From: a virus
Taxonomy: Duplodnaviria > Caudoviricetes
Direction: 5' to 3' (one strand)
Virus record (IMG/VR): IMGVR_UViG_3300028887_000078
DNA length: 64,000 nt
Below are positions 1 through 64,000 of the stretch, one piece after another; position 1 is the stretch's first letter; each line of letters begins with the position of its first letter. A program made the translations under genes and the position numbers. The notes beneath the pieces are model-generated. The model ran no database searches and was not told the DNA's origin. It saw only the letters and a list, made by a program, of their open reading frames with translations.

Positions 1-86
1 TTCCATTATATTCAATAAATGGACAACCTATGAAGGACAGAGTATAACATAATCGCCGAACACATTTGACAAAAACAGGAGGAACA

Positions 87-416
87 ATGAAACTGACGGA
101 CACCAATGTATTGGCACCAAAAAGGCAACCAGACATATCACACCTTGTTTCCGACCATCTGAACTACGATAACTACGACGGTACATTGCACGTGTGCATA
201 ATCAACCGAAAAGACAGTCACATCACGGAGTTCAATATCAGGTTCATAAACGAAGGTATGTCCACATACCTGCGCAGAATACTTGATGTACTTGACTTGG
301 ATATAAGCGAGGAGATAAAGTTGGACGCGATAAGGGAATACTTCTACCGATGCTTCTGTGTAAAACTGTTGGAGGAAGTACACGACATAATCAGTGTGAA
401 TGTAACATACAAATAG
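87..416 (+). CDS. MRITES-tag family hypothetical protein (MKLTDT...)
   Basis: ATG at 87 after AGGAGG; N-terminal tag; resembles 34852..35199. Confidence 0.85.
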   Translation: MKLTDTNVLAPKRQPDISHLVSDHLNYDNYDGTLHVCIINRKDSHITEFNIRFINEGMSTYLRRILDVLDLDISEEIKLDAIREYFYRCFCVKLLEEVHDIISVNVTYK

Positions 417-419
417 ACT

Positions 420-803
420 ATGAGAATAACTGAAAGCGGAAACATAAGGGAATCACTGATAAAGGACAAGTTTGACAAGGTGTTCTATGACGACAGGTAT
501 GTTGTTGATGAGAGTGCATACGACACAGTGCTGTATGTTCAGTTCAGGTCGGAAAAAGACCCCAATGACATCCTGACCTACAAGATATTATTCTATGAGG
601 ACTACAACAAGAGCAGTGACGATATGCACAAACTTGTCGTGACGCTTATGAAGGATGAAACTATGGACACCTGCGACAACGCGGTGAAGGAGTACCTGTT
701 CAAGCATCAAGGTGTGATATTCGGTGACATTGAGATAAACGGGGTGGTTTACAACAACCCCTACAAAGTGGTCAGCACAATGATTAAAAGCGCAAGGATA
801 TGA
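420..803 (+). CDS. MRITES-tag family hypothetical protein
   Basis: Starts MRITES; resembles 34415..34855. Confidence 0.9.
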   Translation: MRITESGNIRESLIKDKFDKVFYDDRYVVDESAYDTVLYVQFRSEKDPNDILTYKILFYEDYNKSSDDMHKLVVTLMKDETMDTCDNAVKEYLFKHQGVIFGDIEINGVVYNNPYKVVSTMIKSARI

Positions 804-1297
804 AAATCACAGAAAGCGGCATTTCGGAAACTCTTGAAATGGACAATCCCATATTGGTGGACTCCAATGTCATAATTGACAACGGATACGGGAATTACAC
901 CCACAAACTCATAATCGCCTATTTTGGAGATGGATACCATACACATTTCAGAATACTGTTCAATCCTGAAACGATGAGCATCAAACTGCACAACGCATTC
1001 TTACAGGCGGACATTGACCCTTATAACATAAATCAGTGCAATGTTCCAAACGAAACCGACAATTTTGAACTTATAAAATGCGTGTACTACGATTTTGACA
1101 AGGAGACCGACAAGAAGAAATACAACGGCATCAAAGAATATGTAAACTCCATAAAGCACAACAACCACCCAAATATTGAAATCATATATGGCATCAAGAT
1201 AAACAAAGGTGAGTACTCTGCAAGCAGAGGCACTTATTCGGTGAAGGTGTCAGGCGGTTACTACCATACGACAAACATAACGGCGAAGAATATATGA
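800..1297 (+). CDS. MRITES-tag family hypothetical protein
   Basis: Starts MKITES; ATGA overlap with previous gene. Confidence 0.9.
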   Translation: MKITESGISETLEMDNPILVDSNVIIDNGYGNYTHKLIIAYFGDGYHTHFRILFNPETMSIKLHNAFLQADIDPYNINQCNVPNETDNFELIKCVYYDFDKETDKKKYNGIKEYVNSIKHNNHPNIEIIYGIKINKGEYSASRGTYSVKVSGGYYHTTNITAKNI

Positions 1298-1743
1298 AAC
1301 TATCGGACACGGACAAATTCAAGGGGAACAAACTCACCGACAACGGGGAGTATTACATAAACGACTATGAGGGCGGCAAACCTTCGGGTGGCATCATCGT
1401 TGAGATAACCTGCGCCTCCGAGACCTACCAATTCAACATATACTATGACCTGTTGCGGGTCAGCAGGGAGGTCGCGCAAATCCTTGACGGGATAGAGAAG
1501 CACAAGAACAGATACAACGGTATCACGAAAAAGGAGGGTGACAACAACGCCGCCGAACTTTGTGCCAACATCCTCAAATACCTGAACAAGACATACCCTG
1601 AAATAACGACCGACGGGACATACAGGGTGACGGGATGGAGCAACTACATATATGCGCCGTTCCAAGTGAATGTGGTCGGTGTGAACGGCATATCGGGTGT
1701 GACCGTGAACACAACAATAGGAAATTCAAACTACGCGATATGA
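1294..1743 (+). CDS. MRITES-tag family hypothetical protein
   Basis: Starts MKLSDT; shares KLxDNGEY and FNIxYD with 33946..34428. Confidence 0.9.
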   Translation: MKLSDTDKFKGNKLTDNGEYYINDYEGGKPSGGIIVEITCASETYQFNIYYDLLRVSREVAQILDGIEKHKNRYNGITKKEGDNNAAELCANILKYLNKTYPEITTDGTYRVTGWSNYIYAPFQVNVVGVNGISGVTVNTTIGNSNYAI

Positions 1744-2144
1744 GAATAACACAATCCGACAGTATGGTGAAGGAGGTCATTGATACCTGTGGGAACATTG
1801 ACGTGTTTGACACCACGTCTGCATACAACGATGTGTGCGCTATCTTGGACGGCGGTAAGGCGAAGAACTGCCTCCGCTATGCCGTTCTCGGAATCACAAG
1901 GGACAGGAAAGGTGCGGTCATCAGGATATGGTACAACGACGGAATGGAGTCAAAGCAACTTATGAGGGTGCTGCGGACGATAGCGAACAGGGACTTCATC
2001 ACAACGAAGAGTTGGTACGGTGTTGTTCTCGGATATTTCTGCCGCTACCTGAACGAGACCGCCAACAAGGACATCTTTCCGAAATGGTACAGTATGCGCA
2101 GTGCGAATGCGAAAAAAATGAAGGATATGAGCATACATATCTGA
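1740..2144 (+). CDS. MRITES-tag family hypothetical protein
   Basis: Start moved to ATG 1740 (MRITQS), ATGA overlap. Confidence 0.85.
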   Translation: MRITQSDSMVKEVIDTCGNIDVFDTTSAYNDVCAILDGGKAKNCLRYAVLGITRDRKGAVIRIWYNDGMESKQLMRVLRTIANRDFITTKSWYGVVLGYFCRYLNETANKDIFPKWYSMRSANAKKMKDMSIHI

Positions 2145-2150
2145 AATTTT

Positions 2151-2166
2151 CATTATATTCAATAAA
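2151..2166 (+). promoter_or_regulatory. Early-type promoter motif (CA/TG)TTATATTCAA(TAAA), representative copy
   Basis: Plus-strand copies at about 4, 2151, 2971, 4650, 19511, 54122; minus-strand copies at about 9590, 10107, 10650, 14318, 29593, 31269, 33964, 37061, 37600, 44860; all upstream of gene starts. Confidence 0.8.
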
Positions 2167-2173
2167 AAGAACT

Positions 2174-2446
2174 ATGCGGATAAGCGAGTCAGACGAATTT
2201 GGCAGTGAAATCTATGATGGGGAAGTTTTTGACCTGTATGACGATTTTGCAGTATATCACGCTATGGCGAGGTTCTTGAATCAAGGGGTGAATATTCCGC
2301 CAAACATTATGTATGTGGAATTGGGGTTTACAACAGTTTATTGAAAATCTAATAAAATCTATGAAAAACTGATAAAAACCAACCGATATAAATCTATGCA
2401 CAGTCCGAACAAATATGAGATGAAACAAATGGAGATTGGAATATGA
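2174..2446 (+). pseudogene. MRITES-tag gene with internal in-frame TGA at 2342-2344
   Basis: Starts MRISES; frame stays open after the TGA up to an ATGA overlap with the next gene. Confidence 0.65.
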
Positions 2447-2889
2447 GAATAAGCGACAACACAATTCTTAAAGACCTTGCCGACACGGGAGTCCGCCACA
2501 TAGATTGGGCAGACGGAAGTTGGGGAAACGGTGTGCCGTTCTGCAACCTGTTCACCCTCGCCACCATAAAGTTGTTTGACGGGAAAGGCGGCGTGCTTGA
2601 AGAACCGCAGACACTTGAGTTCAACGCCACATCCTACCAATTTGCCCGCGTATCCTGCGCTATGAGCGAGATAATAAAAGGGGCGATAGCCATCAAGGAA
2701 CTCCGTGAGAGCGGAATAAACGGAAAGGAGATGGAGATGAAGGAGACCTTGCAGACACTTGAACGCAAGGTTAGGAACTACATATCCCAAGTGGCGATTG
2801 GTCGCGACATCCTCTGTCTGACGGAACTGCAAACATTTGACATAAGACTGTATGACGATGACGGGAAGGAGATGTTCAGACTGCTATGA
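2443..2889 (+). CDS. MRITES-tag family hypothetical protein
   Basis: Starts MRISDN. Confidence 0.9.
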   Translation: MRISDNTILKDLADTGVRHIDWADGSWGNGVPFCNLFTLATIKLFDGKGGVLEEPQTLEFNATSYQFARVSCAMSEIIKGAIAIKELRESGINGKEMEMKETLQTLERKVRNYISQVAIGRDILCLTELQTFDIRLYDDDGKEMFRLL

Positions 2890-2994
2890 GAGCAACAATC
2901 TTATGGAATCGTGTGTGACACTTTTGGAACGTATGACAATATCAATGATGTATCATATTTTTCAAATTTTCATTATATTCAATAAAAGAAGTAT

Positions 2995-3258
2995 ATGAAA
3001 ATACAGACAACAGACGAGTACGCGGGCAACGTCCTTTACCGATGGCGGGAGTCATTCAACAACGTGTGGCACGAGACACGGTGCGAGGTTATTTCACACA
3101 ACGACAAGACCGCCGTCATAAAACTTCTCGGTTTCGGAAAGGACGGAAGAAGACCAGGTTCCCAAATGCGTGTCAAACTGACATCGCTCGTCGGTTTCAA
3201 ACAGGAAACTCCGAAAGAGGTCGATGACAAGTGGAAAGGTTACACCTATTTCGACTAA
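2995..3258 (+). CDS. Hypothetical protein
   Basis: ORF preceded by CATTATATTCAATAAA at 2971. Confidence 0.85.
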   Translation: MKIQTTDEYAGNVLYRWRESFNNVWHETRCEVISHNDKTAVIKLLGFGKDGRRPGSQMRVKLTSLVGFKQETPKEVDDKWKGYTYFD

Positions 3259-3689
3259 CACTCGTCGTACAACCGCTTGAGGTCTATGTCCCTGTGGTTT
3301 ACCGTGAAGTCGATGAACAGTTGTTCGTATGGCGTCAGTTGTTTGCTTGATATGTTAAACCCGAACGGTATGTTGAAGTATTTGATAATCTTCATATACA
3401 TCTTTGCAATCTTTTGGACGATTGCCTGCGAGTTCATATAAAGCGTTTCAAAATACTCTATCAGGTCGCGGAGTTCTTCCGCAGGGATTGGGTTCTCCTG
3501 TGTGTATTCGTTTTTCACAATCTTGAACACCGCGTCGTAGAACGGTTTCCTGCCGTTCTCAATCTCGCCGAGTCTGTATTTTTTCATCAAAGGTTTGTTC
3601 CTGTATTCGTTCAGTTTCCCTGAAAGGAACTCCGATATGCTTTCCGTCATACGCTCGGAAAATTCACTCATACTCATAATGTGTGTCAC
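3255..3689 (-). CDS. Late hypothetical protein with MTHIMSMSEF leader
   Basis: TATAAATA on minus strand at 3710-3717. Confidence 0.85.
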   Translation of the reverse strand: MTHIMSMSEFSERMTESISEFLSGKLNEYRNKPLMKKYRLGEIENGRKPFYDAVFKIVKNEYTQENPIPAEELRDLIEYFETLYMNSQAIVQKIAKMYMKIIKYFNIPFGFNISSKQLTPYEQLFIDFTVNHRDIDLKRLYDEC

Positions 3690-3763
3690 TGGACTTTGTA
3701 TATTTTATCTATTTATAAGGTTACATTTCTTTATAAATATATCGTTGATATATCGCAAGGATT

Positions 3764-4630
3764 ATGAGTTACTATGTAGATTGCAATGACACCGAGGCGC
3801 AGGAATGTCTCGCGGAGTTCACAGACCGAATAAACAAGAAGATGACACTGAACTGCCAAATACCCTTTTCGCTCCCGACGGCGGCGATTGCACAGGTTGT
3901 CGGCGAGGCGAAGAAATACTTCTACAACAAATACGACGACTCTATGGAGGAACTTTTCATTTCCTGCCCGTGGGAGGTGTTACAAGACCCGAAGTTCAAA
4001 TTCGGTCTCACCAACAGGGAGGGTATGGACGGCAACAAAATCCTGAAGTCGGAAACACAGAAGGACAGGGGCGTTTTGGTTATGCCCGACAACGTCTTTT
4101 CCGTTTTGCGTGTCTACCAACTCGGACGATTCAGCGGAGAGGCGGGTTGGGGAAGTTCGACAAGACTCGACGGCGGAAATATGGACTTCGGAATCCAAAG
4201 GATGTTCGCGTCGAGTATGTACAACGACCGCCTGCCGCAAGCAGCGGACAACCTCACATATTGGACTTGCAACTGGTACTTTTTCGACCAAGCGCGGCAG
4301 ATGTTGCAGGAAATGCACAGTTTCAAATACAACCGTCTGACAAAGAAGTTCAGGTTCACAGGTGAGTTGCCGAAGTATCCCTGTGTATTCGACGTTCTGT
4401 GCACGATACCTGACTGCGACTTGTTCGACGATGATTTGTTCTTCAGGTATTGCGTGGCAATCTGTATGAAGGATATGAGCAGAATTTTGGGTATGTTCCA
4501 ATACAATCTGCCCGGAAACGTGACCATCAACTATGATATGTACCAACAGTGGGGTTCGGAGGAATTGCAGGAAATAAAGGAGGAAATCGACCAGAACCGC
4601 CACAGCGTCGCCTATTTCTACACAACCTAA
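3764..4630 (+). CDS. Neck/head-tail connector protein, T4 gp13-like
   Basis: C-terminal LPGNVTINYD motif typical of gp13 homologues; late promoter at 3732-3739. Confidence 0.75.
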   Translation: MSYYVDCNDTEAQECLAEFTDRINKKMTLNCQIPFSLPTAAIAQVVGEAKKYFYNKYDDSMEELFISCPWEVLQDPKFKFGLTNREGMDGNKILKSETQKDRGVLVMPDNVFSVLRVYQLGRFSGEAGWGSSTRLDGGNMDFGIQRMFASSMYNDRLPQAADNLTYWTCNWYFFDQARQMLQEMHSFKYNRLTKKFRFTGELPKYPCVFDVLCTIPDCDLFDDDLFFRYCVAICMKDMSRILGMFQYNLPGNVTINYDMYQQWGSEELQEIKEEIDQNRHSVAYFYTT

Positions 4631-4661
4631 AAAAACGTTTCATTTTTTGTTATATTCAAGT

Positions 4662-6422
4662 ATGGACAAAAAAGAAATAATAGACGAGGTTCTAACAAGG
4701 CGTATATGCAATGGGAAGTCGTTCGCCAAAATGTTTCCGAAGGAATATGGCGAGATGATGAAAATCGAATTTCCAAAGGATTTCAAGTTTTCACAGAAAC
4801 TTTATCATTATCTGAATTGCGACGACAACCTTGAACTTGGGTTGTGTCCGGAATGCGGAAGTCGCTGTGGATATATAAACCTGAAACGCGGGTACCATAC
4901 CTATTGCTCTTCAAAATGTGCCACGTCTTCCAATGCGGTGCAGGAAAAGATGAAGGCGACCTGCCTTGAAAAGTACGGCGTTGAAAGTCCGACAAAAAAC
5001 AATGATATTAGGGAACGTATAAAGAACACCAACATTGAAAAATATGGTGTTGACAACCCTATGAAGTCCGATTTGGTGAAACATCGTGTGATACAAAACA
5101 CGCTTGAAAAATATGGAGTGGAACACACAACACAACTTGAATGTGTGAAAGAAAAGATAAAACAGGCAAACCTTGAGAAATACGGGTGTGAATGTGTGTT
5201 CGGGTCGGATGTGATAAAGGACAAGATAAAACAGACAAACCTTGAAAAATACGGCAGTGAATACATAGGCGGTTCGGAGGAAATTCGTAAAAAAATCGAA
5301 GAGCGCAACTTTGAGAAATACGGTGTTAAATGCACACTTGAACTCGATTGCATCAAGGAAAAATCAAAGAAGACCAACCTTGAAAAATACGGTGTTGAGC
5401 ATCCTGCACAATCGGAAGAGATACAAAGCAAGGCGAAACGGACGAACAATATGAAATATGGTGTCGATTTTCCATTGTCGTCAAAAGAAGTCCGTGAAAA
5501 AATAAGGAAAACAACACTTGACCGATATGGTGTAGAATGGGCGTGTATGCGAACGGAGGCGAGGAACTATTCCAACGACTCGAAACCGAACAGGGCGTTT
5601 GCCGAACTTTTGTCCGAACGGGGTGTCCAATTCGACCGCGAGTTCCCGCTTGGCAAGTATTCCTATGATTTCAGAATCGGCGACACCCTTGTCGAAATCA
5701 ATCCGACAATCACGCACAACTCGTTTTTAAGTGTTTTTGGGGATGCTCCGAAGTCAAACGACTACCATTGCCAAAAAAGTGAAACAGCCTCTAAAAACGG
5801 TTATAAATGCGTCCATATATGGGATTGGGACGATGTTGGCAAAGTGGTCGCAATGTTTGTGGAAAAGACAACCCTGCACGCAAGGAAACTGAATGTGTGT
5901 GTTGTGGGCACAAACATTGCGGACGTATTTTTCAACGAGAACCACATACAGGGAACCTGCCGAGGGAAGTCGCTTTGTGTCGGTCTCTATGACAACGGCA
6001 CGCTTGTTATGTGTATGGCGTTCGGCAAACCGAGATACAACAGGAATTATGAATTTGAACTGTTGAGGTTGTGTACGAAACAGGGATATGCGGTTGTCGG
6101 CGGGGCGGAGCGTCTGTTCAAGTTTGCGCTTGACAGACTTGAATGTTCAAGTGTGATAAGTTATTGTGACTGTTCAAAGTTCAGCGGCGATGTCTATGAG
6201 CGACTTGGTTTCAAAAAAGTCCGCACTTCAAAACCGACGAAGCATTGGTTCAGGATGTCGGACAGGTGTCACGTCACCGACAACCTGTTGAGGCAGCGCG
6301 GGTTCGACCAACTGTTCAATGCAAATTACGGAAAGGGGACGTCGAATGAGGAACTTATGCTTGAGAATGGATTTCTTCCAGTGTATGATTGCGGTCAGGA
6401 CATTTGGTCTTATGAACGGTAG
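4662..6422 (+). CDS. Free-standing endonuclease-like protein: EKYG repeats, PD-(D/E)xK-like domain, Hef/Mom-like C-terminus
   Basis: CxxC motifs; about 9 TxLEKYGV repeats; YDF..LVEINP; HIWDW; ELLRLC..VGGAERL..SYCD. Confidence 0.7.
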   Translation: MDKKEIIDEVLTRRICNGKSFAKMFPKEYGEMMKIEFPKDFKFSQKLYHYLNCDDNLELGLCPECGSRCGYINLKRGYHTYCSSKCATSSNAVQEKMKATCLEKYGVESPTKNNDIRERIKNTNIEKYGVDNPMKSDLVKHRVIQNTLEKYGVEHTTQLECVKEKIKQANLEKYGCECVFGSDVIKDKIKQTNLEKYGSEYIGGSEEIRKKIEERNFEKYGVKCTLELDCIKEKSKKTNLEKYGVEHPAQSEEIQSKAKRTNNMKYGVDFPLSSKEVREKIRKTTLDRYGVEWACMRTEARNYSNDSKPNRAFAELLSERGVQFDREFPLGKYSYDFRIGDTLVEINPTITHNSFLSVFGDAPKSNDYHCQKSETASKNGYKCVHIWDWDDVGKVVAMFVEKTTLHARKLNVCVVGTNIADVFFNENHIQGTCRGKSLCVGLYDNGTLVMCMAFGKPRYNRNYEFELLRLCTKQGYAVVGGAERLFKFALDRLECSSVISYCDCSKFSGDVYERLGFKKVRTSKPTKHWFRMSDRCHVTDNLLRQRGFDQLFNANYGKGTSNEELMLENGFLPVYDCGQDIWSYER

Positions 6423-6425
6423 TGT

Positions 6426-6836
6426 TCAGTCCACCGTACACATAAGGTATATTTCAACACCACCGCTTTGCGATTGGGACGCCCGCAATCTCAAATTGTT
6501 GAAGTTGTAGGTCTCCAATGCGTTTTTGCAGTAGTTTTTAGTCCATTTGTCCGCATTGGACGATTTGCTGTCGTAGGACGCGAGTATCTTGACACGCACC
6601 TCGGCGGGCGTTGCACCTGTAATCTCGAATGTGTGTATATTGAGTGGAAATTCGAGAACGACACCTGACGCGTAGTTGTATATTCTCATATTCGCAACGG
6701 AACCTTCGCCCAACATACCGACGATTTCGTCGCGGTTTCTTGCAAAGAAACCGTCGGTCGGTGCGCTTGCTTCAAACACCTTGTATATGGGTGCGCTTTC
6801 AAGTATGCCTTGTGACAGCGCCGAATCGGAAATCAT
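6426..6836 (-). CDS. MISD-tag hypothetical protein
   Basis: Starts MISDSAL. Confidence 0.8.
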   Translation of the reverse strand: MISDSALSQGILESAPIYKVFEASAPTDGFFARNRDEIVGMLGEGSVANMRIYNYASGVVLEFPLNIHTFEITGATPAEVRVKILASYDSKSSNADKWTKNYCKNALETYNFNNLRLRASQSQSGGVEIYLMCTVD

Positions 6837-6841
6837 AGTCG

Positions 6842-7351
6842 TTATTTGCCGAAAACCTTTTCCGCCTCGCGGTTCATCTGCTTGTAGGTGAGGGAAATGG
6901 GACGCTTCGCACCGAACATAGACCCCATACGCAGTCTGCCCTTCCCGTAGACGGGTCTTTTCATTTCGATTTGGTCTTTCGTCATATTGGACATAATCGT
7001 AAGTATCACCCTTGCCGACGCATAGTCCATCGACACCTCCGTGTTGTAATACATCCTTGCGCGGCGGATAAAGTTGCTCACCTCCTCATAGAACGTCTTC
7101 GGTGTGGCGCACCAATGCGGCGACGTGCGTTCATATTCGTTGAGGTTCGAGATGATTTTCTCGTGTGCGGCGAACAGGAAGTGCATAATGGTCTCCCTCG
7201 ACATTTTCCTTTCATAGGAGCGTCTTTCGTTCAATCTGATTACGTTTTCCACTTCCTTGAAGAACTCGTCCTCGTTGGACGAGTCGTTTTCGTACCAGCC
7301 TTTCGAGTAGAGCACGAGGTCAATCCATTCAAAGTCTTTTATCTTTTCCAT
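6842..7351 (-). CDS. Hypothetical protein
   Basis: Tightly packed ORF in minus-strand operon. Confidence 0.85.
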   Translation of the reverse strand: MEKIKDFEWIDLVLYSKGWYENDSSNEDEFFKEVENVIRLNERRSYERKMSRETIMHFLFAAHEKIISNLNEYERTSPHWCATPKTFYEEVSNFIRRARMYYNTEVSMDYASARVILTIMSNMTKDQIEMKRPVYGKGRLRMGSMFGAKRPISLTYKQMNREAEKVFGK

Positions 7352-7373
7352 ATCGTTGTCTCTTTTGTCGTTT

Positions 7374-7733
7374 TTATTGTATTTCTTTCATTGCATTTTC
7401 AACACAACCGTATTTTTCTTTGATTTCGTCACTGAACATATATGTCATTGTTGTGAAATCATCCACAATTTCGTCTAATTCCCAGATTTTGAGCAAGGCT
7501 TTGAAATACGGTATCATAAGTGTCATAAACACTTTGTTGTACAAATAAACGCGTTTGGAGCCTTCGTCATAACCTCCGATGTGCATTGTGAAGGAAATGT
7601 CTTTGTTGAATCCAATCAGAACCGCCATTTCATTTTCGTTTTCTTTCTGACGGGTTCTCAACCTTTCCTCCAATTCGTACATAAATTCTTCTTTACGAGA
7701 CCATCCATTCAACATTCTTTTATCTTTTTCCAT
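7374..7733 (-). CDS. Hypothetical protein
   Basis: Operon packing. Confidence 0.8.
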   Translation of the reverse strand: MEKDKRMLNGWSRKEEFMYELEERLRTRQKENENEMAVLIGFNKDISFTMHIGGYDEGSKRVYLYNKVFMTLMIPYFKALLKIWELDEIVDDFTTMTYMFSDEIKEKYGCVENAMKEIQ

Positions 7734-7739
7734 ATTGTC

Positions 7740-8138
7740 TTATGATATTTTTTCAAGGTCTATGACCGCCTTTTTCATTTCTTCAAGCAGCATAAGCGTT
7801 GTGTACTTGTGCCCGCCAATCATAGTTCCGTAGGCGTCGCCTGCGTGTGCGTAGTCCCAACCAATCCAATGCCCGCTTCCAAGCGGGTTCGGGCACCCAT
7901 TGCCCTGTATCACAGTTGAAAAGGTCAGCCCCCCGTGTACGCCAAGGTTGATGCTTTCGTAATCACAACCGTAGTATTTTTCGGTTTTGTTTATTTTCAG
8001 GTATATGCAGGGGTGTGTCCCGTATGACAGGATTTTGAACTCCCTGCCCCTGTATTTGCCTTGTGAAAGGATTTTGATTGTGTCTCTTTCCTCCTGATAC
8101 TCCATTTCGGAAATCAGGGAGATATTGTCGCTGTCCAT
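7740..8138 (-). CDS. Conserved phage hypothetical protein
   Basis: VHGGLTF and WIGWDYAH motifs common in phage proteins. Confidence 0.85.
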   Translation of the reverse strand: MDSDNISLISEMEYQEERDTIKILSQGKYRGREFKILSYGTHPCIYLKINKTEKYYGCDYESINLGVHGGLTFSTVIQGNGCPNPLGSGHWIGWDYAHAGDAYGTMIGGHKYTTLMLLEEMKKAVIDLEKIS

Positions 8139-8140
8139 CG

Positions 8141-8338
8141 TCAGAATAGTTTTTGTTTTTCTTTCACAGTTATTTTGTCAGCGTCTATTTTTCGGACGCA
8201 GTTCGGTTTTATCTCCACGAACTTGATTTTCTCCGCAATGTGGGAGATGAGTTCCCTGTCGCAGGAATCGCCTGCGATGTATCTGCCGTCTTTTGTTTCG
8301 CACAGGACGGTCACTTTTTTGATGTCGCTAACTTTCAT
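8141..8338 (-). CDS. Hypothetical protein
   Basis: Operon packing. Confidence 0.75.
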   Translation of the reverse strand: MKVSDIKKVTVLCETKDGRYIAGDSCDRELISHIAEKIKFVEIKPNCVRKIDADKITVKEKQKLF

Positions 8339-8834
8339 TGTTCAGGATTTTTCCTACACATTCGTTGAACTTGCACATATAGTCATACAGACCATATCGG
8401 ATGAGATAGTTCCGTATTTCTTCAGTCTCGCTGGTTTCGAGTTTCAGTTGTTCCGCCGCATACATTCTCCCGCAGATTAGGAACGCCTTTCTGTGTATGT
8501 CGCTCAATGACAGGAGGTAGTTGAAGCATTTTGAAACAACGTCCGCGTTGTAGCGGGTGATGTACTTCATATAGTTTTCAATGTGACTGATTGGTATGAG
8601 GTTCCATTTCAGACTGTCCATTGTGCAGCATCTGTCTATGTCTTTTCTGTTGTCCACGCAGTTCTTCACGATTGCGACAACTGCGTCGTCGTCGAGGTCG
8701 AAGTGCATAGCGTGCTCACCGTCGTTCCATAGTTGCCGCTCGAAGTCGGTTCCGAAGTGCATAGAAACCCGTTCGTTTTCCTGATAATACATAATGTCTT
8801 TTTTATTTTCCTGTTCAAGATTGGAGCGTTCCAT
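8328..8834 (-). CDS. Hypothetical protein
   Basis: Operon packing. Confidence 0.8.
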   Translation of the reverse strand: MERSNLEQENKKDIMYYQENERVSMHFGTDFERQLWNDGEHAMHFDLDDDAVVAIVKNCVDNRKDIDRCCTMDSLKWNLIPISHIENYMKYITRYNADVVSKCFNYLLSLSDIHRKAFLICGRMYAAEQLKLETSETEEIRNYLIRYGLYDYMCKFNECVGKILNNES

Positions 8835-8846
8835 ATAAATGCGCGT

Positions 8847-9170
8847 TTAGAGCATTTCGAGTTCCTGCTGCTTTTGTCTGATTTCCTTCGCGAGTTTCTC
8901 CTTGTAGATGGTGCTCCATCTTTGGTGGATTTCGTCGCACAGGGACTTTGTTTCCTCCTCTGTCAGTTCAGGTTCTCCGAATGTCGGATAGTCGTGCCAA
9001 CAGATGAACCCTTTCTTGTTGAAGGCGGCGAAGAATCCGTACCCTTCGATTGTGAACTTGCAGTCGACATATCCTTCTACTGTACTGCGTTCGAGACTCG
9101 TGATTTCAAACTCCCTGTTTTTAAGTTTTTCCGCGATGATTTCGCGAAGTTTTTCGATAAGTTCTTTCAT
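8847..9170 (-). CDS. Hypothetical protein
   Basis: Operon packing. Confidence 0.8.
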   Translation of the reverse strand: MKELIEKLREIIAEKLKNREFEITSLERSTVEGYVDCKFTIEGYGFFAAFNKKGFICWHDYPTFGEPELTEEETKSLCDEIHQRWSTIYKEKLAKEIRQKQQELEML

Positions 9171-9188
9171 AATATCTGTTTTTTTTTT

Positions 9189-9581
9189 TTAATTTTCTTT
9201 TATTTTTGCTTTCGTAACGGCATTCAGCACCATCGCCTTTCCTGTCAGTCCGCCGACGCACGCCTTTTTCTCTTCCCGCTTGCCGCTTGGAATGTACACG
9301 ATGTCGTGCGTCAGGTTGAAGTTGTCAGAATATCCGCGCCCGTAGTTCGTCGTGATGACAATATCGGTAACACCCCCTTTGGTGAACAGGAAGTCTCTGT
9401 ATGTGATGTGTCTCTGCGTCGTGTCGTTTTCATAGACATAGGTTATGTCCGTTTCGGTTTCCCACACCACGGTCTTGGTCTGTTCAAACAACAGAAACAA
9501 CTGCACCGCGAGCGTAATCACGCCTATTATAAGAATCGTTACTCCGATGGAGATTGTGCTGTTGATTTCTTTCGTGCTCAT
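9189..9581 (-). CDS. Membrane-anchored hypothetical protein
   Basis: N-terminal hydrophobic helix; early-type promoter at 9588-9603. Confidence 0.8.
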   Translation of the reverse strand: MSTKEINSTISIGVTILIIGVITLAVQLFLLFEQTKTVVWETETDITYVYENDTTQRHITYRDFLFTKGGVTDIVITTNYGRGYSDNFNLTHDIVYIPSGKREEKKACVGGLTGKAMVLNAVTKAKIKEN

Positions 9582-9611
9582 AGTCCTTTTATTGAATATA
9601 ATGTAAAATCA

Positions 9612-10091
9612 TCAAAGTTGGACATATTTTGAATATCTCCAATAACCCTGTTTCCCGTCCTTGCGTTCATCCTTTCGACAGGGGAGGCACGCTTCCCCGT
9701 TGGAGTTCAGTGCGCATCGGAGACATAGGTCTGAACCTGACAATGTGGGTTTTTCAATGAAGATGTAGTCGTTGACGCGTTCGACGCGCCAGTCGATTTC
9801 GATGTATTTCTCCTTTTTCCTTTTACCTATTTTGGATTTCTTTTTTTCCAAGAGTTTCCGTTCCGCGTCTATGTGGTTTTTTTCAATGATTTCTCCAATG
9901 TTTTCGTCCTTGAGCAACCAAATGTATCCACTGGCGGTTCGGTTCGCCTTCCACCAAATCGCATTTGAGATTGATGTTGCGTTTATGTTTGTTGCCCGTG
10001 CCGCTTCCGTGACGCTTTGGTATTCGGCGATAAATTCACCTGTTGCTGAATACTGTCTTACGACAGTCGAGTTCTTTCGCAGTATTGCCAT
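9612..10091 (-). CDS. NUMOD1-type HTH DNA-binding protein
   Basis: VRQYSATGEFIAEYQSVTEAAR...ISNA...TASGYIW; no nuclease domain seen; start reassigned to ATG 10091. Confidence 0.75.
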   Translation of the reverse strand: MAILRKNSTVVRQYSATGEFIAEYQSVTEAARATNINATSISNAIWWKANRTASGYIWLLKDENIGEIIEKNHIDAERKLLEKKKSKIGKRKKEKYIEIDWRVERVNDYIFIEKPTLSGSDLCLRCALNSNGEACLPCRKDERKDGKQGYWRYSKYVQL

Positions 10092-10125
10092 TTTTCTTTC
10101 TTTTTGTTGAATATAATGGAATTTT

Positions 10126-10641
10126 TCAGAAATTTGGATTGTATGATATGTTCGTGCTGACGTTGATTTCCTCCACGGCGAGAATTTCATAACGGTTGTC
10201 GTCCTTTGACCGCATCACATTCTCCATATAGTCCGCTATTGCTTTCCTGCCGTTACAATCCCGCAACTTTATCTCGACGGATTTGACGTGGATTGTCAGT
10301 GTGGTGTTCCGCGCGTCCCGTGTCAGAACCACTCCCTGTTTAAGGTCGCCTGTCTTTTCGGTTATGCCGTTTGTGTCCATATCGGCAATCTTTCCGAAAA
10401 TGCCGTCCTCCACCAATGCCTTTTCAAATTCGGCAGACCTTGCGTTCCTGTTGAAATATATTGAGATTGTGTCGTCGAATGCGAGGTTTCCGTAGTACTT
10501 GTCGCTCGCACCTATGCAGCATTTCACATTCATAACGAACTCGTACTTCCTGTACGATATTTCACCCTCGAATATGTTGAAACCGTTGCATTTTGGTTTC
10601 ACCATAGAATGTTCCAACAATTCCGTTTCAGTCAGTCTCAT
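10126..10641 (-). CDS. MRITES-tag family hypothetical protein
   Basis: Starts MRLTET at 10641, just after early-type promoter. Confidence 0.85.
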   Translation of the reverse strand: MRLTETELLEHSMVKPKCNGFNIFEGEISYRKYEFVMNVKCCIGASDKYYGNLAFDDTISIYFNRNARSAEFEKALVEDGIFGKIADMDTNGITEKTGDLKQGVVLTRDARNTTLTIHVKSVEIKLRDCNGRKAIADYMENVMRSKDDNRYEILAVEEINVSTNISYNPNF

Positions 10642-10690
10642 AGTTTTTCTTGAATATAATGGAAACTGAAAAAGACCGAAAAACAACCCG

Positions 10691-10698
10691 TATAAATA
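10691..10698 (+). promoter_or_regulatory. T4-type late promoter TATAAATA, representative copy
   Basis: Plus-strand copies at 3732, 10691, 12156, 15937, 29788, 45003, 53885, 56239, 60294; minus-strand copies at 3710, 17635, 18592, 19494, 25759, 38737, 49667, 53907; many precede structural genes. Confidence 0.9.
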
Positions 10699-10769
10699 TA
10701 TTGTCGGTATTGATATATCGGCGATATATTGTAGTTGAATTTAGTATTAACCCTTAAAACTCTAATTGG

Positions 10770-11906
10770 ATGCAAATTCAGAAAGTATGTGTAAGTGATG
10801 GTGACACATTGGAACAAAAAACCATCAATGTCCCCGTTGAGAACGGCGAGAAAATCATTTCAACAGAACCATACATTTTAGACTGTATCAACAAGTACAG
10901 GGCAAGTTGGGGCGGAAGCACGCTTGAGGACATCTCCGACTTTGAAAAGTCAGGAAGCAACCAGCTGCTTGAAAACGTGACCATCGAAAGGACTGACGAC
11001 AAGTTCGTGATAGACCTCAACAAGAAGTATGACTACCAAATGCCCGTTGAGAGCGAACCCGAAGAAGTAGTGTCGAGTTTCGATGTCGGTGTCAAGTACA
11101 AGATTCCCGTCGCCGCAAACACGAAAAATGGCATCAACATTTCAATCAAGGACTCAATCAAACTTGCGGTCAAGAACGAATTGCGTGCCGCCGCAGTGAC
11201 GCACAACACGTCCAATGCCTATTCAGCGCATATAGACGAGTGTATCAACGGAGGTTACTATGTGACCATTCAGGGAGTGAAGTGCTTTATGCCTGGCAGC
11301 ACGGCAAGTCTTTACAAACTGAAGGACTTCGAGAGCATTGTCGGAACCGATGTGATGGTCATACCCACTATGTACAATATGCAGCGGGACATCGTTGTCG
11401 TTTCGCACACCGCTTTCCTTGAGGCAATCAAACCGACCGTGCTTGACAGGGTTATGCAGGAAGAGAGGGACAATGAGTTCACAGGTGTTGTCACGATGCG
11501 CAAGCACGAATATTTGCTCATCACATTCAACGAGTGTCTTGCAGGAAAACTGTCCTATGCCGATATGGACGACGAGACGAAGGAACTTTTCAACAGCAAT
11601 ATGATAGAGGTTGAAAAGACCGAACTCAAGTTCAAAATCGACTATGAGCAGAACGGTCAGTTGCTTCTCACACAGACGTTCAGGACGCGCAAGATATGGG
11701 ACGAGAAGGTTGACGAGGAGTTCAAACCGAAATCGGTTATGGACGGCGTGGTTGTCGGGAACTCGAAGAAGTTCACCCTCGTGCAGTTGAAGTACGGCAT
11801 CATCGGAACGCTCCCGTACAATGAAAGCGCAACGAACGGCGAACATCTGAAAGTCAAGATTGTGAGCGTGGACAAGGAATCAAGAAAAATAAAACTTGCA
11901 CTATGA
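10770..11906 (+). CDS. Ribosomal protein S1-like multi-S1-domain protein
   Basis: GGYYVTIQGVKCFMPGS..IVVSH and VKIVSVDKESRKIKL S1 signatures; late promoter at 10691. Confidence 0.8.
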   Translation: MQIQKVCVSDGDTLEQKTINVPVENGEKIISTEPYILDCINKYRASWGGSTLEDISDFEKSGSNQLLENVTIERTDDKFVIDLNKKYDYQMPVESEPEEVVSSFDVGVKYKIPVAANTKNGINISIKDSIKLAVKNELRAAAVTHNTSNAYSAHIDECINGGYYVTIQGVKCFMPGSTASLYKLKDFESIVGTDVMVIPTMYNMQRDIVVVSHTAFLEAIKPTVLDRVMQEERDNEFTGVVTMRKHEYLLITFNECLAGKLSYADMDDETKELFNSNMIEVEKTELKFKIDYEQNGQLLLTQTFRTRKIWDEKVDEEFKPKSVMDGVVVGNSKKFTLVQLKYGIIGTLPYNESATNGEHLKVKIVSVDKESRKIKLAL

Positions 11907-12115
11907 TAACAGAAAACAAACCGACAATCACGAATGTGGTGTACTCCTCCATAACGAAGGACTTGATTGTAACCTATTCGGATGGCAACATAACCAAGTA
12001 CCTGAATGTTCCGCAGGATGTGTACGAAAGCATCATCAACAGCGGAAAGGTCGTTTCGGACTACCTGAAGGAGAACCTTGACGCGAACTACAGGAAATTA
12101 CAAAGCGTTCTGTGA
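11903..12115 (+). CDS. KTSC-domain protein
   Basis: LIVTYSDG..KYLNVPQDVYESI pattern, 70 aa. Confidence 0.7.
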   Translation: MITENKPTITNVVYSSITKDLIVTYSDGNITKYLNVPQDVYESIINSGKVVSDYLKENLDANYRKLQSVL

Positions 12116-12168
12116 AAGATTCAGCATTTCAAGGTTGAATATGAAATGAAACAATTATAAATAAAATG

Positions 12169-12296
12169 TAGGTGTGGGACGCACCGAATTTAAGCGTGTG
12201 GAGATGCGGGAAATAATTTTGAACGCTATAAAGCATCCAAAACAATCAGCATCGTTGAATCACGAAGATTCCACCTTTAGGGTGGAAACAGTTCAC
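12169..12296 (+). ncRNA. Orphan TnpB omegaRNA / IS200-IS605 right-end-like element
   Basis: GTGGGACGCACCGAATTTAAGCGTGTGGAG...TCGTTGAATCACGAA, subterminal hairpin TTCCACC-TTTAG-GGTGGAA, end ...AGTTCAC; no tnpB in window. Confidence 0.6.
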
Positions 12297-12326
12297 AAAG
12301 TGTTTAACATAAAAAAATAAAATACT

Positions 12327-13433
12327 ATGTCAGCAAAAGACGATACAACAAAACAGTATGAGGAAGACCTCATCAAAGAATTTTCCGAAAGAAACGAAAC
12401 CTCAAACGAAGTGCCTATGGAACTCGGCGCGGGCAATGTGTACGGCAGACCCGACGAACACGAACCTGTGCGAGACCTCGGCAAGGTGAAGAACCCAGGA
12501 AACCGCCCGAATTTTATGACAAGGGATGAGTTGGACAACGACCCTGAAGTGCAGCGTATGAACTCGCTTCTGAACTATGTTCGGGTTCCGATTGAGAACT
12601 TCCCGTCGGAAGGTCGTTTCTACGCGGACGACATAAGCGTGCACATCCGCGCCTGCCGTGTGGGTGAAATCCGCGAATACTCAATGATGGACGAAAGCAA
12701 TCCGAACGACATCATCGACAAGATGAACTATATGCTTGCAAACTGCACGAAGGTTTCCTTCGGAGGTATGCCCGGCAGTTACAAGGACTTGCTTGAGCAC
12801 GACCGTTTCTATCTCATCAAGAGGATTCAGGAACTCACGTTCAAGAACGGAGAGACCGTCATCAACATCCCTGTTCCTGACGGTGCGTGCAAGACACCGG
12901 GTTGCAAACCGCAGACGGAGGTGAAACTGACGAGCGATATGCTCGAAAGACCCGAACCTGACCCGCAGTTGGAGAAATACTACGACCCCGAAAACAAGTG
13001 CTATTCAATCAAGACGAAGCACTACGGCACAATCCAAATCGCCCCGCCGACCATCGGTGTGACAAGCATTGTGAGGGATTGGGCAATCGAAAGGACGCAG
13101 AACCAAAAGCATTGGGACCAAGCGCTCGTGCAAATCATCCCGTTCTTCCGTCGTGATTGGCGCCAGTTCAAGGAGAAGGACGTGTTCAACCTCGCAACCG
13201 AGTTCGAGAATTGGGACGCCACGAAGTTCACCCTCATCTACAGAATGATTGAAAAAATAAATGCGACAGTCGGAATGTCCCCGAACATCCACGTCCGTTG
13301 CGAGTCTTGCGGAGGGGATATGGAAATCCCCGTGATGTTTCAGACCACAAGTGACGATGGACAGGAAGTACGAGGAGGATTCAAATCGCTATTTGTTCCG
13401 CCTATTTCAAATCAACTTGACGAACTTCTTTAG
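12327..13433 (+). CDS. Baseplate hub protein, T4 gp26-like
   Basis: FPSEGRFY, DLLEHDRFY, PPTIG and CESCG motifs; late promoter at 12156. Confidence 0.65.
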   Translation: MSAKDDTTKQYEEDLIKEFSERNETSNEVPMELGAGNVYGRPDEHEPVRDLGKVKNPGNRPNFMTRDELDNDPEVQRMNSLLNYVRVPIENFPSEGRFYADDISVHIRACRVGEIREYSMMDESNPNDIIDKMNYMLANCTKVSFGGMPGSYKDLLEHDRFYLIKRIQELTFKNGETVINIPVPDGACKTPGCKPQTEVKLTSDMLERPEPDPQLEKYYDPENKCYSIKTKHYGTIQIAPPTIGVTSIVRDWAIERTQNQKHWDQALVQIIPFFRRDWRQFKEKDVFNLATEFENWDATKFTLIYRMIEKINATVGMSPNIHVRCESCGGDMEIPVMFQTTSDDGQEVRGGFKSLFVPPISNQLDELL

Positions 13434-13680
13434 GACAAGGGTTCTGCTGATGGAGAATTGGCACATCCAACCTTCGGAAATCGACGCGATGCAGTATTGG
13501 GAGTACGAAATCTCCCTCGAAGAGTACGAAAAGATTCTGAAGGAAAGAAAGGAGGAGCAGGACAAGGAACAGGAGGGTATGAATATGAACCCGCAGAAGA
13601 TGGGAAGCGATATGATGAAACAGGCGCAGAGCAACTTCAAGATGCCGAGTATGCCGAACATCAGTATGCCGCACATCTAA
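13357..13680 (+). CDS. Baseplate hub assembly chaperone, gp51-like (start uncertain)
   Basis: LMENWHIQPSEIDAMQYWEYEI pattern; overlaps the 3' end of the gp26-like gene. Confidence 0.6.
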   Translation: MDRKYEEDSNRYLFRLFQINLTNFFRTRVLLMENWHIQPSEIDAMQYWEYEISLEEYEKILKERKEEQDKEQEGMNMNPQKMGSDMMKQAQSNFKMPSMPNISMPHI

Positions 13681-13696
13681 TCCACCTGCAAAAAAG

Positions 13697-13723
13697 AAAG
13701 ACCGCCAAACGGCGGTCTTTTTT
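13697..13723. terminator. Bidirectional intrinsic terminator
   Basis: AAAGACCGCC-AAAC-GGCGGTCTTT with A/T tracts between convergent genes. Confidence 0.85.
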
Positions 13724-13726
13724 GTT

Positions 13727-14378
13727 TGGAATTATCCATTTTGGTATTGTTGCATCAAATCAAAAAATATCAATGGAATGGATGTCTGTTAATTTTCCGA
13801 TACTTCAAATGTTTCTTGCAAATAATCACCAACTATAATTTCATTGTTTGAAATGACATTTATGATGTTGTCAACATCATTTGTGAATGCTGTACAAACC
13901 GTTTCGATTTTTTCTAAATCTGAAATGTTTTCTTTTTTGAATTTTTCTGCGGTAATTCTTTTTATCATTTCAGATTCATTATAATCATAATCGGATATAA
14001 GCATCCTTTTCAATGTTTTTTCTTTGCTGATATTGTCTTTAATATCAAGGAATTTCAAATTGTCTATACTTGCTTTTAATTCATTTATCCAATGTGTAAA
14101 ATTTATATTTGTGCAGTCAAATAATTGACAGTATTTACACAAACACCAATTTTCAACAAGTTGAAAACGTAGTCCATCTACACGTTCTTTGTATTTTTTC
14201 AATGGAACTGCCATTTCATATATCATTCCAATGCGGTTAATCGTATCGGATACGGACTCATTTGTCATTTCAGAAACCTTTTTAATGTGCGGCATAGCAT
14301 TATTTTTATATCTCTTTATTGAATATAATAAAAATCTTGCAAAAATACGCTTTTTGCAAGATTAAAGGTACAATTCCG
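13727..14378. mobile_element. Inverted-repeat-bounded AT-rich single-gene cassette A
   Basis: IR copies at 13727-13750 and 14356-14378 in opposite orientations. Confidence 0.55.
13789..14295 (-). CDS. AT-rich hypothetical protein with MPHIKKVSEM leader
   Basis: ORF inside cassette A. Confidence 0.85.
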   Translation of the reverse strand: MPHIKKVSEMTNESVSDTINRIGMIYEMAVPLKKYKERVDGLRFQLVENWCLCKYCQLFDCTNINFTHWINELKASIDNLKFLDIKDNISKEKTLKRMLISDYDYNESEMIKRITAEKFKKENISDLEKIETVCTAFTNDVDNIINVISNNEIIVGDYLQETFEVSEN

Positions 14379-14397
14379 TTTTTTTTTGTTTTCTGTA

Positions 14398-15057
14398 TCA
14401 TTGGAAAAACTCTTCCTTGTCGAACATAAAGAACGTGTAGCATTTTTGGGGGTTGAGGTTCCCGTGCGACACCCATTCTTCATACAGCCTGCTTTCAACA
14501 TTGGAGATGTAGAACATTCTTGTCATATTGCAGGCGGACTTCACATTCCACGTCGAAATGTCCTGATTGAATGTGCAGTTTCCCTCGAACATCCTTGAGA
14601 AATCTATCACGTTCGAGACATTCCATTGCGAGATGTCCCCGTTGAAGTTGCTCCCCGCGAACATAGACGACATCATCCTGACGTTCGATACGTCCCATAC
14701 CGACAGGGCGTTCTGCGAGTCGTCGGTGAATTTTGTCTGCTTGAACATACTGTTCATAGTGAGTGTGTCCCCGAACTCCCACATAGAGAGGTCGCAGAAA
14801 ATGCTGCTCCCCGCGAACATAGTGTCGAAGTTCCTGACGTTACGCACGTCCCATCCGCTTATGTCCATACGCATATCGGCGTTCACAAACAGATGCGACA
14901 TATCCTCTATCTGTGAGACGTCTATGAAGTTGAGGTCTGCGTCATTGCCGTTCGTTTTGCATTCATTGAGGCATATTCGTATCAGTTCACTGCAATTTTT
15001 CACACTGACTGACTTGAAACGAATTGACCTGCCGATTCCGCTTTCTGATATTTTCAT
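14398..15057 (-). CDS. DUF285/BspA-like repeat protein carrying the MRITES tag
   Basis: FNGDISQWNVSNVIDFSRMF repeats; starts MKISES. Confidence 0.9.
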   Translation of the reverse strand: MKISESGIGRSIRFKSVSVKNCSELIRICLNECKTNGNDADLNFIDVSQIEDMSHLFVNADMRMDISGWDVRNVRNFDTMFAGSSIFCDLSMWEFGDTLTMNSMFKQTKFTDDSQNALSVWDVSNVRMMSSMFAGSNFNGDISQWNVSNVIDFSRMFEGNCTFNQDISTWNVKSACNMTRMFYISNVESRLYEEWVSHGNLNPQKCYTFFMFDKEEFFQ

Positions 15058-15060
15058 TTT

Positions 15061-15690
15061 TCAAGTTGTTGGATTAGGCGTTTCTTCCTTCAGGAGTTTC
15101 TTTCTCTGATTGTTGAAAACATTGCGTGGGTATTTATACGATTTGGTATCGTCAAGTATACCTGTCACGTCGGTTATCAACCTGACATACTTGACAAGCG
15201 GTTCCATAGAATATACAAGCGGTGTTCCGAAAAACATATACGACATATCAATTATCCCCTCAAGGTTCCAACCGCTTATGTCGGAATTGAAGTTGGACAT
15301 AGAAAACATCATCTGCGCGTACTTCACGTTTCTGACGTCCCATTTCTCTATCCCGTGCCCGTCAAAATCGGACTTGTGGAACATTCTCGACGAGTTTATC
15401 AGGTTACTTGTATCCCAAAGGTCGAGACTTCCGTTGAATTTCGTGTATGCGAACATACCTTCCATTATCTCCACGTTTGAGACATCCCACAGGGAAACGT
15501 CCCCGCAGAATTTTGTGGTGGAGAACAACGCGTGCATATTGATTATCTGCGAAACGTCGAAGTGGTTGAGGTCTGCGTCGTCACCGAGTCTTGACAGTTC
15601 CTCCCTGACGCTTTTCCACAGGTCGACAGTCTCCGTGAATATGCGCTTCGGGACTGTCAGCGTGTTGCCGATGTCTGTCAGTCTCGCCAT
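15061..15690 (-). CDS. DUF285/BspA-like repeat protein carrying the MRITES tag
   Basis: WDVSNV..M..MF repeats; starts MARLTD. Confidence 0.9.
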   Translation of the reverse strand: MARLTDIGNTLTVPKRIFTETVDLWKSVREELSRLGDDADLNHFDVSQIINMHALFSTTKFCGDVSLWDVSNVEIMEGMFAYTKFNGSLDLWDTSNLINSSRMFHKSDFDGHGIEKWDVRNVKYAQMMFSMSNFNSDISGWNLEGIIDMSYMFFGTPLVYSMEPLVKYVRLITDVTGILDDTKSYKYPRNVFNNQRKKLLKEETPNPTT

Positions 15691-15691
15691 A

Positions 15692-15874
15692 TTAGAACAT
15701 CGGGTCGTCGTAATACTCGTCCAATCCGTCGTCTATCTCGTCGGTGCAGTCGTTTTCATAGACATAGTCGTCCATAATGTTCTTTGCGGCGGCAAGGGTT
15801 TCCTTGTCCACATAGTATCCGTCGTTGTGAAGCGAGAGTATGAACCTCGCGCAGGTTACAGCATCTTGTTCCAT
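15692..15874 (-). CDS. Small acidic hypothetical protein
   Basis: Operon packing. Confidence 0.7.
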   Translation of the reverse strand: MEQDAVTCARFILSLHNDGYYVDKETLAAAKNIMDDYVYENDCTDEIDDGLDEYYDDPMF

Positions 15875-15965
15875 TGTGATTTGTTTATTGACTATAAACT
15901 ATATATAACAAAAAGTTTTGTGTTTTTAACCGAACGTATAAATATATCATAATATTTTTTTGCAA

Positions 15966-16928
15966 ATGCCAAGCGTAAGCGATAAACAGCAGAATTTTTT
16001 CAAATGGGTGCAGTCCGTGCAGAACGGCACCGCAAAGAAGAAAGACGCCCCGAAAAGCGTCCTTGACGCGGCAAAGTCTATGACAAAGAAACAGGTCAGT
16101 GATTTCGCAGACCACCTTTCGGTGAAGAAAAAACGCAAACAAGTCAAGGAAAAACATTATATAGACAGAAACATAAAATTGAAAACTATGACGAAGATAA
16201 TGAGAATAGACGAGTTCGTCGCCACAAACTTCGGGCACAAACTCAACGAATCGAACAGTGAGGGTGAAATAGGTCTGTGGTCGTTCCCAGGAACCTATGG
16301 CACACTTTGGGGTGACCTTGAAGACATTGAACTAATCGACAGCAACGAGTTCGAGAATATGTTCGGGCACCTTCCTGAACACGCGAATTTCGATGAATGG
16401 AAAGTGAACCTCGACACGTTCAAAAAAGAACTTGGGGAATTTTACACAACCGAAATTGAGAAACGATACAGGGAGGTTTTCGGAAACACGTTCAAACTTG
16501 AATTTAGCGAATTTTGGTCTCCGAGAGAATACAACTTCAGGAACGACGTCATCTATGCAAAACTGATTGTCGGCAACAACGGTGAGTTTGAAAGCGCACT
16601 TGTTGAAAAAATGAACGAACACAGTGATGTCATTGCAAAGGTGATAAACGACAGGCATTCAAGCAGGTCTGGGTTTGCGTCGCTTATGTCAAACGATTTC
16701 AACGAATGGATTGTCAAAATCAATGAATTTGACACGCAGTATATCGGTTACGCTATGTACTATGCCTACTGTGCCGACACCATTGGAAACGATGTTGAAA
16801 AATGGAACGAACTCGACCTTGACATATATGAACTCGCTAACGGGAACGGACTGACAATGGACGGTTTCTGTGAACCGACAACAGACGAGGCAAAACGCGA
16901 ATACCAAATGTACTTGGATAAAAGATAG
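15966..16928 (+). CDS. Late protein: DUF3008-like N-terminus fused to an MTKIMRIDEF-initiated domain (internal ATG 16188)
   Basis: MPSVSDKQQNFF...SMTKKQVSDFA; late promoter at 15937. Confidence 0.75.
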   Translation: MPSVSDKQQNFFKWVQSVQNGTAKKKDAPKSVLDAAKSMTKKQVSDFADHLSVKKKRKQVKEKHYIDRNIKLKTMTKIMRIDEFVATNFGHKLNESNSEGEIGLWSFPGTYGTLWGDLEDIELIDSNEFENMFGHLPEHANFDEWKVNLDTFKKELGEFYTTEIEKRYREVFGNTFKLEFSEFWSPREYNFRNDVIYAKLIVGNNGEFESALVEKMNEHSDVIAKVINDRHSSRSGFASLMSNDFNEWIVKINEFDTQYIGYAMYYAYCADTIGNDVEKWNELDLDIYELANGNGLTMDGFCEPTTDEAKREYQMYLDKR

Positions 16929-16959
16929 GTTGATATATCGCCGATATATCTCCAAACTT

Positions 16960-16986
16960 AAAGACCGCTTCAAGGCGGTCTTTTTT
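16960..16986. terminator. Intrinsic terminator
   Basis: AAAGACCGC-TTCAAG-GCGGTCTTT followed by T run. Confidence 0.8.
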
Positions 16987-17127
16987 GTATTTTTTGAATT
17001 AAACGTCCGAGTTCCGATTCCTTTGGCGCTTATTCTGAAAATTGAAAAAAAAGCGCCCTGTTTCAAGCGAGGTTGTGTCTAACTTCAAAAACAGGCGCCT
17101 TCCTGCAACCGCCATCTGAACCTTGTT

Positions 17128-17619
17128 CTAAAAGTTGAGTTTCGAGTCTTCCGTGACGAACTTGTATTCCATACCGCATTTGTCGCAATACGCCCTGCAC
17201 GCCTTCGCCTTCTCCATATTCTTTATATACACCTTCGCCTGCCGTTGGTAGTTCTCAAGGGTTTTGGGTGTTTCCCTTTTCGGTTTGACAGGAGGCGTCA
17301 GGTCTTTCTTCGGTTTCACCTCCACGACGATTTTGCGCACAGTGTCCCCCGTCTTGTACTCGAAGTAGAAGTCGGGGAAGTATTCGTGGTACTTTTCGTC
17401 TATTATGCTGAAGTAGTTTATGCGAAGGCATTCGCTCCCCCATTTTATCACGGACGACGACTCGTCGAGGAACTTGCACACCTTGTACTCCCAACTTGAA
17501 CGGTAGATTATCGGCATCTTCCCGCAGTATTTGGCGGGGAACAACGGGTTGTAGTACCCCTGCTTGAACGGGGACTTCCTGCTTCTTATTGTATGTGGTT
17601 GCAACGACTTTATGTCCAT
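17128..17619 (-). CDS. Head completion nuclease, T4 gp4-like (TnsA-type)
   Basis: KY.G..PIIYRSSWE, WGSE, YFPDF, VEVKP motifs; late promoter at 17635-17642. Confidence 0.9.
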   Translation of the reverse strand: MDIKSLQPHTIRSRKSPFKQGYYNPLFPAKYCGKMPIIYRSSWEYKVCKFLDESSSVIKWGSECLRINYFSIIDEKYHEYFPDFYFEYKTGDTVRKIVVEVKPKKDLTPPVKPKRETPKTLENYQRQAKVYIKNMEKAKACRAYCDKCGMEYKFVTEDSKLNF

Positions 17620-17777
17620 AAACAGGTTTTTGTGTATTTATAAATCTATGCAATAGATAAAATAAATGAAACTTGCAGCAATGTGTAAAATATCACGTAT
17701 AGATTCTTAATAGTATTTTGGAATTGTCCCTTTAGTCTTGTACTTTCACTTGTACATATTTCAAACCAACAAAAAAA

Positions 17778-17802
17778 AAAATCCTGCTATTAGCAGGATT
17801 TT
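17778..17802. terminator. Intrinsic terminator
   Basis: AAAATCCTGCTA-T-TAGCAGGATTTT; near-copy at about 60248-60272. Confidence 0.75.
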
Positions 17803-17806
17803 GTTT

Positions 17807-18683
17807 CGGAATTATCCCTTTTAGTCTTGTGAATATGTTGATGAATTTTGCTTCAGATTGAACCACCGTGACATTGAAAGTGCTTGGGAACACTTGTTGG
17901 GATTGGGAATTAACGGGGTGGCGGCGTGACTATATTTCAAACATTATCTGAAATTTGTCTTGATGAAATCAAAAGTTTTATTTGTTTAAGCATCCTAAAA
18001 TCAATCAGATGCTATGCCAAATCCCAATATTTTAGATTTTTTATCGCTATTGAATAATTTGAATGTGAAGAATAAAATCCACAAGTAAAATACAACCTTG
18101 TTGCGCTTTGGTTTTGTCTATAACTTAAATTGCCAAACCCTGTATTTATTACAGTTGCGCCTCCAACAATTTTAAGTTCGTGTTCAAAGTGATACCAAGT
18201 GTTCAATGAATGGGTGTCCATACCGATAAAAGCGGTGAACGGAGGCCAAAACGCATATTGGTTTTTTGACACAGATGCCAAAGTAAATATACTATTGTCC
18301 CCTTTTCTTGTGACATTAGCGTCAAATTCTCTTTTAATCCATAGGTCTGTCTGCGCTATTGGGTACAGATTCACATTGTTTATCCACGCAACATTGCTGT
18401 CGCCGTTACTACCAGTTTGTGAAAACACATAGGCATTCAACGAACTGTTCCAAGCATATTTTCCATTGTTATACAAGGACGCACCGCTTATATGGTCTGT
18501 GATGTCGCCATAGGACAACGGCATATCCAATATAAGTAGTTGTTGTGGGGGGGGGCAATGGTGGCGTATCGGCATAGTATTTAGTTTTTGATATTTATAA
18601 AGTTAATTTTTCAAAAAAGTTGTATTTTTGTGACGTGAAAAATCAATCATAAATATATTACAAGACTAAAAGGGATAATTCCG
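17807..18683. mobile_element. Inverted-repeat-bounded AT-rich single-gene cassette B
   Basis: Perfect 24-bp IR CGGAATTATCCCTTTTAGTCTTGT at 17807-17830 and reverse complement at 18660-18683; extra copy at 17719-17741. Confidence 0.65.
18012..18575 (-). CDS. Late, beta-rich hypothetical protein (possible virion-surface or lectin-like)
   Basis: N/S/Y/W-rich; late promoter at 18592-18599; inside cassette B. Confidence 0.75.
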   Translation of the reverse strand: MPIRHHCPPPQQLLILDMPLSYGDITDHISGASLYNNGKYAWNSSLNAYVFSQTGSNGDSNVAWINNVNLYPIAQTDLWIKREFDANVTRKGDNSIFTLASVSKNQYAFWPPFTAFIGMDTHSLNTWYHFEHELKIVGGATVINTGFGNLSYRQNQSATRLYFTCGFYSSHSNYSIAIKNLKYWDLA

Positions 18684-18708
18684 TTTATTTTTTACAGGTG
18701 GCGTTCGG

Positions 18709-19062
18709 TTAGTCCGTCGTGCTGTAGAAATAGTCGAGTTCCTTTCCTTTGAGGTTGTTCACCGCGTATTCGTCCGCCTCTTTCCACAGGTCGTTGTAGA
18801 GTTCGGCGAATTTGTCGTTCCTTTCATACCACTGCCAAATCTTGTGGTTGAGAACCATCACGAGTTCGGTCAGGTAGATGTAGTTGTCCTTCCATTCGTT
18901 GAATGCCCTTTTGTAGGTGTCCTTGATTGCGTTTATGCCGAACCTGTCGGCGATGGTGAAGTCTTCCCAAAATGTCGTCTGCGGTTTGTAACCCATCTCC
19001 TCCGCCATCTCCCAATGCTCGTTGACTGATGACATCTCGTCTATTGTCATAATGTATGCCAT
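18709..19062 (-). CDS. Conserved phage hypothetical protein with MAYIMTIDEM leader
   Basis: TTFWEDFTIADRFG and YLTELVMVLNHKIW motifs. Confidence 0.85.
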   Translation of the reverse strand: MAYIMTIDEMSSVNEHWEMAEEMGYKPQTTFWEDFTIADRFGINAIKDTYKRAFNEWKDNYIYLTELVMVLNHKIWQWYERNDKFAELYNDLWKEADEYAVNNLKGKELDYFYSTTD

Positions 19063-19083
19063 ATCTCAAAATTTATACTTGCA

Positions 19084-19476
19084 TTATTTATATCTTGCAA
19101 GTTTCACCATATCAATCGCTCCGTTTGTCAGTTCCTTCACCTTTTCACAGAACGCCATATCGTACACACAAACCACGTTGTGTGAGACACTCTTGTAACT
19201 GCTCGGCGGAGAGAACGGCATAAGGCGTGAGAACTGTGTGCGTATAACCTCCCTCCTGTACAGGGCAGCAAGTTTCCCGTCCTTTGTCAGGAACTTCACG
19301 GCGGCGGGTGACATCTCATTGGAGTACATTGGGTTCATCACTTTCGGAACCTGTGTGTCAAACACCTCAACCAATTTCGGCATAATCCATAAAAACAGGT
19401 CTGCGGGTGTCATAGAACCGAACAGACATCCGTTTGTGGTTCGACCGAGCGTGATTTCAAAAAGAGGGGTTTCCAT
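19084..19476 (-). CDS. Late hypothetical protein
   Basis: Start METPLF at 19476; TATAAATA at 19494-19501. Confidence 0.8.
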   Translation of the reverse strand: METPLFEITLGRTTNGCLFGSMTPADLFLWIMPKLVEVFDTQVPKVMNPMYSNEMSPAAVKFLTKDGKLAALYRREVIRTQFSRLMPFSPPSSYKSVSHNVVCVYDMAFCEKVKELTNGAIDMVKLARYK

Positions 19477-19534
19477 TTTTCTCAATTTTTCATTATTTAT
19501 AGATTTTTTTATTATATTCAATAAAAGAACAATT

Positions 19535-19888
19535 ATGAAAAAGAAAATCAGAGCAAAATATCCGACACTCTTTTGTGATGAAAAGAAAGGCAGGGACAAC
19601 AAAGATTATTACAACACAAGTGGAAGACCGTGCGAGAGCGGATATACGGTGAGAGTGCCGTCACTGAAACGCAGCAAAAAGATTTGGGACAATTTTTACA
19701 AGTTGTTCCCATACATCAAGAACTCGTTGATGAACAACCGATATGTGTACCGTTTCGGTGAACCGACTTTGGTCGGTAATGTCTATGTGTGCAAGGAAGA
19801 GCGTGTACACGCGCTGAACCCGTTTAATGGCAGAGTACACGGTGTAGGACGCAGAATCCGAACGACAAAATTTTTGAAAACTTGGTAA
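19535..19888 (+). CDS. Hypothetical protein
   Basis: Start MKKKIR after early-type promoter at 19511. Confidence 0.8.
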   Translation: MKKKIRAKYPTLFCDEKKGRDNKDYYNTSGRPCESGYTVRVPSLKRSKKIWDNFYKLFPYIKNSLMNNRYVYRFGEPTLVGNVYVCKEERVHALNPFNGRVHGVGRRIRTTKFLKTW

Positions 19889-19909
19889 TAAAAACAAAAA
19901 GATAAAAAT

Positions 19910-20143
19910 ATGAATGAAGTGGTCACAGTAAAGAAAGACCGTTATTATATGTGCATAATGGACTGGCACAAATTGGGTTCGTCTTTCACAGAAGGAAAGG
20001 TTTACAAGTGTCACAAAGACCGTTGTATGTATGATGACAATCACTCCGAGAAGGCTTCGGTCGGTATGTTGTTCCGTCTTGCCACAAAGGATGAGATTAG
20101 AGAACATAAGAGAATGTTGAAACTTCAAAGTCGCAGAATCTGA
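19910..20143 (+). CDS. Hypothetical protein
   Basis: Ends inside repeat copy 2, where CGA has become TGA. Confidence 0.8.
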   Translation: MNEVVTVKKDRYYMCIMDWHKLGSSFTEGKVYKCHKDRCMYDDNHSEKASVGMLFRLATKDEIREHKRMLKLQSRRI

Positions 20144-20203
20144 ACAACGAAGTTTTTGAAAACTTGGTAAAAAATAAAACAAAAATAACAAAAACAAGCA
20201 AAT

Positions 20204-20482
20204 ATGAAAAGAGCGGTTTATTTAGGCGGATTCAAAGAGTTCAATCCCGAAGACACGAACACAAAAGATGGTGATGTTTACCTCTTTCATTCAAAAAAGG
20301 ATATGAAACTCCATATCGGAATATTCTTCAAACAGGATGAAAATGGTAGTTGGGGGTTTACCGATTACTTCACGGGAAAGCGGCATTATCCCTATACATC
20401 CGAAGTTATTGATTTGAATGAGGCAACACTTGAAGATGTTGCAATAACACTTAACCCAACGGGGAATCTGTCAAAATGCTGA
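20204..20482 (+). CDS. Hypothetical protein
   Basis: Lies between repeat copies 2 and 3. Confidence 0.8.
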   Translation: MKRAVYLGGFKEFNPEDTNTKDGDVYLFHSKKDMKLHIGIFFKQDENGSWGFTDYFTGKRHYPYTSEVIDLNEATLEDVAITLNPTGNLSKC

Positions 20483-20605
20483 CAAATGGCATAATAAATG
20501 CACTTGCAACGTCAAGCGCGGAGGCGGTGCTGTTCGGGATGGTTGTGGTCATAGAATCCGAACGACAAAATTTTTGAAACTTGGTAAAATTAAAAACAAC
20601 AAACT

Positions 20606-21202
20606 ATGAAGAATCTTGAAAAAGTAACGGAACTGATGTTCTCCGTGAACGTAAAAGACCTTAAAGAGCACATTCGCGGCAAAATCAAAGTGTTGAGAAG
20701 TGCCAATAAGGACTACTGTGGAAATTGGTGGTCGTTAGGAATGAAACGAATATCCGCACAAGACCTGTCTGACAAGAGAATGTACTTCGGTGAATGCAGG
20801 CACGGGTTCTCATTCGTGGAGGAGGACAAACCTTTTATGCAGGTCGCCAACCTCATTTCTTTGATAAGCAAGAACGACCTGCGCTCATTCATACGAAAAG
20901 TTGGTGAGAACCCGTCAAAGGAGGTCATCTTGGATTTCATCATCAAGAAACTCCCCGACTGCATTATGTTCCAAATGCGCGGGTTCCCGCACAATGACTG
21001 TATGGTTCTCTCGGAAATCAAAGACCCGAATGACTATGCCGTTGACAAGTCGGAACGCATTAAGGTCTATGAGTCCGAATTGAAAAAATTGGAGAAAGAG
21101 GTTCGTGTACTCCTAATCAATCAGGACAACATTAAAAGAAAACTCCATAACCTGAAGTTGTATCAGGAACATTATAACGAATTACAAAAAATCAAGAAGT
21201 GA
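20606..21202 (+). CDS. Hypothetical protein with C-terminal coiled coil
   Basis: ORF after repeat copy 3. Confidence 0.85.
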   Translation: MKNLEKVTELMFSVNVKDLKEHIRGKIKVLRSANKDYCGNWWSLGMKRISAQDLSDKRMYFGECRHGFSFVEEDKPFMQVANLISLISKNDLRSFIRKVGENPSKEVILDFIIKKLPDCIMFQMRGFPHNDCMVLSEIKDPNDYAVDKSERIKVYESELKKLEKEVRVLLINQDNIKRKLHNLKLYQEHYNELQKIKK

Positions 21203-21492
21203 TGAAACCTGAATTTGTATCCTGCAAAATGCCGATGAACAGGGAAACCGTCAACTTTCTCAAAAAGAAAGGGGACTTCTTTTTCGTGAAGGTGCGCAGA
21301 ACGTCCGTGAAGTACGACTATGACAAGTTGAAAAACGTGACGGAGCAGTCCGTCAAAATAACGACGTTGCAGATATTCCCCAATATCGTCATATACTCAC
21401 ACGACTTCTTCAGGGAGTACAAGGACGAAACCCTCATCGGGTACTGCCCCATTGAATTTGAACAGGAGAAAAATCTGACAATCAATCTGTAA
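21202..21492 (+). CDS. Hypothetical protein
   Basis: TGATG overlap. Confidence 0.8.
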   Translation: MKPEFVSCKMPMNRETVNFLKKKGDFFFVKVRRTSVKYDYDKLKNVTEQSVKITTLQIFPNIVIYSHDFFREYKDETLIGYCPIEFEQEKNLTINL

Positions 21493-21534
21493 AAGTCAAT
21501 CTGTAAAAAGTCAATTTGTAAGCGCCAATCCGCA

Positions 21535-21933
21535 ATGATAACCTCAACCCCCATATTGAAAGAATGCTGCTGTGTCAACAATGAAACAGATAACAGCATA
21601 GTGTATTGGAAGTTCGGCGACCGCATAGACTTCATTCTGTATGTCTATGCCGCGAGGGATATATGGGGCGGAAAGGTCGAACAGGACGGGTTGTGCGAAA
21701 AATTGGGTGCAAGGATAAAAAGTCTCAAGAATGAAGTCCTTATAGACGGCATTGCTGGACGTTTCACGGAAGTCAAAAGATACAGCAGGATGGTCGCGTT
21801 GAACGGGTCTATACCGTCAAGTGATGAATTTGCCACAAACTTCAATATGGGCGTATTCAAAAAGTTGAAAAGGCGGAAATTGAGCGTGATATACCTTGAA
21901 CTGACGGAAGAAATCGGTCTGATTGTATGCTGA
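21535..21933 (+). CDS. MISD-tag array protein
   Basis: Starts MITSTPILKEC. Confidence 0.85.
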   Translation: MITSTPILKECCCVNNETDNSIVYWKFGDRIDFILYVYAARDIWGGKVEQDGLCEKLGARIKSLKNEVLIDGIAGRFTEVKRYSRMVALNGSIPSSDEFATNFNMGVFKKLKRRKLSVIYLELTEEIGLIVC

Positions 21934-21949
21934 CAAAAATATGATTGCA

Positions 21950-22369
21950 ATGATAAGCGACAATGACGTATTGAAACAAACCTGTGAAATGCTGCCCGAC
22001 AACCTCGTGCATTGGGTTGATTCCGATTGCAGAGGTGTGGCGATGCTGCGCTTTTCGTTCACGGTTAGCACGGTGTACGGGGCGCTTTGGAGGAAGATGG
22101 ACATTGAAACGTTCTATGAGCAAATGAAGCACGCCGTGGACGGAGGCGACTCGAACGTAATCTATGTAGGAAGATGGGTTGCACACATAGACAGGATTGC
22201 TCTTGTCGGCGGTTGCATCACGGCGGACTGTCATTTCAATGGGAGTCAGTGGCAAAATGATATTTTGGAACACCTGTGCCGCCTTGAACTCGACGGGTTC
22301 CAAATAAGGAAATTCGGTTATGACACGGTTAATTTTGCAATGACACATCACTACATTTTGGATTATTGA
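21950..22369 (+). CDS. MISD-tag array protein
   Basis: Starts MISDNDVLKQTC. Confidence 0.85.
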   Translation: MISDNDVLKQTCEMLPDNLVHWVDSDCRGVAMLRFSFTVSTVYGALWRKMDIETFYEQMKHAVDGGDSNVIYVGRWVAHIDRIALVGGCITADCHFNGSQWQNDILEHLCRLELDGFQIRKFGYDTVNFAMTHHYILDY

Positions 22370-22378
22370 GGAATATAA

Positions 22379-22810
22379 ATGATAAGCGACAACAACATAC
22401 TGAAAGCAACCTGCGAACACACCCCAATCGGAAACGGCAACTCGATGATATGTTGGGTTATGACTTCGTATGTGGTGAACTTCCGCATTTTTCTGCGCGA
22501 CGTCGTGACTTTGCCTGACGGGTACATAAAAAGCGCAGGTGAACTTGTCTATAAACTGCTCAACAGGATTGACAGCGGGTCGAACAAAGTTGAGTTCGGG
22601 GAGTTCGGGGAGTTCGGCGACGGGACTGTCACTAATGCGTGGAAATCCCCTTGGAGTGAGAACAACGTTGCGATTGACGGGTATTTCCAATTCAGTTCAA
22701 GTAAGGAAGCGGAGGCATTTTACGAAAGAATAACGTCAAGATACGCCACCTCCGACACATTGAACTTCTTTATGCTCGATGTAGGGAAGTATTGCGGTCA
22801 GGTGTCCTAA
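22379..22810 (+). CDS. MISD-tag array protein
   Basis: Starts MISDNNILKATC. Confidence 0.9.
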   Translation: MISDNNILKATCEHTPIGNGNSMICWVMTSYVVNFRIFLRDVVTLPDGYIKSAGELVYKLLNRIDSGSNKVEFGEFGEFGDGTVTNAWKSPWSENNVAIDGYFQFSSSKEAEAFYERITSRYATSDTLNFFMLDVGKYCGQVS

Positions 22811-22840
22811 TCCATTTGAAAGTGAAATCCGATTTTTGAT

Positions 22841-23239
22841 ATGATAAGCGACAACAACATATTGAAAGACTGCTGCTTCAAAACGAATGAAAACGGGGCG
22901 TACTTCAGCATACAAGGGTGCAGAGTCCATTTCTTTTTCTCCGTCGCACCTCCAAGTCTTATGACCGCCGACGAATTTATCAAAAAGCTGCAAGACAGGA
23001 TTTGCACAGGAAACAACCAAGTGATGATTTCCGAAAGTGAGCAGGAAGGTACGGTGGATGAGGTTTACGAGTGTTACGACGGGACGGTTCTGATTGTTGG
23101 AAGCATCCATTTCGACAATTATGCGTTTGCTTACAAGGCATACGAGACATTGGAGAATAGTTTTGGCAAGCATCCGCCTGTCGCGACCTGCATAGAAAAA
23201 CTCGACGGACTTTGCTGCGTCATTTTGAAACAAGATTGA
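22841..23239 (+). CDS. MISD-tag array protein
   Basis: Starts MISDNNILKDCC. Confidence 0.9.
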   Translation: MISDNNILKDCCFKTNENGAYFSIQGCRVHFFFSVAPPSLMTADEFIKKLQDRICTGNNQVMISESEQEGTVDEVYECYDGTVLIVGSIHFDNYAFAYKAYETLENSFGKHPPVATCIEKLDGLCCVILKQD

Positions 23240-23249
23240 ACAACAACCG

Positions 23250-23657
23250 ATGATAAGCGACAACAACATATTGAAAGGCAGTTGCAGTTTCCACGAAAAG
23301 GGAAGCGAAATCCATTTTTGGACAGTCAACGGTTCCGTCGGGTTCCATATTTTCGTGACCGATATGCAGCATCAAGGTATGACGCTCTCGGAGTTCAACC
23401 GAAAGATGAACGTCCTTCTGAAAGAGGGTCGAGACGAAATCGTTATCGGGGACATAAGAAACGGAACGGTCGTGAATGTCTTTACATACACGATGCCTGG
23501 GGGGACGCTCTGCGTCCTGATTGAGGGTGTATGGTTATGCACTACGGAAAGCGAACGCGCGAAAATATACAACTACCTGTCAGACGAGTTCGGCGAAAGA
23601 AAACCAACGGTATGGTGTATCGAGAACATTGCGAATATTTGCGCGACATTGGTATAA
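23250..23657 (+). CDS. MISD-tag array protein
   Basis: Starts MISDNNILKGSC. Confidence 0.9.
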   Translation: MISDNNILKGSCSFHEKGSEIHFWTVNGSVGFHIFVTDMQHQGMTLSEFNRKMNVLLKEGRDEIVIGDIRNGTVVNVFTYTMPGGTLCVLIEGVWLCTTESERAKIYNYLSDEFGERKPTVWCIENIANICATLV

Positions 23658-23668
23658 AACATAGAATT

Positions 23669-24124
23669 ATGATAAGCGACAGCAAGATTTTATCCAATTT
23701 GGTGAATGCGGACGACGGTTATGCACACATAGATTATTGGGGTGATTTCGACGGAATGCGCATACGCTTCGAGGTGAGGGCGAAAAGGGTTTTCAGTTTC
23801 TGCGGAAATATGGTTGAATGTTCAGTATTTGATGGTTACAACAGCATACAGAACATCCTTTTGAAATCCAACGACACAATCAAGTTCGTGTCAGGCAAGG
23901 ACGTCCGTCACGGAACGGTCGAGCAATGCGCGGTCATCAACGGGGAACTGCGCATAGTAGGGTATATGCGCGACGTGTGGTATTCTTATGATTCACACGG
24001 GTCGCGGATTGAGAAACACGTTGAAAGATTTTCAAGGATTGTGGACTCCCTGAACACACATTCGTTTGTGTGCATACACGAGTTATTCTTTCCGAGTGAA
24101 CACATAGAGGTGAAAAACATTTGA
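23669..24124 (+). CDS. MISD-tag array protein
   Basis: Starts MISDSKIL at 23669. Confidence 0.85.
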   Translation: MISDSKILSNLVNADDGYAHIDYWGDFDGMRIRFEVRAKRVFSFCGNMVECSVFDGYNSIQNILLKSNDTIKFVSGKDVRHGTVEQCAVINGELRIVGYMRDVWYSYDSHGSRIEKHVERFSRIVDSLNTHSFVCIHELFFPSEHIEVKNI

Positions 24125-24129
24125 ATGTT

Positions 24130-24552
24130 ATGATAAGCGACAGCAAGACATTGAAATCCGCAATAGACTTCGACGAGCGTGTGGATTGGAGTTACAACGA
24201 GCAAACCTGCGACCTGTACATTTCCGTCACCGTCAAAACGGCAAACGTTTCCTATGACATTCCAATCGGGGAATATGACCCTTTGTGTGAATGCAGGGAG
24301 TTGGTTTCCGAAGAGAACCCCCCGCCGCTCGTTTTCGGTGTCGTCACTGTTATAGTCGGCGAGGTGACGGACATATACGATTTCGGAAGTTGTCTTGTCA
24401 TAAAAGGCGTGCTGCCGAACGTGAATCCCCGTTCAAGGATTGCGTTCCACATAGATGACCTGAACAAAAACGGTTTCAACGTTGTCATACGCAAATACAT
24501 AGGTCGCCGAGCATACAGGTTCGACATACTTGAACGAAAGGAAACTATATGA
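24130..24552 (+). CDS. MISD-tag array protein
   Basis: Starts MISDSKTLK at 24130. Confidence 0.85.
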   Translation: MISDSKTLKSAIDFDERVDWSYNEQTCDLYISVTVKTANVSYDIPIGEYDPLCECRELVSEENPPPLVFGVVTVIVGEVTDIYDFGSCLVIKGVLPNVNPRSRIAFHIDDLNKNGFNVVIRKYIGRRAYRFDILERKETI

Positions 24553-25025
24553 GATTGAGTGAAACGAAAAATATATCGGCAGGCAAATTTTGCGGTGTCG
24601 TCGTGATTCCTTCTGAAAAATACAAGGACACATTTGATTTGTATGTCACTGTGAGAACTGTTCTTGCCTATGGTCGCCGTGTCGAAATGGAATCGGCATA
24701 CCACATTCTGCAAGATATGATTGCCAAAAAAGACAATGTCTTTGACATCATTGGGGAGTTTGTGAATGACAGCAGGAAACCGACAATCAGACATCTGCTG
24801 CACGGAAAGTTTGACTTTGTGTCATTGTCGAAGGACGACAACACCGACAATGGTTCAATATGCGTTCACGGAATTTTAAGAAGTCCTGACCTTGACGCTT
24901 TGTACGGGTGTGTGGACAAGTTCAGTTCGGAAGAGGTACAAATGTCGCTTGTCCATAGAATACCGAAACTGCCGAACCCTGTCGGAGGGTTCTGCGGAAT
25001 TGTGTTTGATTCCTATAACAGGTAA
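24549..25025 (+). CDS. MRITES-tag family hypothetical protein
   Basis: Starts MRLSET. Confidence 0.85.
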   Translation: MRLSETKNISAGKFCGVVVIPSEKYKDTFDLYVTVRTVLAYGRRVEMESAYHILQDMIAKKDNVFDIIGEFVNDSRKPTIRHLLHGKFDFVSLSKDDNTDNGSICVHGILRSPDLDALYGCVDKFSSEEVQMSLVHRIPKLPNPVGGFCGIVFDSYNR

Positions 25026-25121
25026 ATATCGGGAACCCCACTATAAAATGGAATGGACACGGAAATCAAAAACAAACGGAATTGTCTCATTTTAATCTTG
25101 TTATATATTCTCTCTTATATA

Positions 25122-25150
25122 AAAAACGCAGGCGGTTACCTGCGTTTTTT
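25122..25150. terminator. Bidirectional intrinsic terminator
   Basis: AAAAACGCAGG-CGGTTA-CCTGCGTTTTT; same stem at 30209-30239. Confidence 0.85.
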
Positions 25151-25204
25151 TTTTATTTTTCAATAAACTGATACACAATCTAATCAAGTGTATGACAATC
25201 AAGT

Positions 25205-25732
25205 CTATGACACGAACAATTCGCCATTGATGGTATTGATTACTTCAAGCGTGTCATTAAGGTCAATCGGTGAACTATCATCCGCATTCATTTTCATAAC
25301 CATATTGTCTTTGTCAATCATACAGTCATAGTCCTCCGAAGCAGCAAGTCTTTCGTCGCGACCCCAACTGTAATACACGCAATTCCCTTCCACGGTCTTG
25401 AACAAATCCTCTCCCGAATCCCCTATTTTGTTCACATAGTTCTCAATGTACTTGCAGATGGTGTCGGGGTCAAGTTTTCCGTCCACTCTCTCAAACATCA
25501 TTTCGGGGACATCATCCTGAAGGTCTCTGTCCACAATTTCTTTATAGAGAATGCTTGCCTCCATCACATAACCTTTGTCAAGGCAAATCTTATAGTATGC
25601 CATAAGTTTTTCATCCGAACACGCTTTCACGTTCTGCCTTCGCTGTCCTTTATGCCATTGCTCCATTTTGCTTGATTGGACACTCGCATTTGAGAGACTT
25701 GCCATCTCATCAATTTTCATTATATGCGTCAT
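25205..25732 (-). CDS. Late hypothetical protein with MTHIMKIDEM leader
   Basis: TATAAATA at 25759-25766. Confidence 0.85.
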   Translation of the reverse strand: MTHIMKIDEMASLSNASVQSSKMEQWHKGQRRQNVKACSDEKLMAYYKICLDKGYVMEASILYKEIVDRDLQDDVPEMMFERVDGKLDPDTICKYIENYVNKIGDSGEDLFKTVEGNCVYYSWGRDERLAASEDYDCMIDKDNMVMKMNADDSSPIDLNDTLEVINTINGELFVS

Positions 25733-25772
25733 ATTCGTTTTGTATATTTTTCTGTTATTATTTATAGAAACT

Positions 25773-25791
25773 GATATATCGGCGATATATC
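25773..25791. repeat. Dispersed double palindrome GATATATC-N3-GATATAT(C/T), representative copy
   Basis: Copies at 3736, 10712, 16932, 25773, 31289, 37637, 44981, 50491, 55962, 63219. Confidence 0.95.
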
Positions 25792-26239
25792 AGGCATTGG
25801 TTAGTTTGTGAATACTCTTGACGAACTCTTCCACTTCAAAATTCTTTGAATACAGAATACGGAACCTTTCTGCATAGAACCCGTTTTCAATCAAATATTC
25901 CTTGATTTCGTTTTTGAGCGTGTCGCACTTATTGGTCAGTTCATAGTCCACACCTCCTGCAAAAAACGCATTTGCGGAGTCGGTTTGCATCTGTATGATT
26001 TTTGAAAGGCGTTCCGACGGATTGGTCGCGTCATACAATATGAAAACATCATCGGTCAATGCTCTCATATATCGTGTGGTGTCCGTGTTGTTCACCGAAC
26101 AATCCAACACATTGGTGCCGTATATGCAGTTCTTGTCATATATGACGGTCAGTCTGATTTCAATTTTTTCACGGAACTTGTCGCAGGCGGTTTCAAATTC
26201 GCTTTTTGCGCTTATGATGTTTGTTTCAGTCAGTTTCAT
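25790..26239 (-). CDS. MRITES-tag family hypothetical protein
   Basis: Starts MKLTET. Confidence 0.85.
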   Translation of the reverse strand: MKLTETNIISAKSEFETACDKFREKIEIRLTVIYDKNCIYGTNVLDCSVNNTDTTRYMRALTDDVFILYDATNPSERLSKIIQMQTDSANAFFAGGVDYELTNKCDTLKNEIKEYLIENGFYAERFRILYSKNFEVEEFVKSIHKLTNA

Positions 26240-26382
26240 TGTGACACATTCAGACTGCCTTCACTTGTACACAATACCGATGTCGGTATACCTTTTCATC
26301 GCCTTTTCCGTCGTGGTTTTGTCGAGCGGTGTCTCAAGACCGCACCAGTCGCAATTTATGACCGTTAGGTGTCTTATGCCCA

Positions 26383-27549
26383 TTACTTCCTGTATTGGGA
26401 GTCCCCGCTTCCAAGAATGACGACGGAGGCGTTGTTGCGAAGTTCATACAGGTTCCTGCTGTTCGTGTAGGACATACAGGAGCAGATGAACGATTTGATT
26501 TTCTCTGCAAGTTCGCTCACGCTGTACTTGACTTCGGTCGGTCTTGAAATTCCCTCCGCTGCAAAGTTGGAGTCCGAACCCATAATCCGCTTCGCTTTTT
26601 CGGAACCCATACCGAAGTATTCGCGGTATAATTTCAGTGTGTTGTCCTTGTTTTGCGACAGACGGACATTCCCCTTCATAAATTCTTCCTCGTTAAGGGC
26701 AAATTTCGCCTCATACGCCGCCTCTTTGCATTCATTGAACATCTTACCGCACATAACGGCGTCGGCGCCTAAAACCAGCGATTTTGTGATGTCGTCGAAT
26801 GAGTTTATCCCACCGTCGGCGATGACACTCGTGATGTGTTTCGGTTTGAGGAGGAACTTTTGTCTTGTTTTGTTCTTCCGTTCCATCTTCTTTCGGATGG
26901 TGTTGATTTCGTCAAGCAGCGACGCCATAGGGTAGTGTACGCCTGTCGTGCAGGATGTCGTGCATCTGCTGCCCGTGCCGACAGAGACACGCACCCAATC
27001 AATCCCGTATTCGCAATAGTGTTTGTATGCGTTCGGATTGGCGATGTTGCCAGCCATAATCACGATGTGGTCGCCGAGTTGTCTTTTCAGTTCCTTGCAT
27101 ACATTGAACATCTTTCTCATAGTCCCCTGTGCGATGTCGATGCAGATGTGCACTTTCGAGCATTGGTGCTGCGTTGCACAGGAATAGAGTATGCGGCACT
27201 CTTCGGTAAGGTTTTTGATGTTGTTGTGCGTCATCCTTTCCGCTTCCTTGAGTGAGAATGAAACGAACGCATAGCGGGCGACGGATACCCTTGTTTGAAA
27301 GTCTTCGATGCTGTCGCTGTATGCGCTCCTCGGTATGACAGGTGTGAAATACGGTGTGAAATACTGCCAATTTTCACGGTCTATGACAGTAGCCATCGGC
27401 GCGACAAACACGGGCAGTTTCTCATCATACTTGTTCAGAATTTCCGTTTTCGGATTGACGTCACACCTGCTGTCTATGTCCGAAATTTCCGCCTGCACTA
27501 TTGCAACGTCCTTGAGTTCGTATCCAATTTTTGTCAGTTTGCTTTTCAT
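26383..27549 (-). CDS. IMP dehydrogenase / GMP reductase family protein
   Basis: APMATV, CIDIAQG, MAGNIA, VGTGSRCTT (catalytic Cys), IADGGI, GADAVMCG, YFGMGS, AEG. Confidence 0.92.
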   Translation of the reverse strand: MKSKLTKIGYELKDVAIVQAEISDIDSRCDVNPKTEILNKYDEKLPVFVAPMATVIDRENWQYFTPYFTPVIPRSAYSDSIEDFQTRVSVARYAFVSFSLKEAERMTHNNIKNLTEECRILYSCATQHQCSKVHICIDIAQGTMRKMFNVCKELKRQLGDHIVIMAGNIANPNAYKHYCEYGIDWVRVSVGTGSRCTTSCTTGVHYPMASLLDEINTIRKKMERKNKTRQKFLLKPKHITSVIADGGINSFDDITKSLVLGADAVMCGKMFNECKEAAYEAKFALNEEEFMKGNVRLSQNKDNTLKLYREYFGMGSEKAKRIMGSDSNFAAEGISRPTEVKYSVSELAEKIKSFICSCMSYTNSRNLYELRNNASVVILGSGDSQYRK

Positions 27550-27568
27550 ATTGCCGATGATTTGTTTT

Positions 27569-27769
27569 CTATTCAAGGTGAAGAAGCACAATCAGACCGA
27601 CTATCGCAAGGATTCCCACCGCTATTGCAACGGGTATCCACAGGGGCGCGGTGACCCACCACCAAGACCAGTCGATGACGTGCGTCAGTTTGAGGATTAA
27701 GAACACGATGAACAGGACGGTTCCGAGCGAGAACCCGCTGCCTGTGACTTTTTTTTGTTCGTTATTCAT
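27569..27769 (-). CDS. Small membrane protein
   Basis: LKLTHVIDWSWWWVTAPLWIP; two TM helices. Confidence 0.85.
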   Translation of the reverse strand: MNNEQKKVTGSGFSLGTVLFIVFLILKLTHVIDWSWWWVTAPLWIPVAIAVGILAIVGLIVLLHLE

Positions 27770-27780
27770 ATCAATTCATT

Positions 27781-27963
27781 TTAATCGTTCTTGTATTTGC
27801 GTTCCATATTCGGCGCGAACAGGCATAGCAGCAACGCCCCTATGACAGACGCCCACCATCCGAAAAGCAGAAGGACGGACACCAAAAAAATCGCACCGCA
27901 CCCCTTGTCGATGACGGCAAGGGGAGGTGCGAAGAATATAAGGAAAATTTGCAGAATGCTCAT
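27781..27963 (-). CDS. YqaE/Pmp3-family membrane protein
   Basis: IFFAPPLAVIDKGCG pattern; two TM helices. Confidence 0.75.
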   Translation of the reverse strand: MSILQIFLIFFAPPLAVIDKGCGAIFLVSVLLLFGWWASVIGALLLCLFAPNMERKYKND

Positions 27964-27981
27964 TGCACGGAATTTTTCAAA

Positions 27982-29508
27982 CTATGCGAGTGTCACCTGT
28001 GCGTATCTCTCGGAGAGCAACACGTTCAGGAGGTTCTTCCACGGGTCGGTTTCCTCCGACAAAACCATCTTGCAGACCGCGGGTGAATAACCGCTGACAA
28101 GTGCCACTCCGAGTTCGTTCTCTTTCACGGGCACCACTCCCGTTCTTGAGTTGACGTTCCAAAACACGAGTTTTGGGAGTTTGTAACCCTTGTCTGCATA
28201 CAGTTTCGCAATATGCTCAAAGAGGTTCACGTCGGGTCTTGTGTATGAGCGGGTCTGATAGTCCCATTCCGTTGTGGCGGCGTCGAACTCCATATCGGAC
28301 ACGATGAGCAACTGACCCGGCATATCCTCCTGCTTCATATTGTTCGACACGGCGGTGTCGAGCAGAAGTTGGAACGTTTTCTGAATGTCCGTGTTGCTAC
28401 ACTCGTTGTAATGGCGGAGGAATGATTTTTTCTGCATAGTGGTCATATTCTCGCCAAACTCGACGAGTTGCGGCGTGCTGCTGAAGGTGATGAACTTGTT
28501 GTGGAACTCACCCGTCATACGCTCCGAGAAATAGACGCACAATGCGCTCGCCACGTCCAATGCGGTTGTGGTGCTGTTCGGAATGCGGGAGGTCATAGAA
28601 CCCGAACCGTCTCGCACGACAAGGGTTTTGCAGTCACCCTTTACAAAGTCGGGAAGCGCCTTCCACATCGCCTCTGCGGTCGCGGTCTCATTGCCGAGCA
28701 TTTTCCACACGTCGTGCGGGAACACTGCGGACGCGTTGATTTTCTTCTCTCCCTTGACGAGGGAATCGAGATATTCGTTGCGACGCTTTTCGTCATACTT
28801 GAGGAACAGTTTCGCATAGCGGGTGTTGGCGACGGAGGGAACCCTCTCGTAGTCAATCTCCGCATAGTTTTTCGTGGAGATGTTGGTCTCCACAATCTGA
28901 ATCTTCTTGCGGAGTTCCGACAGGGACTTGCGGTAGGACGCCTCGTTCACAGTCACACCCGCCTTGTTCATCTCTCTGATGAGGGACTTTGCGAACGACT
29001 TTGACTTCTTGCCAGCATTCGGCGAGGGCATCCATTTGCCCATAAGGGTCGGGGTTTCGCTCTCAAGGTCTTTGAGGAACTGCGAGGAAACGATTGTGAC
29101 GATGTAGCGCTTCACCTTGTCGCTCTTGGTGTTGTAGAGAATATAGACGAGGTCGTCCCAACGTCCGTATTCGGGGATGAACTTCAGGAGTTTTACGGCG
29201 TCGTCCTCCGCGTTGTCGCAGAACCAAAGGAAAAGGTTTCGGAACGCGTTTCTTTCGCCCATACCGCCGCGCACGTCGCGGAGGTAGAAAAGGAACTTCA
29301 CGAAAAGTTCGCGACTTTCGGCGTCCGCCTTTGCAAGCAGCATCTCCGTGTGCGTGTCAAGCGATGCTTTCGTGGCACGGAGTTGGGGTGCCTTGAACGA
29401 GAGGTCGAGGATGTTCCTGCCTGTCGTGCTGTACATCTTTGCACCGTTCTCGGAATAACAGACATTGTAGTCGCTGTTCAATAACTCTTTCTTGATTTCG
29501 TCAATCAT
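27982..29508 (-). CDS. TROVE-like/vWA protein (DUF2828, Ro60-related)
   Basis: SENGA, RDVRGGMGER, YGRWDDL, KWMPS, MIDAS DGSGSM, SDMEFD, FWNV, SGYS. Confidence 0.9.
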   Translation of the reverse strand: MIDEIKKELLNSDYNVCYSENGAKMYSTTGRNILDLSFKAPQLRATKASLDTHTEMLLAKADAESRELFVKFLFYLRDVRGGMGERNAFRNLFLWFCDNAEDDAVKLLKFIPEYGRWDDLVYILYNTKSDKVKRYIVTIVSSQFLKDLESETPTLMGKWMPSPNAGKKSKSFAKSLIREMNKAGVTVNEASYRKSLSELRKKIQIVETNISTKNYAEIDYERVPSVANTRYAKLFLKYDEKRRNEYLDSLVKGEKKINASAVFPHDVWKMLGNETATAEAMWKALPDFVKGDCKTLVVRDGSGSMTSRIPNSTTTALDVASALCVYFSERMTGEFHNKFITFSSTPQLVEFGENMTTMQKKSFLRHYNECSNTDIQKTFQLLLDTAVSNNMKQEDMPGQLLIVSDMEFDAATTEWDYQTRSYTRPDVNLFEHIAKLYADKGYKLPKLVFWNVNSRTGVVPVKENELGVALVSGYSPAVCKMVLSEETDPWKNLLNVLLSERYAQVTLA

Positions 29509-29639
29509 TGTTTTTTGGTTTTAGGTTACGAGAGGCGGTTGTCTGTGTTTTGCTGCGTGCCTCTCAAAAACGCAACTGTGGAAATCCCACATTTGAATAT
29601 AATAAAAAAAATCGAAAATTTGCATTTGTGGAAAAAAAA

Positions 29640-30187
29640 TGGAATTATTCCCTTTAGTCTTGTAAACCAAATTCACAATAAGTTGAATTGGGAAACACAT
29701 AGCAAACGCTTCACCTTTGTGGTGGAAATGGTTTTGCTTTCATTGTGCGTAGATATGATATGGCAGATGGAGATGTTTCGGTTGTCGTATAAATAATGAA
29801 AATATGATTTGAAACTATGGCGCACATTAAAAGAATTGATGAATTACAATTTTCTGCTTCATCAAATGCACTTGATAATCTAATAAAATTGGAAGACGTA
29901 GAACGTAACATTTCAGACTGGGTTTGGTTGACAGAGGAAAGAAAAAGGTCAAAGACATTTGAAAGTAATATGCGTAAACGAATGTTTGATGTTTATTTTG
30001 ATTATGATTCACACGACATAACCTGTGTAGTTTTCTACGATAAGACGAGCAATCCAAATTATAAGAATCCAAAAATATTGAATGTTGACGGCGCTTCTGT
30101 TTCATTGGAAGATGTTATTGAAGAAATCAAGGTGCAGATGGGTTATTAAAACGAAACAATTTTTACAAGATTAAAGGTATAATTCCG
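29640..30187. mobile_element. Inverted-repeat-bounded AT-rich single-gene cassette C
   Basis: IR copies at 29640-29663 and 30165-30187 (opposed); extra copy at 30247-30270. Confidence 0.6.
29817..30149 (+). CDS. Late AT-rich hypothetical protein with MAHIKRIDEL leader
   Basis: TATAAATA at 29788; inside cassette C. Confidence 0.85.
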   Translation: MAHIKRIDELQFSASSNALDNLIKLEDVERNISDWVWLTEERKRSKTFESNMRKRMFDVYFDYDSHDITCVVFYDKTSNPNYKNPKILNVDGASVSLEDVIEEIKVQMGY

Positions 30188-30276
30188 AAAAATTTTAATG
30201 TACAGACAAAAAACGCAGGTGTATTGAACCTGCGTTTTTGTTTTTTACAAGACCAAAGGGGACAATTCCGAAAAAA

Positions 30277-30627
30277 TCAGATTACCTCGACGCTCTTGAT
30301 TTCCGTCCGAATGAGTTTCTCATCGTTTTCCCTGCAATGGATTTTCATTATCAGGAAAACACGTTCCTTTAGCGCTATGAACAATGCGTCGTTGTTGCTG
30401 TCCGTCTTGTAGCGCTCGTACAGTTTTTGGAAGTTCCTGTCGGCGATGAAGTTTATGTTCGCGCATTTGACACTGCGTCCTGCGCTGTTCCTGAAACCGC
30501 ACATATACTCGCACACTACGAGCATAGGTTTGCGTTCGGCGTCATTCGGGTTTCCAAGAGTCCCGCCGTCGATTTCCACCGCATTGCTTATCGCGGATGA
30601 TATGTTCGCGCTTTCGGTTATTCTCAT
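30277..30627 (-). CDS. MRITES-tag family hypothetical protein
   Basis: Starts MRITES at 30627. Confidence 0.85.
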   Translation of the reverse strand: MRITESANISSAISNAVEIDGGTLGNPNDAERKPMLVVCEYMCGFRNSAGRSVKCANINFIADRNFQKLYERYKTDSNNDALFIALKERVFLIMKIHCRENDEKLIRTEIKSVEVI

Positions 30628-31085
30628 AGTCTGATGTTGATTATTTCGTCTATGGTGTGTGTCTTGAAAAATTCCTTGCTTATGATTCTGACAGTCCCTA
30701 TGAACAGGATGCACTTGTTGTTCAACGATTCCGAACCCGATACAGAAAGGTATGCGTCCATTCTCTGCTGTGCGTTGGTGTATGCGTTAATCGAGATATT
30801 CTTGCCCGTTTCATCCGTGCTGTCCTTAAAATTCAAATATGTGTCATAGTATTCAGACGCTTTTGCTATGTGCCTGCTCATAGCGTTCTTGTGTGTATGC
30901 ACGCAATACACAACCTTTTCGCAACCGTCTTTTTTTTCTGCGTTCAACGTGAATGCGACCGTTACCACAACGGTGTCGTAGAAGTCCAAAAAGTTGATTG
31001 CGCCGTCGTCGTCAATGTGGCATACGACACAGCACTCATCCTTCAGGCAACCGTTTATGACATCTTTGTTTTCAGTCAGTCTCAT
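30624..31085 (-). CDS. MRITES-tag family hypothetical protein
   Basis: Starts MRLTEN. Confidence 0.9.
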   Translation of the reverse strand: MRLTENKDVINGCLKDECCVVCHIDDDGAINFLDFYDTVVVTVAFTLNAEKKDGCEKVVYCVHTHKNAMSRHIAKASEYYDTYLNFKDSTDETGKNISINAYTNAQQRMDAYLSVSGSESLNNKCILFIGTVRIISKEFFKTHTIDEIINIRL

Positions 31086-31258
31086 AATTCATAGAAAAGT
31101 CTGTATGCCTCCCCGTTTCCGAGTGGGACGATTGCGATGATATTCGGTTCCACACCGCCTCTCCGAAGTTCGTTCACAAATTCGCACAATGCGTCAGACG
31201 AACCGAAGTATTTTGTTTTCAGTTCCTTCTTTTCATTTTCGTAAATGCTGTTATCCAT
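31082..31258 (-). CDS. Small hypothetical protein (58 aa, below ORF-track cutoff)
   Basis: MDNSIYENEKK...; early-type promoter at about 31267-31280; ATGA overlap with next gene. Confidence 0.7.
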   Translation of the reverse strand: MDNSIYENEKKELKTKYFGSSDALCEFVNELRRGGVEPNIIAIVPLGNGEAYRLFYEL

Positions 31259-31320
31259 AGTCTTTTATTTGAATATAATGCTTTTTTCGATATATCGGCG
31301 ATATATCCGCGCAATTTCCG

Positions 31321-31731
31321 TCAATCGGCGACATCCTCGAACGTCAACTCATCGACAATGACTGCCGACACGTTTCTCTTGAACACCCTGTCCCATATAT
31401 ACTCCTCAAGTGCGTACCGCATAGCGAACACAATGGCGTCGTCGCCGCATCTTTCAGGGACGATGGTCTTCGTGCTGTATTTGAGAACACCGCTTATGTA
31501 TCGGACATATATGTGTGACAATTCTCTCGACATCTTGTTTGGCGTTGCCGCGCAATATATGATTGCATCCCAATTTTCAATCAGTGTCGTTTGTGTTTCT
31601 TTGTCATTCAGCACAACCTTGAATTTCACATAGAGTTGTTTGCCGAAGTCTCCTGTGTCGATGTACATCGTGGTTATCCTTCCTCCGTCTATGCTTTTTT
31701 TCACATTGTTTTCGCTGTCGCTTATCCTCAT
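31321..31731 (-). CDS. MRITES-tag family hypothetical protein
   Basis: Starts MRISDS. Confidence 0.9.
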   Translation of the reverse strand: MRISDSENNVKKSIDGGRITTMYIDTGDFGKQLYVKFKVVLNDKETQTTLIENWDAIIYCAATPNKMSRELSHIYVRYISGVLKYSTKTIVPERCGDDAIVFAMRYALEEYIWDRVFKRNVSAVIVDELTFEDVAD

Positions 31732-31771
31732 AACTGCATTTTTATTTTGAAATGTTTTGGGAAAGAAGGGA

Positions 31772-32179
31772 TTATGTTTTCATAAGTATGTCGATGTCCT
31801 TCGGTGCGACCACGCGGTAACCGTTCGCCACGATTCCGTCATAGGGGGTGTTGCATTGGAGGTATTCGGAAAGGATTTCCAAGAGTCTGCGTTTTACCGA
31901 GTCCTGATTCTGTTTCAAGACGTTGAAATACTGCTTGTGCAACTCCAACACTATCTTGAGTGACTCGCTCATACGTTCGTCCGCAAGATACCACAAGCGC
32001 AGGTCGAATGTCTTTCCACGCCACTCGCAACGCGTCTCGATGCACCAAAGGTCTTCGCAGGGCACGTTTTTTTCCGCAACTTCCAACGTACGCAACCAAG
32101 TGTCCAAATTGTCGTATGTGTTGCGGGTGCCGTCAAGAAGCGCCTCTTTCAAATGTTCAGGGGATTCGGTTATTCGCAT
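31772..32179 (-). CDS. MRITES-tag family hypothetical protein
   Basis: Starts MRITESPEH; related to 33081..33557. Confidence 0.9.
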   Translation of the reverse strand: MRITESPEHLKEALLDGTRNTYDNLDTWLRTLEVAEKNVPCEDLWCIETRCEWRGKTFDLRLWYLADERMSESLKIVLELHKQYFNVLKQNQDSVKRRLLEILSEYLQCNTPYDGIVANGYRVVAPKDIDILMKT

Positions 32180-32577
32180 TGTATCGTCATTTTTCTTATC
32201 TGTTCAGGTGAGGGGATGCGCAATGTGTACCACTTCGGTTCAATTCCACTGAAACCGCACTCATCGAAATACCGCTTCAGTTCTGACAGAACGTCGGTGA
32301 ATGTTACATCGCTTTTGAATGTGTGTGACTTCAACGCCGTTTTCAGGACTTTGTTGAGGGACACACTCTCCTTTCCGTTGATGTACCAAAGGCGAACCAT
32401 CCTTTCCTCCCCTTTAATATACCAACCTATATAAAGATACCTCAACCCCTCCGCGTACCTGTTTTCGCGCTTCGCTGTAACCGCGACCCTGTACGCGGGA
32501 TATGTGTCGAACACGTCCTCGACTCGGACGTTCTCCGCAATTACCTTTGCCTCTCCGTTTGATTTGCTTATCCTCAT
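32170..32577 (-). CDS. MRITES-tag family hypothetical protein
   Basis: Starts MRISKS. Confidence 0.9.
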   Translation of the reverse strand: MRISKSNGEAKVIAENVRVEDVFDTYPAYRVAVTAKRENRYAEGLRYLYIGWYIKGEERMVRLWYINGKESVSLNKVLKTALKSHTFKSDVTFTDVLSELKRYFDECGFSGIEPKWYTLRIPSPEQIRKMTIQCE

Positions 32578-32585
32578 ATCGGTTT

Positions 32586-33071
32586 CTATGAAAAGTATTC
32601 CCCGTTGAATATGAAAAGTTCATAAATGTCCGTCCACATATCGGACGCCTTGAGGTTGTCGGGGTCGGATTCCGTCCACGAGTTGCGGTTGGCATAGTCT
32701 ATGAAACCCGCGTAATTCGGGTTTCCGTAAGTGTTGTTGTATGATATTTTTGATATGGCGCCCCAACTTTCCACAATGGCGTGCGGACTGTTTTTGAACT
32801 CAAGGAAATCCTCCATCCCAGCCAAAACGAACGCGGCGTACAATTCATTGCTCATACAATCGTTGAAATACACCGGCACGATGGGGTATATTGGATTGTT
32901 GGAATCTTCGTATGTCTCCTCGCGTTTTTTCAGATTTATGCACATCTTGTATCTGTAAACGACACCATTGCCACAGTCGAGTATCCTCCTGTATTGTCCG
33001 CTCTTGTTCGTCCTGCACACGGGTCTGCACACAGCGTTCCGCATTATGTTCCCATTGTCGCTTATCCTCAT
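32586..33071 (-). CDS. MRITES-tag family hypothetical protein
   Basis: Starts MRISDN. Confidence 0.9.
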   Translation of the reverse strand: MRISDNGNIMRNAVCRPVCRTNKSGQYRRILDCGNGVVYRYKMCINLKKREETYEDSNNPIYPIVPVYFNDCMSNELYAAFVLAGMEDFLEFKNSPHAIVESWGAISKISYNNTYGNPNYAGFIDYANRNSWTESDPDNLKASDMWTDIYELFIFNGEYFS

Positions 33072-33080
33072 ATCCGATTG

Positions 33081-33557
33081 TCAGTTGCAATAGTTTTCTA
33101 TGAATTGCGAGAATTTGGTCTTGTCCCCCATAATTTTTACGATTTCCCGTTTGGTCGCCTTATTGATGTCGTAACCCCTGACGCGCACGCCGTCCAACAC
33201 GGAATTGGCGTTTATGTATTCGGACAGGGCGTTGTAGAGTTTCTTCTGTCCATCCGCGATTTCCGCCTCCGTTGTGTAAATCGTCTTCACCTTTGTGAGA
33301 TAATCGACCTGCGCCGCCGCAAAGTCGAGCATATACTTGCTTACCGATATGCCAGGCAGATACAATATCATAATGCAGACCTCTTTGTCCCTGTAAAGGC
33401 AGTCCGCGAGAATGTACAGCATTTTGCCGGGTTTCTCGCTTCCGTCGCACACGTCGTTCGCATAGCATATCGCGTCCGTGTTGTCGAACAGGTGGTAGGT
33501 GCTCTCAATGCCAACAACCTCGTCTTTGATGTGTTCGGGTGATTCGCTTATCCTCAT
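33081..33557 (-). CDS. MRITES-tag family hypothetical protein
   Basis: Starts MRISESPEH at 33557. Confidence 0.9.
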   Translation of the reverse strand: MRISESPEHIKDEVVGIESTYHLFDNTDAICYANDVCDGSEKPGKMLYILADCLYRDKEVCIMILYLPGISVSKYMLDFAAAQVDYLTKVKTIYTTEAEIADGQKKLYNALSEYINANSVLDGVRVRGYDINKATKREIVKIMGDKTKFSQFIENYCN

Positions 33558-33559
33558 AT

Positions 33560-33949
33560 CTATTCGGTTTTCGTTTTCACGCTGTTTATGCACTCATAGT
33601 CCGCTCTGAATGTTCTGTACCAAAGCACGCTTGCGTTCCTGAAGCGTCTTGTGTGGTGCCGCAGATAGAACTCAAGTTCGTTCACAATCCTTTCCCTGTC
33701 GAAGTCGTATGAATTTCTGATGATTCCGTTCAATGCCATTGTCAACTGACTGTCGTGCCACCACAGGCGGACGCGTTCATTCCTCCCGTTGTTTTTGTTG
33801 AGCACCTCCATCTCAAAAAAATTCAGTCTCGACACCCTGCCGTTGTTTTGGTACGCCCTCAACTGCAAATATGCGAACAGGGTGTCGAACACGTCGTAGA
33901 CGGTTTCGGCGAATTGCTGTTTCAGATGTCCTGCTTCGGTAATTCTCAT
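33560..33949 (-). CDS. MRITES-tag family hypothetical protein
   Basis: Starts MRITEA. Confidence 0.9.
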   Translation of the reverse strand: MRITEAGHLKQQFAETVYDVFDTLFAYLQLRAYQNNGRVSRLNFFEMEVLNKNNGRNERVRLWWHDSQLTMALNGIIRNSYDFDRERIVNELEFYLRHHTRRFRNASVLWYRTFRADYECINSVKTKTE

Positions 33950-34428
33950 TTTATTCCCTTTGGTTGAATATAATGGAAATACTTTTCATCCACTTTCACA
34001 TCCGCATATTTGTTCAGTCCGTGAGACGCGTGCAAGGTCTTGAGCGTCGCCGAGTCCACTATAATATAGGGTGCGAGGACATATTCCCCCATTCTAACGA
34101 ACCTGTATATGTTTGTATCATCCACTTCAGGATAATGTCTCCCTATGTATGACAGCACGATTCGTTGCAGTTCGGTGTCATTTGTCCAATCGTTTCCCTT
34201 CGTTTCTTTTCCGAATGCCTGTTTGATGATTTCACGCAATTCCCCTGTGCAGTTGGCGTCGTCGTATATGATGTTGAACAGGTGCCTGTCGTTCCTGCAA
34301 CTCTCCACCTCGACGGCAATCATACTGTAAGCACGTCGCGACGCTACGCTTTCGGTGTCGTATATCGTGTACTCACCATTGTCCTCAAGTTTTTCTATGT
34401 CAGTGATGTGCGTTTCAGAGATTTTCAT
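33946..34428 (-). CDS. MRITES-tag family hypothetical protein
   Basis: Starts MKISET. Confidence 0.9.
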   Translation of the reverse strand: MKISETHITDIEKLEDNGEYTIYDTESVASRRAYSMIAVEVESCRNDRHLFNIIYDDANCTGELREIIKQAFGKETKGNDWTNDTELQRIVLSYIGRHYPEVDDTNIYRFVRMGEYVLAPYIIVDSATLKTLHASHGLNKYADVKVDEKYFHYIQPKGIK

Positions 34429-34855
34429 TTTTCATCAAGTATTTGTATTCAACACGTTCCAATTTATAACCGTAGTCCAAGACCGTTTTTTCGACACAAC
34501 CGTCTTTGACAACTTCATTCAGCGCTGAACCCAAAACGAAGTCGTGCCGTTTCTCAAGGTATTCCTTCACCGCGTATTCCATTTCTGTGTCTGTGCCGCC
34601 CTTCGCGGTCATAGCACCCAATCCGCTCTTCACGGTCATAGAAACCAATTTGTGAAGTTCGTCGCTGCATTTATAATAGTCCGAATTGAACATAATCGCA
34701 TATCTGATTGGTTTGAGGTTCCTGCATTCCGAACGGAAGGTCACATACATACACACGTCATACTCATCGTCCAACGGGTTCCCGTGGTCGTAGAATGTGC
34801 GGTCTGCGTGATTGTCAATGCCGTACCTTATGTTGTCGGTTTCGCTTATTCTCAT
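34415..34855 (-). CDS. MRITES-tag family hypothetical protein
   Basis: Starts MRISET at 34855. Confidence 0.9.
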   Translation of the reverse strand: MRISETDNIRYGIDNHADRTFYDHGNPLDDEYDVCMYVTFRSECRNLKPIRYAIMFNSDYYKCSDELHKLVSMTVKSGLGAMTAKGGTDTEMEYAVKEYLEKRHDFVLGSALNEVVKDGCVEKTVLDYGYKLERVEYKYLMKNENL

Positions 34856-35199
34856 TTGTGAACTATGTATATGTCTCCGATTTCGTATCTGCATTCTTCC
34901 AATTTGAAGCAGTACATATTGAAAAAGTAGTCCCTTACGGAAGAGATTGTTTTAACCCGCATACGGTCTTCAAACGAACCTGATTCTATGGACTCGACAA
35001 TGTCGTGCAATTCGCCTGTCATATAGTATGTCACATACTTGACATTGAACAATATGGTTTCATTGTTCAGCGTGTCGAACACATTGACAACCATAACGGC
35101 GTCCGATTCGCTTTGGGACAGCATTGTGTCGTTCAGGTTGGCGCTTACGGTTCCTCCCATAACGGTTTCCGATAATGGCGTGGTTTCACTTATTCTCAT
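34852..35199 (-). CDS. MRITES-tag family hypothetical protein
   Basis: Starts MRISET. Confidence 0.9.
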   Translation of the reverse strand: MRISETTPLSETVMGGTVSANLNDTMLSQSESDAVMVVNVFDTLNNETILFNVKYVTYYMTGELHDIVESIESGSFEDRMRVKTISSVRDYFFNMYCFKLEECRYEIGDIYIVHK

Positions 35200-35203
35200 A
35201 ATA

Positions 35204-35617
35204 CTAAATCCAAAGTCCTGTTATATGTTTTTTCTCAAAATCATAATAACCCATAGATGTGATATAGTCGGAGATTTTTTGGATGAGTTTTTCTCACACC
35301 GAATTGTAGTTCGTTTCCCCTGACTTCAGTTTGTTTATATCGGATATTATACTTGCAATCTTCTTGCTTTGGTCGAATTGGTCGTACCAAATTTGGTATT
35401 CCCGCTCATATACGTTGTCCTTCTCCAACCTGCTCACCTCACCGCAGGGCATAGCGGACGTCACAACCCTTATGTTCTTGAGATGCCCTGTCCCCACATA
35501 GATTCCGTCCTTTCGTTTCAAAATCTCCTTTTCAATCCATTCCCTGTCGCATACAATGAACTCGTTTCCGCTGTCCAACACGTTCTCCTTTATGTTTGTG
35601 CTTTCTGTAAGTCTCAT
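35204..35617 (-). pseudogene. MRITES-tag gene with internal in-frame TGA at 35294-35296
   Basis: Frame continues EKLIQKISDYITSMGYYDFEKKHITGLWI to a TAG 4 nt before the next ATG. Confidence 0.65.
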
Positions 35618-35622
35618 CGGTT

Positions 35623-36141
35623 TTATTGGTTTAACAGTTTTTTTATTTCATTTTTGAGGCATTCCTCGATGTCTTCCTCCACTTTCTTGACAACAAGGTG
35701 CCGTATGAATGCGTGTACATACTTTTTTGTGTCCACTATGCGGCACCGACCGCCGACGCATTCCCATTCATATATGTCGAAACCATTGTCGCCATCCGCA
35801 AAATAGTTGCTCAACATACGGAGGTATTCGTTGGCAATGTGTGAGAAATAACGGTACTTGTACCGTGCAGGAACGTTGTTGGTGTTTTTCTTTGCCTTTT
35901 TGTAAGCCTCGCCAAGTGTGTGTGAGTCAAATGCGCATTTGTCAAGTCCTGAACCATTGTGTTCGATTTTCAATGCAAGCGTCCGTGTTATTCGTGCGTC
36001 ACACTTACTTCTTATGCACAGGATGAGGTATTCGTTATCGCAGTCGGATTGCGTCTCACCTATGTCAATCGGGTACGGTCTTATGTCAAACCCGTTGAAT
36101 ATGTTGTCGTTCTTTATAATTCCTGTGTCTGTCAGTCTCAT
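35623..36141 (-). CDS. MRITES-tag family hypothetical protein
   Basis: Starts MRLTDT. Confidence 0.9.
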   Translation of the reverse strand: MRLTDTGIIKNDNIFNGFDIRPYPIDIGETQSDCDNEYLILCIRSKCDARITRTLALKIEHNGSGLDKCAFDSHTLGEAYKKAKKNTNNVPARYKYRYFSHIANEYLRMLSNYFADGDNGFDIYEWECVGGRCRIVDTKKYVHAFIRHLVVKKVEEDIEECLKNEIKKLLNQ

Positions 36142-36145
36142 AATC

Positions 36146-36532
36146 TCATTGTTTTACAACATAGACATAGACGCTGTATTTCAAAAATTCCTCGCTGTAT
36201 TTGGACGACAATGGGTGTGCGCGGATGTATTCATAGATATAGCTGCTCGGACAGGGGTTCTCTTTGTTTCTTATGTTCGTTATGAGCGCGGACATAGGTT
36301 TGCTCATAACATCGCCGTAGTTTATGCACACCATTATTATATGCAGTTTGCTCAAGTTGTTGTGTGCGAACCCCTCCTTTGCTTTTATAAACCTGTGCGC
36401 ATAGATTTTCAACTTGCGGTCGGTTTCACACATTTCGCCTTCAAGCAGATAGTTGTCGTCAAGTTCTATGCTGTCTATGTCGTCTATGCACTTTTCGTTT
36501 TCAACGATGCCTTTTCTTTCAGTCAGTTTCAT
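36146..36532 (-). CDS. MRITES-tag family hypothetical protein
   Basis: Starts MKLTER. Confidence 0.85.
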   Translation of the reverse strand: MKLTERKGIVENEKCIDDIDSIELDDNYLLEGEMCETDRKLKIYAHRFIKAKEGFAHNNLSKLHIIMVCINYGDVMSKPMSALITNIRNKENPCPSSYIYEYIRAHPLSSKYSEEFLKYSVYVYVVKQ

Positions 36533-36536
36533 AACG

Positions 36537-37058
36537 CTATTTTTTTATAGACCATTGTGTCGCACTCACCGCCTTGTAGTACACAATGTTCTTCACTCTT
36601 GCCATTGCATACGGATGGTTGTGAAAATACTCTGTCAGAAGTTTGTCCCTCTTTTCGCGTTCCTCCATTTCCATATATCGGCACCTTTTGTAATAATCGT
36701 CGTAATTGGCAATGGACTCCGAACCGAATATGGCGCCTTTGAAATTTTTGTACGCCACGACTTTTGTATGGTGGTCGAGTATCTCCTTCATCATCGGCGA
36801 TTGGTATGCCTTGTCGGATGTGTATATTATTTCACATCGGATGTAGTCTTTGTCGTCTTTGTCGAACCCATAGACAAGGTCTGTAAAACTGTCTTTGCTG
36901 TTTGGGTACTCCTTTCCGAAAACAACTACGAATTTGTGCGAGAACTTGTCCGACGCACTTTCGCAGTCCGCGTCTGTGCGAATGTCGTACAATACGAGTT
37001 CGCCGTCGTTCTTTTCGTCGGCGATTTCCGACAGGTTTTGTGTTTCTGTTATTCTCAT
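36537..37058 (-). CDS. MRITES-tag family hypothetical protein
   Basis: Starts MRITET at 37058. Confidence 0.9.
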   Translation of the reverse strand: MRITETQNLSEIADEKNDGELVLYDIRTDADCESASDKFSHKFVVVFGKEYPNSKDSFTDLVYGFDKDDKDYIRCEIIYTSDKAYQSPMMKEILDHHTKVVAYKNFKGAIFGSESIANYDDYYKRCRYMEMEEREKRDKLLTEYFHNHPYAMARVKNIVYYKAVSATQWSIKK

Positions 37059-37088
37059 ATTTGAATATAACAAAAAAATCGACTGATT

Positions 37089-37583
37089 TTATCCGAAATA
37101 TATATAATCTCCGTTCCACTCAACCGCATCGACAAAATAGTCTTCTATGCTGTCGAACGACAAAAGCATATTCGGGTGCAGACTTATGTAGTTCTTCAGT
37201 TCGCAGAAGAACCTTCTTTTGCATACAAACGGGTCGTCATTCCCTTTATGCTTTCGGTGGCGCCAATAGGGTGCCGAATACGGGTTGGGTTCGCTTTCAA
37301 TCCAAAGCAATGAGTTCGACGATTTGTATTTTCTCCATTTTTTCAAAACCCTTTGTATGGACTGCGATTGGCAGGAATGGTGTGTGTTGTACACGATTTT
37401 CGCAAATATGGTCTTGCGCCTGTCGCCTTCAAACTTGACGAGTTCGACTGTCATATCGTCGCATTCGTCGCTCGCGTAAAGCGTGCGGGACGGCATATAC
37501 TCCCTGTCGTTGAGGGTGATTTCACCCTCGTCCAGCCGTTTCGATATTCCATCTTTCACGGTGTCGGTTTCGCTTATTCTCAT
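37089..37583 (-). CDS. MRITES-tag family hypothetical protein
   Basis: Starts MRISET; early-type promoter at about 37599-37614. Confidence 0.9.
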   Translation of the reverse strand: MRISETDTVKDGISKRLDEGEITLNDREYMPSRTLYASDECDDMTVELVKFEGDRRKTIFAKIVYNTHHSCQSQSIQRVLKKWRKYKSSNSLLWIESEPNPYSAPYWRHRKHKGNDDPFVCKRRFFCELKNYISLHPNMLLSFDSIEDYFVDAVEWNGDYIYFG

Positions 37584-37682
37584 AATTCCGATTCGTTTTT
37601 ATTGAATATAATGGAAACGCATAAAAAAGAAACACCGATATATCCGCGATATATCGGTGGTTTATATTGGTGTTCACGGATT

Positions 37683-38288
37683 TCAGTTTTTCCTGAACCG
37701 TTTCCGATAGCACTTGTGGCACATAGGGACATATTCCCCGTCGCCAATCATAATCTGCTCCCCGTCCGTTATCACTGTGTCCGTGGTCGCGTCATATCGT
37801 GCGTTCACAATCGCTTTGCTTCCGCACATAGGGCAACTCAATTTGATTTCGTCTATGCTGTCCGCTATTTCCATAAGTCTTTTGGAACCCTCAAACAAGT
37901 TTGTCCTGAAATCCGTTCGCAGTCCGTAGCACATTACATTTATGTCAAGGTTGTCCGCGACCGCGCGGAGTTCGTCAATCTGTTTTTCGGTGAAGAATTG
38001 GCATTCGTCCGCAAGAACCCACTTCGGTATGGTTTTGCCGCAGTTTGTCGTGACATACATACCCAAATGCTCCATAACTGCATCGAAGACATTGTCGTCC
38101 TTGCCGACGGTGACACATTCCGCAGACAAACCCTTTATCCTTGACTCTATGCGGTTGCTTCTCGTGTCCGCCGCAGGTTTTATCAGCATAACGGGAAACC
38201 CCGCCTGTGTGAGTGAAAAATGCTGTGTTAGCAAAGTTGCCGATTTAGCGCTTGACATAACGCCGTATCTGAAATAAAGTTTGCCCAT
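37683..38288 (-). CDS. tdk: Thymidine kinase
   Basis: LYFRYGVMSSAKS, DECQF, YGLRTDF, FEGSKRL and Zn-binding CxxC motifs. Confidence 0.95.
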   Translation of the reverse strand: MGKLYFRYGVMSSAKSATLLTQHFSLTQAGFPVMLIKPAADTRSNRIESRIKGLSAECVTVGKDDNVFDAVMEHLGMYVTTNCGKTIPKWVLADECQFFTEKQIDELRAVADNLDINVMCYGLRTDFRTNLFEGSKRLMEIADSIDEIKLSCPMCGSKAIVNARYDATTDTVITDGEQIMIGDGEYVPMCHKCYRKRFRKN

Positions 38289-38289
38289 A

Positions 38290-38715
38290 CTATTCTCCTG
38301 TTCCGCTGTTGGTTAAAATGTCGTTTCCGTTGATTTGCGCAGTAACGGTATCCTCGCCTGTGATTTCAAATCTCACCTCGTGGTTGTCAACGTTGATATT
38401 GATTCCATCCTGTGCGTCGTTCAGGATTTCAAGACGACCTGCCATAAGTTGTTGGATTTTTTGGATATGCTCCGATGTCAGGGTGTATTCACCTATTGTG
38501 ACACCCTGTGTGGTGACAACGACGTCCCCGACTCGAAGTTCATTTCCCTTCAATGCGGTCGTCGTGCTTCCGATTTCGTCCGCCGACACCAACTGACCGA
38601 TGGTGTTGATTGCCTGCGCGAGAACCCTGAAATTGTTGTTGATTGTCACACGGGAGTTGTTCATACTGTCCGTGCCGAGAATTTCGGTTACTGTTATGTT
38701 GATATTGTTTGCCAT
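38290..38715 (-). CDS. Late virion structural protein (fibre-like N-terminus)
   Basis: ILGTDSMNNSRVTINNNF resembles the N-terminus of 50742..53879; late promoter at 38737-38744. Confidence 0.65.
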   Translation of the reverse strand: MANNINITVTEILGTDSMNNSRVTINNNFRVLAQAINTIGQLVSADEIGSTTTALKGNELRVGDVVVTTQGVTIGEYTLTSEHIQKIQQLMAGRLEILNDAQDGININVDNHEVRFEITGEDTVTAQINGNDILTNSGTGE

Positions 38716-38754
38716 ATTGTGAAAATTGGTTTGCTATATTTATACGCATACCGT

Positions 38755-39108
38755 TCAGGAAAATTCGATAGTATAGTATTGCGACACGAACCTTTCCGTG
38801 TTCGCGATGTTGTTGTGTATGTACCTGTCGAAAAGTCTAAACAAGTCGAAGTCGTTCGCACCCAACGGGTCTTTTTGCAGTTTGTCTATTTCATCGTTTA
38901 TCTCCCTTATGTATATGGACGGGGAGTCGTACACATAAATCTGCACGTTCGCGCTCGAACTCCCTATGGCGTGCTCGCGCATATATACGGTGAACTTGTA
39001 GAGCGGTACGGATTCTTTCCATCTTCCGTCGTGTATGTCGAACCCGTCGGTTACGATTCCGCCGCCTGTACAGTTTTTCAATGTATTGTTTTCCGTTATC
39101 CTGCCCAT
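38755..39108 (-). CDS. MRITES-tag family hypothetical protein
   Basis: Starts MGRITEN. Confidence 0.85.
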   Translation of the reverse strand: MGRITENNTLKNCTGGGIVTDGFDIHDGRWKESVPLYKFTVYMREHAIGSSSANVQIYVYDSPSIYIREINDEIDKLQKDPLGANDFDLFRLFDRYIHNNIANTERFVSQYYTIEFS

Positions 39109-39126
39109 AACACAATCTGTTTTTGT

Positions 39127-39561
39127 TTATTTATGGGACGACTTTTCTTCAAGCATTTTCCTGTATGCTTCAAGTTCAGTTCCGTCTATTCCGGTCACGT
39201 TAATCTGCATTGCCTTGCACATTGACGTGAACGGGAGGAGTTTTTTCACATAGGTTCCGAGTTTTTTCCAAAAGATTGTGTTCGACGAACCGTATCCACA
39301 CCAACGGTTCATCATCACGATGTCACTGAAGTCGGCGGACGGCACTACATTGAATATATCTTCGAGTTCGTAAGGTATGCTTTCGGCGTCGTATATCACT
39401 CTGACGTTCAAGTACATTTTCGTGTTCCTCATATCAATTCTCATAAGCATCCAACTCGGACATTCCGACAAAGTGGGTTCGATTATGCAAAGGGCGCTTT
39501 CGTCCGCGATTTTCCCGTTGCCTATCATAGTGCCTACGTCCGATTCGCTTATCCTGCTCAT
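39127..39561 (-). CDS. MRITES-tag family hypothetical protein
   Basis: Starts MSRISES at 39561. Confidence 0.85.
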   Translation of the reverse strand: MSRISESDVGTMIGNGKIADESALCIIEPTLSECPSWMLMRIDMRNTKMYLNVRVIYDAESIPYELEDIFNVVPSADFSDIVMMNRWCGYGSSNTIFWKKLGTYVKKLLPFTSMCKAMQINVTGIDGTELEAYRKMLEEKSSHK

Positions 39562-39929
39562 AAATCGTTCACAAGTGTGTCGTACAGTTCCTCCGGCGTC
39601 GCAATCGACACGTCGTTTCCCTTTTCGTCTGTCAGGCAACCGCTTGTGTACTTCTTTCCGAACTCAAGGTCGTATATGAAGTATTGGAGGGTGTTGTTCT
39701 TTTCAGGAAGTTCAAATTCGGACTCAAGCGCGCCGATGAGTTCGTTTTCAAGTTCGGTGTTGTGCAGAAGTCCGAACAGGTCTACGAAGTCCATATCGTT
39801 TCTGAAACGGGAGGTGTTACGGAGCGTGTTCTCAATCCCGTCCTCGATTTCATCCGCGGAGGTTCTCGCCTTTTCAAGCGCCTTTATGATTTTGCAGAAG
39901 GTTTCCTTTTTCATTATTTTCCTTGCCAT
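39558..39929 (-). CDS. Conserved phage hypothetical protein
   Basis: YFIYDLEFGK..TPEELYD motif. Confidence 0.8.
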   Translation of the reverse strand: MARKIMKKETFCKIIKALEKARTSADEIEDGIENTLRNTSRFRNDMDFVDLFGLLHNTELENELIGALESEFELPEKNNTLQYFIYDLEFGKKYTSGCLTDEKGNDVSIATPEELYDTLVNDL

Positions 39930-39992
39930 ATCAGAGTGTATAAAACGTGACACTTTAATATAACAAAAAACACGCCGCTTTTAACAGCATTG

Positions 39993-40448
39993 TCAAAAAA
40001 TCTCATTCCAACCTTCATCGCACCAAGGGTACCATCGGTTCTTTATCGGTATTTTCGCGACCTCGCTTGTGCAGACCGACGCTATCGTGCAGTTTTCAAG
40101 GGACGGGACGTTTTTCCCGATGTATTCCGAAAGGGTGCTGAATATGTCTCCGTTGTAGTTCAGGTTCGACTTGTAATTGTTCGGTTCGGCATTCAGTTTA
40201 TCTATGACGCGCGTTATTTCAGGCGATGTTTTTTCAGTGGCGTATATGACGCAGGTGGTGGCGATTTCACTCAATATGCTCGCCACGATTTCATAAACGG
40301 GTTCCACCTTCGGCGCACCGCTCCCATTGTCCGCATAGTTGTCGAAAATGCAGATGCAGCGGAACGGTTTGCCGTTAAGGAGTTTGTCCATTTTCATCCA
40401 CGCCTTGTTTCGGATGCCTATCTCTATGCAACTTTCACTTATCCTCAT
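39993..40448 (-). CDS. MRITES-tag family hypothetical protein
   Basis: Starts MRISES. Confidence 0.85.
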   Translation of the reverse strand: MRISESCIEIGIRNKAWMKMDKLLNGKPFRCICIFDNYADNGSGAPKVEPVYEIVASILSEIATTCVIYATEKTSPEITRVIDKLNAEPNNYKSNLNYNGDIFSTLSEYIGKNVPSLENCTIASVCTSEVAKIPIKNRWYPWCDEGWNEIF

Positions 40449-40842
40449 TTTCAACCAATTTCACGTCATACACCTCGAAGTCGATGTCCACTATGAACGA
40501 CCTGCAATTACGCGTGATGTAATTCGCCGCGTATTTGAAGAGGGTTTCCCTGCTTTTGCAGTGGTGCTTCTTTATGACCGCATACACATCGAGTATGCAG
40601 TCCAAGCAGGTGGTGCGCATCAACAAAATGTCGGTGAACTCGACCACGACCTTGCTGCGCTTTTCCGCGCCTGTGTCAGCGTCTTTGTATTTGACGTACA
40701 GGTGTATTTCTCCGAAATTGCAATTCTTGCCAGAATACAGTTTTTCCCCGCCGACGCCCAACCAACACTGCACGTCGTCAACGGTCTCCAACACGTCAAC
40801 GTCTATCGAGTTCCTTATGTTGTCGGATTCAGTCAGTCTCAT
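40435..40842 (-). CDS. MRITES-tag paralog (VVVEF/YDV subfamily)
   Basis: Starts MRLTES. Confidence 0.9.
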   Translation of the reverse strand: MRLTESDNIRNSIDVDVLETVDDVQCWLGVGGEKLYSGKNCNFGEIHLYVKYKDADTGAEKRSKVVVEFTDILLMRTTCLDCILDVYAVIKKHHCKSRETLFKYAANYITRNCRSFIVDIDFEVYDVKLVENEDK

Positions 40843-41249
40843 AATAGTTCGATTCGTTTCATTTCAATAACCCTCACGTCATACACTTCGTACTCACACA
40901 TCGACAGAATGCTGTGATGCCGAAGATATATTTCCGCCTGTTTGAGCAGTTGCGTTTTGTTCTCGCTTGTGTCTGATTTCATAAATTCATAATAAGCACC
41001 CAAGACTATGTCTATCAAACTTGTCCGTATTGTCCACCTTGACGAGAACTCAACCACCGCCTTGTACTTTGTTGAGGTGCGCGTTTCACGGATGTAAATG
41101 TGAAGTTCGTTCCACATCTCGTTTGGAGGCACTATGAAAGTGCCAACGCTTGTGCAGTTTATCTTGGAAACGCTTGTGTCGTTTATCGTGGTCAAGGTTT
41201 CCACATTCTCAAGCGGAACGATGTCTGTGTTCGATTCGGTCAGTCTCAT
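40839..41249 (-). CDS. MRITES-tag paralog, recent tandem duplicate
   Basis: Near-identical to 41246..41629. Confidence 0.9.
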   Translation of the reverse strand: MRLTESNTDIVPLENVETLTTINDTSVSKINCTSVGTFIVPPNEMWNELHIYIRETRTSTKYKAVVEFSSRWTIRTSLIDIVLGAYYEFMKSDTSENKTQLLKQAEIYLRHHSILSMCEYEVYDVRVIEMKRIELL

Positions 41250-41629
41250 AGTTCGATTCGTTTCATTTCAATAACCCTCACGTCATATACTTCGTACTCA
41301 CACATCGGCAGAATGCTGTAGTGCCGAAGATATATTTCCGCCTGTTTGAGCAGTTGCGTTTTGTTCTCGCTTGTGTCTGATTTCATAAATTCATCATAGG
41401 CGACCAAGACTATGTCCATCAAACTTGTCCGTAATGCCCACCTTGACGAGAACTCAACCACCGCCTTGTACTTTGTTAAGGTGCGCGTTTCACGGATGTG
41501 AATGTGCAGTTCGTTCAACACCTCGTTTGATGGCACCCTGAAACTGCAAAGTTGTATGTCGTTTATCGTGGTCAGGGTTTCCGCATTATCAAGCGGAACG
41601 ATGTCTGTGTTCGATTCGGTCAGTCTCAT
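41246..41629 (-). CDS. MRITES-tag paralog, recent tandem duplicate
   Basis: Near-identical to 40839..41249. Confidence 0.9.
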   Translation of the reverse strand: MRLTESNTDIVPLDNAETLTTINDIQLCSFRVPSNEVLNELHIHIRETRTLTKYKAVVEFSSRWALRTSLMDIVLVAYDEFMKSDTSENKTQLLKQAEIYLRHYSILPMCEYEVYDVRVIEMKRIEL

Positions 41630-41637
41630 AGTTCTTG

Positions 41638-42003
41638 TTATTTTATGTCGATTTGCGGCAGTTTCACATCATACACTTCAAATTCGTCCCTTACAATGTC
41701 ATAAGTGCGGACATAGTCGCGTGCAATACCCTTCAATGTGCCTTTGGTAATTAAGTTTCGTTCAAACTGTCTGTATGCGTTCAACAAGTTGTCCATTTTT
41801 GACGAGTGCAGCATCCACTCCACTGCATATTGCACGGTTATCCGTTTCCGAACCCCGTCCTTCCTTACATATATCCACGCCTGACGGTACTCCTTCCTGC
41901 CGTTCGCTTTCCCGCCTGTAAGAAGTCCATAGTCATCGAAAACGGTCAGGTCTTCAACATAGTCCGTAAGGTTCTTCAGATTATCGTTTTCCGTTATTCT
42001 CAT
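41638..42003 (-). CDS. MRITES-tag paralog
   Basis: Starts MRITEN. Confidence 0.9.
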   Translation of the reverse strand: MRITENDNLKNLTDYVEDLTVFDDYGLLTGGKANGRKEYRQAWIYVRKDGVRKRITVQYAVEWMLHSSKMDNLLNAYRQFERNLITKGTLKGIARDYVRTYDIVRDEFEVYDVKLPQIDIK

Positions 42004-42018
42004 ATCCTGTTCGGTGTT

Positions 42019-42444
42019 TCAATTTTTGATTATCGTGACGTCCGTGATGGCATTGTATTGTATGTCGAAAAAGTCGGCAAGACCGTTCGTGAACAGATAG
42101 AGCATATAGCGCTGCGCCCAATATGCCCTGTACGAAAGCGTGATGAACATATTGTCAGACACCACTTTTGAGATTCTGTCGCTTATGTAGCGACCGCTTT
42201 TGTCGTCCACGAAACGCACGACCACAATTCCGTGTTTTTCCTTGACGGGTCTGTTCATATCACCAACGACTATCTTGCGTATATGGATATGCACTTCGGA
42301 AAACGTGAGGTTCTCCTTCTTTGCGAACTCCTCCGCGAACCCGTCGCTTTCCCCAAGCAGTATGGCGAGGTCGTTGTATTCCCCGAACATCTCCAATCCT
42401 TCGCTCACGGACTTCATTATGTTGTCGCTTTCCGTTATCCGCAT
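42019..42444 (-). CDS. MRITES-tag paralog
   Basis: Starts MRITES. Confidence 0.9.
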   Translation of the reverse strand: MRITESDNIMKSVSEGLEMFGEYNDLAILLGESDGFAEEFAKKENLTFSEVHIHIRKIVVGDMNRPVKEKHGIVVVRFVDDKSGRYISDRISKVVSDNMFITLSYRAYWAQRYMLYLFTNGLADFFDIQYNAITDVTIIKN

Positions 42445-42866
42445 AATTCGTCCTCCTGTATTTCAACGTCGTAAATACGGAACTCATCAACGTTTTTCAA
42501 CTGCGGCGTATGCTTCAACCAATGCCTGTAGTATCTCGTCGCGCAATATAGTACTTCCGTTATGGGTTTGCCTTTGTGATAGTCATACCAAGACAGCAGT
42601 CTGTTCATCGCGTGTGTCGCATAACTGTTGTGTCTTTCGGTCAGGAACTCAATCTCTATCCTTTTCCTGCCTCTGACCCGTCTGTTGCCCGACGTCATCG
42701 TGCATTCCCCGTAGAAAAACATTTTTCCGAATTTCAGATTGCTTTTGTCCACCCCATACAGTTGACTCAAATCGTCGCCGTACAGGAATTTCAGGTCATT
42801 GAACTTCCCGATGGTCTCTATGCCGTTTGCAAGACTTTTCAGATTGTCGCTTTCGGATATTCTCAT
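42435..42866 (-). CDS. MRITES-tag paralog
   Basis: Starts MRISES at 42866. Confidence 0.9.
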   Translation of the reverse strand: MRISESDNLKSLANGIETIGKFNDLKFLYGDDLSQLYGVDKSNLKFGKMFFYGECTMTSGNRRVRGRKRIEIEFLTERHNSYATHAMNRLLSWYDYHKGKPITEVLYCATRYYRHWLKHTPQLKNVDEFRIYDVEIQEDELCG

Positions 42867-42868
42867 CG

Positions 42869-43267
42869 CTATATGATTTTCACGTCGGTAAGTTTCACAA
42901 GACTTGTCGCGATTGGGAAATTGGTGCACCACATATAGGTGCGCACCGACATTTCAAGGTCTTTGTTTGTCACGACGTCAGGGTTTTTTTCATAACGCTC
43001 AAATACATTGTCGAGCGCGGCGGTCATCCACCTACCGTTGTGGTTACGGACAAAGAACACCGTGTACCTGAACGGTACGGAATACCCGTCATCCCTTCCG
43101 CCCCGTGCAAGACCCCGTATTTCCAATATGGAGGTGTCGAGTATTTCCATATATTCCTTGACCCGTTTGCGGTCGTTTCCGAGAAGGGGCGCTATGTCCC
43201 AATACTCATAGTGCAGGGTGTTGTCCCCGGCGATGTCCATTGTGGTTCTGTTTTCGCTTATTCTCAT
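42869..43267 (-). CDS. MRITES-tag paralog
   Basis: Starts MRISEN. Confidence 0.9.
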   Translation of the reverse strand: MRISENRTTMDIAGDNTLHYEYWDIAPLLGNDRKRVKEYMEILDTSILEIRGLARGGRDDGYSVPFRYTVFFVRNHNGRWMTAALDNVFERYEKNPDVVTNKDLEMSVRTYMWCTNFPIATSLVKLTDVKII

Positions 43268-43275
43268 TTTCCTGT

Positions 43276-43704
43276 CTATTCAAAGTTGAAGTCATACACG
43301 CAGAAGGACACTATGCCCTTGAAACTCAAATCATACATCAGCATATTCCTGACATACAAATCCAACGCGTTCATCAATTTTGCATTGTTTTTGGAGTTTT
43401 CCTTTATGTATTCGTCATAGTTCCGTATGACGTTTTCCATTGCCGTTGAAGTGAGCATCCCGAACTCGTTTATGAACTTGACCACGACCTTTCCCGTCGT
43501 CTGTCGCCGCACACCGCCCACCGTCTCGGTGCATTTGCCGTAGATTGTGAGTATGGAATAGCAGTCGCACAAACCAATACTCCTGTCGAATGCGTCCTCG
43601 TTGCTTTTTGTCACGCCGTGCAGGATGTGGCAGTCGTTCAGCACCGCGACGGTCTTCGGTTCTCCGAGCAGTTCCTTTGTGTTTTCGGATTCCGTGAGTC
43701 GCAT
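43276..43704 (-). CDS. MRITES-tag paralog
   Basis: Starts MRLTES. Confidence 0.9.
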   Translation of the reverse strand: MRLTESENTKELLGEPKTVAVLNDCHILHGVTKSNEDAFDRSIGLCDCYSILTIYGKCTETVGGVRRQTTGKVVVKFINEFGMLTSTAMENVIRNYDEYIKENSKNNAKLMNALDLYVRNMLMYDLSFKGIVSFCVYDFNFE

Positions 43705-43712
43705 ATCTTAAA

Positions 43713-44114
43713 TCAATTTTCAAGTGAACTTCGCCATTCGCCCCGCTTTATGACACTTCTGACGCCTTTCGGCGCGGGTCTCCCATTTCTAACACGTTTC
43801 TTGAGTTTCGGCATCACCTTTCTTTTCAACCATTCCTTGTAACCATCGCTCAAGTTTTCGTCACGGATGTCCTTTTCGGCGCTCTTCTTGTCGATAGTCC
43901 AAGTCCCGTCCGTCGGTTCGTCCCAATCCTCGCCTTTCGGAGGTTTGTATTCCACGACGTGCTCGTCGATTTCATCGGCGTCGTACTTGGCAAGCGCATT
44001 GCGGAGAATGTGGTTGTTTTTGTTGGAAACACGGCGGCGCTTGTTTTTGTAGTATTTTGTGTTGTTGCCGCAGCAAACGCCCACCTTGACGTATTTTCTG
44101 TAACTCTTTGACAT
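43713..44114 (-). CDS. Basic hypothetical protein
   Basis: Start MSKSYRK at 44114. Confidence 0.8.
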   Translation of the reverse strand: MSKSYRKYVKVGVCCGNNTKYYKNKRRRVSNKNNHILRNALAKYDADEIDEHVVEYKPPKGEDWDEPTDGTWTIDKKSAEKDIRDENLSDGYKEWLKRKVMPKLKKRVRNGRPAPKGVRSVIKRGEWRSSLEN

Positions 44115-44131
44115 TGTTTTGCTGTTTATGT

Positions 44132-44848
44132 TTATCTGTATTTCGCCGCCTGCTTGTGTATGCTTTTCGCATAGTCCCCAGTTTCCGAATACACATTGTC
44201 GAGCATATTCAGATACTCGTCGATTGAAGGTTTCCCGTTCCTGTCCCTGAACATCCATTTCTCCCACAGTATCCTGTCGATGACGCTCGTTTTCCAATTT
44301 TGGTATTCCGCATAGGGTTCCTTCTTGTTCCACCTGTTTATGTCGCACCGCAATTCCCTTTTTTCTGGTTTCTTCATCCCGAACAGGTTGTTGCACCGCT
44401 TCGCGACGTCGCTTTTGCCGCACCCCGACTCCCTCACCGCCTGCATCATAATGATGTCAGGGTACCAAGGGTCGCACTCCTGTATGAACTTCCAAATGTT
44501 GTCGTGCGTGCATTTCTCGCATTTGGAGGAGCAGAACACTTCCGCGCAGATTACACTGAATTTGTCGCACCTGACGACCTCGTTGAGTTCGGATATGCAG
44601 GAATCGCATTTCCGTTCGGCAAGCGCAACGCACATTTCCTTTTCCTCGTTCGCATTTGAAATCGCGACCGCGTTGCTGATTGACAATGCGCCCGTGATTA
44701 TGGGTATTGCGAGCACGAGGACAAACACTGCCAACTTCAGGTACGGTATCCCGCCGACCCATCCGATGTTTTTCTCGTCAAGTTTGACCTTCTTCACTAT
44801 CAGAAGGTCGCTCGCCCTCATCATATAGTATTCGTTCGATTTTTTCAT
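44132..44848 (-). CDS. Membrane-anchored glucosaminidase (GH73-like peptidoglycan hydrolase)
   Basis: QAVRESG.G.S...NNLFGMK motif; N-terminal TM helix; early-type promoter at about 44858. Confidence 0.8.
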   Translation of the reverse strand: MKKSNEYYMMRASDLLIVKKVKLDEKNIGWVGGIPYLKLAVFVLVLAIPIITGALSISNAVAISNANEEKEMCVALAERKCDSCISELNEVVRCDKFSVICAEVFCSSKCEKCTHDNIWKFIQECDPWYPDIIMMQAVRESGCGKSDVAKRCNNLFGMKKPEKRELRCDINRWNKKEPYAEYQNWKTSVIDRILWEKWMFRDRNGKPSIDEYLNMLDNVYSETGDYAKSIHKQAAKYR

Positions 44849-45036
44849 AGTTTTCTTTTATTGAATATAATGGAAAGAAAACAAACATTGTAACTTGTTG
44901 TTTCTGTTGGTGTTGTAGGAAAAATCTCAAAATTCTAATTATATCAGTAATATGCGGTGTCCGTTATGGATTTCAGGGGTGATATATCGCCGATATATTT
45001 CTTATAAATATACTGATGAATAAATTGGATTGGTCT

Positions 45037-45522
45037 ATGGCGAATATCAAATCTTATGAGGAATACAAGAGGGAGATTGGTCTCCAAAAGGAACGCATAG
45101 GTATGTCAGACACGTTGAGGGTCGAACTTCCGTTGTGTTATTTCGGTTGCCTGTTTGTCGGCGACACTGATTGGACTATATTGAACGACAACGACGGATA
45201 TGTGTATGGAAAGGTAAACAAGCATTTCAGCGACAACGGTATGCCCCAAATCATCTGGGACATCGACATAAACAAAGGCGAGATAAAAGGTTGGAAGGGA
45301 AATGGGGTTTCGTTCTATTTCAAGGTTGTCGACAGAGGAATCTATTCCCTTTTGTCGGATGGCGTTGAGGTGAAGCGTGTTGAAAACGAATATGTACCCG
45401 ACTTCTTGCAGATTGACGACGAGGGATATGGCGACTATCTCTGTTTCACGGTTGATTCAAACGGACGCATCAAAGGTTGGAACAGGAAGTATGCCAACGC
45501 TGTGCTTTCGTTTTTCAAATAG
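45037..45522 (+). CDS. Late hypothetical protein with MANIKSYEEY leader
   Basis: TATAAATA at 45003; YVPDFL..GYGDY motif. Confidence 0.8.
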   Translation: MANIKSYEEYKREIGLQKERIGMSDTLRVELPLCYFGCLFVGDTDWTILNDNDGYVYGKVNKHFSDNGMPQIIWDIDINKGEIKGWKGNGVSFYFKVVDRGIYSLLSDGVEVKRVENEYVPDFLQIDDEGYGDYLCFTVDSNGRIKGWNRKYANAVLSFFK

Positions 45523-45524
45523 TT

Positions 45525-46427
45525 TCAGGAAAGAAGTCTTTTGAGTTTCACTCTGAACTTGATTTGCGGGTGGAGTTTAATCCACTGCATATTCCCCATT
45601 TTTAGTTTTACAATGACAGACCTGTCGCTTCCCTGCTGTGCGGTTACATTGATTTTGTTTTCGCATCCTTTTGTGGACAATGAGTCTGTGGCATACTCGA
45701 ACTTTGTGTTGTCGAACACCACAGGTTCGTTTTCAATGTAGATGTATTCTGTGAATATGGTGTAGTCCGACGGGTTTGCGGCGACTATCGCGTAGGTGTG
45801 GTTTTTGTGGTCGTTTGCGACGTGTATGCTCTTGGTCAGCGTGATTATGATTTCATTGCCGTTTCCATCTTTTTTCCACACTTCGTATTTTTTGTGCAGT
45901 TCCCCTTCGGTTCCTTCTTCAAGCACGGACTTCAGCAGGTTCGAGAACCCTGTGTTCTGTGTGTTGGCGCTGAACAGTATGTTGCCGTTCACCGCGTTTG
46001 AGAAAGCAAAGACGCGCCCTATGGGTGTTTCATACCATTTTTCATCCTGTGTTATGTTTTGCATCGCGAGTGACTTCAGGTCGTTTGTGAACAGGTTGGT
46101 GTTGTCGTCCCCGTATTCTCCGAGCGACCAATCGCTCTCTATTTTCATTTCCCAATAGTCGCCGTCGTCAATTTCCTCCCATTCGCCTGTCTGTATGTCG
46201 TTGTATATGCCTTCCCTTGTGTTGCGTATGAGTGCGAACGGTATGTAGTTGTAGAGGGTGGACTGCAACCATTGCAGTTGTTCCTCCCCGCTTCCTTCCC
46301 TGCATTCCGTATATTCATTTTTCCACTCTGTGCAGTCATAGGGACGGAAGGCAATGACGAGCGTGCATTTGAGCGTTTCGTCTGCATATTCGTATTTTAC
46401 CTTGAAATCCGCGCTTGTCTTTTGCAT
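45525..46427 (-). CDS. Hypothetical protein, probably structural
   Basis: Downstream of the collagen-like gene in a late operon. Confidence 0.8.
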   Translation of the reverse strand: MQKTSADFKVKYEYADETLKCTLVIAFRPYDCTEWKNEYTECREGSGEEQLQWLQSTLYNYIPFALIRNTREGIYNDIQTGEWEEIDDGDYWEMKIESDWSLGEYGDDNTNLFTNDLKSLAMQNITQDEKWYETPIGRVFAFSNAVNGNILFSANTQNTGFSNLLKSVLEEGTEGELHKKYEVWKKDGNGNEIIITLTKSIHVANDHKNHTYAIVAANPSDYTIFTEYIYIENEPVVFDNTKFEYATDSLSTKGCENKINVTAQQGSDRSVIVKLKMGNMQWIKLHPQIKFRVKLKRLLS

Positions 46428-46441
46428 ATTTCAGAAATGGG

Positions 46442-48040
46442 TTATTGGTTGCTGATTACATCGAACGGCACATAGAGTTTCGCCGCTATGAGTATGTAGT
46501 TGCCCATAGTTGCGTCGAAGAAATCGTAATGGACGCTCAAGTGCCTGTTGTATGCCGCGGGTTCGAGTGAGAGTGTGTTTCCGCTTATTGATATTTCCGA
46601 CGGGAGGTTCTCGTCAACATAGATTATGATGTTGTCATTCCACACTTCATAGAGAAGGTCTTCAAAGTTTATGGTAAACTCGTTATTCAAGGGTATGAAT
46701 TGGTTGAGTGTGTCGCTTATCTTGCATTTGTCGCAACCGCATCCGCAGCCGCAACCGCCGCCACGTCCGCCTTCATAACCGCGTGGTCCCTGTATCCCCT
46801 GCAAGGCGGCGATGAACATATCAACTGTCCCCTGTATGCCTTGCACTGCCTGCGTGTATTCATACCATATATCGTATGTCGATTTGCCGATACCCCCCTG
46901 AACGCCCTGTAATCCTTGTATTCCCTCGAAACCCCGCACTCCTTGGAATCCTTGCAGACCGTTAAGCCCTGTCATACCCATTTGTCCTTGCAGACCCATT
47001 ATGCCTTGAAGCCCGAACATTCCCTGAATGCCCTGAAAGCCCTGTATGCCGATTTCGCCTTGTATGCCTTGAAGTCCGAACCCGTCGTTGCCCTGAATGC
47101 CCTGAACACCCTGTGAGCCTTCTGCGCCCTGAATGCCCTGAACACCCTGCGCGGCGTATTCACCAGGTATTCCCTGTTCACCCTGAATGCCTTGCAGACC
47201 GAAGTTACCCTGTACACCCTGCGTGCCCTGTGTGCCTTGATAAATGACGAAATGTTGGTTCGGGTCGTCGGGGTTTATCACCATCGCCTCACCCTTTACT
47301 CCTTGTATTCCGTTGTTTCCTTGAATGCCGCGTATTCCTTGCAGACCGATAATTCCCTGAATGCCTTGCAGACCGCAATCGCCCTGAAGTCCGTCAGTTC
47401 CCTGAACGCCTTGGAATATGTGGAACGACTGTTCCGTGGACTGCACATACACGGTCGCCTCGCCGCTGACGCCCTGTATTCCCATTATTCCCTGCAATCC
47501 CCTGTCGCCGATTCCGCCTGCCCAACCTTGTGTGCCTCGGTTTCCCTGCACACCCTGTATGCCGCAGCATCCCTGAATGCCAGCAAGACCTTGCAGACCG
47601 TATCCGACCGCACCCTGCGAACCCTGCATACCGCGTTCGCCACGTTCTCCGTTTCCGCCTCTGTAACCCTGTATTCCCTGCAATCCCTGAATGCCGTTTG
47701 TCCCCTGCACACCCTGAACCGCGACACCTCCGCCGCCTGTCCCCTGCAAGGAGTTTCCGATTCCAATCCATCCGTCGTCGACGTCTGGCACTACTCCGTA
47801 CAGGTAGTCGTTGGGCGATATGATTGGCGCAGGAACCATATTGTTCGGGTTGTAGTACATATACAATTCAAATGTGGGCGGAAGGGTCGACTCGTTGACA
47901 ATGTAAACGATGTCCTGACTGTAGTAGTAACGGTCAGGGTTCCAGGGGTTGGCGACCTTCTTGAAATTGGTGTCGACCTCCGAGTGTGTGAGTTCGCGTC
48001 CGACCTCCGTTCTGAATTTTATAAGTTCCTGCAAGTTCAT
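46442..48040 (-). CDS. Collagen-like (Gly-X-Gln) fibre protein
   Basis: Long QG[ILV]QG triplet runs; N-terminal RELTHSEVDTNF. Confidence 0.85.
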   Translation of the reverse strand: MNLQELIKFRTEVGRELTHSEVDTNFKKVANPWNPDRYYYSQDIVYIVNESTLPPTFELYMYYNPNNMVPAPIISPNDYLYGVVPDVDDGWIGIGNSLQGTGGGGVAVQGVQGTNGIQGLQGIQGYRGGNGERGERGMQGSQGAVGYGLQGLAGIQGCCGIQGVQGNRGTQGWAGGIGDRGLQGIMGIQGVSGEATVYVQSTEQSFHIFQGVQGTDGLQGDCGLQGIQGIIGLQGIRGIQGNNGIQGVKGEAMVINPDDPNQHFVIYQGTQGTQGVQGNFGLQGIQGEQGIPGEYAAQGVQGIQGAEGSQGVQGIQGNDGFGLQGIQGEIGIQGFQGIQGMFGLQGIMGLQGQMGMTGLNGLQGFQGVRGFEGIQGLQGVQGGIGKSTYDIWYEYTQAVQGIQGTVDMFIAALQGIQGPRGYEGGRGGGCGCGCGCDKCKISDTLNQFIPLNNEFTINFEDLLYEVWNDNIIIYVDENLPSEISISGNTLSLEPAAYNRHLSVHYDFFDATMGNYILIAAKLYVPFDVISNQ

Positions 48041-48055
48041 TCGGCGTTAATTGTT

Positions 48056-49645
48056 CTATTTTTCGGGTTTGTCGTCCTTTTTCTTTTCCTCTTTCTTTTC
48101 CGATTCGGGTTCATCTTCGATGTCGAGGCTGTTCAGGAATTTGGTGATTGCCTTGTCCTCGATGGAACCGACCCGTATCCATTTGCAAAGTTTGTCGGAG
48201 TCCGCGCTTTCGATTTCAATGTCGTCGGGGTCTGTCCCCTTGAGCAGTCCAAATGTGTTTTTCGGTTTGCTTTTGACAAACATCTTTGCGGTGTCGAGAT
48301 ACAGGCGTTTGTAATCGTCGACCTTCATATTCCCGTTCAGTATGGTTTCCACTTGAATCGGGGAGAACCCGTTCCGTTTGAGGATTTCGGACACATTCGC
48401 GTTTCCGTATGCGATGTTCCTGAACTCGCCTTGCCTGCAAAGCGGTTTGATGCCCTTTTCCTCCCATTTTTCAAGCACTTCGTCCTTTTGTTTGTCGGAG
48501 AGTTTCTTTTCAAACTCCTCGCGCATTCTGTTCACGTCGTTTTCGTGGGCAGTCTGCGCGTTTTTCAACGATTCCATTGCTTTTTTGAGTTCGTCGTTTT
48601 CGTTCTCGTCTTTCTTCTCTATCTCCGTCATTTCCTCGAATGCGTCGATATAGCCGTCTATTTTCCTTATGCTGAACATTTCAAGTATGTCGAGCATATT
48701 CATATTGATTTTGATGCAGACCGCAGCCGCCCTGCTTTCCGCGGACTGTTTCACGGACTGCGCGTAGTTGGCGACCATTTCCTTCGCTTCCTGCTTTGCC
48801 ACGTTGCTAATCGTGGTGAACTGTTCCACAAGCGACTGTATTTCCTTGTCCTGACTTGCCTTGACAAGCTGTTCCACATTGCGACCCGTTTCCTGATAGA
48901 TGTTTTGGTTGTATCCCATTTTCGAGTCCCAATTCATTTGGTGGTCCATTGTCGTCTTGTACGTTTTCATCCAAGATGTGAGGCGTTTCATTTGGTTGTC
49001 GTTGAGTATGTTCTTCAGCGTGAACTTGTTCCCCTTTTCGTCATACATCGTTTCGCCTGACATTGCGGTTATCGTGTCGTTTGTTATTTGGGCGCGGAGG
49101 TTTGCCGCGAAGTCCCTCATCGCCTTCTTGTGCCCTGAAAGGTTCGCCGCAATCTGCGCGAAGAAAAGGTCTGACGCGAGGTTGAGTGTTATGAGCGCGG
49201 TCTGCAACGAGTGGCGTATGATGGCGAGGTAGTATTTGTATGCGAGGGATATGATTTTCGCATTGCGTATGGGGCGTATGAGTACCCTGTAGTTGAGTAT
49301 GTTGCTAACGACAACGTCTGTCAAAAAACTCGCGGAGGTGAGCGATGTCATAACAATCAGGTGACTTATGTCGAGTTTCGCCTTGTCTATGTGGAGTTCG
49401 AGAATGTTCTTTTTTCCAACATTCGCCTTGTGCTTCTTGTTCCATTCGTCAATCGCTTTCTCAAGGTTGTCCACGTTTTGGTTTATGTGTTTGAAAATCG
49501 CGGTGCCCGTCTTTTCGGTGCCTCCGAGCATTTTGGACACAAGGTTTCCTGTCCTGCGGTTTAGGAGCCCTTCGTCTATCCTTTCGCAGTATGTGTTTTC
49601 GGAAAGCACTTCGTTCACAAAGTCGTCAAAATTATATATTTGCAT
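48056..49645 (-). CDS. Late helical protein with MQIYNFDDFVNE leader (possible internal head protein)
   Basis: TATAAATA at 49667-49674. Confidence 0.8.
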   Translation of the reverse strand: MQIYNFDDFVNEVLSENTYCERIDEGLLNRRTGNLVSKMLGGTEKTGTAIFKHINQNVDNLEKAIDEWNKKHKANVGKKNILELHIDKAKLDISHLIVMTSLTSASFLTDVVVSNILNYRVLIRPIRNAKIISLAYKYYLAIIRHSLQTALITLNLASDLFFAQIAANLSGHKKAMRDFAANLRAQITNDTITAMSGETMYDEKGNKFTLKNILNDNQMKRLTSWMKTYKTTMDHQMNWDSKMGYNQNIYQETGRNVEQLVKASQDKEIQSLVEQFTTISNVAKQEAKEMVANYAQSVKQSAESRAAAVCIKINMNMLDILEMFSIRKIDGYIDAFEEMTEIEKKDENENDELKKAMESLKNAQTAHENDVNRMREEFEKKLSDKQKDEVLEKWEEKGIKPLCRQGEFRNIAYGNANVSEILKRNGFSPIQVETILNGNMKVDDYKRLYLDTAKMFVKSKPKNTFGLLKGTDPDDIEIESADSDKLCKWIRVGSIEDKAITKFLNSLDIEDEPESEKKEEKKKDDKPEK

Positions 49646-49684
49646 AACTGTCAGATTTCTTCACTATATTTATAAACAGTCTTA

Positions 49685-50467
49685 TCAGAACTGCAAGAAC
49701 CTCGGAGTCCAATTCAGGGAAAGACCGACCCCTACATAGGGTGACATTTTCACGCCTGCGTTTGTGAACGCCGCTCCGTATCCGACCTGTATGCCGAGTC
49801 CGAGACCGAACTGTTTTCTGCTCTTGTATTCATATTTGTCATCCGAAACGAGTATCGCGGTTCCGCTGTTGAACGTGCAGGACGGATAGTCGGTCTTTAA
49901 CCGCAGGTAGGTGTAACCCTTCTTGTCCCTGTACAGGTCGCTTTCAATCCAAATGTTTTGGTTGATTACGACCTCGCTCTCTCCGTCGGCGTTGAGCATA
50001 CCGCTTTCACAGTCCACATAGTACGAGGTTGTTATGCTCGTCTCCCTCCAAGATTTTCCGAACACGCTCTTTTCGCTTGAAACTATGACGCCTTTGTCAG
50101 ACCAAGGGTATTCGTTGAGGTACGTCGTGTCGTGTATGACCACTGTCGGAGCGGTGAAAGTGTCGTTCACGGAAGTCACATATTTGATGATGGTGACAGG
50201 TGTTTTCCCGCGTTCGAGTTTCAGACTGTCCGCGAGTTCGTCCACTCTCAACTGCAAGGCACGCATAGTGGCGATGTTCCATCCGTTCTCGCGGTAGTTC
50301 TTCAGCGTGTCGTTTGCTGCAAGAAGGTTGTTCTCAAGTCTTGTTTTCTCGCTTTTGTATTCCTGTATGGACTTGCACTGCCTGAATGTGACGAGCGCCA
50401 TCACAACGCAGATTGTCAGTAGAATCCACTTCAGGTTCTTGGAGATAAATTCAAATGCCTTTTTCAT
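49685..50467 (-). CDS. Spanin-like membrane protein
   Basis: N-terminal TM helix, coiled coil, C-terminal Gly-rich amphipathic beta strands ending in Phe; start MKKAF at 50467. Confidence 0.55.
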   Translation of the reverse strand: MKKAFEFISKNLKWILLTICVVMALVTFRQCKSIQEYKSEKTRLENNLLAANDTLKNYRENGWNIATMRALQLRVDELADSLKLERGKTPVTIIKYVTSVNDTFTAPTVVIHDTTYLNEYPWSDKGVIVSSEKSVFGKSWRETSITTSYYVDCESGMLNADGESEVVINQNIWIESDLYRDKKGYTYLRLKTDYPSCTFNSGTAILVSDDKYEYKSRKQFGLGLGIQVGYGAAFTNAGVKMSPYVGVGLSLNWTPRFLQF

Positions 50468-50468
50468 A

Positions 50469-50723
50469 TTAAGTGTCTTTTTTGTTTGTTGATATATCGG
50501 TGATATATTTGAGAAATTCGTTGTAGTCAACGTTTCCGTATCGTTCCTTGATGCCGCTTATGAAACTGTTTTCACGTTCCGTCAGTTTTTCAAGTTCGGA
50601 AATGAGTTGGGCGTGCCGTGATTTGAACTCCTCCATTTTTTTCATTATGTCATTGAGTTCGCAGTCTATTTCGGAGTACTTGTGCACTATTTCGCGGAGT
50701 TCCGCAATTTCTTTTTCCGTCAT
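50469..50723 (-). CDS. Small coiled-coil hypothetical protein
   Basis: Heptad pattern. Confidence 0.8.
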   Translation of the reverse strand: MTEKEIAELREIVHKYSEIDCELNDIMKKMEEFKSRHAQLISELEKLTERENSFISGIKERYGNVDYNEFLKYITDISTNKKDT

Positions 50724-50741
50724 TTCGCGTGTTTTTAATTG

Positions 50742-53700
50742 TTATCCTATAGGTTCTGGTGCGACGTCCAGGTATTCGTTATTTTGCGAGTCGTACACGT
50801 CTTCTGTTGTAGCATCATCATCTATGATTGAACGGTATTGCATCCCGTAAAATTCGTCATCGAGGTTCGGTGTTATGACATAACTGTAATTCAATGACAT
50901 ACTTGTATAGAGTCCGATTACGGGACGAAAACATCTGTTGGGAGTGATGATGTTAGTGTTCAGGAAACCGTTATACGAAGTGTTTTTATAATATTCCGTG
51001 TTTCCGAAGTCTGTCAGAATTTGTGGATAAAAGTATGTGTATTTTGTATTCAACGGTGTTGTTTTTATGAATTTGTCCTCGTTCCAAGCAAAATTACTCG
51101 ACGGCATACTCATACGGGGGTCGGTTGCAATGTTTGAATGACATTTGCTGTTTTTGTCCGTTATGACAGGACCATAGCGTTTTCCGAACCTTTCGTGCAA
51201 AGCACCCCTTGTTCCTGTTGAGTTTGACGAGTTTTCATTTGTCCCGAAATTACCATAGACGATTGATGTTTTCCCGTCTGTTAAGATGTCTCCCACGGTT
51301 ATGTTTCCGCTTTTGCAAGTCGTACCAGAATCGTCTATTTTCGTATATTCGCCGCCGCCTCCAATTTTGTAATATCCGCTGACACCTTCCGTGCCGACGT
51401 TTCCGTTTCCGTATATTGAAGAGACACGGGAAGAGTTTATTGATATTGGTATTGTGAATATAGTTATGGGTTGGTTTTCCATATTGTTTTCGCCGTCTGT
51501 CCAATTAACATATATTTTTTTGTATATGATTTTGTATATGGAGGGAATATCCGCGCTCCCGCATTGATACACCTCGTCCGGGCGGTTTGAGTTGCACATC
51601 ATTTTTGCAAGAGTTTTATTGTACGGGGTGAAATTATAATTACCACCTGATTGTGTAATCTGATACCAAGTTGTCAGCATAGGGTCTTGCAAGGGGTTTG
51701 GTAAATAACCCGTGTAATCAGGAGTTTGGCTGTTTACCGACCATTTGTTGTAACCGAACATATAGTCGCTTATATAATACAGTTGCTTGTCGTTGTTGTT
51801 GTATGCGTACCATTCCGCCCGTAAGTTCACATTGACAACATTTCCTGCCTTTTGCCATACTTGGTTGACAACGAAAAACAAGGAGTCCTCTTTTTCTGTG
51901 TCCCTCATACTATCAAGTAGTTGGAAATTTTTTTTGGTTGTGCTGAATGTCCCGTTTTCGTATTTTATCTGAAAGACCTCCGTCATAGTTCCTGAAAGAA
52001 GTTGGTGTTCACAGCATTGCGACGCGTCAAGAACGATAGGGGATGTGTGTTTTATGACGTTTATGCCAGATAACTGCAATGTTGAATTGCGGGGCGTTAG
52101 AGTATATGGGAATGTATTGCTATAATTTCCGTTCGCAAATCTTCCGTATGTCCCTTTCCTGTAGTTGGCATTTGAGTCAATCACAATTCTGTTTGCGTGG
52201 ATTGCCACGTTGTTTGTGTCGAAAAATTCGACGCCGCTTGGGTTTGTTGAGGTGAGATTGTCATATTCTTTGTCGGCGGAGTAAACATCCGTTCTCTGAA
52301 TATCTGTATGGTATATCGGGTTTATTCCGATTATGACATTTCCCATTCTTCTGATGTCCGCAATGTAAGTATGTGCGTTAGTTACAAAATCCATTATATG
52401 TGCATCTTCAACAGACGCACCACCTGTGATGAACACTGTTCCGCCCACACTTTCCATAGTATCGACGGAATTGTTTGCACGTCCGCCGGTAATCACTATA
52501 TCCTTTCCTGAACCATAGGTTTTGCTTGAGTAGTCGGCACCGCTTATGCAAAGCGTGTTTCCGATTGCCTTTGTGTGGACGGTCGAGTTGTTTTTCGCTT
52601 TTATGTCTATGTATTTGTCGATTGAAATCGCCACAAGTCTTGCATACGCCGACGCGTTTGGCGTCAGTGTGTACGGAGTTGCGCTGTCGTCTATGACTAT
52701 ATGTTCGGACACGGTTTGCGATTGTATCGTTGATTTTGTAACAAGAGTTATGTGCGGGGCGTTTTTTGTATTTTCGTTTCCGACATATATTCCGAAATGT
52801 GTTTGGTTGCTGTTTATAAAATGTTCCGCTGCATTTGCCGATTGTATCCCGAAGGAAACACCCCTTGACGAAAGTGCAAACACAGGGAAGTTTGTCTGCG
52901 AAGTCTGCACGTTGAACCTTAAAAAGTCATTGGTTCCATAGTTGCTGTCTATGAAATTCACAACCGCCCCCTGTTTGACATAAATGTCGCCAATCCTGCA
53001 ATTCGGACTGCCTATGTCGAGAGTTTCTGTCGGATAAAGTTCGTGGTTTGCCGTTCCGATTCTCCATTTATATTCATTTGTCACGTTGCCCGCTTCGTCC
53101 GTTGTGACGATTGCCGTTCCGCCTGTTGCCACCGGCATACTGTTGCGAGTGCTCAATGTTATGGCGCCGCCGCCAACCTGCACATATTCGTTTCCGCAAC
53201 ACATTCTCACAACGCCGTCGTCGCGACCCTCCAATTTCAGTATCGGGGTGTCAGGAAGCGGCTGCTCATAGTCTATGTATAGGTTTCCGTCGGCGTAGTC
53301 ATTGGAATATGAAGTTGGCATTGCCTTTTTACCATATAGGGAGATGTGGTATTTTATATAATTTTCCTCGAAATTCTTTCCCGATATGACCAATGCACTG
53401 CCGCTTATACTGTCCAAACGCCTTGTTTGGAGGTCTGCGTTTTCCGTGTCGGTGTTCCCCAATCCGAACACGATTTGGTTGTCGCTATAATTCACCCTCG
53501 GAACTATTGTTCTGTACTCCGTGTTTGTGAACGGGGACTCCGCATACTCATTTATGTCCATAGCGGGTTCCCAATAGTTTTCGCTTCCATCGTTCAACAC
53601 TATGTAGAACACGCCGCCGTACAATGTCATATCGCCTGTGTTGTAGTTTGCTGCGGGATGTTCATCTGGGTCTGGGTTGAAATTATAGATTCTCGAACCG

Positions 53701-53879
53701 CGTTCGCCGCCAATGCCCTGTTCGCCCTGTGTGCCGATTGGACCGCGTATGCCCTGTATGCCCTGTATGCCTGCTGGACCGCCGCCCTTCAGCGACAGCA
53801 AGTCAAAATTGTAGTTGATTTTGTCAACCATCGACGAAACGGTGTCGCCTGCGCTTATGTCTTTTATCGGAATGCTCAT
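50742..53879 (-). CDS. Large tail fibre/baseplate-associated structural protein
   Basis: KINYNF N-terminus, short collagen-like stretch, N/T/G-rich body; late promoter at 53907-53914. Confidence 0.75.
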   Translation of the reverse strand: MSIPIKDISAGDTVSSMVDKINYNFDLLSLKGGGPAGIQGIQGIRGPIGTQGEQGIGGERGSRIYNFNPDPDEHPAANYNTGDMTLYGGVFYIVLNDGSENYWEPAMDINEYAESPFTNTEYRTIVPRVNYSDNQIVFGLGNTDTENADLQTRRLDSISGSALVISGKNFEENYIKYHISLYGKKAMPTSYSNDYADGNLYIDYEQPLPDTPILKLEGRDDGVVRMCCGNEYVQVGGGAITLSTRNSMPVATGGTAIVTTDEAGNVTNEYKWRIGTANHELYPTETLDIGSPNCRIGDIYVKQGAVVNFIDSNYGTNDFLRFNVQTSQTNFPVFALSSRGVSFGIQSANAAEHFINSNQTHFGIYVGNENTKNAPHITLVTKSTIQSQTVSEHIVIDDSATPYTLTPNASAYARLVAISIDKYIDIKAKNNSTVHTKAIGNTLCISGADYSSKTYGSGKDIVITGGRANNSVDTMESVGGTVFITGGASVEDAHIMDFVTNAHTYIADIRRMGNVIIGINPIYHTDIQRTDVYSADKEYDNLTSTNPSGVEFFDTNNVAIHANRIVIDSNANYRKGTYGRFANGNYSNTFPYTLTPRNSTLQLSGINVIKHTSPIVLDASQCCEHQLLSGTMTEVFQIKYENGTFSTTKKNFQLLDSMRDTEKEDSLFFVVNQVWQKAGNVVNVNLRAEWYAYNNNDKQLYYISDYMFGYNKWSVNSQTPDYTGYLPNPLQDPMLTTWYQITQSGGNYNFTPYNKTLAKMMCNSNRPDEVYQCGSADIPSIYKIIYKKIYVNWTDGENNMENQPITIFTIPISINSSRVSSIYGNGNVGTEGVSGYYKIGGGGEYTKIDDSGTTCKSGNITVGDILTDGKTSIVYGNFGTNENSSNSTGTRGALHERFGKRYGPVITDKNSKCHSNIATDPRMSMPSSNFAWNEDKFIKTTPLNTKYTYFYPQILTDFGNTEYYKNTSYNGFLNTNIITPNRCFRPVIGLYTSMSLNYSYVITPNLDDEFYGMQYRSIIDDDATTEDVYDSQNNEYLDVAPEPIG

Positions 53880-53916
53880 ATACTTATAAATATATAGAAT
53901 ACTTTGTATTTATACA

Positions 53917-54108
53917 ATGAGTTGCAACTGCCGAAAATCAATAACCGTTAGAAACCTTGTGACTGCGGAAAGCGGGAAGGGTGGCGCCAATGCGTCCAAT
54001 GCCGACGTCAACGAGAAAACCGACAGGAAGACGAAGTTGAAGATACTTCGTGAAATGTGGGAGGAGGCAAAACGCAAAAAAAGCAATTCTGAAAAAAAAT
54101 CGGATTGA
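53917..54108 (+). CDS. Small late protein (MSCNCRK)
   Basis: TATAAATA at 53885. Confidence 0.7.
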   Translation: MSCNCRKSITVRNLVTAESGKGGANASNADVNEKTDRKTKLKILREMWEEAKRKKSNSEKKSD

Positions 54109-54169
54109 TTTTGTATTTTTTCATTATATTCAATAAAAGGAAAAAACATCAACCTAAAACAAAAAGAAA

Positions 54170-56173
54170 ATGAATTTACCGCAAGAGGAACAGATTCCTG
54201 TGTACGAGGAAGACAACCGCAAGAGAGGTGGCGGAACCCTAAAGGCAGAATTTTGCAACAGACTTATCGGCGAACGCGCCGTGAATATGGACGAATATGC
54301 GCGCCGTATGTTCGACTCGCTTGGCGTCAAAAACCACGGGGTGTTCATCACAGGAGGCAGAGGTGTCGGCAAGACCGCGCTTGTCAAGCATTTCCAATAT
54401 CTCATTTCAAACTACAGGTGCCCTTCCATTTATTATGGCGGCGAAGTGTTTGAAATGGATATGTACAAACTGTCGTCGCAAATCAAGTCGCTTGCTGAAT
54501 ACGAGGAGCGCATTATGCGTATGTTCGCTTCGATTGGAACCAACACGACAAAGGACAAACCCCTGTTCCTGTTCATCGACAGCGTGAACCTGTTCGTGTC
54601 GAAAAACAACATCAACCTTATGACTTCGCTCTATCTTGAGAACGCGGTGAAGGCGGGCATCCGTGTAATCTGCTGTTGCAACCTCAACGAGCGCAAGCAA
54701 CTCGAAAGCGAATACGACCTTTTCCGCCATTTCACTGAAATCCGCATCAAGGAACCGAGCGCGGAGGAAACGAAACAGATACTTCGTGAGAAAACGGAGG
54801 AAATCTGCAAACGCTACAACCTTTCCGTTTCCGAATCAATCACGGACAGAATCGTCACGTTGTCCGACAAATACATCAAGAGCGACTTCCTTATGCCGAA
54901 GAAGGCAATCAATGTGTTCGAGTATGCCGCGGCAAAGCACAACAACGACCTGTGTATGCCCTGTGACGATGTGATTGGGAAAATAGACAGTACCGTGAAA
55001 CTCCGCGCTGAACTGAACGATATGGCGAAATCGCTCAACAAGAACGGTTCCGATATGAATGATTTAATCCGCAAGTACACGGAACTGACGGACACCGAGT
55101 CGCTCATCAGAAACAACAACCGCACAATCGGGCGTGAGGACAGGGTGCTGACAGAGAACGACGTGTTCTCGGCAATCAGCGACATCGCAGGCGTGCCTGT
55201 CGCAAAAATGACGGAGAGTGACACTTCCAAACTGAAGAATATGGAAGGCGAAATCGAGTCAAAAGTCATCGGTCAGGACAACACGGTTGCAAAAGTCTGC
55301 AAGACCATCAAGAGAAACAGACTCGGTTTGAGAAAGAAAAACCACACCATCGGCAACTTCCTGTTTCTCGGTTCCACGGGTGTCGGCAAGACGTTCCTTG
55401 CCAAGAAAATCTCCGAGTATATGTTCGGTTCGGAGGAGGCGATGACACGGTTGGATATGAGCGAATACACGGACGAGATTTCGGTCAACAAACTGATTGG
55501 TGCGCCTCCGGGTTATGTGGGATACGGTGAAGGCGGCGTCCTTTGCAACGCAATCAAGAACAATCCCTATTCCGTCATTCTTTTTGATGAAATCGAAAAG
55601 GCGCACCCGACCATCTACAACACCATCCTGCAACTGATGGACGAGGGTCGCATCACGGACGCCAACGGAAACCGCATCTCCGCCACCAACAACATTGTCA
55701 TTATGACAAGCAACATCGGTGTCAAGGAAGCGCAGAACGCGGCGAAAGTTGTCGGTTTCTCCGCAAGCAGGGAAGTGAAGGAGCAAAAGGACAGTGAGAA
55801 CCGAAAGGACATCATCGGCAAGTCTATGCGACGACTCTTCTCACCGGAGTTCCTCAACCGCATCGACGGGGTGTGCTACTTCAACGACCTCAACAGCGAC
55901 AACCTCTCCCTCATTTTCGACAACGAAATCAAGGAAGTCGCGGAATCGGTGTCCGAACTCGGATATATCCTTGATATATCGCAGGATGTTAAAGATTGGA
56001 TTGTGAAGAAATCCGAAACCGAGAAACTCGGAGCAAGACCGCTCATCCGTTTTATCCAACAGGACATCGTGGACGAGGTGACTGAACTCATCATCAACGA
56101 GGAGGTCGGCGAGGACAAGACCATTGCCGTGAGATATGACAAGGAGAATGACAAACTCACGTTCGGTGAGTGA
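54170..56173 (+). CDS. Clp/Hsp100 AAA+ ATPase (ClpB/ClpC-like, no N-domain)
   Basis: Walker A GGRGVGKT and GSTGVGKT, DMSEY, GAPPGYVGY, LFDEIEKAHP, FSPEFLNRID, GARPL. Confidence 0.93.
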   Translation: MNLPQEEQIPVYEEDNRKRGGGTLKAEFCNRLIGERAVNMDEYARRMFDSLGVKNHGVFITGGRGVGKTALVKHFQYLISNYRCPSIYYGGEVFEMDMYKLSSQIKSLAEYEERIMRMFASIGTNTTKDKPLFLFIDSVNLFVSKNNINLMTSLYLENAVKAGIRVICCCNLNERKQLESEYDLFRHFTEIRIKEPSAEETKQILREKTEEICKRYNLSVSESITDRIVTLSDKYIKSDFLMPKKAINVFEYAAAKHNNDLCMPCDDVIGKIDSTVKLRAELNDMAKSLNKNGSDMNDLIRKYTELTDTESLIRNNNRTIGREDRVLTENDVFSAISDIAGVPVAKMTESDTSKLKNMEGEIESKVIGQDNTVAKVCKTIKRNRLGLRKKNHTIGNFLFLGSTGVGKTFLAKKISEYMFGSEEAMTRLDMSEYTDEISVNKLIGAPPGYVGYGEGGVLCNAIKNNPYSVILFDEIEKAHPTIYNTILQLMDEGRITDANGNRISATNNIVIMTSNIGVKEAQNAAKVVGFSASREVKEQKDSENRKDIIGKSMRRLFSPEFLNRIDGVCYFNDLNSDNLSLIFDNEIKEVAESVSELGYILDISQDVKDWIVKKSETEKLGARPLIRFIQQDIVDEVTELIINEEVGEDKTIAVRYDKENDKLTFGE

Positions 56174-56200
56174 TTTGATTTTTTCCTGTTTTTGAATTTC

Positions 56201-56227
56201 CCCTGACTAAAAAGTCAGGGTTTTTTT
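56201..56227 (+). terminator. Intrinsic terminator
   Basis: CCCTGACT-AAAA-AGTCAGGG followed by T run. Confidence 0.85.
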
Positions 56228-56262
56228 GTTATATTCTTTATAAATAGATAGGTAATACATAA

Positions 56263-57624
56263 ATGTCATCTATGGAAATAAATGAAGTGATAACTAAAAA
56301 TGATTTGTTCACATTTCTAACAACAAGAAAAAAATATTCTAACTCATACTTTATAGAATCATATTTCAAAAAAATATTCAAGACACATTATGAAAACATT
56401 TTGAATTTTCACAACAAGTATTATGATTTTGATATTCCGTTTAATCAGAAACTATACAATTATCTTTATGATATAACAAAATTACCGTGTTGCTTGAATT
56501 GTGGTAAAAACACAAAATATGTATCATTTTCTTATGGATATGGAACGTATTGTTCAACACAATGTTCTTTGCATAGTGATGTGCGTGCAGAGGTTATTGG
56601 AAACAGTCATAGAAATAAATCAAAAGAAGATGTTGAAATTGCAATTAGAAAAAGGGAAGCGACGTGTTTGGAAAAATACAATGTGACGTATGTCAGTAAA
56701 TGTGAAGCGGTAAAACAAAAAATGAAAGATACGGTAAGTAAAAAAACAGATGAAGATAAAAAACTCACGAAAGAAAAAGTAAGAAATACTTGGAAGAATA
56801 AGTCAAAAGAAGAAAAAGATGAAATTGTAAGAAAACGAAATGAAACCAATTCAAATAAGTCAAAAGAAGAAAAAGATGAGATACATAAAAAATCCGTTCT
56901 TACAAGAATTAAACATTGTGGATGTATTGAGGAATCATACAGACTTGGAATAGAGAAGGGAAAGGTTACAAATAATGAAAAGTATGGTGTTGATAATCCA
57001 TTTCAGTTGCAGAAAGTGATAGATGCCACAAAAGAAAAATGGAACAAATACAGAAACGAGAATTTCACAGATGTTATTGAATACATAAAAGAAACAGATA
57101 CATATATTTGTAAATGTGTTGATGATACCTGTAATTTGTGCGATATAAAAAAATTTTCCATATCTACACATAATTATCTTAATAGAAAACGGTATGGTTA
57201 TTCGCAAGAAGATATGTGTGTCATAAAAAATCCAATCGGTGAATACCGAGGAAAATCAAAAACACAAGATGAGATTTATGATTTTGTAAAAAGTATATAC
57301 AAAGATAGCATTATCTATAATGATAAAAATGCTTTGAAAAATGCAAATGAAAGAAAAATAGAATTGGATATATTTTTTCCTTCAATCAATTTGGCAATAG
57401 AAGTCAATGGCGATTATTGGCACGCAAATCCGAAATTTTATTTGGATAATGATGTGAATAAAACATTAGGGTTAACTGCAAAAGAAATATGGGAACGAGA
57501 CGAACAAAAAAGAATAATGTGCAAACAATGTGGAATCAATTTGTATGTTATATGGGAAGATGAATGGAAACATAGCAGATTGGAGACACAAGAAAGAATA
57601 AAGAAAATGTTGAATGTTATATGA
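56263..57624 (+). CDS. Free-standing endonuclease (EKYG repeats plus Vsr/DUF559-like domain), putative homing endonuclease
   Basis: ELDIF..AIEVNGDYWH..IWE; strongly AT-rich; N-terminus resembles 4662..6422. Confidence 0.8.
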   Translation: MSSMEINEVITKNDLFTFLTTRKKYSNSYFIESYFKKIFKTHYENILNFHNKYYDFDIPFNQKLYNYLYDITKLPCCLNCGKNTKYVSFSYGYGTYCSTQCSLHSDVRAEVIGNSHRNKSKEDVEIAIRKREATCLEKYNVTYVSKCEAVKQKMKDTVSKKTDEDKKLTKEKVRNTWKNKSKEEKDEIVRKRNETNSNKSKEEKDEIHKKSVLTRIKHCGCIEESYRLGIEKGKVTNNEKYGVDNPFQLQKVIDATKEKWNKYRNENFTDVIEYIKETDTYICKCVDDTCNLCDIKKFSISTHNYLNRKRYGYSQEDMCVIKNPIGEYRGKSKTQDEIYDFVKSIYKDSIIYNDKNALKNANERKIELDIFFPSINLAIEVNGDYWHANPKFYLDNDVNKTLGLTAKEIWERDEQKRIMCKQCGINLYVIWEDEWKHSRLETQERIKKMLNVI

Positions 57625-59561
57625 AAAAAATTGATGTAAACAAAACATACAAGGTATTATCCGATATAGACCACACACTTCTTCGTCCATCATCATTTCT
57701 TGGAAGTGTTGTTATGGAAACTGCGAGCAAATATGTGATGGAAAACGGAAGGTTCGTAATAAGAGATGTCACATACAATCCAGGTTTTCACAAACTTTTT
57801 GATGAAATTATATCAAATTCTGTGGATGAAAGCAAAAGACCATCAACAAAATTAAATACAATAAAGGTTGACATTGATGTAAAAAAATGCGCAATAACAA
57901 TTTATGATAATGGCGGAATACCTGTTGAAATACACAAGGAAACAAAAATGTATGTTCCTCAAATGATATTTGGAAATATGAGAAGTTCATCTAACTATAA
58001 TGATAGTGAGGACAGAGAGTGGGTTGGTGTCAATGGTCTTGGAAGTAAAATAACAAACATATTTTCCATTTTATTTAAGGTTGAAACCGCAGACGGAAAA
58101 AAGAAGTTTGTAATGCAATGGTCGGATAATATGAAAAAAGCATCATCTGCGAGTGTTGTTAAATCAACTTTACATTTTACTAAAATCACATACATTCCTG
58201 ATTTGGGAAGGTTCGGAATGACTACCATAACAGATGATGATATAAAACTTATTGAAAAACGAATATATGAGATTGCTGGGTGTAATCCGAAACTCAATAT
58301 GTATTTTCAGGGAAAACGAATACAACTGAAATCATTTAAGGATTACTGTAATATGTATGTGAAAGATGAAAACCTTATATACGAAGATAATAAAAAATGG
58401 CAAGTCGGAGTGGCATTGTCACCAAGCGGTACATTTCAACAGGTTAGTTATGTCAATTCAGTTTATACTTATGATGGTGGAACACATTGTGATTATGTAT
58501 TGAACCAAATAACATCTTTATTGCGTGAAAAAATAAGTAAAAAATGTAAATGTGACATACTCCCAGGTCAGATAAAGAACCATATTATGTTGTTTGTTAA
58601 TGCAACAATAATAAGACCGTCATTTTCATCACAAACAAAGGAAAAACTTATAACAAACCAAAAAGATTTTGGAACAGATATAAAATTGTCAGATAAGTTT
58701 TTAATGTCTGTATATAAAAGTGAAATTACACAATCTGTAATAGATTGGGTTTCAAAGAAAGCGGAGGCGGACGAAAAGGCGGCGGTGAGGAACGCCAACA
58801 AGATGCTCGCCAAAGTGAAGATAAGCAAACTCGTCGATGCAAAGGGCAGCGACAGAAGGAAATGCACGCTTATGCTCTGCGAGGGTGATTCACCGATGGC
58901 GGGGTTCAGGAAGTACAGGAACCCAGAAACACAGGGCGCTTTCCCGTTGAGGGGAAAATCATTGAACGTGAGGGAGGTGACTGAATCCAAGGCGATACAG
59001 AACCAAGAAATCAAAAGCATAATCGGCGCGCTCGGTTTGCAGTTCGGCAAGTCGCCTTTCGTGTATGACAAGAACGGGAACCTGATTGAAGACAACCTCC
59101 GATACGGGGAGATACACATCTACAGCGACGCGGATGTCGACGGCATAAGTTGCGCAAGTCTGTTGGTGAACATCTTCGAGAGGTGGTGGCCGGAACTCTT
59201 CAAGGAACACCGCGTGGCGAGGTGTGAGACACCCGTCATAATCGCGAAGAACAAAAAGACGGGCAAATGCCTGAACTTCTATTACGACGACGAATGGGAC
59301 GCTTGGGTGAAGAAAAACAAGACCGACGGTTGGGACATAGAATACAAGAAAGGACTCGCCGCGCTCGACGACGGACAGTATGCGGAAATCATACGCAATC
59401 CGAGACTTTATTATTATGAACTGACCGAAGAATCCCGTGAAAAACTGAACCTGTGGTTCGGCAGCGACTCCGCTCCGAGAAAGGACGAACTTATGAAAAA
59501 GGACGTTCCTGAAAGGGAGTATAAGGAACTTAAACCGAAAAAGACAAAGAAACTGTTTTGA
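57621..59561 (+). CDS. DNA topoisomerase II large subunit (GHKL ATPase plus TOPRIM; T4 gp39+gp60 equivalent)
   Basis: EIISNSVDE, DNGGIP, GVNGLGSK, CEGDS, PLRGK, DADVDG, YKKGL. Confidence 0.95.
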   Translation: MKKIDVNKTYKVLSDIDHTLLRPSSFLGSVVMETASKYVMENGRFVIRDVTYNPGFHKLFDEIISNSVDESKRPSTKLNTIKVDIDVKKCAITIYDNGGIPVEIHKETKMYVPQMIFGNMRSSSNYNDSEDREWVGVNGLGSKITNIFSILFKVETADGKKKFVMQWSDNMKKASSASVVKSTLHFTKITYIPDLGRFGMTTITDDDIKLIEKRIYEIAGCNPKLNMYFQGKRIQLKSFKDYCNMYVKDENLIYEDNKKWQVGVALSPSGTFQQVSYVNSVYTYDGGTHCDYVLNQITSLLREKISKKCKCDILPGQIKNHIMLFVNATIIRPSFSSQTKEKLITNQKDFGTDIKLSDKFLMSVYKSEITQSVIDWVSKKAEADEKAAVRNANKMLAKVKISKLVDAKGSDRRKCTLMLCEGDSPMAGFRKYRNPETQGAFPLRGKSLNVREVTESKAIQNQEIKSIIGALGLQFGKSPFVYDKNGNLIEDNLRYGEIHIYSDADVDGISCASLLVNIFERWWPELFKEHRVARCETPVIIAKNKKTGKCLNFYYDDEWDAWVKKNKTDGWDIEYKKGLAALDDGQYAEIIRNPRLYYYELTEESREKLNLWFGSDSAPRKDELMKKDVPEREYKELKPKKTKKLF

Positions 59562-59578
59562 AAAAGGAAGACGACAAT

Positions 59579-60211
59579 ATGAACCCGTTTGAAGTGCTCG
59601 GCGTGCCGAACAACACACCTGTTTCGGTCGTGAAGCATTTTTTCAGGAAACTGTCGATGGTGAAGCACCCAGACAAGGGAGGCGACGAGGGGGAGTATAA
59701 AAAACTCTTGTCGGCGTACAGCAAGATTTCCTGCGGTTACAAGGTGCCTGAAAAAAATAGGAAGTCCGCCCCGAAGAAAAACACGTCAGTCACCTATACA
59801 AAGGCGGTTGTTTCGATTGACGACGCCGCATACGGTTGCTATGCCGATGTCCCTGTCGGAAACGATTGCGCCTATGTGTTTGTCCCCGCTTGGGTTTTGA
59901 ACGGCGAGCACTTGCAGTTCAAGGGGATGGGCGCTCCTGACAGACAGGGTGTTAACGGCACGCTTGACGTCCTTGTTGAACTTTCAATCCCTGACGGGTT
60001 CACGTTTGAAAAGTATCTCGGACGCGACGTCCTTGTGTACAACATAAAATTGGAGCGGTCGTCCATTCCGAAAAAAATCACAATACCCCTGTTCAAAAGA
60101 AGGAAGGTCATATATCTGCCGAAAAAACTTCGCGACGGGATGTTCCTGAAAGTTCTCGGTTGGGGATACCCGAAAGGCGAACCTCTTTTTGTCAGAATCA
60201 TAATAAAGTGA
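59579..60211 (+). CDS. DnaJ-like protein (J-domain plus C-terminal domain)
   Basis: NPFEVLGV..KHPDKGGD; KGMG..G.L.V. Confidence 0.85.
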   Translation: MNPFEVLGVPNNTPVSVVKHFFRKLSMVKHPDKGGDEGEYKKLLSAYSKISCGYKVPEKNRKSAPKKNTSVTYTKAVVSIDDAAYGCYADVPVGNDCAYVFVPAWVLNGEHLQFKGMGAPDRQGVNGTLDVLVELSIPDGFTFEKYLGRDVLVYNIKLERSSIPKKITIPLFKRRKVIYLPKKLRDGMFLKVLGWGYPKGEPLFVRIIIK

Positions 60212-60322
60212 TTTCTCCGTATAATGGAAATTTTTGAAAAAATGAAATTCTGCTAATAGCAGGATTTTTTTTTGCTCTTTATTTTTTGCTCTTTATAAAT
60301 ATCTGAAAACGGATTACATAAA

Positions 60323-62284
60323 ATGTCGGCAATTCCAAACGTGAACAACTATCTTTCCACTGACACATTCCCACTGTCGGACGCTGCGTCAAAACTTGCA
60401 GGCGCAATCGCATCAGGCGAAATCGGCGAGAATGCGGCAACGAGCGGTCGTGACAAGTACGACACCCAAGTCGGGAAGTTCCTGAAAGGCGGTCGCAACA
60501 CAAACCTGATGACAGGCAATAACAAGATTGTGAACGGAATGGAAGACCCAAGTTTCCTTGCGTTTTCTTTCGGCATAGATACAATCGACGAAGGCGGACT
60601 GTTTGGGACAGACATTTCAAACTCAAACAAGAGCACAAACACCCTGCTTGCATTGAACAAGGACAGGTCGTATTCCGCGCTTACCTATCTGCACAACGCG
60701 ATAGGAAACGACGGTGATATGTCAAAGTTCACGTTTCCAAATGAATATGTCGAGATGACGAGATTTGTGAACGGGTTTCTGACATTGACAAAAGACCACC
60801 CCTATGTGTTCCAAGCGATTGACGGACTACCTGACGCCTACAAAAACTATATGAACATACACAAGGACTCTATGCTCGGCGGCGGGAAGGAAACCAAGAT
60901 AAAAATCACCTGCATAGAATCTATGGACTTGCGTATGTCCGCATTGTTCGATTCCTATTTCCAATCAGTCTACAACCACAGGTACAGGAGGATGAACATT
61001 CCGAACAACCTGTTGAGGTTCGACTGTTGGGTGCTTTTGCACGACCTTCGGAACGTCGCGCAGGATATGGGCGGACTTGGCGTGATTCGGAACATTACCC
61101 CGACAATCACAAAGGACATAGTGAACCATCTGTCCACAGTCCTGTTCCTGTTCAAGAACTGCACGTTCAATGTGGAGGAAATAGGTTCGTCATTCGACAG
61201 TATAAGCAACAAGGATGTCAATGAAACGAAGTTCGCTTTCTCGTTCACATACGGAGACCTTGAAGTGTCCATAAACTCGCTTGCCGACGCCTTTGAGGAA
61301 AACACGATTGGAAATGCCCCCGACAACCGCTATGAAAGCGGCATAGACATCGTGAAACTGAACGACAAGGCATTGCTGTCACATAAAACGAAGGATACCT
61401 TCGGTGACGACGGGTATGACAGCGGCATAAATCTCGGAGGTTTGATAAAGAAAGTCGGGTCTACCATATTCCACTATGCCACAAGCAAGTCCCCTATGGG
61501 GAATGTGTATGATGAAAGTTGGGCTGGAATGTTTTCCAATATGATGTCAACCATCACCAATGCAAGCACGTCGAGCATATTGAACTCCGTGTTCGAGACA
61601 GGTCGCCGCCACGCATACAACGCCGTGGCGAACAAAATAAACCCGAAGAACCCGCTTGGTGACCCCGTGTACGATGTTCCCGACAATGTGTACGGGCGCG
61701 GTGGTGAAACCGACGTGGAACCCGTGACGGAACTCGGAACAAGTTATCAGGAAGAACCGCTTGCCGAAGAACTTGTCGCGGTGAACGTGTACCCGCCGAT
61801 GCAACCGCAGGGAACACAACCTTCAGGCACTGTATATACATCATCACCGTCGCAGACACACCTTACAGTGTCGTCTGTATATGGGGACGAACCGCAGCAA
61901 AGTCACATTTCCGTAGAGAACATATATGGCGATATGCCTGAAAGCACACCATACTTCGGCGAAACAGCGGACGTTTCCACAAACGCAAATCACGGAAGGA
62001 TAGGAAATGAAACTATTTCGTTTTTTGAACCTGAACCGAATCGGATTGGCAGGGAGAATGTGTATGGTGAAACCGAAACCGAGAGCACTGAAATTGTGTT
62101 CGGAAACGTGTATTCATCGCCGATGGGAAAATCAAGACCTGCGTTCCATATAAATGTCTATGACAGGATTGTGGAGAGCATAACCAATCCGATGACCGTC
62201 GCCGAAATATTCGGAGCGCCGAAACCACCGCGCAAATTGAATAACGAAAACATATACGAAAATGGCACACATCCTACGAATTGA
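60323..62284 (+). CDS. Late structural protein with C-terminal N[VI]Y repeats
   Basis: TATAAATA at 60294; about 10 spaced [ND/S/T][VI]Y motifs in a P/E-rich tail. Confidence 0.75.
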   Translation: MSAIPNVNNYLSTDTFPLSDAASKLAGAIASGEIGENAATSGRDKYDTQVGKFLKGGRNTNLMTGNNKIVNGMEDPSFLAFSFGIDTIDEGGLFGTDISNSNKSTNTLLALNKDRSYSALTYLHNAIGNDGDMSKFTFPNEYVEMTRFVNGFLTLTKDHPYVFQAIDGLPDAYKNYMNIHKDSMLGGGKETKIKITCIESMDLRMSALFDSYFQSVYNHRYRRMNIPNNLLRFDCWVLLHDLRNVAQDMGGLGVIRNITPTITKDIVNHLSTVLFLFKNCTFNVEEIGSSFDSISNKDVNETKFAFSFTYGDLEVSINSLADAFEENTIGNAPDNRYESGIDIVKLNDKALLSHKTKDTFGDDGYDSGINLGGLIKKVGSTIFHYATSKSPMGNVYDESWAGMFSNMMSTITNASTSSILNSVFETGRRHAYNAVANKINPKNPLGDPVYDVPDNVYGRGGETDVEPVTELGTSYQEEPLAEELVAVNVYPPMQPQGTQPSGTVYTSSPSQTHLTVSSVYGDEPQQSHISVENIYGDMPESTPYFGETADVSTNANHGRIGNETISFFEPEPNRIGRENVYGETETESTEIVFGNVYSSPMGKSRPAFHINVYDRIVESITNPMTVAEIFGAPKPPRKLNNENIYENGTHPTN

Positions 62285-63341
62285 CGAAATGAATACGGCG
62301 GGGAAGATACACCATCTTCTCGGAAACGAGCAGTCGCTTGACGAACTCGCCTCCGACCTGATACGCTTCGTCAGATGGCAGATGACGCACTCCACGAAGA
62401 AAAGGAGGTTGTATGACGGAAAGAAATACATCTATTACTATCTGTGGGACTTCAACGAGATAACCGGATGGTTTTCCGAACAGGGAATCGACTTCCACTA
62501 TCCGCTATTCCTTGTCGAAAGCGGGGAGACCGTATCTGTCAAACTGTCGGTTGCGAGAATGGTGAAGGGTAGGAGAAAACAGCACGAGAGCGTCGGACTG
62601 ATAAAGTTGTTCGGCAACGAGAACGCATCACACAGCGTGAGGAAAAACGCAGACAAAATCAATGGCCATACAATATATGTGAATGCGGCGGTTCTGTCGA
62701 AGAAAGAGGGGATGGACATACACGGATACCTGAAAAGCGACAAGTTCGCGGACAGGTTCAGGGGGTCGGTCTGCCACGAGCTTATGCACGCGTTTGACAG
62801 GATAAGGATGCCGAAGCACACAAGGTCGCATATTGACGCTATGAAACGCGCATACAAGAAATACAGGTCGGATTTCGGCATAGGGAAGTCCATCGTCACA
62901 TTGAAGGATTTCGGGGTATGGAAAGGAAAGGCATTCAAAACAGACTCGGCGTTCCTGTCGGAACCTGTGAACGTCCGCGCCTTTTTTTATATGCTCCTCT
63001 ACTATGTCACCGACACGGAGATGAATGCTTATCTACAGACATTCGCCAACCAAATGCTGTCGCTCCGCACGGACGACCCCTATGAAAGTGACATATACAG
63101 GCGATACCACGCGATAAAGGAGATACTTGAAACCGACTTCAGTGGAATCGCGGACAGGGTTTTTGACGAAAGGACGGTATCTGACTTCACGGGACTTTTC
63201 CCAAAACTGAAAGGAAAGGATATATCGACGATATATCATAAATTGAGCGTGATGTTTTTGGAAAAGACAGAGAAATACATACACAAGATGAACACAATCC
63301 TTTATGATATAATGGAGTTATATGAGCAACATAAATTTTGA
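62262..63341 (+). CDS. Putative zinc metallopeptidase-like protein with MAHILRIDEM leader
   Basis: HELMH (HExxH) plus downstream EMNAY. Confidence 0.65.
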   Translation: MAHILRIDEMNTAGKIHHLLGNEQSLDELASDLIRFVRWQMTHSTKKRRLYDGKKYIYYYLWDFNEITGWFSEQGIDFHYPLFLVESGETVSVKLSVARMVKGRRKQHESVGLIKLFGNENASHSVRKNADKINGHTIYVNAAVLSKKEGMDIHGYLKSDKFADRFRGSVCHELMHAFDRIRMPKHTRSHIDAMKRAYKKYRSDFGIGKSIVTLKDFGVWKGKAFKTDSAFLSEPVNVRAFFYMLLYYVTDTEMNAYLQTFANQMLSLRTDDPYESDIYRRYHAIKEILETDFSGIADRVFDERTVSDFTGLFPKLKGKDISTIYHKLSVMFLEKTEKYIHKMNTILYDIMELYEQHKF

Positions 63342-63912
63342 TATGGAAAATATATTGACATACAACGAATTGACAGAAAGATTCACAGACGGGAACCTTG
63401 TTGACGACTCCTATATGGCACCTGTGAAGCAAATGCTGAAGGCAATGAGCGGGTTCAGCGCGAAATACCAAGCGGAACTCGCCGCTTTGAAACTGTCGCT
63501 CATAAGACCTGTCGAGTGCGTTTCCATCAACTCCCTGTTCGACGTCGAAACGGTGAGGGACATAAAGCGCTATGTCCGCCCTGCGGAAAAGAACTGCTTT
63601 GCAGACGCGTTCAGGACGGCAGACCTGCTCGGTCAGGACGGCGTGGAATACTGCGAAGGATATATGATTGTATACGGCATTCCGATTGAGCACGCGTTCA
63701 ATTCTTACAACGGGAGTTTCTTCGATGTGACGCGCGAAATCGGCGGGAACGACAATGTGACAAAGAACCAATATGTGTTCCTGAAATCTTGGGACGCGGA
63801 AAGCGCTATGCGCATAATGGCGGCGGATTCTATGCAGACCTATGGCGAGGTCTTTGACAAGGAGTTCCTCCTTGGACACAAAAACCTTGTGGAACCAAAG
63901 TTGAAAGCATAA
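63322..63912 (+). CDS. Conserved phage hypothetical protein
   Basis: NCF..YCEGY..PIEHAFN..FDVT, possibly a Cys-His-Asp triad. Confidence 0.8.
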   Translation: MSNINFDMENILTYNELTERFTDGNLVDDSYMAPVKQMLKAMSGFSAKYQAELAALKLSLIRPVECVSINSLFDVETVRDIKRYVRPAEKNCFADAFRTADLLGQDGVEYCEGYMIVYGIPIEHAFNSYNGSFFDVTREIGGNDNVTKNQYVFLKSWDAESAMRIMAADSMQTYGEVFDKEFLLGHKNLVEPKLKA

Positions 63913-64000
63913 AAAAACATTTTGTTTTTGTTATATTGAATGTGAAAAAACATACACTATGCTTACACGAACGATAGACAATTTCCTCGATGTAGACCAA

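What the first reader, a model, noticed from the sequence alone, without database searches (positions are those of the whole stretch)
13727..30270. AT-rich single-gene cassettes bounded by a conserved ~24-bp inverted repeat
Seen: consensus YGGAATT(A/G)TCCCTTTAGTCTTGT occurs 9 times. Forward copies are at 13727, 17719, 17807, 25077, 29640; reverse copies at 14356-14378, 18660-18683, 30165-30187, 30247-30270. Three opposed pairs each enclose exactly one unrelated, visibly AT-rich gene with its own promoter. The 17807/18683 pair is a perfect 24-bp inverted repeat. Flanks are matched T-tracts (cassettes A, B) or A-tracts (C), compatible with target duplication. In B and C the downstream side has the same layout: repeat, terminator hairpin, second repeat about 85 bp away. 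No transposase or recombinase lies in the window. Inference: a non-autonomous gene capture/shuttling or invertible cassette system acting in trans.
Basis: partly seen in the sequence, partly recalled or inferred. Interest (0 to 1): 0.82.

Follow-up and report, generated by a model that had tools for sequence, protein, structure and literature searches.

The report
Transposon-end cassettes in giant phage
The 24-bp repeat is the terminal inverted repeat of a jumping gene of the known IS1595 family, and in this giant rumen-type phage it brackets transposase-less remnants that carry single phage late genes, so this is real mobile DNA of a familiar kind in an unusual home.

Summary
All nine copies of YGGAATTRT-N3-5-TTTRRTCTTGT are present, and no other full copy occurs in the 64 kb. 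Three inward-facing pairs each enclose one AT-rich gene.

The repeat is the terminal inverted repeat (TIR) of an IS1595-family insertion sequence.
- In 35 distinct TIR pairs from related giant-phage and Bacteroidales contigs, 15 have perfect 8-bp AT-rich target duplications. Mismatched control pairs give 0.17%.
- Copies of one element share homology exactly from TIR to TIR, with unrelated flanks.
- Autonomous copies encode a DDE_Tnp_IS1595 transposase.
- In the window, cassette B still holds the last 28 codons of that transposase against its left TIR.

The window cassettes are therefore transposase-less, MIC-like or decayed cargo-carrying elements. They sit in the A/T tracts of intrinsic terminators.

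The cargo is phage-type. The genes have T4-like late promoters (TATAAATA). Four genes carry a 9-10-residue N-terminal leader, M-x-H-I-K-R-I-x-E-M, which resembles a T4 capsid-targeting propeptide. That reading is inference only.

I could not show that the three window cassettes still move, and I found no strict empty site. The invertible-switch and operator readings are not supported.

This scan has already described the same element family on other DNA. It is a known kind in a new setting, of moderate interest.

The parts
13727..13750 (+). TIR copy, left end of cassette A (A-variant, diverged)
   Evidence: sits in the T tract of terminator 13697-13720
14356..14378 (-). TIR copy, right (promoter-side) end of cassette A (G-variant); its inner part pairs in hairpin 14333-14363
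13789..14295 (-). Cargo A, 168 aa, leader MPHIKKVSEM. Member of a family of at least 173 proteins, mostly resident genes of giant phages without TIRs. Confident all-helical model with no informative fold match.
17719..17741 (+). Solo outer TIR (G-variant), followed by a bidirectional terminator
   Evidence: identical 23-mer at the promoter side of the cargo-B homologue in L188
17778..17802 (-). Intrinsic terminator hairpin between the two left-hand TIRs of cassette B
17807..17830 (+). Left TIR of cassette B; perfect 24-bp inverted repeat with 18660-18683
17831..17914 (+). Remnant of the last 28 codons of an IS1595-family transposase, directly against the inner edge of the left TIR
   Evidence: tblastn E 8e-5; 71-75% identity to the C-termini of the L068, L112 and L126 transposases
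18012..18575 (-). Cargo B, 187 aa, no leader, late promoter TATAAATA at 18592-18599. Atlas model resembles a LamG/ConA-like jelly roll (lead only).
18660..18683 (-). Right (promoter-side) TIR of cassette B
18709..19062 (-). Leader-type late gene (MAYIMTIDEM), 26 bp outside cassette B. Possibly the cargo of an older cassette whose 3'-side end is the 17719 TIR plus terminator.
   Evidence: inference
25077..25101 (+). Solo TIR (G-variant) followed by terminator 25121-25150 and the 3' end of gene D; no partner TIR found
25205..25732 (-). Gene D, 175 aa, leader MTHIMKIDEM, late promoter at 25759-25766; a one-ended cassette
29640..29663 (+). Left (promoter-side) TIR of cassette C
29817..30149 (+). 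Cargo C, 110 aa, leader MAHIKRIDEL, late promoter at 29788-29795
30165..30187 (-). Right TIR of cassette C (A-variant)
30209..30239 (+). Bidirectional terminator between the two right-hand TIRs; its stem resembles that of terminator 25121-25150
30247..30270 (-). Solo outer TIR (G-variant), next to the stop codon of the - strand gene that ends at 30277

Best explanation
The repeat is the 24-bp terminal inverted repeat of an IS1595-family (DDE) insertion sequence that circulates in gut and rumen Bacteroidales and their giant phages.

The transposase binds the two inward-facing ends and inserts the segment between them into AT-rich 8-bp targets, duplicating the target. In phage DNA those targets are typically the A/T tract of an intrinsic terminator.

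The window holds no working transposase. Its three paired cassettes (A, B, C) and its solo ends (17719, 25077, 30247) are non-autonomous derivatives and relics. B is an internally deleted 'transposase + cargo' element. A and C are TIR-gene-TIR units of the mobile-insertion-cassette type.

The cargo genes are phage-type genes transcribed late, from T4-like TATAAATA promoters.

Shown here: the identity of the ends, the target duplications in the family, the link to the transposase, and the deletion origin of B. Inferred: that the cassettes arrived by transposition, with transposase supplied in cis before it decayed or in trans from another copy in the phage or the host; and that the outer solo ends are relics of earlier cassettes at the same terminator hot spots.
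For: Motif and orientation
- Nine copies lie in the window against about 0 expected.
- Across 171 fetched loci, neighbouring copies within 5 kb are oriented +/- 41 times, against 9 (+/+), 8 (-/-) and 6 (-/+).

Discrete, mobile units
- Two copies on one 192-kb contig (L006, L042) are 87% identical exactly from TIR to TIR, with unrelated flanks.
- Many other element clusters, including transposase-less ones of 167, 327, about 550 and 1,300 bp, also have different flanks.
- Of 35 distinct TIR pairs, 15 have perfect 8-bp duplications and 20 match at 7/8 or better. Mismatched control pairs give 0.17% perfect. The perfect duplications are 96% A+T.

Transposase link
- The element L008:3187-6510 (duplication ATTTTTAA) encodes a DDE_Tnp_IS1595 protein (PF12762, 1.1e-31) plus an N6-methylase passenger.
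- Copies of that element in L014 and L135 have different duplications and flanks.
- Further intact transposases lie next to the TIR in Bacteroidales and Rikenellaceae contigs.
- One Bacteroides MAG has the TIR at the ends of about 20 contigs.
- Window 17831-17914 is the transposase C-terminus, directly against the left TIR of cassette B.
- Cargo-B homologues in two other genomic contexts (L187, L188) also carry TIRs and transposase remnants of other lengths.

Insertion sites and agreement with the literature
- Six relatives share the conserved gene and terminator left of cassette A. None has a TIR or cargo A there.
- Four of the five strongest terminator predictions in 13-31 kb lie next to a TIR.
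- Published IS1595-family features are 8-bp duplications, 25-bp TIRs, AT-rich targets and passenger genes (PMC8101967, PMC5704250, PMC11891212).
Against: - The three window cassettes have imperfect duplications (7/8, 6/8, 5/8) in low-complexity A/T tracts, so their own insertion events are not individually proven.
- I found no strict filled-versus-empty site comparison. The regions right of the conserved block differ entirely between relatives.
- No intact transposase is in the window, and the rest of this genome is not held. A source of transposase for this phage is therefore unshown.
- The tandem same-orientation ends (17719/17807 and 30165/30247) and the one-ended units (gene D, gene 18709-19062) do not follow from simple transposition.
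- Cargo A and C homologues elsewhere are ordinary resident genes without TIRs, so how they were captured is unknown.
Confidence: 0.85

Rival explanations
1. Recombination cassettes. The repeats, together with the conserved late-promoter and leader module, act mainly as short homology patches. Co-infecting phages swap single genes at them by homologous recombination, as proposed for the promoter/stem-loop (PeSL) cassettes of T4-type phages (recalled from memory, not looked up here). On this reading transposition is only the distant origin of the repeats.
For: - The window duplications are imperfect.
- Gene D and gene 18709-19062 have a TIR only on the 3' side.
- The roughly 60-nt promoter and leader module is 83% identical between unrelated contigs.
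- The cargo-C homologue in L196 has a TIR against its stop codon in the opposite orientation.
- Loci downstream of the conserved block differ in every relative.
Against: - The repeats are inverted, so recombination between the two ends of one cassette would invert it, not excise it.
- 24 bp is short for homologous recombination.
- Perfect 8-bp duplications, a cognate transposase and a transposase remnant inside cassette B are all expected from transposition and not from recombination.
Confidence: 0.1
2. Operator or promoter. The motif is a binding site for a phage regulator or RNA polymerase and controls the enclosed genes.
For: - Three copies lie 60-153 nt upstream of a gene, in sense orientation.
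- The bipartite shape with a variable spacer resembles a two-box site.
Against: - Six of the nine copies point into the 3' ends of genes or straight into a terminator.
- Nothing downstream of the motif is conserved.
- The genes already have TATAAATA promoters.
- The same motif bounds transposase and TnpB genes with target duplications, and it ends contigs in bacterial MAGs.
Confidence: 0.02
3. Invertible switch. A site-specific recombinase flips each cassette between the inverted repeats.
For: Only that the repeats are inverted and enclose single genes.
Against: - Each cargo gene carries its own promoter inside the repeats, so flipping would change nothing obvious.
- No invertase is nearby.
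- Homologous elements show fixed internal order relative to the transposase remnant.
Confidence: 0.02

Closest known systems
Transporter insertion sequences (tIS) of the IS1595 family, e.g. MTnSag1/tISSag10 and tISCpe8 (PMC5704250; Siguier, Gagnevin and Chandler 2009 as cited in PMC3129680 and PMC11891212)
   Same: - DDE_Tnp_IS1595 transposase in the autonomous relatives.
- TIRs of 24-25 bp.
- 8-bp target duplication.
- Preference for AT-rich targets.
- One or a few passenger genes beside the transposase.
   Different: - The elements live in giant phage genomes as well as in Bacteroidales chromosomes.
- The passengers are phage-type genes with T4-like late promoters, often with a short N-terminal leader, rather than resistance genes or regulators.
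- In this window the transposase is gone, or reduced to 28 codons.
Mobile insertion cassettes (MICs, e.g. MIC231 of IS231), MITEs and solo IRs (PMC3129680)
   Same: The ends of a known IS bracket passenger DNA without a transposase. Related transposase-less units occur at several sites with different flanks.
   Different: - Trans-mobilisation of the window's own cassettes is not shown.
- B is demonstrably a decayed autonomous element.
- The host replicon is a lytic-type giant phage.
Capsid-targeting sequences of T4 internal proteins (PMC9026906)
   Same: The leader is 9-10 N-terminal residues ending in [I/V/L]-x-E, placed on otherwise unrelated small late proteins. Related giant phages encode a gp21-like Peptidase_S77 domain.
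   Different: No sequence similarity to the T4 leaders. No proteomic or genetic evidence. In the cargo-A family the leader aligns with a different N-terminal tag (MKKITES...) in other phages.
PeSL (promoter-early stem-loop) cassettes of T4-type phages (from memory, not looked up here)
   Same: Single small genes in hyperplastic regions, each with its own promoter and terminator, bounded by a repeated short element.
   Different: PeSLs are direct repeats made of a promoter and a stem-loop, and they work by recombination. Here the repeats are inverted transposon ends with target duplications.

Membership tests
IS1595 family of insertion sequences | DDE transposase with the ISXO2-like/IS1595 catalytic domain | tested here: met
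   PF12762 at 1.1e-31 in L008:5519-6463, inside a TIR pair. Homologues next to TIRs in L014, L068, L070, L112, L126 and L135. In the window only a 28-codon C-terminal remnant at 17831-17914.
IS1595 family of insertion sequences | N-terminal zinc-ribbon (Zn_Tnp_IS1595) | tested here: inconclusive
   PF12760 scores 16.8 bits, below the 25.4-bit cut-off. A CPKCG motif is visible in the N-terminus.
IS1595 family of insertion sequences | 8-bp target-site duplication | tested here: met
   15 of 35 distinct pairs are perfect 8/8, against 0.17% of controls. The window cassettes match only 7/8, 6/8 and 5/8.
IS1595 family of insertion sequences | Short terminal inverted repeats (about 20-30 bp) | tested here: met
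   24 bp, perfect in cassette B. Homology between copies stops at the TIR ends.
IS1595 family, ISNha5-type subgroup (ends CGGnnTT, recalled from the ISfinder table) | Subgroup assignment by transposase phylogeny and end sequence | not testable with these tools
   The ends read CGGAATT, which fits my recollection. ISfinder is not available here, so this is only a lead.
Mobile insertion cassette (MIC) | IS-type TIRs enclosing passenger gene(s) with no transposase | tested here: met
   Cassettes A, B and C.
Mobile insertion cassette (MIC) | Mobilised in trans by the cognate transposase | not tested
   Only indirect evidence: transposase-less relatives occur with different flanks and perfect duplications. 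This needs a transposition assay.
PeSL-type recombination cassettes | Direct repeats consisting of an early promoter plus a stem-loop | tested here: not met
   The repeats are inverted, carry no promoter consensus and have target duplications.
T4-type capsid-targeted internal proteins | N-terminal propeptide removed by the prohead protease, and the protein present in virions | not testable with these tools
   Only the motif shape ([IVL]-x-E at residues 7-9) and Peptidase_S77 in relatives.

The most novel reading that the evidence does not exclude
This IS1595 lineage has become a vehicle specialised for giant phages. It carries late-expressed proteins tagged with a capsid-targeting leader, so that swappable proteins are packaged and injected (possible counter-defence or host-takeover factors). 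It shuttles them between megaphages and their Bacteroidales hosts. TnpB rides in the same ends, in parallel with Fanzor in eukaryotic TIR transposons.
Probability: 0.2. Interest if true: 0.75.

Novelty: new variant of a known kind. Interest (0 to 1): 0.5.

Why it matters
Insertion sequences are thought to be rare and short-lived in virulent phage genomes. Here one IS family has repeatedly seeded a giant phage with single-gene units made of phage-type late genes. The same ends occur in the likely hosts.

This gives a concrete, testable route for gene exchange between giant phages and gut or rumen Bacteroidales, and for the turnover of hypervariable regions next to terminators. It also marks a set of small tagged proteins as candidates for virion-delivered factors.

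For annotation, it explains several AT-rich 'orphan' islands and solo repeats in these genomes.

Tried and rejected
- Megablast of 13-31 kb against GenBank phages: no match.
- No whole genome is held for the window, so the rest of the phage could not be searched for a transposase.
- Relatives sought in IMG/VR through two flanking proteins: one distant hit and none.
- A metagenome scan found six relatives of the block left of cassette A. The DNA beyond the terminator differs in all of them, so no strict empty site was obtained.
- No partner TIR was found for 25077 or upstream of 18709-19062, even at 5 mismatches.
- Pfam and PHROGs give nothing for cargo A, B, C, D or 18709-19062.
- The cargo A model is confident (pLDDT 88). 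Foldseek against the PDB gave no hit at E <= 0.001, and VIA-align gave at best Z 6.7 among helical bundles, which is uninformative.
- Rfam: no family in 12-32 kb.
- I considered the TnsA-like ORF next to TIR 17719 as a possible mobilising enzyme and rejected it. The family's transposase is a DDE enzyme, and the ORF lies outside every TIR pair.
- A Bacteroidetes -33/-7 promoter reading of the motif was considered and dropped, because the spacing and flanks do not fit.
- A literature search for these cassettes in jumbo phages found nothing.
Full report
**1. Observation**

A fixed-length search finds only three copies. Reading the nine stated sites shows the motif at every one. It is bipartite, YGGAATTRT and TTTRRTCTTGT, separated by 3-5 nt.
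- A fuzzy search finds exactly the nine copies.
- A spacer-aware scan finds 11 sites at 3 mismatches or fewer, against 0.3 in shuffles. They are the nine, a degenerate one at 33101-33124, and a probable chance hit at 6043.
- All + copies lie on the left and all - copies on the right of the enclosed genes.
- The three paired units are 652, 877 and 548 bp, with GC of 28-36% against 42-48% outside.
- The strongest terminator predictions of the region sit beside the copies, at 13697-13720, 17778-17802, 25121-25150 and 30209-30239.

**2. What the repeat is**

The pattern occurs in 50 IMG/VR loci, many on contigs of 190-413 kb. Two-copy loci there are always '+ then -'. Over 171 loci, neighbouring copies within 5 kb are oriented +/- 41 times, against 9, 8 and 6 for the other arrangements.

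Two copies on one 192-kb contig are 87% identical from TIR to TIR and unrelated outside. Many further clusters behave the same way, including transposase-less units of 167, 327, about 550 and 1,300 bp.

Immediately outside C-GGAATT...AATTCC-G, 15 of 35 distinct pairs have perfect 8-bp direct repeats, for example AGTGATTT, TATTAAAT and AAAGAAAT. Mismatched controls give 0.17%.

A 3.3-kb element (L008) with duplication ATTTTTAA encodes a DDE_Tnp_IS1595 transposase (PF12762, 1.1e-31) and an N6-methylase passenger. Near-identical copies have other duplications and flanks.

The TIR is abundant in Bacteroidales MAGs from rumen, horse and other guts. It ends about 20 contigs of one Bacteroides MAG, as a multi-copy IS would.

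These features match the published description of the IS1595 family and its passenger-carrying members: 8-bp duplications, 25-bp TIRs, AT-rich targets and tIS (PMC8101967, PMC5704250, PMC11891212, PMC3129680).

**3. The window's cassettes**

No intact transposase or TnpB lies in the window. However, 17831-17914, directly against the inner edge of TIR 17807-17830, encodes the last 28 residues of the transposase, 71-75% identical to the L068, L112 and L126 proteins.

Cassette B homologues lie in two other contexts.
- L187 has both TIRs decayed and a longer, frameshifted transposase remnant.
- L188 has a perfect TIR at the promoter side and a remnant, but no far TIR.

B therefore descends from an autonomous 'transposase -> <- cargo' element. 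That arrangement is still intact in L112 and L136. The transposase decayed independently in each host genome.

Cassettes A and C keep no remnant. Cargo A belongs to a family of at least 173 proteins that are mostly ordinary resident genes of giant phages without TIRs. The cargo C homologue in L196 lies just outside a 350-bp TIR element. A and C therefore look like captured phage genes, but I cannot say how they were captured.

Six relatives share the gene and terminator to the left of cassette A. None has a TIR or cargo A there, and what follows differs in each. The site is a hypervariable junction, not a clean empty site.

**4. Extra ends**

The solo copies 17719, 25077 and 30247 are all 'G-variants' (GGAATTGT). 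Each is followed by a bidirectional terminator. Two of the terminator stems are alike.

The paired inner ends of B and C are 'A-variants'. Gene D (25205-25732) and gene 18709-19062 have the layout promoter - gene - terminator - TIR, with no promoter-side TIR.

My reading, which is inference, is that these are relics of older cassettes at the same terminator hot spots. Cassette B inserted between an older cargo gene (18709-19062) and that gene's terminator. This is not proven.

**5. Cargo features**

TATAAATA occurs 19 times in the window against 4.2 in shuffles, mostly 15-32 nt before start codons. That is the T4 late-promoter consensus, recalled from established knowledge. Cargo B, C, D and 18709-19062 have it. 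Cargo A has a variant, TATAAAAATA.

A, C, D and 18709-19062 begin M-x-[HY]-I-[KM]-[RKT]-[IV]-x-E-[ML]. All four lie within about 100 bp of a TIR.

The leader is not part of the IS.
- In a 388-kb relative, 19 genes carry it and only one of them lies in a TIR pair.
- In the cargo-A family it aligns with a different tag, MKKITES.

The leader's length and its [IVL]-x-E ending resemble the 10-residue capsid-targeting sequence of T4 internal proteins, which gp21 cuts after L/I-x-E (PMC9026906). Five related giant-phage contigs match the gp21-like Peptidase_S77 domain, four of them above the family cut-off. This is a hypothesis only.

Cargo B may be a LamG/ConA-like jelly roll, judging from Atlas structure neighbours at TM 0.6-0.69. 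That is a lead, not a finding.

**6. Rivals**

- An operator or promoter role is contradicted by orientation, by the lack of conserved downstream sequence, and by the transposon evidence.
- An invertible switch has nothing in its favour beyond the inverted repeats.
- Homologous-recombination shuffling at the TIR and at the conserved promoter and leader module (83% identity over about 60 nt between unrelated contigs) may act in addition. It could explain the one-ended units, but it cannot explain the duplications or the transposase.

**7. Novelty**

The element type (IS1595 tIS, MIC, MITE, solo IR) is known. The setting and the cargo are unusual, and my literature searches did not turn them up.

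Earlier notes and follow-ups of this scan describe the same family on other DNA and on this same stretch. I reached the reading before consulting them and tested it independently. They add no evidence, but they mean this is not a first sighting within the scan.

Noticed in passing
window 87-43704: About 36 small ORFs start with M-[RK]-[ILV]-[STN]-[ED] (MRISE, MRLTE, MKITE...), many in long same-strand arrays at 30-44 kb. This is a second N-terminal tag, much commoner than the cargo leader. Other readers of this scan noted it too.
   Followed up: partly
window, e.g. upstream of 2174, 10641(-), 14295(-), 33949(-), 37058(-), 37583(-): A second promoter-like motif, (C)ATTATATTCAA(T), sits 10-35 nt before many small genes and before cargo A. 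It also occurs before cargo genes in L001 and L016.
   Followed up: no
L006:5365-6678, L042:6053-7366, L002:5262-6544, L040:51-1340, L174:8289-9577: A complete TnpB gene (OrfB_IS605 plus Cas12f1-like TNB) fills an element bounded by the same IS1595-type TIRs, with 8-bp duplications and no TnpA. Its stop codon lies in or at the TIR. MITEs of about 327 bp (L011, L021, L028, L032) keep its 3' end. TnpB riding in a DDE transposon recalls Fanzor in eukaryotic TIR transposons.
   Followed up: partly
window 17128-17619 (-): A 163-aa ORF with a TnsA-like endonuclease N-terminal domain (PF08722, 5e-18) and its own TATAAATA, just outside TIR 17719. It is probably a free-standing nuclease unrelated to the cassettes.
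   Followed up: no
window 56263-57624 (+): A homing-endonuclease-like ORF (phrog_3339, 6.5e-34) in a 30%-GC island. It lies between a ClpB-like AAA gene and a type II topoisomerase B-like gene that starts at 57621.
   Followed up: no
window 18541-18549: A run of nine G (C9 on the coding strand) in codons 7-10 of cargo B. It is conserved as C9 and C7 in homologues L187 and L188. It encodes Pro-Pro-Pro and is a possible slippage site.
   Followed up: partly
L196:3001-3689: The cargo-C homologue (88% nt identity) has no TIR upstream. A TIR lies against its stop codon in the opposite orientation to the window's, opening a separate 350-bp TIR element.
   Followed up: partly
window 33101-33124 (+): A degenerate TIR-like sequence (2 mismatches to the half-sites) inside or at the end of a small - strand ORF. 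It may be a relic or chance.
   Followed up: no
window 46442-49660 (-): Two adjacent 534-aa ORFs. The first has collagen-like tail-fibre hits; the second has no family. A long spurious ORF lies on the opposite strand.
   Followed up: no
window 13789-14295 (-) and P0004-P0123: Cargo A belongs to a large, well-conserved family of about 170-aa helical proteins of giant phages. The family includes invariant W50-C51 and nearly invariant Cys residues. The model is confident but no known fold was found.
   Followed up: yes
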